DNA of 64,000 nt from NCBI GenBank assembly GCA_015680685.1, contig MNCI01001903.1, positions 172,302 to 236,301 of the forward strand, given 5' to 3'. Shown here piece by piece: positions 1-64,000 of the stretch (the stretch's first letter is position 1; the number at the start of each line of letters is the position of its first letter). Source of the stretch: Gnetum montanum (lineage: Eukaryota > Plantae > Gnetophyta). A program made the translations under genes and the position numbers. The notes beneath the pieces were generated by a model. That model worked only from the letters and a program-made list of their open reading frames with translations. It was not told the DNA's origin and made no database searches.

Positions 1-398
1 CGCTTGGTAATCCCAGTGGCATACCTAGGCCTATGCTTGGTAGTCCCAGTGGCAGTCGTGCACGAAGTCCAAGATGTGTACGGTTGATCAAGGAATTGGT
101 TGCTCGTCGCACTTAGGCTAGATTAGATTTTCTTACCCTTTTCCTCTTAGCTTAGAATTAGTTAATATTATTTTCCACTGCCTTCAGGAGTAGCATAGAT
201 TAGGAACACATCATACACCTCCTCTAGACTAAACCATATGTGACATATGCAAAACTAATCTAGGTGGGAAGACAGCAAACTGCGACCTAAGGCTAACTAT
301 CTAGGTGCCACAACTAGTCCATCTACGGAGTTTGACTGGATCGCGCGTGCGACGCTCGTTTCGTATGGTTAAGTGTAGGGGTACCTCGCCACTCATCA
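1..398 (+). mobile_element. Partial LTR (3' part) of Athila-like family A; no PBS follows, so a 3' LTR or solo LTR
   Basis: Ends ...GGGGTACCTCGCCACTCATCA at 398; collinear with the reverse complement of the LTRs at 43266-44047 and 58219-58999; followed by atatc, not TTGGC. Confidence 0.9.
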
Positions 399-1336
399 AT
401 ATCCAAGCATAATAACTTACATAAAGACTCTTACAATCAACTCAAATCTATGCTGCAAGAAGTTTTTGAGTGTTATAAATCATGGAATGATACTATAAAT
501 CATTTGGTACAACTGACTAAAATTATGTTTTCTACCCATCACAACTTATGTATTTATAAGCCAAAAGTTAGGTTGTGTTTAAGCATATCGGTTAATGCAT
601 CCCATCAAAAAATGGAATTTTCACATTCATCACACTTTTAGACATAGTTGATGAAGAGTCTCTTAAAGAAAAATGAACCTTATGACATAACTAAAAATGG
701 ATATTGTGAATTTCCTAGCACCTCTCACTCTTGCATAGCCTACTCTACAACTTATTTATATTAGTTGTTTAGGCTTTTAAGACATTTCATTTTTATAAGC
801 AACATCTCTCATTCCATTGTTTCAATTGTATTTGTGTCCATGAGTTCAATATTGGTTGTTCTTGATCATGTTACTCACTATTGTATAAGTAAATATGTCA
901 TTCAAATTAAAGTCATGAACATCTCTAAAATAAAGTTAATATTGAAGTTCCACCTAAACTTCAAGTTGTGTGTCTTTTTTCTTTTTATGTAAAAGTAAAA
1001 GAAAATAATGCAAACTTCAATATTATGAACAATTTTTTTAGAAAAAGCAACAAACAAAATTGAAACATAAGATGTGTATGGAATTCTCCTTTTATGAATA
1101 TGATTAATAACATTGCTACTACATTTTACAAAAGGATTGCATTTGTGATATAACTTTTAGGAATTTTTCAACTAATTTTAGGTTTGATAATCTTGCCTTG
1201 TAATTGGGCTTGTAATTGAGTTATGGTTTTATAGCCCAAAAAAAACACAGTATCAAAAAAACTAAGCAATAGAACAAACTGTTATGCTACACATTCATAT
1301 TCTAAATATTCTAGATGAGCTAATCAATTTCCTAAC

Positions 1337-1430
1337 TTTGTTGAAAAAAATTGAAATACATGAAAGACATGATATGATATGAGAGTTTGTTGAAAAAAAT
1401 TGAAATACATGAAAGACATGATATGATATG
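1337..1430. repeat. Perfect 45-bp direct duplication (period 49)
   Basis: TTTGTTGAAAAAAATTGAAATACATGAAAGACATGATATGATATG at 1337-1381 and 1386-1430. Confidence 0.9.
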
Positions 1431-2962
1431 CATTGAAAACATAACATGTCATGAATAAGTGGAACTTAGGTCAAGTACCTTAGTGCAAAATCATAATATT
1501 CAAGACAAAATATTGTCTAGTGCTATTTCAAATGCTTAATTGTGTCAAGTGATGCTATTAGTTGTCTTCTCTACTCTTGTTTGCAAAGTTGTAGCTTGCT
1601 TACTGTTTGCATTTGCATTGACTAGTCCAAGGTAGCAATTCGCCATGACATAACACGCACCCTATCTATTTTTGGCCTAGAGGCCAACTCGTTTGGTGTG
1701 AGAGGGGGCGGGGGGACTGCCAAGTCAGATGATGAAATTGAAAATAAGATAAAATAAAAAAAAAAGGTTGTTGCCACCATGCACTAAAAAATCCACCACA
1801 AGACTACCCCTGCCTTGGCATGTCCATCAACGTTAGGAAGATGAGCGTGGTTTGGCTTTGGAAAATTCTAATTTCGTTTCAAAAATTTTTGATTCTGTTT
1901 CCATCTCTAATTTCAGTCCATTCAGAAAGACATCAAATATTTCTGACTTCATTTTATTGTATCTGCCCAATTGCTATTTTTCATTTAGTAGGATTACAAA
2001 AATTTTTGATTTCATTTTAGAAATTTTTGATTTCATTTCCACTAAATCAAGTTCATGACGTCTTAAAAAATTTCTATTTTGATTTCCAACCTATCTACAA
2101 CGTTGTCCCATATAAGCTTCCAATGTATTGATTTTTTGTTTTGCGGAGATGCAACACGGCCATCAATTCCAGCCACTATCGGAATAAGAACAGCAAGAAA
2201 AGTAACACCCTAGAGCACCTCCTTCAATTGTAGCCACTATCCGAATCAAGCACACTGGGAAAAGTAATTCCACCAACTGATGGTGACTACATGGTGACAG
2301 ACACAATGCCCTGCTACCAATCTCCCACTCCCCAACTATTTCACTAATATCAAAAAGACACCTACAAAAATAAGCTCTAACGTATGCCTACCTTAGATTT
2401 TTCAGAAAAGTTTATTTGCTTTATTTTTCTACTTGCATCTTGAATTCTTGAGAAATTCTATCTACCATCTTGATGAACAGTGATGATGGTAATTACACAA
2501 CATAATTGAACAAGCAACAACAATAGTACCCTACTTTGCTTCATCTTTATTATTGCTTTCCTTTAATTCTTCCCATCATATTTAATTTGAATCCAGATTA
2601 ATTTATATTACATAAGAAGACTGTATTTTCCATTAAGCACATGCATTTTCCATGTTTGTTTGGGAAAAAGAAAATGTTCAAATCTCATTGTGTTTTTCTT
2701 CAAATATTTCAATTCAAGTGGCCTTTTAAACAAGAAGTATAATTATACCTAAACTTGGTCCAAGGAATGAAAACAAAAAATCATGGTTTTAAAGTGCCAT
2801 TAGGAATTTTGTAAATTCAATCAAAATTGTCATTGTGAATAGTTCCAATTTGTATTCCCAAATGGCTATCCATTAAGAAGGGCTTTGATAAAACTAGTAA
2901 GACTCCTTAATTCCAAATTGCAATGGAACACGTAATCACTTTTTCACATTTTGATTTTTCCT

Positions 2963-3783
2963 GGAAACCAAAACTACGGCCTTGGTCCCATGTTGTGGAG
3001 TAAAGTATTCACAAGTCTCTTTGATTTTAAAGGCAACAAAATTTGTTTGTTAGACTTTTATTTAGATGTTAGGAAATTATAGGCCTAGAATCTATTTGTT
3101 AGCATTTTATTTAGATAGTAGGAATTTATAGGCCTAGTAATGCATACAATTATCATAAAATATTCTACTTCCTTCATGGTTTCATGAATTTGTATGACCA
3201 TCCTACACTGCATTGTGATTTTCAGTTAATTTCATATGGGATTTTAATAGATAAATTTGGTTACTAAAATGTTAGTATTATTAAAATATCAATCTTATTA
3301 TTGATGTGAGAGGTCATGCACAATAAAATATTGTTTCTACAAACAAACTGGCTACATGTAGCATGTTAAACTTGGTTCCACAACAAGTATAATTATACCA
3401 TTTTCATCCACTTTTGATTTATCGTTATGCTTTAGAATTTAGTTTCTTATGGGTTTGCATGTGTACTTGGAATATTATATTTAATTTTTTGGATGAATAA
3501 ATAGCAAAAAATGATGCAAAGGGTTACATGTGTGGAGATCAAAAATTACCATCAAGTGATCATACCTGTTGGCCATAGATACAACTTGGCCAAAAACCAG
3601 ATAACAAATAAGCACAATAGCCTAATAAAATTGAAGGCCTTGAAACCAAACATAAAGCCTTGGTGAGGTGTTGTGAAGTCAAGTATTCACAAGTTTCTTC
3701 TTTAATTTTAAATGACAAAATCTGTTTGTTAGCCTTTTGTTTAGATACTAGGAAGTTATAGGCCTAGTAATGCATCCAATTAT
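2963..3783. repeat. Diverged direct repeats (~2963-3153 and ~3642-3783); first copy has an internal ~50-bp tandem duplication
   Basis: Shared blocks GAAACCAAA, AAGTATTCACAAGT, TGTTTGTTAG, TTATAGGCCTAGTAATGCAT in both copies. Confidence 0.8.
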
Positions 3784-4147
3784 TTTTTTTATAATTATGT
3801 AGTATCAATTTTAATTTATAAGAATAAATGAATACAAATTAGTAGGATTCCCTGCAATAAAAGACACTCTAAAGAAAAAGATAAAGCAACCACTTTTTTA
3901 GAAAACAATGTTGTCTTATTCCATTGCTTACCATATTTTTGTGTTTATAGATGATGAAATCTTTTTATAATTCTTGAATTAAGGTTGATGTTTATAATGT
4001 ATTTCACATTTCATCGTAATTATAAAGAAATAAAAGTAAATATATATATGTATATATACATACATACATACAATCTGAACCTATTATAATTTTACAATGA
4101 CTTTCTCCTTTAATATTACCAATTTCACTCATATTTGTATTTTCTAG

Positions 4148-4557
4148 GATAAAGTGTCAAAAAGGGCAAAACACTCAAGTTGCAATGTTCTTATGGGTCT
4201 ATTTCCTAAATTCATTTAGGTATAGCACTATTTGCCATTAGTTAATAAAATATAATAATATGGTTTCATGGTTTTTGACATCATAACTTTTATTTTAAGC
4301 TTATGGGTATAATTAATATACATGATTATGTTGGCTAGATTTTATAAAATTGGAACAATATGCTAAAAGTGCAATGACTACCATTAAGGTGTCTAGGGCT
4401 GGAGAAGAGTCTATGTACCATAGTTATTTCAACTAGAATATGCTTTACATGGGTTGTTTAACTTATGCTTTCACACCATACTTAGATAAGAATATTAAGC
4501 AAGGTTCATAGTAACCACTCAAATATTTTGAAACTCAAATTCTCAATAACAACCATG
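4148..4557 (+). pseudogene. Decayed exon of an unknown aromatic-rich protein
   Basis: Bounded by ttttctag acceptor and gtatat donor; one frame reads MFLWVYFLNSFRYST...AYGYN*YT...LDFIKLEQYAKS...GCLTYAFTPY with stops but no frameshift. Confidence 0.35.
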
Positions 4558-4698
4558 GTATATATCTCTAACAAAAAACATTATATGCTTTTGATAGGTA
4601 AGAAAATAAATTTAAATTTTATTGGAAGATATTATACTTAAGTAGCATGTTTAAGTATGATGATGATGGAATATTTGCATTTAGGCATTATCAACAAC

Positions 4699-5559
4699 AT
4701 GGATGTTGCTACTACTAGTCCCACTAGGAAAGGCGTAAAACACTCTATTTACAATTCATGGAAGTCATGGTAATGGGTGTGGGTGTGGGCATGGATGTGG
4801 CCAAGGCCAAGGATGGCCATAGATCATAGAAACTAGAAATCTAGAATTGATAAGTATAGAGGAGAGAAGACAATTTAAAAAATGAGAATCAAAACTACAT
4901 GATTGAGAACAACAATAGATTCTACGAAGTTTCGGATTATGATAATGAATTTTTTTATGCATATTTTAAAATTTCAAACTAAATAAATTTTTGCATTTTT
5001 CAGCTCTAATTTTAATGTGTGTAAATCTTATAGTGTTATTTACGTACTTACATTGCAGATATTTTTTTAGGCTACATCAACTTTAAATCCCCTCTCATCA
5101 CCTAGAAACTCATCTTCTAAAATGATTCACATTATTGATAATAATAATGTAAATAACATTATCTAGAGTTAAGACCATTGACTCTTTGAAGATTCATCCT
5201 CCTTTCTCTATGTAGAGATATAGAAAGATTTCAGATGCTAAACCTATCCATAGTAGAATTGCTATTTAGAAAGATTTCATTACTACGGTTAAGAATCACA
5301 TCAAAATTTACCTTCGAAAATTTTTAGCTTGGTTTCTATATAGAAGATGAAAGAGAGAAAAATGTTTGCACAAAGATTATTACATAAACGTCTACATAAT
5401 GGAGACAGAATAAAGAGGCTCATTTCTAGAAAATGTTTTTTTTTTATTTATGGCATAATGGAGAAGAAAGCTGTCATGCAAAGTACAAAAAAGATAGACA
5501 AATATGTTCAATGCAATAATGCTTTGGTTATAATTCATGATATGGTTGACAATTGGTAA
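4699..5559 (+). pseudogene. Decayed GR-repeat/AT-hook protein, possibly related to Ptta/En-Spm TNP-type transposon accessory proteins
   Basis: 4769-4819 reads G-N-G-C-G-C-G-H-G-C-G-Q-G-Q-G-W-P, which is G(RG)nRP after reverting CpG deamination; downstream exon contains GFYIEDEREKNVCTKIIT*TST*WRQNKEAHF, a pattern resembling the F-x-I-x-D-E...WR-x-x-K segment of Ptta-like proteins. Confidence 0.35.
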
Positions 5560-5921
5560 CATTATTAGAGGACTTTTTCTTTGACATGCATAGATATAGT
5601 GTCATTATAGTCGTTGATGTGGTCATGCTGTCATGACTAATAAGTGGTTACATTATTGAAGTTTGGAATGTATTGATATAGTGTTAATGTTGTGCTCGAG
5701 AAGTAGATCAAATCTTTTGTTATTAAATATAGTAATGGTTAAAAAGAAGGAGAAATCATTATGATGATAGTGATGATATGACAAAAATTAGTACATTATG
5801 TTATATTTTTTTTGCATTGGGAAGAACATGTTCTTGTAGCTAGTCCTCTCAATAGATTATAAATGGTAACATGCATTTCAGTTAAGTGAATGACATGTGT
5901 TGATAAATCTAAATCAATAGA

Positions 5922-6930
5922 ATGATAAGAATTTGTATTTTCTATGGAAGTAAGTTAGGCAAGCATAATAGATTTGAAAAGATTGCTAAACAAGTTGGAT
6001 TAGAAATGGCAATGTTAGTTGTTTCTAATTTTCAAGGTATGTATAATAAATTTATATGTTTTTGTTTATTTAACTTAGTTTTTTTTTTTTTTGTATGAAG
6101 GTTGGAAGAAATATAGAATTAATATATGAAGGAGGAAGCATTAGGCTAATGGATGTTGTAGCCAACACTATTTTTAGTAGGGGAGGAAATGTTCTTGGGT
6201 AAGATTATGACTTTGGATTATTATTAAGGTATTTTCCTCCTAAACTTATTATTTGATTGTTATTTTTATCTTACATAACAAAGTGGTACCAAAATTTCTT
6301 TCATTTGAGTAGGTACTATAACAATAATAGTCACCTTTTGTTAGTGTAGTATACTTGCACATATCATACTGATAGTTTAAGTATTTTCTTATGATTTTTA
6401 CTACACATAGATCATTAGTGAAATAATCGACAATGTTTATATTATTAATATTATGCATGAGAGGAAAGAAATAATGATAGAATGCTTAGATGTCTTTATT
6501 GCTTTACTAGGTATTTGTTATATTAGTATTTCATTTTGTAATATTTAATGTATTCCATTATAGTTGAAATAATGTTTATTTTCTTATTACTAGGTAGTTT
6601 TGGGACCATGGAAGAAGTTATGGAGGTTATTAGTTGGAGACAACTTGGAATTCATAACAAGGCAATATGTTTGATGATGCTCTAACATTAGGCATAATTT
6701 ATCATCATTAATGTTAAAAATTGGTTAGTAATTTTTCTTATTTATTTTCAATTTGGGTTGTTAAATGTTGAAGGCTATTATGACTTTCTGTTAAAATTTT
6801 TAGATCATGTAGTGAATGATGGTTTTATTAGTAGTCAAGATTGTAATATCTTTTTTTGCAAAGACTTGTCCAAGAAAGTTTATAAGTAAGCTTTTGATAT
6901 GAAAATAGTACCAATAGCTTGGATTTAAAG
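5922..6930 (+). pseudogene. LOG: LONELY GUY cytokinin riboside 5'-monophosphate phosphoribohydrolase, six exons, decayed
   Basis: Exons 5922-6008 (RICIFYGSKLGK), 6101-6198 (VGRNIELIYEGGSIRLM..GGNVLG), 6282-6312 (VVPKFLSFE*), 6411-6510 (MHERKEIM..DVFIALLG), 6594-6664 (SFGTMEEVMEVISWRQLGIHNK), 6752-~6930 (GLLNVEGYYDFLLKFLDHVVNDGFIS). Matches plant LOG motifs and exon order; several splice sites are mutated and there are in-frame stops. Confidence 0.93.
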
Positions 6931-7350
6931 AAAATATTTTGGTTGAAGAAAATTATGGTTGGTTCCAATGGCAACCAAAGCATCCATCGTCCTCACTGGA
7001 AACTAGATTGGAACCATCTAAACCAAAAGTAAGCTAGGCTCTTGCATCAATTAAACTTAATGACTATAAGTAGTTGTGACTATACCTTAAAGATATTAGC
7101 AAAAGGGAATAATTATTCATAAGAAAAAGTGATTATTTTCTTAGTAGTTGGTGTCATTATATTATTGCTAATGAAAAGACTAGTGTATATTTATCAGTAA
7201 TCCTCACAAAAAAGGAAATATGTGATCCTTATTTATTAAGCATATGTAGTATCACATGAAACAAGTGTAAGTATTACAAATAGAAAATAACCATAAAGAG
7301 AAAGGGCAACTCATTTTATTAACATTACAATATAGAATATATGCTAAAGT

Positions 7351-8148
7351 TTATGGATCTTCATCATAATTAGAATCTCCAGCATAAGAACTTGCCAACA
7401 ACACTTGATGGAGTGGATGTTGCAGGTCTTCCAATGTTAGCCCACTGTTAAGTTGAATATTCAATATGCATAAATCATATGTGAAAGGTGAAGTTGTATT
7501 ATCAACCTACACATTGTTTTTTTAAAAGTAACTTATATTCAATTTGTTTGTTGTATACACTACTTGATGGAAAGCAAATCTTGATGGACTACAAGCGACA
7601 GGTCTTCTTTCTATAGTGGAAAATAAGTAATAAATCATGCTTGTCCAACCATACCTGTTTCTGTATATATATTTAAATCTGGGATTTTTATAGAAGAAAT
7701 AATCACTATGATTTGCACCTTGAACAAAAGAGGAAAAATTTTCTATCATCAAATATGGATTATGACCAAAATATTTCCACCATTCAAACCATGCATTGTT
7801 AGGTATGTTAAATGGAACAATATAAATTTCATAATAGAAACATGAATTTCCAAATTTGTAAAATAAACACAGCCACCAATTATTTGTCATGTTGCTTGTG
7901 TTCTAAATTCAAACATATACCTTGTGGTAATAATTTATCAATGAATTGATTTTCTTATATTTATATATTGCATTCTATTGATGCAACTTGGATTCATAGA
8001 CAAATTTTTTTAAAGTAGCTCCATATCATTGAGAGTGAGATTCCATTGCAACTGGTGGCATCCATTCATCTAGATCTCTACTATCACAATTCATTAGTAG
8101 ATGGGAAGATTGCTCTTGCAAGCCTTTTGTAATTAGATATGATCTCAT
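7351..8148 (-). pseudogene. Intronless 266-codon decayed ORF, Trp/Tyr-rich, unknown family
   Basis: ATG at 8148 is in frame with ORF 7522-7890 and with the terminal TAA at 7351 (798 nt, no frameshift); preceded by a ttttgatag acceptor. Confidence 0.6.
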
Positions 8149-9003
8149 TTTATCCCTTTTATAAATCTATCAAAATAAAGCAAAAATACAAAAGTTAAGA
8201 CAGAGAAAATTTATTAATATCGAACTTAAAAGAATTATAAACTTTGATTATGTTTGTAAACAATAGCTATAAAACTAAAAAATCAAAACAAGCATAAGGT
8301 AGATTTTGTGAGATTTTCTATAGTAAAACATGAATTCAAAAGTTAGTATACTCTAATGTTGAGTTCTTCTTTGCAAGAGCCTTCTAGATCTACAACACTT
8401 GAATTATGCTTTTTATTTGTAGAGTGTGTGCGATTAGTATGCATAGTATGGTTATGTCATTAAGTAAAAAAAAAAAAAACAAGATCTTATAGTTGAAGTT
8501 TGACATGTTTTTTTTTTTATTCAGTGGAGGTTATAACCTATTAAGTAAAGTATATGTTAGGTTCATATTATGGTAATGTTATAGAACACTGATGTAACAT
8601 GACAAAGCAATTGTGACATACAACTAGTAGATTTTATCTTCTCATTGAGTGTGGTTCTATAACCATCATATTCTTGGTATGAGTTCACAAAGAGGTGGTT
8701 TGATAATCATTAATGGAAGATTTGATTTGAAAATTTTGAGCATGCTAAGTTGCACAAGAGATATGAATCTACTATTTTAATAATAATGTTGATAGTGGTA
8801 GATTTGGATGTATTAATTGCAAAGTAAAAATTCAACTATACTAACATAAAATAATGGATAAGTGGAACACATACTATGCATGTTGTAAATTGCAGTAAAT
8901 ATTTATGATTTGAAGTTGTTTCTTTGTTATGTGTCTTTTGAAGTTATTGCTAGGATTGTGTATATAAAAGAGTTTCACTTGATTGTAGATGTATCAGAAT
9001 GCC

Positions 9004-10390
9004 ATGGCATTAGCACAACAATATAATGATGGTTTATATAGAGTTCATGTTCTTATTGTTGATCATAATGTTTTATGTTTACTGGCATCAAAAGATATGT
9101 TTGAATCTTGTAATTATAAAGGTATAGTTATGTGTTATTTTGTTAAGCTTATAGTATGAATTTTCTCTTCAAAATGTTTACCATTAAATTTTGTTTACCT
9201 ATTAGTTACAATAATTTGCATTGAGGGGATAAATGCTTTGGATGTATTGAAAAAAGAAGGAAATATATTTAATCTCATTGTTATTGATGAGCACATAGTT
9301 TTTCAACATAGATTCAAAATAGCAAAGTATGTTATAAAAAAATTAAGAATACCTTTAATAAGTAAGTTCTTTGATATGTTGCAAGTTAAGTAATTTGATA
9401 TAGTTATTTGTATATATTTTAATATTCTTTTTATTACATAGTGATATCTATTACTGAAGATAAATATACTATCAACAAAGAAATTATGCTTAAAGCATGT
9501 TAGTGTCTTTAAAAACCTATACTTCTAAAAGATGTGAAAACTATGTAGCAACATATAATCAAACAAAAAATTATTTGAAATATTTTTTTTTGCCAGAAAT
9601 ACAGTGACCAAAAACAAGCAAAAAACACTAGAGAAAAAGTAGTAGGAAGATAAGAGAAAAGATTTAAAATGAATTCTGTGTAGTGAAATTGAATAAAGGT
9701 TTATGAAAAGTGGGAAAATGCTTTGAATATATGGTAATATGTTTTGTTGATTTTATACATATAGTTATTTTTTAAAATTAAGTAATATGATTTTTTAATT
9801 TTGGGTTATTACTAGGTGAGATTTAAATAATACATGAACATGACAGGACTCACCCTACTTATGTAGATGCACAAACATAATTTTTAGGAAAAAATATTAT
9901 AAAAAATAAAGTGTTATAAAAGTACATATTTGTATGTAAGTTCTATAGTTTTAATAAATATAATTACTTGAAATTGTGCAAAAATGTCGCTTTTCATTGA
10001 AGGCAAAAAAGAATTTTCATTCTGATTTTACAAATGTTGATAAAAATAATATTTACCATGAACAAGTAATAGTAGGAAATGTCACCTCTTTGAAGAAATC
10101 ATGTATAAGATTTCATGGAAATTTTTTTGTTGATGCTACATAAAATAGTCATATCAAGTATGACTTATGAAATAGAAATGTTGATCATACTTATCATTTT
10201 TATAGTTATGATGGAAATCAACATTTGTCAAATGTATATATAAATAATAAACAAACATTATATGATGGTGAGGATGCTATACTAGATGTATGTTATGATT
10301 ATTTTATATAAGTTAGGAAAATTAACATAAATTTAGAAGGTATAGATCAATCAAATTTTATAGCCTAATAGTATACAAGAGTTCAGAGAT
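9004..10390 (+). pseudogene. Type-B response regulator (receiver domain + decayed GARP/Myb-like domain), spliced
   Basis: Exon 9004-9121 VHVLIVDHNVLCL..MFESCNYK; exon 9206-9361 ALDVLKKEGNIFNLIVIDEH..LRIPLI; exon 9442-9733 MIS..KPILLKDVKTM*QHIIKQK then KRKR; ~9835 MNMTGLT; ~9981 KCRFSLK. Motif order and intron positions follow ARR1-type genes. 3' end approximate. Confidence 0.85.
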
Positions 10391-10491
10391 CTCTTTGAAA
10401 CTATTGTCCAATATGTGATGCAGATAGGAAGGATGTGTTCTATAGTTGATTTACATCTATCTATTTTGTTCAATCTACCTTGCAACTCTTG

Positions 10492-10537
<46 letters not shown>

Positions 10538-10602
10538 NGGGCTATGGGTGGTGGTAAAAGTGGTACAAGCTTTTATTCCAATGGAACTACACCAAAAGTC
10601 TC

Positions 10603-10706
10603 TTAATTGTTGGAAAATTGTTTAATTGTTTCCTTTGTTTCCTTTGTTGGAAAATTGTTTCCTTTGTTTCCAATGTTGGAAAATTGTTTAATTGTTTCCT
10701 TTGTTG
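10603..10706. repeat. Modular minisatellite
   Basis: Shuffled units TGTTGGAAAAT, TGTTTAAT and TGTTTCCTT. Confidence 0.8.
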
Positions 10707-12133
10707 GCTGGAGTTTTCTTATTTGATGAACATTATATTGCCATTCTTCTGCTTCTCTAAACTCTAATGTAGTGACATAAATTTTGACTCAAATAGCTAC
10801 CAAGAAACATTATTAAGTATTTCTTGAAAAATTTTAAGGTCATTTTCCTACGAAATAGGCATAACTTAAATATATAGTTTATATTTAAATTATCTTACAT
10901 AATTAAAACATGTACTTATTTTAATTTTATTTCACTACTTTCATGTCCCAATAATGTTTTACCCTTCTCATTATGTATTATCATCAAATTTTGTGCAGTA
11001 TCATCCACCACTTTCACACTGAAAAGATATCTATTTCATGAAATATAAGTTATAAATATCAATAATTATTCAAAATATATTGTATTAAATTGTAAATCAA
11101 TATACCCTAATTAACATTAATTTATAAATTTCATGTTTTATGCCATAGGTAATACATTCATATAATATTTTTTATAATACTTCTTTTGAGCTTCCTTCTT
11201 CAGAAGCCTTAACATCTTCGTTGATATGCTAATTATATAGGCAGCTACAATAAAATTAACTTGTAAAAAATATTTCAATTATCTTTATTATATACATTTT
11301 GAAAAAATAAGTTTTTATTTTTTTATGACTTGATATACATTACTAATATGAATAGTTTAAGTCAATTTGCATAATGTGGCTTATTTTTTTTCTCTAGCTA
11401 ATGGATATGAAGATATCAATGTCTTTTTTGATTCATTTATACTTGTATACTTGTCAAAGAAAATAAGTTTAGTAAAATTCAATAATTAACTATTTTATTT
11501 TTAAAATAAAAGTGCTTACCATTCTTGTAATTCTCTTGTTTATGAAATGTTGGAATTGATGATAACACCACTGTCATTAAATGTTGTTACACTTTTTCCA
11601 AAGAAGTCTTTTACATAAACATTGGAAAGCATTACAATTGGAGATGATGTTGTGTCTTTCTCAATCATTCCATAAAGGTTTTCCCCTTCTACAATTGGTA
11701 AGTGTCTCCATAATGTTACAATTGTAACTTATCATTATTACAATCATAATACAAATGTAACTTTAGAGTTGAACAACTTCAACATATGCATATTATAATG
11801 AAATAAGAAATATTTTCTTACCTTGGATCTAATATCTCTAATTATCTTCTTTCAATTATTCGATCATTTATGTCTCTTTTTAATGTATTAATTGCACTTA
11901 TTCCTACTACTATTTCAATTAGTTCTATAAATGTTAAAAAGAAATGTTAGTTATGAAACATATAAAATATATTACTCAATAATTAGCAATTCTAAAAAAA
12001 TACCTAGTTTCTCTTGTGAGTTGATATAAGAGTCCAGATTTAAGAGCTTGATGAAAGTATACTTGTAATCTAGAATTTCCTTGACCATCTCATCTATTTG
12101 GTGGATTTTAGAAGGTCTATTTAATACCATTTT
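10700..12133 (-). pseudogene. RPA70-like ssDNA-binding protein, 3' portion (end of OB-A, OB-B, OB-C), multi-exon
   Basis: Minus-strand exons: MVLNRPSKIHQ..YKYTFIKL; IVVGISAINTLKR..LEILDP; VTLWRHLPIVEGENL..PIVMLSNVYVKDFFGKSVTT..TRELQEW; RYLFSVKVVDDTAQ..KGKTLLG; ENDLKIFQEILNNVSW. These correspond in order to plant RPA1 segments. Confidence 0.85.
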
Positions 12134-12955
12134 TGATGAAGTGGAAAGTTGGGCTACATCGACACATATGTATCAAGATAGTGTCTATCTTTATCTATAT
12201 AAATGCATGTATGCATTACATTTATGTCATTGTTGAGTCAATAGCATAACAAAGTTCTTGCAATTGCTTTCCATAATAGTTAGAATATTTTCTAAGGGCC
12301 TGTAGTAGGAGTCCAGGATTGTATAGATCCTTATTTGAGCACCAATGTACTTGAACACATTGATGTGATGGCAATAAAGATGAGATTCTTGAAATACCTT
12401 ATAGCACTCGGAATAGCTTAATATTTACTTTTATGCACTTTACTATTCATTTAGTTTAAATTCGTGTTCTTAATTAATTAATTAATTAATACTATTAAGC
12501 AATACACCTAAGTATGATTACCTTGAGCATACTATTAACACTTGGTAATCTTAGTAGTGTTATCGCTTAGTAAGTCCAATAGCCTAACACTTGGTAAGCT
12601 AGTAACATCATAACAAGTTCAAGATATGTATAGAAGGTAGGCTTAGAAACTTATGTTAGGAAGTAAACTAAGGCATTAGATAGTTACTTAGATTAGTTTC
12701 CAATTAATTACTTTATTTCATACTTAGGATAATTAGAATTAAATATAAAAATTAATACAAATCATGTGCCTTGCCTCTCACTTAACCATACACCTGCATC
12801 TACACAAGTTAAGCCAAGAAGATGATGATCACGTCTGTAGGTCACTATCTTTACTACTATCATTTGGAGAGTTAAAGTCCATGGAATTCAACTGAATCAC
12901 TAGTGAATGCTTGTGATTCATATGGTTGGGTGCAAGGACTACTCACCACTCATCA
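12134..12955 (+). repeat. E1 5' LTR
   Basis: TGATGAA...CACTCATCA, aligns with 24277-25153, followed by the PBS. Confidence 0.93.
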
Positions 12956-12956
12956 T

Positions 12957-12974
12957 TGGCACTGTTGCTGGGAA
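12957..12974 (+). promoter_or_regulatory. Primer-binding site, tRNA-Asp type
   Basis: TGGCACTGTTGCTGGGAA is a deaminated form of the Athila PBS TGGCGCCGTTGCCGGGGA. Confidence 0.85.
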
Positions 12975-13106
12975 CTTTAGTTAACTAAGTGTGCTACCTA
13001 GAAGAGATAGTGAAATCATTCATAGACATTGTAAAAGGAACCTAACACTAACATCATTAAATGCAAAGAAAATAACAAAAACACACTATTTTTCTCAATC
13101 ATTGAT

Positions 13107-16100
13107 ATGGCTTCCTTTCATAGGGAAGACTCTTTGCCACCATTCATAAGCAACTCCAATCAAAGATAGGAAGGCCATAAGAAACTTGTGTCTCAAAAAT
13201 TCAAGGTGGTCTACACTCATCCAAATGCCTACACTTCAAAATTCATCTTCATCCTGTACCAAGATGAGTAATTGTAGTGGAGGGACATGGAAGGCAACAT
13301 CATGTTGCCTCTCGACCAATTTGTTCCCATAATGGTTTTGAACAATCTTATCAAGTTGGGCATTGTAGGACTTGATGTAGAATACAAACTATAGGATCAT
13401 GCTTACCAGGATTATCATCCCACAAAAGCATAGAAAAAGAATGATCGGCAAGTGAAAGCTCAATATGAGGCATTAAAAAGATAATGGGGTCTTATCCACT
13501 TATTCCTACAGACACACAAACAAGGTAAGGACTTCTTTTTAGGGACCTTCCAATACACTGATTCTCCTCGTATTTTTGATGAGGATATCCTTAACTGATG
13601 TCTATAGTCCTCTTTGGACAATCCTAGTTCTGGGAAGAATGAATCCCAAGATTAGGGGACCTTGAAAGGAGGTAGCCAAGGTAGGAGCAATGGCAAGCAC
13701 CAACAATAAGATAAACATGATGATTGAGATAGGAAACAAAGAAGCGGAAGCAGTAGGCACTTCTCTAGTGCTAGTTCTCCTTCCTCTTCACCTTCTTCAT
13801 CCTCATTGTATTCCTCCTCCAACTTCGATTAGAGTCCCAGAGGTAACAAAAATAATGATGGAGGTGAGTGGTAGGATAGGGATGATTGTAGATCCTAATG
13901 AAATGATAGAGACTATGGGAATTAGTGGGGAGATGATCATCATAGAGAAAGAAGGAACAATAGGACTCATCATAGGCATCATGGCCATGATAGGGATCTC
14001 TAAAATTGCTATGACCATGATGAGCCCTTGTTGACAACCAAGAACATGTTAAACATTGTAGGGGTTGTAAGGATACCAACCAAGCACATGAAAGATAGCC
14101 AAATCAAATAGTTGGATATGAATAATATCCTCAAGTTTAAAGAAGAAAATAATTCAAAACCACAAAATCACTTGCAAGCCTTTCACGATGCTTGTGCCTT
14201 GTAGAACATGGAGAATGACTAACAAAATTTGTAACTATTTCCATAGACACTCATCAAAGAAGCAGAAAGTTGGTACTAATCCTTATAACTAGAATCTATT
14301 CAAAGATGGAGTACAATGCTTGAACTCTTTAATGAAAAGTATCAAATGTACTCCATAGTGTCCAACTTAAGAAGGCAAATCCAAGGATGGAAATAGAGCA
14401 CTCATGAGTCCTTGGATGCAGCTATGGGCAAGTACTACTCTTTGTTGCACCAATGCCCAAGCCATGACTATTCTCAACAAGATCAACTATGCCACATCAT
14501 AAAATGGGCTCAGAACTAAAATGAGAAGAACCCTTGGGTTCTATGCCCAAGATAGACTTTATGAGCTAAGGGTCGATCAGATCCAAAGGATCATTGAGTA
14601 GGCAGCTAAAGAAGTGGATGAGTTAAAAATGGAAAAGTGCAAAGGAAGGTCTATTTTTGTGACAATGAGGAGGAGGCACCACTTGATGAAGTGGTGTAGA
14701 GGAAAATCTTGCTAATAAAAAATCTATCGCTAAAATATCATCTAAGGCTAATAAAATATGGGACTCCTTGAACAAAAAATTGCAAACTACTCTGAAAATT
14801 GCAAATGAGAGTAGAGACCAAGTAGGTGGTGGTCTTGAGAGAAGGAAGAAAAATGAGGTTGAACGTGAACATTATAAGGCTAAGGGAAAAGTTGCAATAG
14901 TTGAGAAGGTTGTAGATTCCAAGTTAGATGATTATGGGTGTGACATATGTCAATATAAACATCCCAAGGGATGTTGCCCTATTGTTCACATTTACAATAA
15001 TTTGGGATGTATGTTTTAAATCCTAAATTGGTAAAACGGTAAGCACCTAGGAGGTTGCCTTATCCACAAGGCCACTATCAGTAGTAGTTCCACCACCAAA
15101 GTTCTTATCCAAGTGGAGTGCGACCTTAACCTCATGAGCAATACTAGTAGTGGAACCATCCAAAGTCATGGGGGATGCCACCTCCAAGGCAATAGTACCC
15201 TTATCACCAACTTGCTCCTTACAGGTATTACATTTAGTAGTCTGTCTCTTCATGTGACTCTTCTAGTCACGCTTCCTTCTTGCACCACTATTATCCTACA
15301 AAATACTATAGAGCACCATCACTAAGAGGGGAGTCCCAATTTTCCTAATATCCTCCTTCTCACTCTTCAACTTCTACACCTCCACCTACAACTCCTCTTC
15401 CATCTGCTCCACATATGTAGGATGAGATTCCTACATAGCCACATCAGAGAAATGCCACAAGGCCATAAACTTATAGCCGACTCCTCGGTCGGGTGGTTCC
15501 AACACTAAGTCACATAAAAGATATTTCTTTAAAACCAATAGTCCCACAAAGCCCTCAAAAACACTTATGTCTATGAATCCTAGTGCTACCTCCTCTACAA
15601 TGTTTGTCAAACCTCCTTCAAACCAAAGCACTCACCAATTGCGCACTGTGATGCTAACCCATGCAATCATTGATTAGATTAAGGTTGAACATCTTCCAAG
15701 GAAGAGATTTGATCCTAGGAGTTTTCTTCTTTATTTGTAGATTGCTAGAAATAAACCATGCAAGGCTCTTTTGGACTTAAGTTCTAAAGTTAATTTGATT
15801 TCCCAAGAAATGTACAAAGCCTAAAACTTGCCTCTGAAAAAGAGCAATATCATATTAGAATTGGTAGACCAATCCATCATTGTTCTTTTGGAATTAGTGG
15901 AGGACACTGTGACCACTATTTGTAAGTGGTCATATCTTGCTGATTTTCTAGTAATCCATGTGGAGAATGATAAGGAGGACTATCCTATCATCATGGGAAG
16001 AGCATGGATGAGTGTTATTGATGCATGGTTGAGGATAATAAATCTCTCCTTGAAAATTTTCAAGGAGAATAAATTTGGTAAGATTAAGAAAAAATAAGTT

Positions 16101-19100
16101 CTATGCATCATGTATAGTGACATAGGATGCCATTGCATGTAGAAACTATGGTCCATGAAAAGTACATCACTTAAAGAATTTAGTTAGTGTGTAGACATCA
16201 CAGAAATTTAAAGGTGCCTTTATGTAGAAGTTACTAAATAGGAAGGCACTTAGTGACTAATAATTGACAAAGAGGCTGAATAAACAATGTGCATGAAACT
16301 AGTCGAGAGCCTCACAAGCTCTTATGTGAAGAGCATGGATCAACTGGAGCAAATCCATTGCCAACTCTCTAATGAACAAGGTGAAATCAATTGGGGAGAG
16401 TTGGAGATTCATGAGACCTTCAACTAAGAGTCCCTTGAGTTAAAGGCTCTATTGAAAAACATGGAATATGCATTTCTAAACAATGAAAAGCTAGTAATCA
16501 TCAATGCTGTACTTGTTCCTGAACAAAAGAAGAATTTACTAGAAGTTGTCAAAAAATGGCCAATAGCCTTTTCTTGATCATATCATGAGCTCACTAGAAT
16601 TGATCCAAGGATATGCTAGAATATAATATATACAAACTCTTTCATCAAATCAAAAAGGTAGTTGCAAAAATTCTTGAATTCCAAGCTCAAGTAGATCATC
16701 AAAGAGGAGATTGAACAAATCTTCAAGGCAAGGTTCATTTATCTCATTGTGGATAGTGATTGGGTTGGCCCACTTGTTATAGTGCCAAATAAAGGAGAAA
16801 ATTGGAGAGTCTGTATAGAGTTCAGGTTGTTGAACATGGTCATTTATAAAGATTAGTTTCCATTGTCATTTGTGAACCAAGTGTTGGATACAATCATAGG
16901 ACATTACTACTATAGCTTTCTAGATAGTTATAGTGGTTATATACAAATCTAGATTACATTAGAGGACTAGGCCAAGATGACATTCATAAGTCCCTAGGGA
17001 ACTTTTGCATACAAAAAATGCCTTTTGGCCTATGCAATGCTCCTGCTACATTCCAACAGTTTTTCCTCAACATCTTCCAACAACAAATTGATAGTGGGGT
17101 AGAAGTCTTCATGGGTGACTTCTATACCTATGGGGCTACCTTTGAGTAAGCCTTGAACCATTTTGAATAGGTGCATCAATGATGTCTAGAAACTAACTTA
17201 AGGCTTAATTAGTAAAAGAGCCACCTAATGGTTTAAAAAGGCATTGTATTGGGGTACCATATTTCAAAAAAAGGGATCGAGGTAGATCCAAAAAAAAATA
17301 AGGATCATCCAAGGAATAACTAGGCAACCAAACACTATAAAAATGTACAGTCATTCATTGGACACACTAGTTACTACAGATGCTTCATCGAGAACTTCTC
17401 AAAGATCATCAAACCATTGGTGGAGCTAACAAAGAAAGAGCCATCATTCATCTAGACTAAGGAATGTGAGCATGCATTCTAGTAACTTAAGTAGAAGCTT
17501 ATAAGAATTCCCATTCTATGAGAACCAGACTAGTCCAAACCATTCCATATCATGATATACGCATCAAACTATGCCTTGAGAGCTGTGCTAACACATATGG
17601 ATGATTAGAAACATCCATACTACATCCACTATGCAAACAAGAGCATTGTGAGTGCGCAACTTAACTATACCATCACCAAAAGGAGCTTATGGTAGTGGTG
17701 TATGCATTGGATAAATTCAGGTACAACAAAGACCAAAGTGCTATCTAGTTCCTTACGAATAAGCCAATAGTGATCCCTTGTGTCATATAGTGACTAGTGA
17801 TCCTTCAAGAGTTTGATCTCACAATGGTGGACTATAAGGGGACCAAGGATGTTATCGCTAACCACTTATCTTGATTACAATGGGATAGCAAGGAGGAGGA
17901 GAGCCCACTGTTAAACTAATTTCCTAATGAACTCCTCTTTCCTGGTGCTATTAATGAACAAGATCCCAGAGGCATAAACTAGTATGACAACATCCTCTCT
18001 TATCTACTCACACAAGAGATGACACATGATTGGGACTGCAAGAAGAAATAATAGTCTCTTTACCAAGCCAAACATTTCATGGAGATCAATGGAAGCCTCT
18101 ACAAGGTTTTCAGAGATGGCTTGGTATGATGGTGTGTTCCTAATGCTGAAAAAATTCGAGTCCTTCATGATGCTCATTAAGGCCCTTATGGGGGCCATAC
18201 TAGGAGGTGAACAACTATTAAGATCCTCATGGTAGGATATTCTTGGCCTACAATTTTTGAGGATGCCCCTCACTTTTTCTACATCTATGATAAATGTCAA
18301 CATGATGGAGGGATGACTGCATGGATGGAAGAACCTCATAGTAGATCCAACCACTAGAGCCTTTCGTTCTATGGGGGATTGATTTCATGGGGTCCATCAC
18401 CACTATGTCTAATGAAAAGGCATAAATTATCATAGCTATTGACTATTGTACAAAATGGGCTGAAGCTACATCTGTTACCAACTATTCATCATCTATAATG
18501 GCTTAGTTTGTACAACAAAGTGTTGTAAATAGGTTTGGTATGGCACATGCACTAATTTCTAGTAACAGTACATATTTCATGGGTGCCACTTTTTTCAAGC
18601 TCATGCAACGCTTGGGGTTTGAACATAAATTAACAACTCCCTACCATTCCCAAGCCAATGGTCATCAAAGTCACTAATACAAAAATAACCAAAATACGAA
18701 CTCGCACTATTAGTAAATATAGAAAGGACTAGAGTAGTAAACTCAATCATGCCCTTTGGGCTTATTGTTCAACATGAAAACTTCCTATTGGGTTCTCTCC
18801 CTATGAGTTGGTGTATGGAAAAATTCCACTACTTCCCATCTAAGAAGAACTCTGTATAGTTTCAACTACATGTGACCTTGACTTAGACATGATTCTAGCA
18901 CAAAAAGAAAGATTAATGAACCTCAAAGTGCTAGATGAGAATCGATTAGTGGCCTTGCCATCGCACAAAATGCACAAAACACATAGTAAACACTGTCATG
19001 AACTCAAGATAAGGAAAGTAAAGTTTCAACTAGGAGATAAGGTGCTCTACTAGAACTCCATGTATGTTCCTCAATGAACAAAATTTCAAATGCTATAGAA

Positions 19101-19270
19101 GAGTCCTTACATTATCTATGAAATCTTTCCATTTGGGGCCATGATGACCTACCACCTTGATAGCCCAAATAAAAACTTATTAGTCAACACCTAGTAACTA
19201 AAGCCTTTCCATGAACCAAAAGAAACTAGTGGGGTTAATGCCTCACCTCAACATATGGTCAAGCATGCTT
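13107..19270 (+). pseudogene. E1 gag-pol polyprotein remnant
   Basis: Gag core (PQNHLQAFHDACAL ~14160), knuckle CDICQYKHPKGCC, protease KALLDLSSKVNLI ~15765, RT (MPFGLCNAPATFQ ~17020, VFMGDF ~17105), RNase H ~17540-17880, integrase (WGIDFMG ~18370, IAIDYCTKWAEA). Many stops and frameshifts; start approximate. Confidence 0.92.
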
Positions 19271-21212
19271 GATCTTTCAAATCTCCCTCTTCCAGTTTAG
19301 TCATGGGGGAGATGGCCATCTATGTTGAAATTCTACAAAGTGGCTATTCAGTTTTTAATTTTTTTTTTCTTTTACATCATCTTTATTACATTTTTCATTT
19401 TCTTGGGTATTTTACAATTTTTTCTATATTTTTCTTTATTCTTCTTTATTTAAATTTTTCTTACGTTTATTTATTTTCCTTTATTGCCATTAAGAATTTA
19501 GTGCCAACCATAGCTGCTAATTGATTGTGATTTGAAACTTCATTGATTATTTGATTACAAATGATTGGATTTCATTTTAAAATTTTGATGTTTACTAATG
19601 GAACATTGATTCTTTTCATGATAATGGGCACTGAATCCACGTCATCCATCACTCCAGACAACTCTATGGTGTTCTCTCATTTTGGAAATATGAGGACCCT
19701 TCTTAATAATAACTTAAAATGAATAATTGACCTTGGTACTTTCCAAACTTGAAACAAATTAAGTGGATGAACCAGGGTGTGACTTCAAGAAGATTTATCA
19801 CTTTTTTACTTTCTTGTTGTTTGGGGTTGCATGAGTATTTCCATGGATTTCTAACCATTCCTCCATCAACCAATAAATAGAAAACAATGTCTTTGCATGG
19901 TGTGATTCTCATTTGAAAAAAAAATAATGTGAATTTAAAGAAAACTCCTTGGATACAATAACGGGCTACAAGAACTAGTTATGGACCTTGAAAGACATGT
20001 TACCCATGGCTAAAGACACCTCTCTAACTAAGGCTCTTTTCACTTCTTGCTTTTTTTTTCTTCTTTCTTTGGAATGGTGAATGGTCTATAAGGATGTTCT
20101 TGTACCTTGGATGGTGGAATGGTCTAATGTGTCAATGTGAAGTCACTAAAACTAGATGTTATTAATTCAAACTAAGGAAGGAAGTTCTTTGGTTATATTA
20201 ATCACATATTTCACAAGGAACTTCATGTGTCCAACATGCAAAAATCCATTTCATACTCTCTCTCTCTCCCACCTATTCTTTATGTGTACCATCTCACTAC
20301 CTCTTCTCATGAATGTCTTGATGGGTTCGTTTGGTAAATGGTCAAAATTCTTTAATGATTTCTATGATGATTTGGTTTTTAACAATCCACAACCATTAAT
20401 CATCCTTAGGGTCCATGAACTCCTTGGTTTGAGGACATGCAAGGGCATTTAGGGCATGAGCCTCCTATGGGGAGGATCCACTTGCATACTCCTTGGTTGG
20501 GATGGTTAAACTTCTTATCCCTTAACCATCTCACTTTCAAACCATACATTTTCCACAGTGATACATCGAGTTATTACATTTCTTGGCAACTAAATTGCCT
20601 AAGAATCTCCATTTGACACATATTCCAAGCCCTCTTTGAACATTTCTTACTATTCTAGGCTTTTCTAGGTTCCTCTAGACTTTAATTTTATGAAAAAACT
20701 CTTTATTTTTCTTAGTTTTTAAAGGTGAAAATTTTTTGTTTTAGGTTGCATTAACATAGTGCAAAAATAATATAAATATGTGTCAACACCTTGCAATTTT
20801 TCACATTTTCCTTTAAATGCTAAAGGAGTTTTTGATGTTTTCAGAGCCTAGAACCTTCTAGATCCCATACCTTCCTAACTGCTTATCCAAATCACTCGTT
20901 CTTCAATCCTATAACAACCAGAGGTGAACTTTACATCATGGGAGCCACAAACTAATGGTCTCTAATAGAAAATATTTTGAAATTTTTCAAACTCCCACAT
21001 GGTTTAACTAATAAAATAATATTAAATATCCAAAATCATCTAAGTTAAACCTCATCAATAAACTCAGATAGCTATCTTAATAAAATAATATTAAAATAAT
21101 AAATCCACCATGATCACAACTTAGCCTAAGTGTAATTAACTAATGGGACAAGGTATCAAAGTGTTATAAGTTACACATAAAACACTAATCCTTCACTTGT
21201 TTGTGATCACAG

Positions 21213-24104
21213 ATGGTGTCAAAAAGAATACTAGAAGAAGAACTATCCCATCCACGGGAGAAGTGGCCATGAGGGGTAAGGTGCCAGTAGCCACAATAGC
21301 CCTAAGAAGGAGAGGTTGAAACACATGCAATGAGACCTTTTTGGGAGGAGGTTGAAGTGGAATCTATCTATTAGATCCCCACAATGAAAATAGACTAATC
21401 CAAAAGACACAAGGTGCTAGGGCCTAGATCAAACTTGGAGGTTACCTTAACTAAGGCTTACTTAAGATAAATTCACACTAAGGAAATTCAAAGTATAGTT
21501 CTTTAAGGACTTAACTTTGGTTCCTTCTTGTACATGACTTCAGAAGAGATAATAACTCAACTGCAAACCTCTTCCATGTTGCCTATCCTCACTTACAATG
21601 GGGAGTGGTACATGGGAGAGATGTACCTCTTTTGGAATAATAGTCAAGAAGATGTTACAATCAAGATCAACGACATCAATGTGTCTTATTTAGTTGAGGC
21701 CATCACTAAGGCCCTTGGGTTGCTAGATACTAGGGTAACTTTGATGAAGATTTCCATGTAGGCGAATCCATAAGTCAAGAAGGAGTGGGTCCATTGATGC
21801 TATAGAGTGAATCATAAGGAGTACGATGCACTCACCAAGGTAGAGAGGGCTTACTTTAAAATTGCAGCCTACTAGCTAAACCCAACCTTCTCTACCTGTG
21901 CGTGTGCTTCTCTAAGCAAAAAGTTCCCAGTCAACCTTCCACAACTCATATTCCTAGAGATTGAGAAAAGATTCAAAGAAAATGAGTATGGGAGAAAGAC
22001 ACTCCTCTTTCCTTTCCACATCATAAAACTTTCAGAATGGGAAAGATAACCCATTACACTAACAATGCACTTCATCATGCTCCTACTACACCTTAGCAGA
22101 AGATGATGAAGGATAAGGCACCTACCAAGTTGCAAGAAGAGGATTTTCCACCACCACCACATACTTAAGAAACAATGTTGGAGGCATGTTCCACAATCAG
22201 GCACATGAAGAAGCTTTGTGTGCAACTCTTGCAATAATAATAAGAAGGATCAAGTGGTTTGGAGTTTGCAATCTATCAATTAGCTTTAAGCCATTTAAAT
22301 AAAGTAACTCAAACAATAAACTGGCTAAAGGAGACTATGTCATTGTTTTCCACATAGAGAATGTAGGCACCCATAAGATTAAATTTGAGTGCTTGAGAAG
22401 TAATGGTATCCATCCTTGGGTAGCAATAATTTCTAGAGATCTCTAGAAATGCTACCACTTTTTCAGTGTGCTTGGAGGAGGGTAAGGGGATGATTGTCCT
22501 AGTGATGCAACATCATGGATAAGAAATAGTGGTGGAGGTGGTGGTTGATCATGTGGCAAAGGCCCTAAATGCTCCTATGGTTGTTGTGCCAGACATTTTT
22601 ATACTTTAAGATGTGTAGACATTTGCAAGAGTAGGTAGTGAGAGGCTAACACAACCCAACATGAGGAGGTGTTAGACCAACTGTTGGAAGCCAAGCAACC
22701 ACTTCTGAAGATCTTTGATCTTTTGGATAACATAACTACTACCAAGTCAAATTTTTTGGACACTAATGATCAGTTCATCATCACCAATGCCCAACTTGAG
22801 GTAGCCACAACTAAAAATCGATGGTTGGCTTCCAAAGTTGCCAAACTAAGAGCTCACTTAGCTAATCCCACTATTCTTAGCCAAGTAGTGACAAGGGATG
22901 AAGCTTTCTTACATATTCAAAACAAACTTAAAGAGGTTGAGAATGTAAAGGAGATGACAATCTTCAACATGTCTTTATCAAAGGCTTTGGCATACAACAC
23001 CAATAAGGACTTATTGCAAGTCCATAAGGAGAACATCACTCTGACCAGGGACATTCACTTCTTGTGAAATGTCAAGGCACAAAAGAATAAAATGGTGGAA
23101 TTTGTGTGATAATAGTAGGATCATCTTGCTAAGGTGAACATGGATTTGAGGAGGTTGGTAGCCAAAAATAAAAATATCTCAATGAAGAAAGTCTATTCCC
23201 TTCACCAAAAAATAAAAATTAAGGTAGTCGCTTGGAAGAACAAGGTCCTAAAATTTGAATATGTTAAAAATCATTACAGGAACTAGGTTGGGCTTCTCAA
23301 GAGGTGAATGAAAAGAGATTCAACTAGCAAAGGTAAAAATGAATGAGGCCCTCCAACAACTCCAACAAATAGGCAATGTATGATAACCAATCTTTGATGG
23401 ATTGAATGTCTACAACAAAACTAAAATTTTCCTAAATGAGTTACAAACTGAAGACATGATAGAGTACATGGAGCTCACCAACCTCTGTTATGCAAACTTG
23501 GCAATATTGACAACATGAAGGCTACATTCAAAGTTGGAAAAAAAATGGCCAACTCATACCTCCTTGACAAGGTTAAGTTCAAGTATCATAAGGACACAAA
23601 GTAAAAGCTAGAAATAGGAAATGTAGAGCTTGAAGTTCTCAGGAGCTAATTCGCATACCAATGATCGATTGCTAAGAACCTGGCCAAAAGGATGAACCAC
23701 TACCATGAATTGCAGACTCTTGTTAGGATGTTTAGTATTGAATGAAAATAATTCACAATTTGGTTTGTCAATGTCAAGGAGCTGCCCCCTACAATGCTTT
23801 GTTCGTGGGACATCCCTATACTAGCCCACATTGATGATGCTGTGTGGACTATGTACAACCCATGAAGCAAGGAGTAGAAGATGAAGGCATTGTTGAATGT
23901 CTTTCACCTTTTGCCAAAAGTAGTAGTTGCAACAGGGCAATCGTAACCATTGCCTCAACCTCAACAATCATCACCACAAGCACCAGGGATTGGAGAAGGT
24001 CCTTTAGCATCCCAGGAGCCTCCACCTGCTGGCACTGTTTGATCTTCTCTTCATCTTTGATTGTTAGAGAAATTCCAACTATCAACTTTTGTAAGGATGT
24101 TTAA
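21213..24104 (+). pseudogene. E1 env-like/ORF2 remnant (plant-transposon domain + long coiled coil)
   Basis: ATG directly after a CAG acceptor; ORFs 21528-21761 and 22669-23067 are homologous to minus-strand ORFs 46199-46582 and 45351-45542 of E2. Confidence 0.75.
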
Positions 24105-24276
24105 TTTTTTTCTCCTAAACATACATTTTTGTAATCATTATAAATCCATACAATAGGGCACTTAAAATTAGTTAGTAAGTTAGTCAATTTGTGGTTCCAT
24201 ACCTTCCCAATTTTGTAAGAAGTTCATTCCTACTTTTGTTCACTTAAGGATGATTTTTCATTCAGCTGTGGGGGCA

Positions 24277-25153
24277 TGATGAACTGTAAAGTTGGGCTAC
24301 GTCAACAAGCATGTATCAATGCATCCCCATTGATGCATCCCTACTAACACATGAGTTGATGCATCGATGCATATGCATTGATGTAGTGTCTATCTTTGCC
24401 TATATAAATCCATGTACCCACTGCATTTATAGCACAATTAAGTCAATAGCATAACAAAGTTGTTGCAATTTCTTTCCATAATAGTTACAATATTTTCTAA
24501 GTACCCACAGTAAGAGTCAAGAATTGTATCGATCTTGATTTGAGCACCAATGTACATGAATACACTGGTGTAACAGCAATAAAGACGAGATTCTTGAAAT
24601 ACTTTGTAGCACTTGGAATAGCTTAATGTTTACTTTTATGCACATTACTATTCATGCACTTTAAATTTATGTTCTTAATTAATTGATTAATTAATATGCT
24701 TAGGTAATATACATAAGTATGACTGCCTTGAGCATACCGTTAACTCTTGGTAATCCCAACAATGTTATCGCTTGGTACATCTAATAGCCTAACACTTGGT
24801 AACCCAATAACATCATAACAAGTTCAGGATGTGTACAAAAGGTGGACCTAGATACTTATGTTAGGAAGTAGACTATGACATTAGATAGTTACTTAGATTA
24901 GTTTCCAATTAATTACTTTATTTCATACTTAGGATAATTAAAATAAAATATAAAAATTAATACAAATCATGTTCCTTGGCTCTCACTTAACCATATACTA
25001 TACAAGTGAAGCCAAGAAGACAATGATCACATCCATAGGTCACTATCTTTACTACTAGCATTTGGAGAGCTAAAGTCCATGGAATTCAACCAAATTGCTA
25101 GTAAATGATTGTGATTCATATGGATGAATGTAGGGACTACTCACTATTCATCG
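24277..25153 (+). repeat. E1 3' LTR
   Basis: Begins TGATGAAC after the PPT; ends ...TATTCATCG (CA mutated to CG). Confidence 0.93.
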
Positions 25154-25770
25154 ATTTCATAATCACATTTTTTTTATTAAATTTTATGTTTTTTCCTTGA
25201 ATTTTTGCTCCATGAATGTGATATACATTCCCTACATGTAAATTATCATTTTCTATCTTTGCATCTTCATTGTAGGCTATAACTTGCATAATAGATTCCT
25301 ATGAAAAGTAATGAGTTAGTAGCTATTAATATTTAAATAAATTGCAATGGACATAGACATAAATAATTGAAATTGGTACCTTAGCATCCATTACTTGATA
25401 AGTGCACTTTTTTACCATCTTTGATATTTCCAAATGGTTTCATACCAGTTTTGTATATTACATGAATTTCGCAAACCAGATTTTTATTGTAATGATCAAG
25501 AATAGATAATGGCACCAAACTAAGTGGAGTAGTAATGAAGTTAATGGACACTGTGTTATTCACATAATATTATTTTTTCTCATAGCATAAATAAATAAAA
25601 ATAATTTATATTAACTAATATTTATTTCAAAATTTTATAATATGGTAAATGAATTAAAAAAAATTGGACCTATTATTATATGTAGAATTAAAAGTGTTTC
25701 TTTCTAACTTTTTTAGATGATTTTCTTCATTTATTTTTTTGGGCTAATTTTGATTTGTTCATTTTTTCAT
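25154..25770 (-). pseudogene. RPA70-like gene, 5' portion (OB-A)
   Basis: LSILDHYNKNLVCEIHVIYKTGMKPFGNIKDGK; next exon ESIMQVIAYNEDAKIENDNLHVGNVYHIHGAKIQGKNIKFN; rejoins across the E1 TSD as D-Y-E-M-V-L-N. Confidence 0.82.
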
Positions 25771-26200
25771 ACTGGTCATAGAAAATTACATGGTAAATTT
25801 GTAGTCATAATAATGATCTAACATGAGAAATTGCTACATAAACTAATCTAGGTTGTTGTATATTGTTGGTGACCATTTGGGACCATCAACATTGGAGGCC
25901 TTTAGTCTCATGACCCTTGGGGTCATGAGATGCAAAGGTGTTTTTCAAATAGGGTTTAATGCTTGTTGGTCTTTGGCAACACCAAGGCCCAAATACCTCC
26001 AAATAAACTCAATGGTTATGAAACAAACAAAACATGAGTATGTGTTTGCTGCTGGGAATGTTGAAATGGTTGAATTGTGTATGAAACTATAATTGGCTAT
26101 CATAAAGGAAATTTAACTAACTTTGTCAAATATTGTGAGTTGTCAAAGGTTCCTATTTTGTTAAATCACTTAGTCTATATAGTTCCTAGAGTACATTACT

Positions 26201-27074
26201 TGTAACAAATAAAATTTCACAAAAATGCTTAAGCATAATTTTGCCAATCTACTCCTAATTTCTCCTAAAGAGAGTTTCGCAAGAAAACTAGAAATAGAGT
26301 GAGATTCAATGGGTTTAGAAAGAAAAAAAAAAAAGGTTTGTGTGGAATCTCAAACATTTAAGCAAAATAAATTAACATAAGAAAACACTTCACAATAAAG
26401 CTATTCCAATTCAATCTATTACAAATCATCCAAACCCTCTAAGCTCAACAAGCGATTTCATAAAAGACACTCTATTTAACTACCAAAATGCTTTGTAAAT
26501 GACAAAGTACAAGCTTTCATTTTGCTAGTTAAAATTGGCCAAGAATTGCAAACAATAAAACTTCTAGAAAAATTTGACAATTTTAATATTGCAATATTAA
26601 TGCAATAAAATTTATAAATAAAGAAGCTATTTTAGTCATCTCAAAATATCAAAGATTTTCTAGATTCCATAAACTCAAACCGGAAATTTCTAGAAGACAT
26701 TACTATTAAATTGCTCAAGATGCTTTTCTACAACATAAGCTCTTATATGGAAAACCTTAATAGAAGTCTAATATTATGCAAAAACAAAGCTATAAAAGAA
26801 ACCTAGAAAAATCTCAAAATTAAATGCCAAATACGATACTATCTAAACTATTAGCTAAGTAACTAAAACAAAATGAGAAGAAATAAACTCACGAGATTAA
26901 AACAAAGTAGCTGAATTAATGTCTTTAACAAGTTATGCTTTACAAGAAATCTTCAATATTCTTCCAAAATGCTCCACCCAAATTCTTCAAAATCCCCTTA
27001 ATTCTACCTTTGAAGGATCCTTTATAGTGACCTTAGGGCAGTTACAATAATCATGAAAAGTTAAAAATGTTACA
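26201..27074 (-). mobile_element. Possible solo LTR of an unrelated family
   Basis: Terminal inverted TGTAACA...TGTTACA and a minus-strand TATAAAG near 27020; flanks (TTACT/AGCAT) do not form a TSD. Confidence 0.35.
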
Positions 27075-28339
27075 AGCATCTAGGGGATTAATTTATAACC
27101 ACCTTAGAAATTTTAACTTTCATAAGAAATTAAAATTAGAGAAATAAATGCTATAGCTGGCAATTGGCCTATCAAATAATTATCTAATAAACTCTCTTTT
27201 ACTTTTCAATGATAACCTTCCCCTTATTCTTTAAATACATATTTAGATTATAATTTAAACTTAAATTATAATTTTATGTCCATTTTAATATATATACATA
27301 TATATTCATACTATAGCTTTGGGCATGGCATCAATTAATTAACCCTTTTCCTTTAAAAATAAAATCACGGTAAATACAAGGACGACGATTTCATGTTTCG
27401 TTATGTGCTTCTTCTTCGTCTTTATCTCCATCATCAACATAATGGCATGTAAATAGTGCAGAAATGGTGTCAATGTGATGAACTTAGAGGTGGTAATGGT
27501 GACACTGTTTTCGGATGTAGCTGCCACATTTTCAGTAGTATCCCAAGCACGTGTTTAGGTCATAGTATTGTTCAGAATTCAACAACTGTACATGCCGCCA
27601 GATCCTTCTCCGCTGGAGCCTGGTAGCCATGCTTCCAGCAGCCATGGTCGCCTACGCCGATTCCATAGCAATTGAAACTACCTTCGTGCATGAGCTACAT
27701 CCGTGGCAATTGCAGCACATGTATACACAGTACTGCCCTTGCCAGTTTGCCACTGAGGATTCTATATGTGTCCATGGCGCTTGCATGGGGAGTGCTTTCT
27801 GATGAGAACCTTCTTCCTCTAGTTGGACTACTGCACAGGCAAAAACACGCTATCCTCCACCTCAATGATGTAGCAAGACAACAGCTTACCTTTCCTCTAT
27901 GACTACAATTCAATTGCAACAAAATGTAGCAGAGTTATTAAAGTGTTGATTATGGTTCTAGTTATTTTCATTTTTATTACTACTTATTATTATTTTTCTG
28001 GTACGTGCATGTGCTTCTTGTGCTTAGGACCAATGCCTTTGAAAATTCTCGAAACCCTCATAAACTCGCAGATGCTGCCCATTGAGCATGAGCTCTTTGT
28101 GTTTCGGGAGTTTTCAGCATGTGCTTGGCGCCCTTGGGGATCCAAAAACTATACGAATGCATGCGGCAGAACACTAATTGCATACAGAGCAATTTGGTTG
28201 CGTGTGTCGATGAATTTAGGCCCAAGTTCAATGGCGATTCTTTAGTGTCCATAAAGTAACGACAGCAGCATCCATTCGAGCTTAAAAGGGTTCAAAACTA
28301 GATTAGAGCCATGTGTTTAACCTAATGTCTCGTGTTGCG

Positions 28340-28495
28340 ATCATGCCAATTGCAAAATTCTCAAATTTGGCAGTAGCATAAATGTTGGACAATAAAGTAT
28401 GGCCACCAGAATCCCTGGGAACCATTTCGGTAGCTAGATTGCAGCAAGGGCACCAAGCTCTAAATTGTTATGCATTTTGTAGGCCTCCAACACTT
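28340..28495 (-). pseudogene. PPR protein E-domain fragment
   Basis: VLEAYKMHNNLELGALAA, frameshift, EMVPRDSGGHTLLSNIYATA, matching the PLS-E consensus LLGAC..HGNVELG..AA...EP..SG.YVLLSNIYA. Confidence 0.7.
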
Positions 28496-29174
28496 CTATC
28501 TTTATTAGTCACATTTGAACAAGATTCAAGTTACCCTTGCATTTTGAACTTTTTGAGACAAAATTTTCAATGCTTGAATCTTGGAATGTGCATAATTTAT
28601 CCTTATTGAAGCTAGAAATAATTTCTACAAATTCTTCAAATTTAGATTTAGTATCTATAAAAATACTTTTTACATCTTTAGATAATTCCTTTTCCACATA
28701 ACATGAAGACAAATTTTCTAAAATTGCCATGGATTCACATCCCTGAAAATTGAGATAGGTGAACTATCTTTGACATCTTTTACTCTATTTGTTGGCTATC
28801 CCATGGATTCAATGTATTTATTATTATTATTATTATTTATATTGAATTTTCTGCACATGTTTTTTTAGGGTGGATAACTCCAAGTAGCGTTAACAAGTTA
28901 TTTAGCATAGGATGAGCATCTTGGTTTAACAAATAGATAACCTAACATCTCATAGTTGTACTTTGACCCTTCTTTGCTTCAACAAGTCTACACACATCAA
29001 AAGAACATGCACATTCTTCTTCATCATCTCTAAGAATATCAACATCATAAAATTTCATATTTCCACCATTCGTTGTTCCAAAAATTCAATGCTTAGATAC
29101 AGAATGGATGATAAATGTAATCTCCTTTCAATAATAAAGTTTGCTCCATTAAATGGTCTTATGTGACGACATGT

Positions 29175-32100
29175 ATGTGTAATATTAATAGCAGCTTTGT
29201 CAAGTGTCATGCCTTATGATTTATATATTGTAAGTGTCCATGCCAGTTTTAATGGTAATTATTTTTTTCAACCAAATTGTAGTGGTATTATTCGAACTAT
29301 TTTTTTCAAAGAAGACATAAAATATGGACTAGTATAGTTTGGAAAATTAATCAAAACTAAATATGGTGGTGTTGGTTGCTTTGTTTCATTGCTATAAAAT
29401 TTATCTATAGTAGTTCAAGTTGTTACATTTACCAAACCATAACAAGTAGATATATTTATTGTCAACATTACTTTAGTCCCAATTTTGATTAATATATCTA
29501 TTTCCAAATCTTCATCATCCATGGATATGTATTAATTAGAACAATTACTAATACTAAGACTTCAACAAACAGGCTTTTCCAAATTATATAACATTTTCTT
29601 GTTGTGTTCATTTAGTTGATCATTTTTTGCAAATAAGTCTATACTATTATCAAAATTTTTTCATTCTTGAATAGACAATTGGTTTTGTCTTCTACTCATT
29701 AGTATTTCCCAATCAGTACTTATTGGTATTCAGGTTCTTACATTTTCTAGTAATTTTTAAAAAATCCTTTGTTATTCTTTAGATTTATTCTACTGTAATA
29801 TTTTATCTAATAAAACAATAAACGTAAACTCATTCCATAAAATGTTTCCAATACATTTAGAGTAATATGGTGCTATATCTCAAACTAGAGATAATTAAGT
29901 TATATCACCTATTAAAGTCATTGACCTACCTCCAAGACTTTCATTACAATAAGGAAATATTTGTCATGGTCTTGCATCTATATTTTCTAATAACCTAGCT
30001 CTAATAAAACTATGCTCATCAAGGAGAATATATTTTATATCTTCAAAATCATTCTACAACTGATGTAAAATAATATTATTAATTTTTTCTTTTCCTTTAA
30101 TAGATAGTTTCAGAATAGCATGAATTGTTTTTGCTTGAATATTAAAAGCTTCAATCCTTGTTGAAGTCATTACAAACAAAGGCATTTTTTAAGGAAATGC
30201 TAAAGTATACATTTCTATCTTAATAGCATGAATTAGAAAAGATTTTCCTATGCTGACACTACCTTCTACTATTAATTTCAATGGTTTTAATGCCTTTTTT
30301 TCACTTTAAATATAATGATTTTTAATAATATTCATCACTTTCTGTTGTTTGTTATTCAATGTTTGTTGATAATTTGTATTAGTTAGCATCATAATAGTAG
30401 TATTGGAATTTTTTAAGGAACTTAGAAATTTTAATGCTCTTTCAATTTCATTTTGATCAATTTTGTTCCATTCATATCAAATGTCTATGTCTCTTCGTTC
30501 TAACATATCTACTTTTGTGTGATTTAAAATTTATGTTGGTTGCAAACTTGATGAAAGTTTCTATTTGTTTTGAAGGTGATTTACATTTTCAATATAAACA
30601 TCTTCTTCATAATCTTCACTAGTTTTGCTTTTATTATTTATTATTTCAATTGTTTGTTCATTTACTTTCCAATTAGCTCTTATTTCTTCTTCCGTTGTTC
30701 CTATTTCTATTTCATATATACGAATGGAACATAAAGCAACATCTGATTTTGATAATACTATAACCACTTTTTAGGATTCTCAATTGGTTTTTCTAAAAAA
30801 TATAGGATAAACTTGAACAATGGCTTCCTTTTGTCTTTGTTGTCATAACTTATTTGACTTTCTGTTTGGATTGCAAATAAATTTTTTTGTTACCTCATAA
30901 AGGTTTAAACCACTCATGTCTATTGGTCTATTTATGTATGCTATGAAAATATCTTTTAAATATGATTCTTCATTATTGGATTCATTTGTAACTATTTGTT
31001 TATATACTTGATTAGACAAATTTAAGTTTACAAAAATTGTACTACATTCTACTAAAGGTAGTTCCAAAAACATATGTGATACTTCTTGTGCTCCTATATC
31101 TCTTTCAATTAATATCTTAGTTATCAACTTTTATAACTTTTTCCAATGTGATCTTCATTGTTCTGTAATTTTATAATTTTTTCTAACATAAAATTATAAG
31201 ATTTAGAAGTTTATTCTACTTTAGTAGCATATTTTGCTATGTGCTTCACAACAGCATGTTTTAACAAAACAAGTTGTCAATCTATGTTAGCTATCCATAT
31301 TTGAAGAATTAGTCTATGATGTTTATTCAATCTATTATCATTTCTTAGCAACTCATATAAAATTTCTTATGACTAACAATTCTTGTATAACAATGAAAAG
31401 GTTTCACGAATAGGCAATGGAACTCTGTATCTACAAAGCATATGTAAATGTAATATTAGAATTTTTTAAAATATTTTTTCAAATAAATTTTTGATACATT
31501 ACCTGCAATATAATTTTTCCATTTTTTAATCGTAAGAAAGTATCCTTTCTACATTTTGAATATCTTTGAATTGAGTTAATTAGTTCTACATAATCTTTGT
31601 GGATATCTTTGGTGAATATTGCTTCTATATCATATGATGATAAGTGACATTATATATATATATATATGCAAAATCAATATCAAATCTAACACAATATCAA
31701 CATTAATAATAATATAATGTACCTATTTGATACCTCAAAAGATGGCATTGAAGTGGCAAATCGAGGATTCCATCCATGTATAAGATCATCTAAGAAATTT
31801 TTTATCTTGTTGACTTCATTTTCATCATACCAATTAATTATGTCTATATTTGGAGCATTTTCTATCCACAAAAAGCCATGTATGTGAGGAGACCCTCAAT
31901 GTTGCCATTCATACCTTGACCAATAGTCAATAACTTTTATGTCTTTCTTCAAACTCTCTTTCATAAAAACTTTGTTACAGTAATACATATACTATGCTAC
32001 AACATGAGGAATTTCAATGACCATTTGTTGTTTACTTTGTTGTAAATCATTTTTTTAAAAACTCTTGTAATATTTTTATGTATGTCAAACCAATGAATAT

Positions 32101-33610
32101 CAGCAGCACTTAATGTGAAAAATATAGTAAAAGATCCAACTTTATTCAACATTGATATTAACTATAAGTGACATTTTGACTAATAAGCTCATGTACCATG
32201 CAAAGTAGAACTAAATCGTATAATTTCATTAGCAAAACTCTTGCTTGAATCCTTACATAATTATTTTTTAGCTCATTGATATGCATTGGCATTTGATTTA
32301 AATTCCTTTTAATGAAAATCAAGGCTATGCTTTAGGCATGATGTATCCTAATCATGTTAAAAATATAGTACCTAAATCTAGGATGTCTTGCAAATCCTCC
32401 ATCTTTATACAACAAAAGATATTTTGCATATTCATGTAATTGAACTTGCTTAGTTCTTAAGTCATAGAAATCACATTTTCTTGTAGGAAAGAAAGTAGGG
32501 AAGGCAATATCAAATAAAATAGGATAAAAATATTCATTTGATGGAGTTTTATCTATTGTTGACCAATTAATGCTTTTTGCAACTTTAATTTTATGTAAGT
32601 GAAGCCAATCTTGAATGAAATCATTCTCTATTTTAGAGTCAATTATATTCATAATTGTAGATGATGTAAGTACACTTTCATCATAAAGTTTTTCATTATC
32701 ATCATTATTTATTATATTTTATTCGATGTTATTTGATTCATCTTCTAATTCATTAATATTAATTATTTGAATTTTATTAGTGAATCTTACATCATCATTT
32801 TTTGAAAGTTCTTCAATACTTTCCAAATCTATTTCAACATCTTAGTAAAACTTATCATTTTAAATTTTAAATTTTAACGCTGCTAGTACTCTTACTTTGT
32901 TAACAACAAAATCATATGTTCCACTGAAATGATCTTTTCTTTGAATAATAATCAATGGTAACTCTTGTAATTTTCAAGGTAGGGTTTTTGTTACCTCTTC
33001 TACATGTTGTGGAAAGCTTATTGTATGACCTTTATATTTTAGTTGACCTTCACAAGCATGTGTAACTTGAATCATGGGATTAAGCCTCGTAATTAACATT
33101 TCTTCAGCTTGGGTTAACACTTGAAGTTCACATGGTTGTTCTCTAGGATCCATATTATTCGATATAGAAAATCGTTTAGGATAGTTATCTTTTTACATCT
33201 TTGACATTTGAATATGTTATTTTTCTTGGTACGTAACATTGAAACTTTTTTTTCATTACATGTTTTACATTCAAATTTATTTGAAATAGTTTGTAGACTA
33301 TTTTGAAATCTTAATTGAGAATTTCTAATATTTTGTTTGTCTTCATATTTAAAATTTTTCAATTTTTTTAAAAGCTTATTTCTCACATGGTTTGGTTGAG
33401 TTCATATAATTTTTTTTCAGTTTTTATAAACTTATTTGATCATTAGATTCTACTAATGTGACATTATTTAGCTTAGTATTTTCTCTTTACATTGGCATAA
33501 ATGGTGAGCTGTCATTAGTGTTAGTTATTATTTTTTGTCATTTTCTTATATTTGATTCGTAAATTCTTTCACATTTTCTTAATGCTTCTAACTCTTCATT
33601 ATTCATACTA
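29175..33610 (-). mobile_element. Helitron2/Helentron-type Rep (HUH)-PIF1 helicase, decayed and 3'-truncated
   Basis: CxxC..CxxC (ORF 33114-33386); DUF6570-like NNMDP..LTQAEEMLITRLNP..GQLKYKGHTISFPQ; AFPTFFP..DGGFARHPRFRYYIFN; Rep motifs FFTLSAAD (~32110), RYEWQH*GSPHIHGFLW (~31890), HIAKYATK (~31230), ERDIGAQE; helicase GSVSIGKS (~30255), LLDEHS, IGDI, PLKLAWTLTIYKS*GMTLDK. Confidence 0.92.
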
Positions 33611-35285
33611 TTTCTTTTTCTTATATGCACAAAAATATTTTTTTTCTTTTAGCATACATAATATTATTTGAAATTTTACTTTTACTATGCAAATGAACAA
33701 AATAATATTAATAACTTATAATCTTGTAAAATCAACACTGTTATTTGTAATAATTAAAAGTCAAAATTTCATTCTACTAGAAATATTTCTTTACTACATA
33801 CCTAATTTTTGTTATATTAAACTATCTTATTAATAAACATTTTTTTTGAAAATTTTGTAATCCAAATACTGTTAGCTTTAATAACTTATAGTACGTATAA
33901 TATTGCACCAAAAAAAATCTTCTCTAATTATTTAAATGACTACATGAAAAACAAGTATACTGCATTTAAAATATATTTTAGTATTATGAAAATCACATTT
34001 ACAAGAACCAAAGACATAAAAGGAGATTGACTATCTTTTAAATAAAATTGAAACAGAAAATGTTTAGTGACCTATTAGGTAACTAATAACATCTATATAC
34101 CTTAGTATGTGCTAAGAAAATATGTGCAATGGTAAGTAAATAAACCAACACCAAAAGTAGTCCTCCAAGTACCTAAAGAGTGTAATTATAGATAAGATGC
34201 AATGGACACAAATTGCAATATTTGAAAGTTTAATGGCAGTTGTAGAAACATTGACCAAATATCTTTCAAAATTCATTTTTTTTAAAAGAGCAATATGATT
34301 ATGGGATAGCATCAAGTATATAAGACAACAAAAAGAAAGAAATCTTAAGAATGATAATAGTTGAATATTTCAAGATAAAATTGTAGATCAAGGTAAGGAA
34401 GTTTCTAATCCAATTTGTACACTCAAAGAAACCTTTGAAAATATGCATAAACAATAAATTCACTAAAAATGAAGAATCAAAATGATTAAATTCCATTAGA
34501 ATGATAAAGTAAATTTTCAAACGAAAGTCTGAAATTTTCTCCAATAGCATGTTTGGTAAAGGAATACAAACTTGCATTGCCAAACCTTCCAAAAGAAAAT
34601 TATCAAGTTTAAATGGCCAAATTTGAGTAAATAACAACTAAAATGAAAATAGGTTTCATAATATGTGGCCAAATAAGCTTAACAATGGATTCTAGACTAA
34701 CACAACTTCTGAAAAATTATTGATATGCTTTGTCTGGTACAAATCAGTACATGGAAAACTTCTTTTCATAGAATCAACACTAGATTTGGCACATGATTTA
34801 GTGTAGAAAGAATAACTTATGAACTTACATTTGTTATATAAAAACGTAGCATTTCCACAAATAAAAAAGAAGACAAACATGCCTTTGCATGCAAGTAATG
34901 TATACAAAATGGCACACATGTAATGTCCATCAAAAGATAAGATTTATGTGGAAATCTTATCTCTTCATACTCAACCCCATAATATGCCTTGTTTTCCTCA
35001 ATGAATTACACTACCAACAGCAGGGAGGCAAACTCATTCAAACACGATGCATATTTTGCTGCGTCAATGGCTGAAAACATTGCAGTGATCCCCTCAGCAA
35101 CTTTATTATAGAATTTTTCATGAACTTTGATTCACACAACTCATCATAAAAAATACTTCACCTCTATTTCTGTTTAAGTCCATTCATCCTCCAAGCAAGC
35201 AATAGCCTACAAAATACTTGCTAATAGTTAAAAATCTAGGTTCCATTTTGTTAGAATTTCTAAAATTTCTCTAAGCTTGGAAACC

Positions 35286-35640
35286 ATGACCAAGGCTCAT
35301 TAGTTGGTTCTAGTTATGGGTCTAGTGGTTGTGGGTTTGTGCTTTGTAAGAGAAGTCCTAGCAAAAAAGGCCAAGCTCTATGATAGAGGATGGAAGTGCA
35401 AAGGAGAGTATTACTACAACAAAACCATTTCCCAAGTTTTCACAATAGATCAGTTTTAAAAATCTATTTTAGAAGAGGAATAACCTAGTGGCACATGTAG
35501 TAGATTCTAGGACTATTGCTCCTTCATCACTACTTTTGCACAGTTCCAGGGCATTGGCTTCCATACTACAAGAGGCTTCCTGATGCAGCAGCTTAAGCTT
35601 GCTGCATTCTTGTGCCCACGTTGCATCTAAAACCAACTAT
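35286..35640 (+). pseudogene. CTL: Chitinase-like (GH19, CTL1/CTL2 type) first-exon fragment
   Basis: Signal-peptide-like start then DRGWKCKGEYYYNKTISQVFTIDQF..KRNNLVAHVV..DYCSFIT..GF.TT..LAAFL.HVASKT; stops and frameshifts; no downstream exons found. Confidence 0.85.
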
Positions 35641-35944
35641 AAGATCATTCTCAATCCCTATGTTTCTTTTCATGTGTTTTATGGATGTTTGGTTTTACTT
35701 ATGTTTTCTAAAAATCCATTTTGTGTTTCCTTCTATTAGTTTCTATCTAAGATTCACTACTTTGCTTTGTGTGGAATTTTGGGCTTCTAGATATTTAGAG
35801 CACTATTGGTTTGAGATTCTTGGGGTTTGACTTGTAGTTTACGAGAAAAGAAAAGACAAAACTGCATTTCTGCAAAAATTGTAGAACTACTTTTTTGATC
35901 TTGATCTTGCTAGCGAGTAATCTGCAATACCAAAAAGTTCTTCT

Positions 35945-38900
35945 TGTTATGAAATTAAATAAATCTATAAATTGAAACAACAAAAATAACAAGAAAAACA
36001 CACACACAAACTTACATAAACCCCAAAGTGGGAAAAAAACCACAAGAACCAATACAAAGCTCTTTCTTCGTTTGGAGAAAATATCCCAAGGACACAAGCT
36101 GTCCTTGATAACTTTGACAACTTGTTGTTGCAACACTCTTAAGCCCTTCCTTCATAGTTTGTTGCTGTTGTTTTTGGTGGTAAATAACACGTCTTCCCAC
36201 CCTTTAATTTATTAAAGAAAACAATAGTCTAGGTTATTACAAACTTGAAATAATTTTAGAAACTACTAACCATATCTAAAGCAAAGATTAACATGCATGT
36301 CCCTTGTAGTCACTTTAGTCAATGCATCATTTTCTTGGTGTTAATTTTCTACAATTTAATTAATACTTCTTCAACAATATCTCTAATAAAATGATATTTA
36401 ATATCAATATGTTTTTTTTCTATCATGATAAGTTGAATTTCTTGCTAGATGTAAGGCACTTTGGCTATCACAGAAAATTTGATAACCATCTTGCTTTACA
36501 CCAAGAAATTCTAAAAATATTTGCAACCATAACATCTCCTTAAATGCTTCTGTCAATGCGACATATTTAGATTCTGTAATGGACAAAGTTACTAGACATT
36601 GAAGTGTTGACATTTAGCTTACTATAGCACCACCTAAAACAAAAGCATAACTTGTAGTTGAACGTTTGGTATCTAAATCAGTTACAAAATTTGCATCCAC
36701 ATAACCACAAATATTTGAATCATTATTTCTAAAACATAAATAGGTAGATTGAGTTCCCTTTAAGTATCTATGAATCTGTTTCACAACAAGCTAGTGATTC
36801 CAACCATAATTATTCACATACATAGTAACACTTATTGCATATGCTATATCTAGACAGGTGCATACCATAGAATACATTAAAGAGCCAACAATGGAAGTAT
36901 ATGGAATATCTTTTACTTTGGAAATCTATTTTTCTATACTGGGAAAATATTTCTTAGATAATTAAAAATGAGAAGCCAAATGAGTACTTACAGGTCCTTC
37001 TTCTGACATATTAAAATGTTCCAACACTTTTCCAATATCCCCACTTTGACTAAGCCACAATTTTTTCTACTTTCTATCTCTGTAAATATGCATTCCAAGA
37101 ATTCTTTTTGCTTATCCCAAATCCTTCATAACAAACTATTTACTTATCTCTATTTTAAAATGTTTTATTTTTGATATATCATTCCTTGCAATTAACATAT
37201 CATCTACATATACCAAAAAAATTATAAATTTATTTTTATCATTTGAGAAATAAACACAATGATCAAGATCACTTTTGCAATAACCCATTTTGTGCATAAA
37301 AGAATCAAATTTTTTGTACCCCTAGGAGCTTGTTTTAAACCGTATAAGCTTTTCATCAAGAGACACACATAATGAGGTTTATTCTAATCAATAAATCCTT
37401 CTGGTTGATGCATATAGATTTCTTCATTTAAATCACCATGTAGAAAAGTTGTTTTAACATCTAATTGTTCTAACTCCAAATCTAAACAAGCAACCAATGA
37501 AAAAACAATCCAAATAGAAGAATGCTTAATAACTAGAGAAATTTTTTTTGTAAAATCAATTCATAGATTTTGATCATAACCTTTAGCTACCAACCTAGTT
37601 TTATAAACATTCTCCCCATTTACCTCATTCTTTAAGGTAAAAATCCATCTATTTTGAAGTGCTTTATATCCCTTGGATAATTCCACCAATTCCCAAGTTT
37701 TGTTCTATTGGAGTGAATTCCATTCCTTTTTCATAAATTCCTTTCATTTTAATGCATCAGGACTTGCAAGAGCATCTTTTACCATTTCAGGTTCACCACA
37801 ATTTATATAAAGAATATAATCTTTAAATCTAGCAAGACAATGTATTATTCTACTTAAATGTCTTACCCTGTGTGATGTATCTTCTATAGGATTTTCCTCA
37901 TCAATTTCTTTCTCCTCATCTTCATTCAAAAATTCTGGAGTGTTTTGATTTGCCGCTTGCTCTTGTATTATATCTTCTTTAGGCTGTAAAAATAAAAATC
38001 TAGGAACCTACTGTGTAATAGAATCAGAAACCTGTTTCTTTTGAAAAACATAAAACATTACATTTTCTTAAAATTTTACATCTCGTGGCCTTACAAATTA
38101 CTTTTCCTTAGGATCTCATAATCTGAAATCCAATTCATCACTATCATAACCCACAAAAATACATGTTTTTGATTTATCATCAAATTTAAATCTATTTTCC
38201 TTTTTTTTATGCATGTAAGTAATACATCCAAAAACTTTTAAATGATTATAAAAAACATGTCTCCCACTCCATAAAGACTCTAGTACAACATTATTTAAAG
38301 AGGAATGTGGTGATCTATTAATTAAATAAGTAGTATTCATAATAGCCTCAACCCAAAAAATTTTAGGCAAACCTATGCCAACAACCAACATTCTATTGCA
38401 TATTTCTACTACTTTATTTTCTTGTAGAGTTCCAGGAGGAGGACGAATATGATGAATTCCTTTTTCTCTGCAAAATTGAATGCATTTGAAGTATATTCAC
38501 CACCATTATTAGTAGGCAAACATTTCATCTTTAAATTTGTTTATGTCTCTATTTTAGCAACAAAGGACTTAAAAATATTTAACACTACATCTTTGGACTT
38601 TGTTGGAAATATCCACACTTTCCATGTATGATCATTAATGAAAGTAACAAAATATAGTAAACCACCTAATGATGCTAGATTTATTGATCACAAACATTAG
38701 AATAAATAAGTTTGAATTGATTAGCTTGTCTACGTCTCATATTTCTAAGATAATTCATCCTTTTTCATTTACCAATAGCACAATCTTTGCAAAATTTTGT
38801 GTAGCTTACTGCAAATTTGGGGATGCAAGAATGAGATTGAAGTACCTTTAAATTAGAATAATTGATATGGCCCAACCCTTTATGCCATAAATCAGTATCC

Positions 38901-39830
38901 TCCCCTATAGCAACTGCAGCCACAAAATCATCCTGCAAGCATATATTAGCTTCTAAAGTATACATTGTGCCAATATTTTTTCCATTCAAAATTGTTTAAA
39001 TGCCCTTGGTAATTTTTCATTGATTATTTCAACATGAAAAATGTAAACCCAAATTATCAAGCTAAGAAACAAAAATTAGCCTTTTAGAAACTTCAGGAAC
39101 ATGCCTAACATCATTAAGAGTGATTTTAGGTAAACTAGGCTATTGTAAACCAACACTTCCTATACCAAAATTTTTTAAATAAACATCATTAGTAGAATAA
39201 ACAACACATTATGAAATTGGCTAATAGGAAGTAAACATAGATCAATCATGACAAGTATGAAATGAGGCTTGTATGTCAATGATCCAAACATATTTTGTTG
39301 TGTTTAAAAAAAATATTGTAGATGATTTAGATACAATAAAATCAAAAGCAAGCTCTTTCTCTATATGATTTATTTGTGGACCTACATTACTTTCTAATTT
39401 TTCTAACTTTTTTTTTCTTCTCTTGTAGTGATGCTTTCCATGCTTTATAATCATGAAAGTCCCTCTTCATGTTGTCAATTTTGTTACAAAACAGCATTCA
39501 ATCCTACTTTTATAAGTTCCTCTAATTTTACTTCTATCCCTGCTTTGATTAGGTCCTCTGCTTTGATCATGTTTATTATATCTATCTTTAGTTGAATTTG
39601 TAAAAGCATTACTTGATGATTGAACCTATCCTTTAGGTAATCTTTTTTTTGCATCGTGAAGAGTAAAAACTACACCATTAAAAGAAATATTACCAATACT
39701 CATAGAGGTAGTAATAGCTATAATAATTGGATTCTAAGATTCAGGTAAAGAATTCAAAACAACATAACACTTCACTAGCTTTGGAATTATCACTTTATAT
39801 TTTTCAAATTTAACAAAAGAAACCATCATA
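35945..39830 (-). mobile_element. Ty1/copia retrotransposon (Tork/Tnt1-like), 5'-truncated, decayed
   Basis: RNase H IFCDSQSALHLARN (36404-36613), RT (QLDVKTTFLHG ~37450, YVDDMLI ~37200), integrase (38116-38391), pre-integrase LWHKGLGH, protease WIID, partial gag; PPT AAAGGGTGGGAAGA abuts a candidate 3' LTR 35945-36189 (TGTTAT..ATAACA). Confidence 0.88.
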
Positions 39831-39832
39831 TC

Positions 39833-40154
39833 TATCATGTCCTGTCCCTTGTTAAGGATGAAAAAAATTACAACAATGTAATTAACCTTCAAATGAAGTG
39901 GCACCTCATTATGAGTAGTTACAATTATTCATATATCCTTCGGGAAAGGGTTTAACCTATGGCATTTAAGGTTAGGCTTAAAGGTTGTGTTGTCATGGAG
40001 TTGCAAAGCCTAGAAAGGCAAGTGATGGAATCTAGGTGAAGCAAAACAAGAAGGGATTGATCACCCCTTTGGCAAGATAGCCTAACCATGGTGGTAGTGT
40101 TGGATTGCCTCTAAGGCTTATGTGGCATGGAAAGATAACCTAGAGGACATTACA
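39833..40154. mobile_element. Candidate ~320-bp LTR interrupting the copia gag
   Basis: TATCATGTCC (decayed TGTCACGTCC?) ... GGACATTACA inverted ends; copia homology stops at its left edge; no partner copy in the window. Confidence 0.35.
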
Positions 40155-40569
40155 GTACTCTCTCCTTTTAATAAAATTTTATGTTTTTCTTTTTTATTCC
40201 ACAGTACCAATTAATTATTTACTAGTTAATTCATTTATTAAGTATTTATGATGTTTCCATTATATTATTTAAGAAAATGATGAATGCAATAAATTAAGCA
40301 ATCATATTTTATGACATTTCGTAATGAGATTTCACATTTGGCATAAGAGAAAACCATGATTTAGAAGCCAAAGTGGAAAAAAAACATTATTTTATTATTA
40401 TTATTATTTTAAAACATAAGTACATCCAAGAAAAATTCCAAAATGGAAGAAAAATATTACTTTATTTTTTTATTATTATGTAACAAAGGTACAAGTAGAG
40501 TACATGTAAAGAAAGAATGCAGAAAGAAATGGAACACAAAAATGGGAAAGATGTAAAGAAAACAATAGT

Positions 40570-43265
40570 GATCATTTGTTGCAACTTAATGAGCTGAGGA
40601 GAGTTATGACTATCTTCAATTGTGCTTCCCTTTCTTCATCAGTGGCATCCTTCTTACTAAGCACTACCTTACATCTAGCCAATCTATCACACAATCATCT
40701 AATGTACATAGTCGTAGGCCTTGTTGTAGCTATTGATTCCTCCTTTCTCTTAAGTTGGATTTTCAACATCTCTATCTAAACTAATTGATCATCCATGTCC
40801 TTTCTCCATTCCTTCTCTTTCCTTTACACAAACAAGACTAAAATTATGAGTTATAAACAAAACAAAAAAAACGGAAGAGTAAAGAATAAAAATTATTTAC
40901 CTAAAACTGATCATTGTCAATTTGGAAGAACTATTCACCAATCTCTAAATGGTGAGCCAAGCATGTTGCACTCTCCAATTCTCCTAAGAGTTTGTCTAGG
41001 TCCTTAACAACTTTTGGAGCATTCTCAGAAATTAGATGCAAAGATGATGGAACTCCAGCCTATACTAAATCATAGTTTACCTTGAAGTTGCATGACTAAG
41101 ACTCACATAAGTGGTAGACATCCTCATGAAAAAAATAGGATTTATTATCAAAAATCCACTGACCAAGATGCCAAAGAAGCATGAGTTCGTCTTTGGCAAC
41201 TGCCACTATCTATTCCATTGAATAAGAAGAACCTAAGATAGAGAAAGAAGAAACCACTGGAACAGACTAAGGAACTAATGTCAACATTGTCTGTGAAAAG
41301 GAACCTCTTACAGGTGTCATAAAAAAAGAAGGCATGCTTAGAGATTTATATGGAGAAATGGAAGTCTATTCGAAAGTTGCACTTGCATCATCTTTGTCCA
41401 TCTCTCAAATAAAGTACTACTCCTCCATCGACATCTACAACATAAAAAAAGATCAACATCATTGATGAGTGGCAAGGTACCCCTACACTCAACCATACAA
41501 AACAAGCATAGCATGCGTGATCCGGTCGAACTCCGTAGGCTAAGTGCCTACATGCCCCATGGAACACTTGAGGTTAATCATTCGTTGTCTTCCCAGCTTA
41601 CTTGTGGTTGTCGCGGTGTATGGTTAAGTAAGTCCAAGGTATATGATTTTTATGGTCTTTTATGTTTTTCTCCTATGTTATCGAGGTGAAGGGCTGAGAA
41701 ACTAACTAACTCTAACTAATGACTAAGTCTAAATTAACCTAACGTCAGCATCAATTCCCACTTATCGTACACACCTTGAACCGATGCAACCGCGGCTACC
41801 AAATGCTAATCATTGCTGGGATCACCGCGCGTAACGCATGTGCTCGAAGTGGTCATATTGAGGCACTTAACTAGGAGGAAAGGGTTGAGAGAATCTATCT
41901 AGCCTAAGTGCGATGAGTAGCTGATTCCTTGACTAACCGTACACATATGGGACTACCACTGGGATTACTAAGCATAGATCCTGGATACGCCACTGGGTTA
42001 CCAAGTAGTCACACTAGATGCTCATAATCAAGTCATGCTCATACCGCATGTGGTAAGCAGCCGATTCCTTGACTATCTGTACACATCCTTAGATGCTCAT
42101 AATCAAGTCATACTCATTCTGCATTCTAGGAGTTTAAGGGTGAGAGAGAAAACAATAAATAAAATCCTATTCCATGCACTGCAAGGTTTATCCAAGAAGC
42201 TCGTCTTTATTGCTGTACACAACTTATGTTTAGGTACAATGTTGCTTGAATAAAGATCAGTTCACTTTTAGGACTTCTACTATGGGCACATGGAAAATAT
42301 TCTATCTTTGGAGTGATCAAACTACCAGAGTTTCCCTACTTCTAACTCAGGATGGGAAAAAATGGAGAGCTGCCTCTTATTTATAGATATGGCGGTAGAC
42401 CACGATATCGTGTATGTGACATCACAGGGGACGACGTGATATCACTGCTCATGCAAATTGCATCTCATCAATCATATAAGATACAAGAAAGGAAAAAGGG
42501 AAGTATTCAAACCTTCAAATAATTAAAACTTACCTCTAGTTTCTTTTCTTTATCTTGTCTTGTACTTTGTTATTGAGTTTGTTGTTGGGGTTGTTGTTGA
42601 GCCTGTTGTTGAACTTGTTTTCTTATAACCACTAAATCGCTAGGACTTTACCTAGTATGTTGCCTCAACAAAAAGAAATTTATTAGAAAACAAAATAAGA
42701 CATTAAACTAAGTTATTATATATATTTTTAAATATATACCTTGAGAGTGGTTAGTATGATTTGTTCTCATGGCTAAATCATATCAAAGGTTGAAATACCT
42801 TAAACATCTTTAGCTTGTGCAGCTCTAGCTTGGGAACTCTAAATCGATTCATTCTATAGCCCAAATTGCACTATAAAATATACAAAATAAAGACATAATT
42901 AAAAATAAGGAAACAATATATACATAAAAATACCTCATTGGTTTCCTCCTAATTCTAAGCTTGTTGAAAAGCCATTTGACCTTTCTTGGCACCCACGATC
43001 CTGCCCCTTATAACTCTCTCATCTTCAAGAAATTTAGGATATAATCAGGGATTATAATGACTAAAACATTTTTTTGAATGGTCATAACTTAGGATCAAAC
43101 ACATAAACAAGGGTACACAACATATAGTATAAGATTCAATAGGATTTTGCTGGGCAATAGTAACTTCAGTCATGGCATTATACCAGGCAAAGAAACAAGA
43201 CAATGAACAATCATAAACTTTGTTAGTTATGAAATCATGAAGTATGTAAATGAAATAAGAATTAA
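40570..43265 (-). pseudogene. 3' exons of a spliced transposon-type gene (Gln-rich and coiled-coil segments), interrupted by a solo LTR
   Basis: Minus-strand donors (plus-strand TACCT) at ~40898, ~41078, ~42531, ~42737, ~42931; segments RKQVQQQAQQQPQQQT and KEKEWRKDMDDQL..QLKRKEE. Confidence 0.45.
41463..42470 (-). mobile_element. Solo LTR, Athila-like family B
   Basis: TGATGAG...CTCATCA with perfect TSD ATCAT/ATCAT; homologous to the LTRs at 50961 and 57204; no PBS or PPT adjacent. Confidence 0.93.
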
Positions 43266-44169
43266 TGATGAATGGCGAGGTACCCCTACACTCAAGCATA
43301 TGAATACGAGTCTTACATGCGTGATCTGGTCAAACTCTGCAGACAGACTAGTTGTGGCATATAGATAGTTAGCCTTAGGTCACAGTTTGTTGTCTTCCCA
43401 CCTAGACTAGTATTAGCTTTTTCATGTATGGTTTAGTCTAGAGTGAGGTGTATGATGTGTTTCTATGCTAATGCTACTCCTGAGGACAATGGAAAGTAAT
43501 ATTGACTAAGCTAAGAGAAAAAGGATGAGAGAGAATCTAGCTAGCCTAAGTGCGATGAGCATTCGTTCCTCGATTATCTGTACACATCTTGGAGTTTATG
43601 CATGACTACCACTAGGATTACTAAGTGTAGATCCTAGGTACACTATTGGGTTACCAAGTAGTCACACTTAAATGCTCGTAATCAAGTTGTACTCATTCTG
43701 CATTAACAGGAGTTTAAGGGTGAGAGATATTAACTAAGAAAGCAGTAAAAAATAATTAATTAATTAATTAATTAAACTAAGTGAATGCTGCAATGATGAA
43801 GTAATCTTGATCTTTATTGCCAGTCATGTGCATGTCCAAGTATGTCACACTTGAATAAAGGATGTCGTACAATTACATTCACCACACTGTGGGCATACAC
43901 TAGGAGGAAAAGGGTTGAGAGGAAAACTACATAAAAATTAACACTAAAATTAAGAACTGAAAAAATCCCTATTGGAACTATCTACCTTTTATTTATAGAT
44001 GAGGAGATAGGCTGCGATATTGTGGTTGACCAAATGACGACTCATCATACCCCCACGACTGAATGAAAACTTGTCCTCAAGTTATAATGAGAACAAGCAC
44101 CATTAATTACACAGTGGATAGGTACGAGATTATTGGATGGTGAAAATGAGTTTATGCTGCAGTGTGAAA

Positions 44170-47016
44170 TCAAGAAAAGATTAAGACACAACACAAAGAA
44201 TGTGCTACAACTACAAAATTGGTGGAACTCATGTAGTTCCTGGTGGCGGTGGCTCCTCCATAGGTGCTTTCCCCTTGTCTTGTGCTCCAGGTCTCGAGCA
44301 TTGATGGTGTTAAAGTATGGCCTAGAGATTCTCCTCTTTGGTTTGGGGATCTTGTGTCATCCATGCTAATGTTCCAATGTTTGACAAAGTTGGCACTTCC
44401 CATAGGCATGGTAGTTGTGGAAACATTTGATTTACCTTAACATACCAGGCCACAAATACCCATCGTTCTTCCTCGTAGGCTTTGGCTTTGTCTCTATACT
44501 CTTGAAAATCCCCAAGCTATTGAGCCAAATCTATTGCAACACCTCTTTTTCCTTGGTAGCTTGCCTTTACCACCTCAAGTTCAGAACTTCCAGTCTCCAG
44601 TTTTTGTAATATCTTCTTGCATTCTACAAGTTCTGTTTCATATTTGATGTAGGTGATAGCTACCTGTTGCTCGAGCTATGTTCTCAGGCACCTTGCTGTT
44701 AACATGGCAAGGTTGGCATACCACAGGTTTACCAACTCCATGTATTCTGTATGATCTTAAATCTACAGGTCCTGGTTCTTAACTTCCACCTGGTGGGCTA
44801 AGGCATATGTGTCCAATATGTCCCTCCAGTCAATATGTTAAGCACTGATAACATTGATGTGGGCCTTGGCCATATGGATCTTCTTCTCAAGGATCTTTTT
44901 GTGCATCTCCACCTAGTCCCAGAAGTCCTCCTTTAGCTTTTCATGCTGTTTAGCCTCATTTTTCCATGCACTTATTTCAATAGCTATCTTTTGACAGATT
45001 GTGCGTACCTCCTCCATTGAGAGGGTTCGGTTCTCCCTGACTAAATGACTCATGTCTTGGTTGACCTAGATGAACTGTTCTCGCAACTAATGGAAATGTT
45101 CTTCGAGAACATTCTTTTTCTTCTCCACAATGGTCAACTGAAGGTTCTCGGCAACAAGCTGCTTGTTTTCCTCCTTTAAGGCTTTGAGTGCCTTGATATG
45201 TACATGAGTTTGTGCCTATGTTGTAGAGGCATCCCAAACAGCCTTCTCTTTTTCCTCTGCAACCTTCTTATTCTCCGTTAATATCTTGGTTAGTTGCTCA
45301 GTTTTGAAATTGTCTAGTTGGTCCATGGGAACAAATTATGAAGTGTCCCGCTATGCTGCTTGTAGGGCTACGAGCTTTTCTTGTAATTTTTGCACCTCTG
45401 CTTTAGCATGCTCGGCCCTCACTTCTGTTAAAACTAGCTTCCCCTTAGTGGAAATGAGGTCCAATTGAATTGCAGTAACATCTTGAGGGATGTCAAACAA
45501 GGACATCATTACTTGTCCTATTTGTAGTAATCGATCAAGCATATCCTCATTTTTGCAGGAGTCATTGAGGTTTAGGCCAAATTTTGAGCATCCTGTGCTC
45601 CTGTGAGATCTGCCGGTGGTACAATAAGTACATTGAATAATTCTTTAATATGATCTGAGACCACTTCTATGGATCCTGCTGCATCCTGGTGTTGCATGAC
45701 CACCACTATGGCCCCTTCACCAGTTTCTAATTGCACTTGGAAAGATGCAACATTTCCCAAGATCTATTATGACCAAGTACTTTCCCCTCCTCCTGTATGG
45801 ATGGACACCTCACCCCTCATATGATCCAAGGAAACTGTGGGCTATATGACATCATCAATGATGTGGAAGAGATTTGCATCATCACAACTTCCCCAACTGA
45901 TCATCTCAACGATGGCCCTGAGGTGGCTCATCAATGGTTTGTAATCTTACTGCGGCGGTGGTTGATCCTAGCCCGTGCTAGGCCCTGCTTCCTATTGTTG
46001 ACTGGGTCCTGTACTTGGAAGTTGGCTACATTCTACAAGTTGAGTTGCAGTTGGTCCAGTCTTCTGTTCTTCTTCTTGTTCTAGTCCTAGTGTCTCACTA
46101 GTGATTTTCCTTACGGCTAGTGGTTTTAACAGTTTAGCATATGAAGCATTTTGGGCTTTTCGAAGGACATCATTAGTGTATCCCTTGATACTAGCATGTC
46201 AGCATAGCTTCTTGATAAGGCAAGGGAAGGGCAATGCCATCTTCCCTATCTTATATTCCTCAAACCGCCTTAGGATCTCCATAAGGTATAGATAAGGCAC
46301 GTTAGCATTAACCTTCCCCATCAGCACTACACAACCTCTTGCCACATATGTTGAAATCCTTTTCAAGCCCTTTTTGAGAAAGAGGTGATACGTTCCAATT
46401 TTGAAATAGACCCTATCTTCTGTCATCAACTCTCCAAATGTCTTATCCCAACCATATGCTCTTTCCAACCAAACTCGTCGCACATTAGGATTTGAACAGG
46501 TAGATAACTGAGCAACCTTGGGCCCTATATTTGGAAGGTTTAATACTTCCAAAATGGCCTGCGCTGAGAAATCGACTGTCACACCACAAATGTTAATGGT
46601 GGAGGCTTGTTCTCTATTGTGCTAGAATTGGTACATCTTCCCTAGGTACCAGGCATTACTTTCAGAGAGGGTAGGCCATAAGGGAGATCCTTTGAGGTGA
46701 TCCCTAACAGCCTCGGGAGCGAACTCTACAAAAGATTCAAAATTTAATTCCACAATCACCTTGTTGAATATGGACCTTTCATGGATAGCCTAACACAATC
46801 CTAGGGCAACGTGAGGTGTTGTCCTTGTTCAGGCACTGCAACAACTCCTCCTTCTGACTGCCCAGAATGTACAGTAGGAGGATCCTCTTGATGAATGCTA
46901 AATTATTGTTCCTCCTATTCTACATGTTGTCCAACAAGGACTTGTTCTTCACCTCTCCTAGGTCATTTACTTCCACCTTGATCAGGACCTTCCTGTTGTC
47001 CACATTTTGAGGCCAT
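44170..47016 (-). pseudogene. E2 env-like/ORF2 remnant
   Basis: ATG after a CAG acceptor at 47016; ORFs 46199-46582, 45572-45760 and 45351-45542 parallel E1 21213-24104. Confidence 0.75.
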
Positions 47017-48965
47017 CTGCAATCACACAGGGCCAAGCATTAGTAAGGTTGTTTCTAAAGTTAAGTTATACCTTACTGCTTGCCTTAATTAATTAATTTA
47101 TTTTATCACCGTGTGATTTTTCCCGAAAGATTATAATAGTGAGTCCTCTTTGCTTAGGTGGTTTCCAATTTTAGTTTCCCAATGTACCTAAGGGAATGAA
47201 ATTATTTTCCGCACATTTTATTCCTAATTTTACAACTAATTACCCTTGATAATGTTCTTTGGGCGATGAAAAATTCCAAAAAAGTTATGTGCTATTCGGC
47301 GTATGTCTCTCTCCCATGACTAAGCTAAACACTTTGGGTTCAAGTAGGTTTAGACAGAATAAAAATCGGAGTACTAGTGAGCAACATATAGGTAGAAAAG
47401 TAAGGGTGTCACACTTGCAAGTTGTAGAGAAAAATTTGAAAAACTCCCTCGCGTGATTTATGAAAAATGATGCTAAGTGTTGCAGGGGGTTTCGCCTTTT
47501 TATAGATCAAATGGAACGCCCTAGTAATATTGGGCACAATGAAAGATACCGAATTTTTAAGGTATTTTTGGAATAAAAAATGGGAATTAAGGACATGGGG
47601 CTATTTTTAATAGGTTCTAGGGTAATTTAATTAATTCAAAAGGCACAAATAATGAGATGTGGGTGGACTTAAGCAATAAGGCCTCAGGTGGTAAGTGAGA
47701 GAATAAGGCCATGTAATGGTACATAGGAACATTGATCTAGAGGGATAGTAATAAGGGAAAGGAAATCATTGGCAATATGCTAAGGGTAATAAATGGTATC
47801 TGGAAGGTGGTTCATGAGTGCAAATTACAAAAATTACACAAGTGGGTCCTCCCCAAAGTAGGTTCTAACCTATAATGCCCTTGCGTAACCACACTTAAAA
47901 GTGTTCGTGGGCACTTGAAGGGTTAATTGTAATCCACACTAATTCCACAAAACACACACATGTAAATATCACCGGAATGAGGTAAGAATTCTATGCTATA
48001 CGAGACACGAGCTACAATTACATGGACAACGAGATGAGACAAGGTATACAAGGGATTGTAGAGATTGGGACATGAGGTAATTGACCCAGGGCACAATGAA
48101 TCCTACATGTAACGCATGATTAAGGTGTCATTAACCCATCGTTCCAAGATCAGGACCAAGTCCATTCCTCTGATTAGTGACACCACATTTTTTCATCCCA
48201 TGATGAGTGACTATGAGAGTACCAGAACAACAAGGTGTATGATCACTTGGCATTTTGTTCAAGGGAGGAGTGATTTTTGTTTTGTGGCACTTTGTTTTTT
48301 TTCTCTTTCTTTTTTTTTTTTTGAACACTGAATCCAGAGAAGTCACAAACCTTTAAGAATGGGTGCATGTCTTTCTAATCGGACCCCCTAGAATAACATT
48401 GGATTTTTGAGTGCCTTTTGATTACTCTTACTCCCATTTTTCATTAGATTTACAAGGATCTTAGTACAACCACATTGCATGATAACTCTCATAGACGTCA
48501 CCAAAGAGAATCCACAAGTCCATTTGATGTCACACCCTAATCATTCCCTCTTGGTCCATCCTTCTTCATTCTGGGTACAATGAACACAAAATTTAATTTA
48601 ATTTTTAAGAATGTCAAGAATATCACTGTACCCTTGAACAGAACCTCTTATTTGTAGAATGGATGAGTGGGTGTAATGGGCTCACTATCCACATAATTGA
48701 TCACTCAAGACTTAATAACATAGAACACACCTCAACTAATGATCCACATGAGTGTTTTATTCATAGATGAGATTACTTATGAAAAGCTAAAAAGATAAAA
48801 CAAGAAATTTGAAAAATGAAAAACTGGAAAACAAAAAGTTATAAAATTAAAGAAAATGAAAAATGTTTATTAATCTTACTTGTTATTAGAATGGGGGATA
48901 TCCCCCATAACTAAACAGTTGAAGATGGAAAGGATTAATAAATGAAAGATGAGGATCCTTACATG

Positions 48966-50900
48966 TTAGAAATATTGGGACCCAGTCATACTTATCCCAT
49001 CAGGGTTCACACACCTAATTATAGTAAGCATAGTGGGGCAATTTATAAGATGTAATTTCTGGATAACGAGTTGACTCACAATGATAATTGGGACTATTAG
49101 ATGGTATGCAAGGATCAGGATGTTGCCCTCCATGGCCATATTCATTGGGCCGTATGGTTGTTGGAGTGTTAATTGGTGGCCCTGATGAAATAACATGAGG
49201 CATTGGGTTTGAAGAGAACGATGCACCAAAGTGTTGGACTTGTGCTGAGTGGGAGGATGCAGTGGCCTTGGAATTGTATTGGCCCTTCCTAGGGTCATTT
49301 CTAAAGAAGGGATGCCTTCGATATTGTTGAGGTCTCTCACTACTGTTGGCAATAGTAGCACAAGTAACGTTCAGGGGTTGTTGCTATGGTGCAGACACCT
49401 TAGGAACAATTGGTGGTGATGTAGAAGAAGGGAAAGGATGAGAATGTTGAAAATTAGGAGAAGTGTAAGGTGCACAAGGCGGTGGTTGTGTTGAGGACAT
49501 GGGATGATAGTATTGAGGAGAATGATAATGCGGTGAGATAGAGTATGTTGGCCTAGTTGGAGAAATAGGATGTTGGACTAGATAGGTATTTGGATTCAGA
49601 TGATATGAAGGGTGTCTCCGGTTTAGGGGTGGTTTCCTCCACGACTGGGATTGTTGCACTGTGATCAAACACAATATCTCTGTATGAACTCTGGATGTAA
49701 CGTGCTTCCCCAATGCTCATATAAATATAACAAGATTGGGCATTGGCCCTTGGGATGATCATACAGGCAGAGGTTGCATTCATTCATATGGTTGGCAGTT
49801 GAGCTCTTACTTTCCTCATCCTTTCTTTCCGAATGTCTAATGATATTTTCTCCTACTTCTTGGGTTGTCAAAACTCTATCTCCAATAATATCAATATATT
49901 CTCCACACATTTTATGCATCCATTCCAACATCTTATTGATCTTTTCCCCGACTTCCTCTAATGATTGTTGCACTAGCAAAGATGGTTCTTCCTCCTTGAT
50001 ATTAATTGATTTCTTCTTTTTGTGATTATGGACCTTTGTTAAATTGAGATTTTGGTCCTGTTGATGTTTTTCAACACTCTCCCATCTAGCTATTTCTCCT
50101 TCTTCTTTTGCTACCCACTTGATAAGCTCTTAGACTTGATGGGTTTGTAGTTTGTATAGTTGACCTTGGGCATACATCCCTAGGGTTGCTCTTATTTCAT
50201 CATGAAGCCCATCAATGATATGATACATTAGCCTTTCCTCGGGGAACTCATGGTCTGGATAGTTGTTTAGCAATGCATAATATCTTTCTAAGGCCATGTA
50301 CAAGGGTTCATGTTGTGCCTTTTTCCACTCTTGGATTTGTTTCCTCAAGGCTGACACTCTTGCGTAGGTTTGATATCTTTCGTTAAAGAGTTCTACCATT
50401 GTTGGCCAATGTCGTATTGAATTTGGTTTTAACGATCTATACCATACTTTTTCTTGGCCAACGAGTGTCATAGGAAAGAGCTTAATTTTTTTCCAACTTT
50501 TATCAATGTTGTTCCATGTGTAGGCATCGTACAAGGCTTGTAAATGTCGTTGCAGATCTAAGCCATAGCCTCCTAAAAAATTGGGGAAGTTGTTTAAATC
50601 AAGCCTGGGTAGACGGCTCTCTTTACGATGCCTACGGGAGATTTGAACAGCCTCTTGTATTTACAGTAAGCTTGTAGTGGCTAGTAGGGGTTCATCGTCA
50701 TCAGGTAAGCTATCCTTTCATGCATTGGAATGACGTTGCTTTCATTTATGTTTATAAGAAACCCCCACCTCAGGTTGTGTACTCCAATCTTCATTGTCAT
50801 ATAGTTCATTGGTTTTCCAATGAACTTCCTCACTAGGTGTGGCATTATTATTATCTTGTAGCAGAGGCATGGTTGTGAAATTATGTGTGACTTTATATGT
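48966..50900 (-). pseudogene. E2 gag remnant with Pro-rich tail
   Basis: ORF 50130-50534 (KIKLFPMTLVGQEKVWYRSLKPNSIRHW), knuckle CNLCLYDHPKGQCP; no protease/RT motifs follow. Confidence 0.85.
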
Positions 50901-52099
50901 AACTTTTTATAATTATTTCTTTCTAAAATATATATCGTTAATTCCTTTACAGTGACCTTGTGATGAGACGTGATATCACATGCACTGCGATATCGCGTAC
51001 ACAATATCGCGGCCATCGTGATATTGCGTCATCCCCTGTGATATCACGTACGCGATATCATGATCTGTCGCCAATTCTCTAAATAAGAGGCAGCACTCCC
51101 CTCATTTCTCATCCTAGGCTAGAAGTAGTGAAGCTCTAGCAGTTTAGTCACTCCAGAGATAGAATATTTTCCATGTGCCCACAGTAGGAGTCCCCAAGTG
51201 AACGGTTCTTTATTCGAGCAGCTTTGTACCTAAACGCAAGTTATGTACGGCAATAAATACGAGATTTGTGGATAAACCTTGTAGTGCATGGAATAGGTTT
51301 ATTATCTGTTATTTCTTACATGTCATTTATTACATGCATTAGTGCAGCATGAGTACGACTTGGTTACGAGCATTGACAAATGTGTACGGCTAACCAAGGA
51401 ATCGGCTACTCATCGCGATTAGATTCTCTCACCCCTGTCTCCTAGAACGCGGGATGAGTATGACTTGATTACGATCATCTCTGGATGTGTACGACTAGTC
51501 AAGGAATCGGCTGCTCATCATGCTTAGGCTAGTTAGTTGCCTCAGTACGACCACTTCGAGCACATGCGTTACGTGTGGTGATCTCAGTAACGATTAGCGT
51601 TTGGTAGCCATAGTTGCATAGTTCAGGGTGTGTACAGTAAGTGGGAACAGATGCTAACGCTAGTTAATTTAGACTTAAGATATTAGTTAGAGTTAGTTAA
51701 TTTCTCAACCCTTCATCCTTTAGCATAGGAGATAAACCATAAAAGACCAAAAAAATCATATACCTCGGACTTACTTAACCATACACCATGACAACAACAA
51801 GTCTGGGAAGACAATGAATGATTAACCCTAAGTGTTCCATGGGGCGTTTAGGCATTTGGTCTGCGGAGTTCAACCGGATCATGCGTGCTATGCTCATTTC
51901 ATATGGTTGAGTGTAGGGGTACCTCGCCACTCATCATTGGCACTGTTGCCAAGGACTAGGTGTTTGTGCACCGAATAGAACATAAGGGATATCACTCACA
52001 TCGTTGTGAGCCTTACCAAACCTTCAGGTTAATCAAAAGAAAATTTATATAACAGTGAAATAGCACACCAATCAAAATACCTTCTTCGCATAAGAGCAA

Positions 52100-55000
52100 C
52101 TCACCACCTAAGGACCACACACAAGACAGTCGATAAGATAAAAAACATAACCAAAACCAACCACGTCCTAAACAATACAAGATAGTTTATACTCATCCTG
52201 ATGAGTATATTCTAGGCTTCACTTTTATCCTCCTTCAAGAAGAATAGCTATGGTGGAGAGACTTTCAAGGTAACATTGTATTACCCCCAGATCGATCAGT
52301 CTCTCGCATGCTTTTCTGTGCCTTGGCAGAGATTGGCATACAAGAATTATTTGCTGAATACGTTGTAGAAGACTCTGACATGAGGGATTATTATCCCACA
52401 GATGCCCAACATATGAGAGACTTGAGGTAGGAGAGTTAACATGCACTTTTGAAGGGTAAGGTCCCACACATCCTTAGCGAAATAGGAGATGAGGAACCCC
52501 TTATCACGGGTTCTTTAGCAAAGGATGTTTCCCCTCCTAATGATGGTGAGGAGGATGAGTATCATAACCTACGATCAATGATACATATCCATGGTTATGA
52601 TGCCCATGAACACCAACTGTTCATAGAGGGACCAACCACTCATGCTAAGGACGGGCACTTTGATCATCACCACGATCAGGGCCGTAGTAGCCGAAGAGAA
52701 GGCAAGAAACATCATCATGGTGATGGTTTCCCTTCTTCTTCCCCTTTTTCACATCACTCATCCTCTCGTTCCACATCAGGGCATAGCCACCATGAACATA
52801 AGGGTGAGGATAAAAGTAAGAAAGAAGAAAGACCTCGATGGGAAAGTTGAGAGAAAGGACAAGGGAAAGGACGTAGGGAGAGTAGGAAACAACGCAGACA
52901 TGACAGGCATCATGAAAGAGACGATCATGACGAGCCCCTACTCGCAACCTGAAGTATGCTTGACATAACGGAGGCAGTTAGGATTCCCACAAGGAATTTA
53001 AAGGATAGCCAGATCAAACGATTAGACATGAACAACATCCCACGGTTTGAAGGGGGATACAATGCTGATCCGCAAAATCATTTACAGGCATTCCACGATG
53101 CCTGTGCCTTGCAGAATTTATATAGTGAGTGGCAGAAACTTAAGTTATTCCCAAGGACACTCACTAAATAAGCAGAGAGTTGGTACCTATCCTTAGAGCC
53201 AGAAACCATCAGGAGGTGGAGTACGATGCTAGAACTGTTCAACGAAAAGTATCAAACGTACTCCAAAGTGTCCAATTTGCATAAGCAGATCCAAGGCTGG
53301 AAGTAAGGTACACATGAACCCTTGGATGCTACCATGGCCTGCTATTACACATTGTTACATCGTTGCCCAGGCCATGAGTACACTTAGCGGGATCAACTTC
53401 ATCACATCATGGATGGGCTAAGGAATGAAACTAGAAGAACCCTTGGGACTTATGCTCAAGGGAGACTCTCACAACTTAGAACCCATGAAGTACGTAGCTT
53501 GTTGGAACAAGTAGCAAAAGAAGAAGGTGAGCTATACAAAAGGGAAAGTGCATAAGAGTATAACCGTGATCCCTCCCCTCGAAAGAAGAAAGTGAAATTT
53601 TGTGATGAAGAGGATGAGTCACCAATCGAAGAGTTGGTGAATCGGAAGACTTTGCCAATCCAAAAATTAACAACCGAGGTATCGATGAAAGTAGACCAAA
53701 TATGGGATTCCTTAGACTCAAGAATTGAAATAGTCTTGAAAATTGTAGAACCCCCCCAGGTAGAACAAAGTAGTGACAAAGGTAAGAAAAAGTGGAGAGA
53801 TTTAGGCCCTGCACATAACAAGGGTAAGGAAAAAATCACTAACTCCGATGTGGCTGAGGATTCGGATTCAGATGATGACGGTGGATGTGAGATCTGCCAT
53901 TATGACCATCCTAAGGGATGTTTCCCCATCATCTCACATATATAGGAGTATGGGGTGTATGCACTTAATCCAAGACTCAACCAATGGAAAACACCCCGCA
54001 AGTTACCTTATCCACAAGGTAACCCAAGGTAGTTCTACCAACCCTTAACATATTATCCAAGTGGAACTCCACCACAGCCCATCGGACAGCATCAGTAGTG
54101 GCAATACCCACAGTCATGGGGGATGCCACTGCCAACACAACAGTACCCTTACTAGCAGCCCGATCCTTATGGTTATTATGTGCAGCAGCCGATTTCTCCA
54201 AGTAACTCTATGGGTCACGCAACCCCCAACCATCACTACCAAGTTCGGGAGTACTTCAGAAGGACTCCTTCTCCTCCGGGAGACATCTCACACTCGTTCC
54301 ATCCTCCTAATCCATCTGCACCTCTTCCACCACAAGTAGTCCCCATAACACCTCCTGCTCCAACAATGCAAGGGGAACTTCCTCCTCAATTGTAGTAACG
54401 TCACGCTGCAAGAGCTGTAAATATCCAACCTGCTACTGGTTCTAACAACTATAAAAAGAGAAGACCTTACTTCAAAACCAAAAGCCCAGACAAACTCTAG
54501 CAACAACAAGCGGTTGAGGCCATGTACACTCCTCCATCACCATCTAACACTTCGGAGAACCCTTCAGTACAACAGAGCGTAACACATACAGTTATGTTAA
54601 CACATACGGTTATATTAACGCATACCGTAACCGACTGGATCAAGGTAGGCCACCTTCCTAGGAAAATAACTGACCCTGGAAGTCCCTTAATCTATTTGTA
54701 GATTGTTGAAAATAAACCACACAAGGCTCTTCTTAACTCAGGTTCCATATTCAACTTAATTTCATGACAGATGTATCACGCCTGGAACCTACCCCAACTC
54801 AAGAAGAGCAACATTCAAGTAGAGCTGGCAGAAAAGTCCATCATCATTCCCTTGGGATTGGTGGAGGACATCATCACCACTCTGTGTGGTTGGTCTTATC
54901 TAGCTAATTTTTTGGTGATTGAAGTGTACAAAAATGAAGGGAACTTCCCAATTATAATGGGAAGGGCATGGCTAAGCACAATAGACGCATGCCTTACGAT

Positions 55001-55370
55001 CTGTGATCTTTCCTTGGAAATTTCCAAGATCAACATATGTGGAAAGATTGAGAAGAGGAAAGTTCCATGCATCACATACAGTGATTCATTAGGTGATGGC
55101 ATGGAGGGAATGCCTCCATGTAACAGGTGTGCCCAGGAAACATTGAAATAAAGATGCCTGTATGTAGCAACCACACAACCAGTAGCAGACACCCCGTGGT
55201 TGATAGGTACTAGAAGGAGAAGAAAAATGTGCATGGAACAAACTGAGGAAACCCATGCCAACAACGAAGGCATAGACACATTGGAATATGAGCGTCGCCA
55301 ACTTCCATCCCTCAATCTAAGATCATCAATTGGGAGAAGTTGGGCACTTTTATAAAATTCAAACAGACGC
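52100..55370 (+). pseudogene. E3 gag-protease remnant
   Basis: ORFs 52956-53171 (DPQNHLQAFHDACAL), 53592-53945 (CEICHYDHPKGC), 54771-55151 (PIIMGRAWL); similarity to E1 ends just before RT. Confidence 0.88.
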
Positions 55371-56497
55371 TCATTATTTCGGATCTCTCCCTTACAACTC
55401 AGTCATGGGGGAGATGGGCACTTATGCTAATCATATGGGGCCCTCAGTTCTTTTGAGTTTTTTTTACAATGTTTTTGTTTTACACATTTTTTTTTACAAA
55501 TTTCTTTAACTTTTCTACTTTTTTTTTTTACAAATTTCTTTAACTTTTCTCATTTTTTGTTTTACATCATCGTTATACTTTTTCAATTTTTGTGTGTGTG
55601 TGTGTGATCCACCCTGTAAGTTTGTCCCATTATAAGCATTCTTGATGATGGTATGAACTGTTTTCATATTGATTGCTAATATTTGGTTTTTACCTTTAAG
55701 TCACAATGTTAATACTAAGGTATGTTTCTTTTGATATGGCAGGCAATGAGACCACTTCATCCATCCATCCACCAATTTCTATGGTTTCTCTCGGCTTGGA
55801 AATGTACAGTCCCTTTCTAATAAGAACTTTAATGAATCGGTGACTGGGGATTTCTCAAACTAAGGAAGGACTCATGGATTGAAAAGGGTGTGACTTCAAA
55901 GGAACTTGATGCTTTTGTGTTGGTCATCCTCTTGGGTGGTTGAATGTTTCTTCTTGAGTTTTTCTACCGCTCCGATGTTACCCAATTATCGGAAGCTGAG
56001 ACAATAAAAATAAGAAGTCTTTGCATGGTGTGGTTCTCACGCATAAAAACACAAAACTCAAAAAAAAAAACAAAAACCAAGTGAGAATTCAAAGCACACC
56101 CCTTAGATGAATAAACTTGGGCTACAAGCACTGGTTATGGAACCCAAACATGTTCCTTCTAACTAAGGTCCTTCTCGCTTCTCATTCTCTCCTTTGTTTC
56201 ATCGGAATGGTGGTGGCTCTTGGAGTGTGCATTCTTGTCGCCCAAGTGGATGGTTTAACCGAATGCGTTGATGCGAAGTCACTGGATGTTGTTGGTTTGA
56301 GGTCGGAGTTGGAATGAGATTTACCAAGTCACATTAATCATCAAACACACAAGGGGCTATACACCACCTAGTTCTTGGGATTCTATTCCATTTCTCTTCT
56401 CTCCATCCTTCTCTCCATTATTCACCTCATTACCAGTTGTATCATTAGTGTATATATTTTGGTCGATGCATTGTTTTCTTTTTGGTAAATTCTTGTG

Positions 56498-56671
56498 NNN
56501 NNNNNNNNNNNNNNNNNNNNNNNNNNNNNNNNNNNNNNNNNNNNNNNNNNNNNNNNNNNNNNNNNNNNNNNNNNNNNNNNNNNNNNNNNNNNNNNNNNNN
56601 NNNNNNNNNNNNNNNNNNNNNNNNNNNNNNNNNNNNNNNNNNNNNNNNNNNNNNNNNNNNNNNNNNNNNNN
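56498..56671. other. Assembly gap (N run)
   Basis: 174 consecutive N. Confidence 0.99.
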
Positions 56672-58999
56672 NTTTTTGATTTTCTTCCTAACCCCTACAC
56701 CTTCGGTAGTCATCCTTAATATATTCCCAGATCCATATCAGCCATACCACAACCTAGCCAATGGACCTACACCGAAGCAAGGTATTAATTACATGATGAT
56801 TCATTTATCCTTGCTAATATATGATTGTGTTGTGTGTGTAGATGATGGACATATAACAATGGATTGGATCTGGAGCAAACATTTGGAATAGAGCAGCATT
56901 GAAGCAGCTATGCAAGGAGCAAGATCGATGGCACGCTTACGGATGGACAACGAATGTGCAATCTTGGCATTGGCAGCAGCAACACTTCTTTCTCTCTCTC
57001 TTTCTCTTAGCTGCCAACAAAGGCCTGATGTCATTGTAATAAGGTGTTCACCCTTGTTGTCATGAACACCAGTTTTGTCAAGTCTTGTAATAATGATCCG
57101 CTCACATGTCATCCCATTAGTTCCATTTCCCTCAATAATTCCATACCTACCTGATATTATTGTAAGGAACTCGAGGACAAGTTTTCATTCAGTCATGGGG
57201 GTATGATGAGATGTGATATCGCATGCACCGCGATATCGTGTACGCGATATCACATCGTCCCTTGCGATATTGTGTATGTGATATCGTAGTCTGCCACCAA
57301 TTCTATAAATAAGAGGTGGCACTCCCCTTATTTCTCATCCTAGGCTAGAAGTAGCGAAGCTTTGGCAATTTAGTCACTCCAGAGATAGAATATTTTCCAT
57401 GTGCCCACAGTAGGAGTCCCCAAGTGAATGGTTCTTTATTCGAGCAGCTTTGTACCTGAACGTAAGTTGTGTACAGCAATAAAGATGAGCTTTGTGGATA
57501 AACCTTGTAGTGCATGGAATAGTTTTATTATCTATTATTTCTTACATGTCATTTATTACATGCATTAGCGCGGCATGAGTACGACTTGGTTATGAGCATT
57601 GACGAATGTGTACAACTAACAAAGGAATCGGCTACTCATCGCGATTAGATTCTCTCACCTCTGTCTCCTAGAACGTGGGATGAGTACGACTTGATTACGA
57701 GCATCTTCAGATGTGTATGGCTAGTCAAGGAATCAGATGTTCATCACGCATAGGCTAGTTAGGTGCCTCAGTATGACCACTTCGAGCACGTGCGTTACGT
57801 GTGGTGATCCCAGTAATGATTAGCATTTGGTAGCCACAGTTGCATAGTTCAGGGTGTGTACGGTAAGTGGGAACGAATGCTGACGCTAGTTAATTTAGAC
57901 TTAGGACATTAGTTAGAGTTAGTTAATTTCTCAACCCTTCACCCTTTAGCATAGGAGATAAACCATAAAAGATCAAAAAAATCATATACCTTGGACTTAC
58001 TTAACCATACACCGTGACAATAACAAGTCTAGGAAGACAACGAATGATTAACCCCAAGTGGTCCATGGGGCGTTTAGGCATTTAGTCTGCAGAGTTCGAC
58101 CGGATCGCGCGTGCTATGCTCGTTTCATATGGTTAAGTGTAAGGGTACCTCGCCACTCATTACCTTGTATGATATAACTAATCTAGATAACTAGCACCAT
58201 CCTTGGCAACGGTGCCAATGATGAGTGGCGAGGTACCCTACACTCAACCATACAAATATAAGCGTTACATGCATGATTTGGTCAAACTCTACAAATGGAC
58301 TAGTTGTGGCATCTAGACAGTTAGCCTTAGGTCGTAGTTCGCTGTCTTCCCACCTGGACTAGTATTAGCTTTGTCACGTATGGTTTAGTCCAAAGTGAGG
58401 TGTATGATGTGTTTCTATGCTAATGCTACTCCTGAGGACAATGAAAAGTAATATTGACTAAGCTAAGACAGAAAGGGTGAGAGAGAATCTAGTTAGCCTA
58501 AGTGCGATGAGCATCTGTTCCTCGATTATCCATACACATCTTGGACTTCGTGCATGAATACAACTGGGATTACCAAGAGCAAATCCTAAGTATGCTATTG
58601 GGTTACCAAGTAGTCACACTTAAATCCTCGTAATCAAGTCGTACTCATTCTGCGTTAATAGGAGTTTAAGGGTGAGAGATATTAACTAAGAAAGAAATAA
58701 ATAACAATTAAATAATTAATTAATTAAACTAAGTGAATGCTGCAATGATGAAGTAATATTGATCTTTATTGCTAGTCATGTGCGTGTCCAAGTACGTCAC
58801 ACTTGAATAAAGGATGTCGTACAATTACATTCACCACACTACGGACATACACTGGGAGGAAAAGGGTTGAGAGGAAAACTACATAAAACTTAACACTAAA
58901 ACTAAGAACTAAAAAACTCCCTATCGAAACTGTCTACCTCTTATTTATAGATGAGGAGATAGGCTATGATATCACGGTTAACCAAATGGTGACTCATCA

Positions 59000-59502
59000 A
59001 TTAACATAGGATTGGCATTTATACCACAAAACCTTGCTATAGATCATTAATGAAATATCCACGAACAAATTGGCTCTTGCCAACAATAGAATCAATAACA
59101 TAATTAGATAATTCCTTTTTTGCAAAATAATTTATATTTTTGAGAGAAAATTTATGGAATTAAAAGATCCTCTCCTCGCTGAAAACCTAAGGCTATTCAA
59201 ATATCAAAAGGAAGGATTGTTATTACTCCAAAAACTAACTAGGAAGTGGAACTTTTCTTACTATTATACTATTCACATCATTCCATGAGAACATCTTTGC
59301 ATTGGAAGAGTTTAAAAACTAGGAAGACAAGTAAATCAAATGACCTTGAAGTTTTAAGGTACTGAAACCCCTTCTTCTCAAGTAAGCTACAAACACAATC
59401 AGAATCAAATAGTACATTATTTTGATGCAAAATAATAGTGGTTGATTTAGAGCTACCTAAAAGAGCATGAGATAGGGATGAAAATTGATGCTTTGGGGCC
59501 AT
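59000..59502 (-). pseudogene. 5' part of the spliced gene continuing at 43265 (starts MAPK...)
   Basis: ORF 59278-59544 contains MAPKHQFSS..LLEKKGFQYL..DLLVFLVFKLF, then GVITILPFDI*IALGF; contiguous with 43265 once E2 is removed at its TSD. Confidence 0.45.
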
Positions 59503-61339
59503 GATGAGGATGGTTAGAATCCTTTGATGGTAGAAAATCTTCAAGCTTCTCCACTAATAGAATCCTTCAATCTTCTACTAATGTTGAGTTGTAATGGGCA
59601 AAGTCTTTCTTCTTCTCACATTAATAATAGAACAATAAAAATCTTAACAAGAGTAAAGAGGAAGTTTTAACTTAAGTTAATGAAGGATTTAATAAAGCTA
59701 ATGCTTAATTTTTTTGATTATGTGATTTTTAGATTCACTAAAATGGCATTATCTCCAGCTCAACACATAGTGCTCTCTAAGATGATTCCAATGATACTAA
59801 TTTTGTCAAAATTTGACTTACGGTTTGGGAGATACAACAATCTCTAGGTTATGTATAATTTTAAAATTTAAAAAGTATATATTTTTAATAAATTTTGATT
59901 TTAATTTTGAAAAAAATGCTTTTTTAAATTTTAAATTTTAAATTTTTATTTAAAAAAAAGGGGGTTGAAGGTCTTGGATTTGATTCTGAGCCTCAACTTC
60001 TTAAAATTTTTTATATATAAAAATTTTAAAAACCCCAAACCCTCTACAAGGTCATGCTGCTAGCCATGGTTGGAGGCCCCAAAGGGATTGGCCCCAAGTG
60101 TAGCCATGCATCGTGCATTACCTATTCCCACCATGCTACACTTGTGCTTGCCATCAGGCCACCCATTGCCCATAGCTATGTGCCTGCTGCCCACCACTGT
60201 GTGCATGCTACCCATCATCGTGCACCCGCTACCTTGTCATCCACTATTGCACCATGCCCTACAACTATCGCCACGTTGTCTGCTACTCCTATTTCTCTAC
60301 ATCGTCTACTTGCCTGTGCATCCCTAGCCACCTTTAGAGTTGTGGATCATTGCCTTCAATGTCATCGATCATCACCTCCCCTATCGCTGATCATCACCTC
60401 TCCTAACATCATCAATCATTGCCTCTTTTGGTAGGATGCGCCATGTTGACCTTGTTTAGCTACACACACCAACAAAAGCTGTGTAAGCCCTACATGGACC
60501 ATGAAAGCCAGTGATGGACGGCATTGGCAATAAAAAGAGACATGTAGGCCCAGTAGAAGGGCTATGTAGGCACAATGGAGGGCCACATAGACCCTAGGAA
60601 GGCCCAAGAAAATGTCCACCATCACCAAGCATAGCCATCGATGTCACCAGCAGCCTCCCTAGACTCTGCTGCCAGCATGCCACTATAGCTATTACTACCA
60701 TCATCCTTGTTGCTATGTAATGGGAAAGTTTTCCATCATCAAATGGGAAATTTAAAATTCTCATCAACTGAAAGAAATTTCAAAATGCCTATCAATTGAT
60801 GGAAAAATTTAAAACTTTCATCATCAAATCATGATTTTAAATTAAAAACACACAAAAGTAATTTTCAAAAATTGAAAATTAGCAACTTGGTAATAACAAG
60901 GATAAAAAATTTATCATTAAGCTTGCTCATCTTGGACTAGAATTGGGATGGATGAACTCTAGGAAGTCTTGAAAAATGTGCAAGTTTTTTTGTAAATTTA
61001 AAAAAACTATAACTTTTGAATTTGAAGTCTATTTTCAACTAAACAAAAATTGATTCTAATAGATTTGAGCCTTATGAACTTAATGGAACTATTAGATTTA
61101 GCTTTCAAATTATAGAAAATTAGCATTTTAATCCATTATTTTAGGTCCCAAAAATAATTAGGTTTCGGTGCTCGAGAAGAAATCCATGATAATTTCAACT
61201 TCTTCTGCAACTGATTAACTATTTCAAGACCCATAAAAAGGGCCATAGAAGCAAAGGATTGCATACATGCCTAATTTCTTCAACTTACCGATGTCCAAAC
61301 CCCAAAGAATAAAATAGAGAGCAATGAAGGCCTGAGTCA

Positions 61340-64000
61340 ATGATTGGATGAATGCCCTTGAAGATCAAATTAATGAGATCAGGGGTGTTCAAGAAGATCT
61401 TTGTTAGTCAAATCAAGGGTTTAGGACAAAGATGAAAAATATTTCTAAGAAAATTAGGAAAATGTCCCAAAGGTTAGAGGATAAATGGTTATATTTGTAA
61501 GGAAAAATGGATTCTTTTACAAACTTGATTAATCAATTAGCAAACCATCTCACTCAATCTTTAAATCCTACCCACGTTCCACCTAGGGATCAACATCAAG
61601 ATCAAGATCAACTTTCCCCTAAAGATCCGCACTAAAATCAACCTCCACCTATTGGTCAACAAGATATCAAAATTCCTCCTTAGGGTCATAGAGTAGAAAC
61701 TAAAGGTGAGGGATATGGGAACTAGCTTAATCCACCTAGAGAATCACTAACACAAGTTCATGCCAAGAAAGTAAGATTAGATCATTATAATGGAGCCTTG
61801 GGATTTAGTGTCAAGGTGAAGGATTGGCTTGATAAAATCAAAAACTACTTCAATATGTTGAACTTGTCAAGCCAAGAATGTTTAGAAGTTGTCTCATTAT
61901 ATTGAAGAGGACTTGCAATAACATGGTGGAATGGACTAATATATCAAGGTTTGATTACAAATTGGTTTAATTTTTGTCAAGATTTTGAACAAAAATTTGT
62001 AAGTGATTCTTTCCTCAAAGAGTGGAAAATAAGATTTGATTCCTTAAGATTGGGAAGATGATCCGTAGATGATTACTAGAAGAAATTCTATGATCATTCT
62101 TGGTATGTAAGCCACCAGGATGAGGGAGAATTACCTTCAAATTTCATTAATGAACTACATGCTCAACTACATCCCCAAACACGAGCCCATAATCCTCAAA
62201 CCATAGATGAAGCATACAGAATTACTAAGGATTATGAAGAATTGAATCATATATGAGCTACCCTTTGACAAACAACTTTTGACAAGGTACCCTTCCACAA
62301 GAAATGGTAGAGGAAACACCAATCAAAAGAGCACAATCAAGATTAGGATGTTTTGTTTGTGGTGAAGATCATTTCAAACAAAACTGTTCAAAATTGCAAA
62401 CAAAGGTACAAAGGATCAATCAAACCAAGAACCAAAAACCCAATCCAAATATGAACAAAGGAAAAATCTTAACCACCATCACAACTATGAAGAAGATATC
62501 TAGATCAACTAAATTAGGTTTGCGTAAATTTCAATTTGCTTTACTGATTTTTGAAGGTTCAATTAAAGGTTAACAAATTAAATTTTTGATTGATAGTGAT
62601 GCTAGTGAGGAAGCATACCAGGTATGGAGAAATTAACTTTACTTTGCAAAACATGTCTTTCGTTGATGAATTCTTTGAATTTGAACAAGGTGATGTTGAT
62701 GCAAGTTTAGGAATGTCTTTCCTACAAAAATTTGATATTATTGTCCACTTTGGAACTCATATTTTAAAAGTCCCAACCACTAATAGAGTTAGGGTTTTAA
62801 GGGGGGTTGAACAACAAGGCAAATACATATGATAATCATTAAGTAAGCCAAAAGATTAGTTGAAAAAGGTGCTATGATGTTGATTGTCAAAGTAATCCAA
62901 CCTCAGAGATCTTTAGGTATTGAGATTCCAAAAGAACTTAAGGAATATAAAGATTCAGTATCTGTTGAAACTAGAGAACCACCTTCAAAAGGAACTATTA
63001 AGCATGCTATTGATATTTTTCCTAATACACAACCTATTTCAAAAGCCCCTTATATATTTTCTACTTCTATAATAAGAGAATTGAAAGTAGAACTAGACCA
63101 ATTATTAGAAACTGGGAAAATTTGACCTAGCATATCACCTTGGGGTGCACCAATCTTATTTATTAAAAAAAAGGTACATTATGATTATGCATTGCTTATA
63201 GGACATTGAATAAAGTGATGATTAAAAATACTTACCCTTTGCCTAGGATCAATAATTTGTTTGATCAACTTACAAGTGCATGTTATTTTTCAAAAATTGA
63301 TTTAAAATCAAGTTATCACTAAATAAGGATTAAGAAGAAAGATATTGAGAAAACTACTTTTAGAACTAGGTATGGATTATACGATTTTTTTGTGATTTTT
63401 TTTGGATTAACTAATACACCTGCAACATTCATGGCATTAATGAATAATATTTTTCGTGAATATCTTGATCAATTTGTTATAGTATTTATGGATGATATAC
63501 TTGTTTATTCTAAGTCAAGAGAAGAACATGTTAAACATTTAAAAATTAAAATGAAAATTATTAAAGAGCATCAATTAAAACCTAAATTGAGTAAATGTAA
63601 ACTCTTAAATAATAAGTTTCATACTTGGGCCATATAGTTTCTAAGAAAGGATTGTAAGTAGATCCAATAAAAGTTAGTGTGATCTGGGACTAGCCTAAAT
63701 TAAAAGATGCTATAGTAGTTCAAAATCTCTTGGGTTTAGCTAGTTTTATCGATGTTTCATTAAAGATTATTCTATTTTGGTAGCCCCATTGACTGACCTT
63801 TTGCAAGAAAAACATGTGTTTAAGTTTGATGAAAAATGCTGGAAAGCTTTCCTTAAATTAAAGATGTTACTCACAACAGCTATTATTCTGAGAATTCTGG
63901 ATGAAGAATTACCATTTGAAGTATCCATGGATGCATGTGGAATAGGAATTAGTGTAGTTCTTTCATAAGAAGATAAAGTGGTATGTTATGAATCTCATAA
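61340..64000 (+). mobile_element. Chromovirus-like Ty3/gypsy gag-pol remnant, truncated by the window edge
   Basis: Gag (VKDWLDKIKNYF..AITWW), knuckle CFVCGEDHFKQNC, protease FLIDSDAS, RT SPWGAPILF / [13 protein letters not shown] / FGLTNTPATFM / VFMDDILVYSKS, RNase H DACGIGI. Confidence 0.92.

Follow-up and report, generated by a model that had tools for sequence, protein, structure and literature searches.

Does a rolling-circle transposon carry a working plant-hormone module? The question is raised by a stretch of DNA of 64,000 nucleotides (the window), in which sequences resembling LOG and a type-B response regulator (RR) lie beside an RPA70-like gene and a Rep-helicase. The first-pass annotation read LOG and RR as two near-complete genes of one pathway, carried by a Helitron2-type element as a selfish module promoting cell division. 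The evidence assembled below indicates that both look like ordinary captured passenger DNA, and not like a working hormone module.

The Rep-helicase, the RPA70-like gene and the LTR retrotransposon

The features in this part of the window are as follows.

29076..33401, minus strand: decayed Rep-helicase of predicted HLE2/Helitron2 type (tblastn, Pfam, phmmer)
33117-33401, minus strand: its Zn-ribbon-like N-terminus
32977-33192, minus strand: its DUF6570 domain
~32700-31150, minus strand: its Rep part
~30512-29076, minus strand: its Pif1-like helicase part
27300..28470: unexplained block between helicase and RPA, richer in G+C and with CpG kept (composition)
25154..25600, minus strand: probable 5' part of the RPA70-like gene (weak Pfam OB fold, the rest by eye)
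12134..25153, plus strand: nested LTR retrotransposon, putatively of Athila/Tat type (paired LTRs, primer-binding site, target-site duplication)
Start ~12134-12150, end 12955: its 5' LTR
~24357 to 25153: its 3' LTR
10760..12133, minus strand: 3' part of the RPA70-like gene, with DBD-B and DBD-C (Pfam, PDB)

The presence of a Rep-helicase on the minus strand, claimed in the first-pass annotation, is borne out by full-length RepHel proteins of 1400-1840 amino acids that are collinear with ~33311-29076 in tblastn (P0039, E 1e-97; P0117, E 4e-97), and stops and frameshifts are numerous along it. Pfam recognizes DUF6570 (E 1.3e-15, 58 bits), Helitron_like_N (E 0.004), and Pif1_2B (E 5e-4). A library-wide phmmer search with the Rep N-terminal piece gave 658 matches, the best of which have 36-45% identity, and the nearest relatives are RepHel proteins from Fusarium oxysporum, Ginkgo, Cryptomeria, and Frankliniella (thrips). 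The class assignment is made by proxies, namely the fusion of DUF6570 N-terminal to Rep and the identity of these relatives; according to the HELIANO survey, DUF6570 is almost restricted to HLE2 (PMC11417382). On both proxies, the adjacent transposase is predicted to be of the non-canonical HLE2/Helitron2 type, in agreement with the earlier label. In the pieces scanned with Pfam between 25.9 and 33.4 kb, there is no Exo_endo_phos match that would denote an AP-endonuclease, a domain whose absence separates Helitron2 from Helentron, but a decayed domain could escape such a scan. The block at 27300..28470 differs from its surroundings in G+C (0.42 versus 0.24-0.28) and in the observed/expected CpG ratio (0.60 versus 0.09-0.22). 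It matches nothing in Pfam or Rfam, and Rfam found no family over 1-36000.

The RPA70 OB folds DBD-B and C-terminal DBD-C are recognized on the minus strand through short Pfam fragments that are under the gathering score, REPA_OB_2 (E 0.0025 at 11543-11728) and Rep_fac-A_C (E 9e-5 at 10919-11035), and the top PDB match of this 3' part is human RPA70 (E 0.31). N-terminal OB-like pieces at 25140-25298 and 25384-25569, for which the best Pfam match is an OB fold with E 0.16, identify 25154..25600 as the probable 5' part of the gene. Between the two lies the 13-kb LTR element described earlier, which is confirmed at 12134-25153 by a pair of LTRs of ~800 bp each with 85.1% identity (K2P 0.170), a target-site duplication (ATTTT/ATTTC, 4 of 5 positions alike), and a primer-binding site at 12957 that resembles the tRNA-Asp type, to which we presumptively assign it. 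With DBD-B and DBD-C to the left of the LTR element and the weaker OB-like pieces to its right, the retrotransposon would lie inside the RPA-like gene region, and the RPA70-like gene appears to have been split by it. The RPA70-like gene of the first-pass annotation therefore stands as to strand and kind, but part of it falls to the left of the LTR element, DBD-B and DBD-C being at 10.8-11.7 kb.

The LOG-like and response-regulator sequences

The LOG-RR side of the locus contains the following features.

5922..7034, plus strand: LOG-like pseudogene with seven exon-like segments (Pfam, PDB, junctions read from the DNA)
5922-6017, plus strand: LOG E1, placed by eye only
6101-6198, plus strand: LOG E2 (PDB LOG3 2a33, E 0.0035)
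~6229-6259, plus strand: LOG E3, with an in-frame TGA
6411-6510, plus strand: LOG E4 (PDB LOG8 1ydh, E 0.96)
6594-~6668, plus strand: LOG E5 (PDB 5ajt, 3e-9; 1ydh, 4e-7; 2a33, 7e-7)
~6752-6886, plus strand: LOG E6 (PDB 2a33, 3.6e-6)
~6918-7029, plus strand: LOG E7, placed by eye only
7044..8137: variable segment with a 126-codon open frame at 7525-7902 (minus strand), no relative found
9004..9581, plus strand: RR receiver-domain pseudogene (phase-1 junctions, PDB, Atlas)
9004-9121, plus strand: RR exon 1
9206-9361, plus strand: RR exon 2
9442-~9581, plus strand: RR exon 3
9582..10400, plus strand: region downstream of the receiver with no demonstrable domain (three-frame reading)
10496..10707: run of T42 (one N at 10538) and a 29-nt tandem array (TRF)

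Pfam places Lysine_decarbox (PF03641) on two of the LOG exons, each over the gathering cut-off (E 4e-7 and 1.7e-6), and four exons match solved LOG structures in the PDB in collinear order. All searches, for LOG and RR alike, were conducted exon by exon, and stop-free segments were used to recognize the exons. The description of a near-complete LOG with its full exon set holds to the extent that every exon-like segment is present, but exon 3 contains a stop and, at the E1/E2, E3/E4, and E5/E6 junctions, in-frame splice sites are no longer usable. LOG enzymes have the motifs PGGxGTxxE and GGGxxGxMG. One is altered to EGGSIRLMD, compared with GGGSIGLMG in LOG3, and the other reads LGSFGTMEE, its first six residues lying where we take LOG8 to have PGGYGT (residues after PG); intact motifs and an open reading frame are both absent from the copy at 5922..7034. 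It should be noted that one LOG exon has a Claviceps LOG as its best PDB match and that the best Rep match is from Fusarium. A fungal origin of LOG was considered and rejected, as three other exons match plant LOGs best; the four fungal-like residues can be explained by A+T-biased decay.

The RR introns, 9122-9205 and 9362-9441, have GT-AG ends and are both in phase 1, so that the three exons join in frame in a reading that extends to the K-P...Q-H end of the receiver domain. The top PDB match of exon 2 is ARR1 residues 45-94 (E 0.78), and 29 of the 30 best named Atlas clusters are Response_reg, the top being a Streptophyta cluster (0.92). Pfam gave nothing at E<1 on the receiver pieces, and a word-index protein search with the exon 2 piece returned no candidates, for which length limits and decay may account. 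Although these matches are not formally significant, the receiver domain at 9004..9581 is probably real. In-frame stops are present at 9501-9503, 9510-9512, and 9546-9548, and the acidic pocket reads D-H-N, where ARR1 presumably has D-D-D. Across the plus-strand pieces of 9423-10415, neither Pfam nor PDB gave a GARP/Myb match; a doubtful vestige of a GARP start was noted by eye only at 10090-10140. A receiver domain in three exons is thus what is left of the near-complete type-B RR proposed earlier: with three in-frame stops and no GARP domain found, the sequence is a receiver-only fragment, and the count of two near-complete genes falls with it.

Other claims for this side of the locus fared less well. 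The AT-hook gene proposed on the plus strand was not recovered by Pfam scans of ten pieces from 1.6 to 5.6 kb or by a six-frame motif scan of 1-5600. The unnamed minus-strand gene is present as an open frame of 126 codons, but it matches no family by Pfam, word index, or Atlas, the blank in the word index possibly reflecting length limits and decay. In some contigs 7044-7782 or 7504-8137 is missing, depth over 7401-7800 is ~10-fold higher in organism E only, and, as some copies lack the 7525-7902 region, it looks like a nested repeat; 7044..8137 is probably such a repeat rather than a cargo gene.

Copy number, decay and linkage of the blocks

The number of copies bears directly on what the LOG and RR sequences are. 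Among contigs only 300-400 bp long, 6816, 7448, and 7205 from three related species match 5001-11000 at a likeness of at least 80%, most of them being 80-95% alike to this region. In 200-bp bins, summed depth is in the hundreds to thousands throughout LOG, RR, and the 3' part of RPA, and in the three species repeats of 80-95% likeness cover all of 5.4-11.0 kb in hundreds of copies. This makes LOG and RR cargo of mobile elements and not single-copy host genes. The reading in which they are single-copy host genes, or pseudogenes derived from them locally, with a Helitron nearby by chance could appeal to the retained introns and the tandem placement, but it is refuted by the hundreds of repeats and is also at odds with extreme CpG depletion and a G+C content of 27%, so that its probability is close to nil.

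The copy in the window is dead, as the first-pass annotation had recognized, and it is silent. Its frames are broken and, in one oligo-dT RNA run, no read matched at 95% likeness or above; 46 reads matched at all, and 43 of these matched only in part. At two of the three RR stops the decay is private to this copy, as sense codons stand there in most of the others (positions 9501, 9503, 9505, and 9511). A functional selfish module, in which a receiver protein and a LOG with activity, both encoded by master copies, raise or rewire cytokinin signalling in favour of replication, would fit the adjacency of two genes of one pathway, a LOG strongly diverged from plant LOGs and still recognizable, LOG and RR exon-like segments that are mostly stop-free apart from private mutations, and other copies that are mostly nearer the canonical RR at 9501-9511. 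However, both genes are broken here and the copy is silent, the LOG motif residues are changed (EGGSIRLMD, LGSFGT), the RR has no DNA-binding domain, and the copies are 5-20% diverged, as neutral decay predicts, whereas the recognition of exons by their freedom from stops biases toward apparent intactness. Moreover, a single contiguous capture explains the pairing of LOG and RR without any selection. The selfish module is very unlikely on this evidence, and the proposal that it promotes cell division is not supported, no sign of expression or of an intact frame being seen at this locus. A variant in which younger or master HLE2 copies carry an intact, expressed LOG, perhaps with a receiver-only RR as a phosphorelay decoy, is a shade less probable still; if true, it would represent a transposon-borne plant-hormone module that raises cytokinin or rewires signalling to favour its own replication.

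Whether the cargo and the transposase belong to one mobile unit is a separate matter. When the LTR element is removed, RepHel and RPA are on the same strand with RPA downstream, and RR and LOG follow ~0.4-5 kb farther on. A less likely reading, of appreciable probability, is that LOG-RR is a separate high-copy repeat (for example a Pack-type DNA transposon, a segment of a retroelement, or a non-autonomous Helitron) abutting the RPA/Rep-helicase element in a graveyard of nested elements. The window is composed of nested, decayed elements, depth shifts sharply at ~5400 and dips to 85-290 at 10401-10800 compared with 470-2400 on either side, and shared termini were not found. Depth over the cargo is at least that over RPA, and because LOG-RR depth reaches ~2-fold the value in the one RPA bin, non-autonomous or different elements may be the main carriers of the cargo. 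An element end could lie concealed in the low-depth patch that separates RR from RPA; the T run and tandem array within this patch, at 10496..10707, may represent a small insertion nested there and A-tailed on the minus strand. Against a separate repeat, depth on the RR side (10001-10400) is similar to that on the RPA side (10801-11000) in organisms A and B, base composition is alike across LOG-RR, RPA, and RepHel (G+C 0.24-0.27, observed/expected CpG 0.09-0.22), and inverted matches that might represent terminal inverted repeats (TIRs) flanking 5.4-10.4 kb are at chance level.

It should be recognized that two further observations stand against the view of one unit. In the flanks, inverted matches are at chance level and there is no G+C-rich hairpin, so that no termini, asymmetric TIRs, hairpins, or target sites were found; and RPA is downstream of RepHel, whereas in HLE2 it is mostly upstream according to HELIANO (PMC11417382). 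Because the termini were not found, physical linkage to the Rep-helicase is no firmer than probable, and we regard a single mobile unit as probable at that strength.

The explanation that we favour, with moderate confidence, is a long-dead, silenced HLE2/Helitron2 copy that captured LOG and a piece of RR as a passenger. A rolling-circle transposon of this type would have encoded a Rep-helicase with N-terminal DUF6570, followed by an RPA70-like gene, and its downstream passenger region would hold one contiguous host piece consisting of the whole of LOG and the 5' receiver part of a neighbouring type-B-like RR. Capture would have been at the DNA level with introns included, as the introns with GT-AG ends kept in LOG and RR suggest, and we infer that both arrived in one event, an RR without GARP being the expected remnant if only part of a neighbouring gene was captured. 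The fragment may then have multiplied passively along with the element, reaching hundreds of copies before at least three related species diverged or while they were diverging. Decay through methylation-driven C-to-T change would have followed, with the 13-kb LTR retrotransposon presumably landing in the RPA gene later.

Comparison with known systems

The locus adds one more case of Helitron gene capture, in an HLE2/Helitron2 family with an RPA gene and hundreds of copies in several related plants. Its practical use is in annotation: unless they are recognized as cargo, such LOG-like and RR-like sequences would be mistaken for genes or pseudogenes of the hormone pathway in these plant genomes. 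The locus would have greater weight only with a cargo copy that is intact and expressed, of which there is no hint here.

Compared with the plant enzymes (Arabidopsis LOG3, 2a33; LOG8, 1ydh), the LOG-like sequence is collinear over LOG3 ~42-182 and has exon-like blocks separated by short introns, but it differs in substitutions in both nucleotide-binding motifs, the exon 3 stop, the loss of several splice sites, its high copy number, and its silence. The first RR intron here interrupts the codon that follows C-x-Y-x, as in plant ARR genes. The receiver has type-B-like spacing and ARR1 as its best solved relative (type-B RR; PDB 9h6e, 8xat), and the sequence departs from a type-B RR in having no GARP domain or C-terminal region, a D-H-N pocket, and three stops.

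Maize and Arabidopsis Helitrons carry intron-bearing host gene fragments. The present locus resembles these in its apparent DNA-level capture with introns, one gene being whole and its neighbour partial, and in the amplification of the captured piece as a passenger followed by decay; it differs in its probable carrier, which is HLE2, in the near-complete length of LOG, and in a cargo that several species share at high copy. The HLE2/Helitron2 group has been described by Bao and Jurka in 2013 (PMC3627910), in the FoHeli elements of Fusarium (PMC5148889), and in HELIANO (PMC11417382). The last reports gene capture by Helitron-like elements and HLE2 in land plants, and its main text does not name Lysine_decarbox (LOG) or Response_reg among stably captured domains. 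The locus departs from most HLE2 in the downstream position of RPA, and asymmetric TIRs, terminal hairpins, and a T-T target are not demonstrable in this decayed copy. It is like HLE2 in its Rep-helicase with N-terminal DUF6570, in having Fusarium oxysporum RepHel proteins among its nearest relatives, and in combining an RPA-like accessory gene, as in some HLE2, with a transposase in which no endonuclease domain was seen.

Layout of the window and its Rep-helicase

The window is A+T-rich and built of decayed repeats, with only ten open reading frames of at least 100 amino acids overlapping 1-36000 and only six of at least 130 amino acids overlapping 12000-64000. The gene order was obtained by stop-to-stop translation of both strands.

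Features of the window, with strand and basis where assigned
5.9-7.0 kb, +, LOG-like exons (translation)
7525-7902, -, 126-codon open frame (translation)
9.0-9.6 kb, +, response-regulator (RR)-like exons (translation)
10.5-10.7 kb, T42 run and 29-nt tandem array
10.9-11.7 kb, -, RPA70-like pieces (Pfam)
12.1-25.2 kb, LTR retrotransposon
25.1-25.6 kb, -, further OB-like pieces (weakly supported)
27.3-28.5 kb, unexplained block, richer in G+C
33.4-29.1 kb, -, broken Rep-helicase (tblastn, Pfam)

A phmmer search of 1.84 billion representatives with a 128-aa stop-free piece of the Rep-helicase (RepHel; 32335-32718, -) returned 658 proteins at E ≤ 0.001, of which even the best share only 36-45% identity; named relatives come from Fusarium oxysporum, Ginkgo biloba, Cryptomeria japonica, and the thrips Frankliniella fusca. 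With twelve relatives as queries in a local tblastn, nearly the whole RepHel protein is collinear with 33311-29076 (for example, residues 501-1820 of the relative P0039, E 1e-97), with many stops and frameshifts along the alignment. DUF6570 is found at 32977-33192 above the Pfam cut-off (E 1.3e-15), Helitron_like_N and Pif1_2B give weak Pfam matches, the N terminus is Zn-ribbon-like, and no endonuclease domain was seen in the Rep-helicase region. Because the HELIANO survey (PMC11417382) describes DUF6570 as lying in one reading frame with RepHel and as almost exclusive to Helitron2-type Helitron-like elements (HLE2), and because the FoHeli elements of Fusarium are of the Helitron2 type (PMC5148889), this domain and the RepHel relatives bear out, at the protein level, the Helitron2-type label of the first-pass annotation. 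Of the eight land-plant classes that the survey sampled, six have HLE2 elements (PMC11417382).

Searches for inverted repeats between the flanks, hairpins, and TIRs gave chance-level matches only. Immediately right of the Helitron block lies an open frame (36404-36613, -) that we take to have the look of a copia-type polymerase C terminus, so that a possible Helitron 5' end would be confined to 33.4 to ~35.8 kb. The block at 27300-28470, which separates the end of the helicase from the start of RPA, has a G+C content of 0.42 and a CpG observed/expected ratio of 0.60, compared with 0.24-0.28 and 0.09-0.22 in the DNA around it. Neither Pfam nor Rfam gives a match there, clear repeats and termini are absent, and the block could be a more recent insertion or an island free of methylation. 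Elsewhere, a 400-bp repeat at the left window edge (3-401) has inverted copies at 43263-43658 and 58219-58610 (~80% identity) and shorter pieces near 41.5, 42.0, 51.5-51.9, and 58.1 kb, and is probably an LTR or other dispersed repeat family; a run of 175 N at 56498-56672 is an assembly gap.

Pfam identifies Rep_fac-A_C at 10919-11035 (-, E 9e-5) and REPA_OB_2 at 11543-11728 (-, E 0.0025), human RPA70 being the best solved relative of the RPA-like pieces. Both lie left of the LTR retrotransposon, and to its right there are only weakly supported OB-like pieces (OB fold, E 0.16), which argues that the retrotransposon was inserted within the RPA-like gene region. Its bounds (12134-25153) follow from the primer-binding site, presumably tRNA-Asp-like, just after the 5' LTR and from a target-site duplication (ATTTT/ATTTC, 4 of 5 positions matching); the LTRs of ~800 bp are 85.1% identical (K2P 0.170). 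This position within the RPA-like gene region makes the host element the older of the two, although the insertion is itself already old. At 10496-10707, between the RR and RPA 3' ends, the T42 run (A42 when read on the RPA strand), broken by a single N at 10538, adjoins the tandem array (2.9 copies); depth falls at this site, which may represent a small A-tailed retroposon insertion or an assembly-uncertain spot.

The LOG-like pseudogene and the response-regulator fragment

Similarity searches took one exon at a time. Lysine_decarbox scores above the Pfam gathering cut-off on two LOG exons, and four collinear exons match solved LOG structures.

LOG exon matches to solved structures
LOG3 residues 42-74, E 0.0035
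LOG8 residues 83-114, E 0.96
LOG3/LOG8 residues 109-145, E ~1e-7
LOG3 residues 128-182, E 3.6e-6

With exons 1, 3, and 7 recognized by eye, the full exon set previously claimed for LOG is a fair description. The copy is broken: exon 3 contains an in-frame TGA, the E1/E2, E3/E4, and E5/E6 junctions have no usable in-frame splice signals, and both glycine-rich motifs carry substitutions. For exon 5 (6585-6680), the solved structure that matches best comes from a fungus (the Claviceps LOG, 5ajt, E 3e-9) and ranks above Arabidopsis LOG8 and LOG3, and the best relative of the Rep is also fungal (Fusarium); a fungal signal in LOG was rejected as probably due to chance, the Claviceps match being taken as noise because the other three exons favor plant LOGs.

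The RR was not detected by Pfam, and the best PDB match of exon 2 (ARR1 residues 45-94) is non-significant (E 0.78). In the Atlas protein-cluster resource, 29 of the 30 best named clusters are Response_reg, headed by a Streptophyta cluster (0.92).

RR exons from DNA reading, + strand
9004-9121, exon 1
9206-9361, exon 2
from 9442 onward, exon 3

Two phase-1 GT-AG introns connect these exons exactly in frame, and the reading spans a V-L-I-V-D receiver start to a K-P...Q-H-I-I-K end, which resembles the ARR1 segment Y-L-I-K-P-V-R-M-E-A-L-K-N and, we presume, a type-B ending. Exon 3 is broken by three in-frame stops. In DNA contigs from three related species (organisms A, B, and E), two of these sites (places 9501, 9503, 9505, and 9511) read as sense codons in almost every A and B contig and in most or part of the E contigs, so these two stops are minority or private changes of the window copy. 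Downstream of the receiver there is no match to a GARP/Myb domain, which suggests that the RR cargo is a receiver-only fragment of a type-B-like gene and not the near-complete regulator that had been proposed.

Copy number, expression, and linkage

Mapping covered 5001-11000 at a likeness of at least 80%.

Sequences mapped on 5001-11000
X1, organism A, DNA contigs: 6816
X2, organism B, DNA contigs: 7448
X9, organism E, DNA contigs: 7205
X21, organism A, oligo-dT RNA reads: 46

Most mapped contigs are 80-95% alike to the window copy, and summed depth ranges from hundreds to thousands across all bins of 5401-10400 and likewise at 10801-11000, with a dip at 10401-10800, the site of the poly-T run and tandem array. 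That LOG and RR are single-copy host genes, the reading that the first-pass annotation had set against its own, is refuted by the depth across 5401-10400, the region being highly repeated in all three species. Positions 5001-5400 belong to a different repeat that is far more abundant, with a summed depth of 6000-13900 in the three species. Many contigs part from the window sequence at 5156/5157 and 5261/5262, a pattern suggestive of stacked insertion boundaries directly left of the LOG-bearing unit. Within the 126-codon frame, depth at 7401-7800 reaches 11000-21000 in organism E, ~10 times that in organisms A and B. Contigs that leave out 7044-7782 or 7504-8137 also occur; the segment acts like a separate repeat nested between LOG and RR.

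Of the 46 RNA reads, none maps at a likeness of at least 95%, and 43 match 5001-11000 over only part of their length, so the window copy appears silent in the single oligo-dT run examined (X21, organism A). Nine reads match only a 78-bp patch at the LOG 3' end (6968-7045), all with 6971 G>T and 6992 C>T and with clean unmatched ends on either side, as would be seen if another locus transcribed a related exon or fragment.

The case for LOG-RR and RPA/RepHel as a single unit is circumstantial. The contigs (300-400 bp) are too short to span LOG, RR, and RPA together. LOG-RR adjoins RPA/RepHel, the arrangement expected of cargo downstream of an accessory gene; in two species, depth is alike to the left and right of the 10.4-10.8 kb patch; and A+T richness and CpG depletion are extreme and equal across the LOG-RR, RPA, and RepHel blocks.

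Origin of the LOG-RR pairing

LOG and RR are in tandem on the same strand, ~2 kb apart, and ~1 kb of the gap looks like a later nested repeat because some copies skip it, as contig joints indicate. A single DNA-level capture of a host segment, taking in all of a LOG gene together with the 5' part of the gene beside it, would explain the pairing without selection. A functional "cytokinin module," which would need intact, expressed copies, is a speculation of low probability. Among the papers searched, none connects Helitrons with LOG capture, and neither LOG nor Response_reg is among the stably captured domains named in the HELIANO main text (PMC11417382). The locus is thus a new example of the well known process of gene capture, on the less familiar HLE2 type of carrier.
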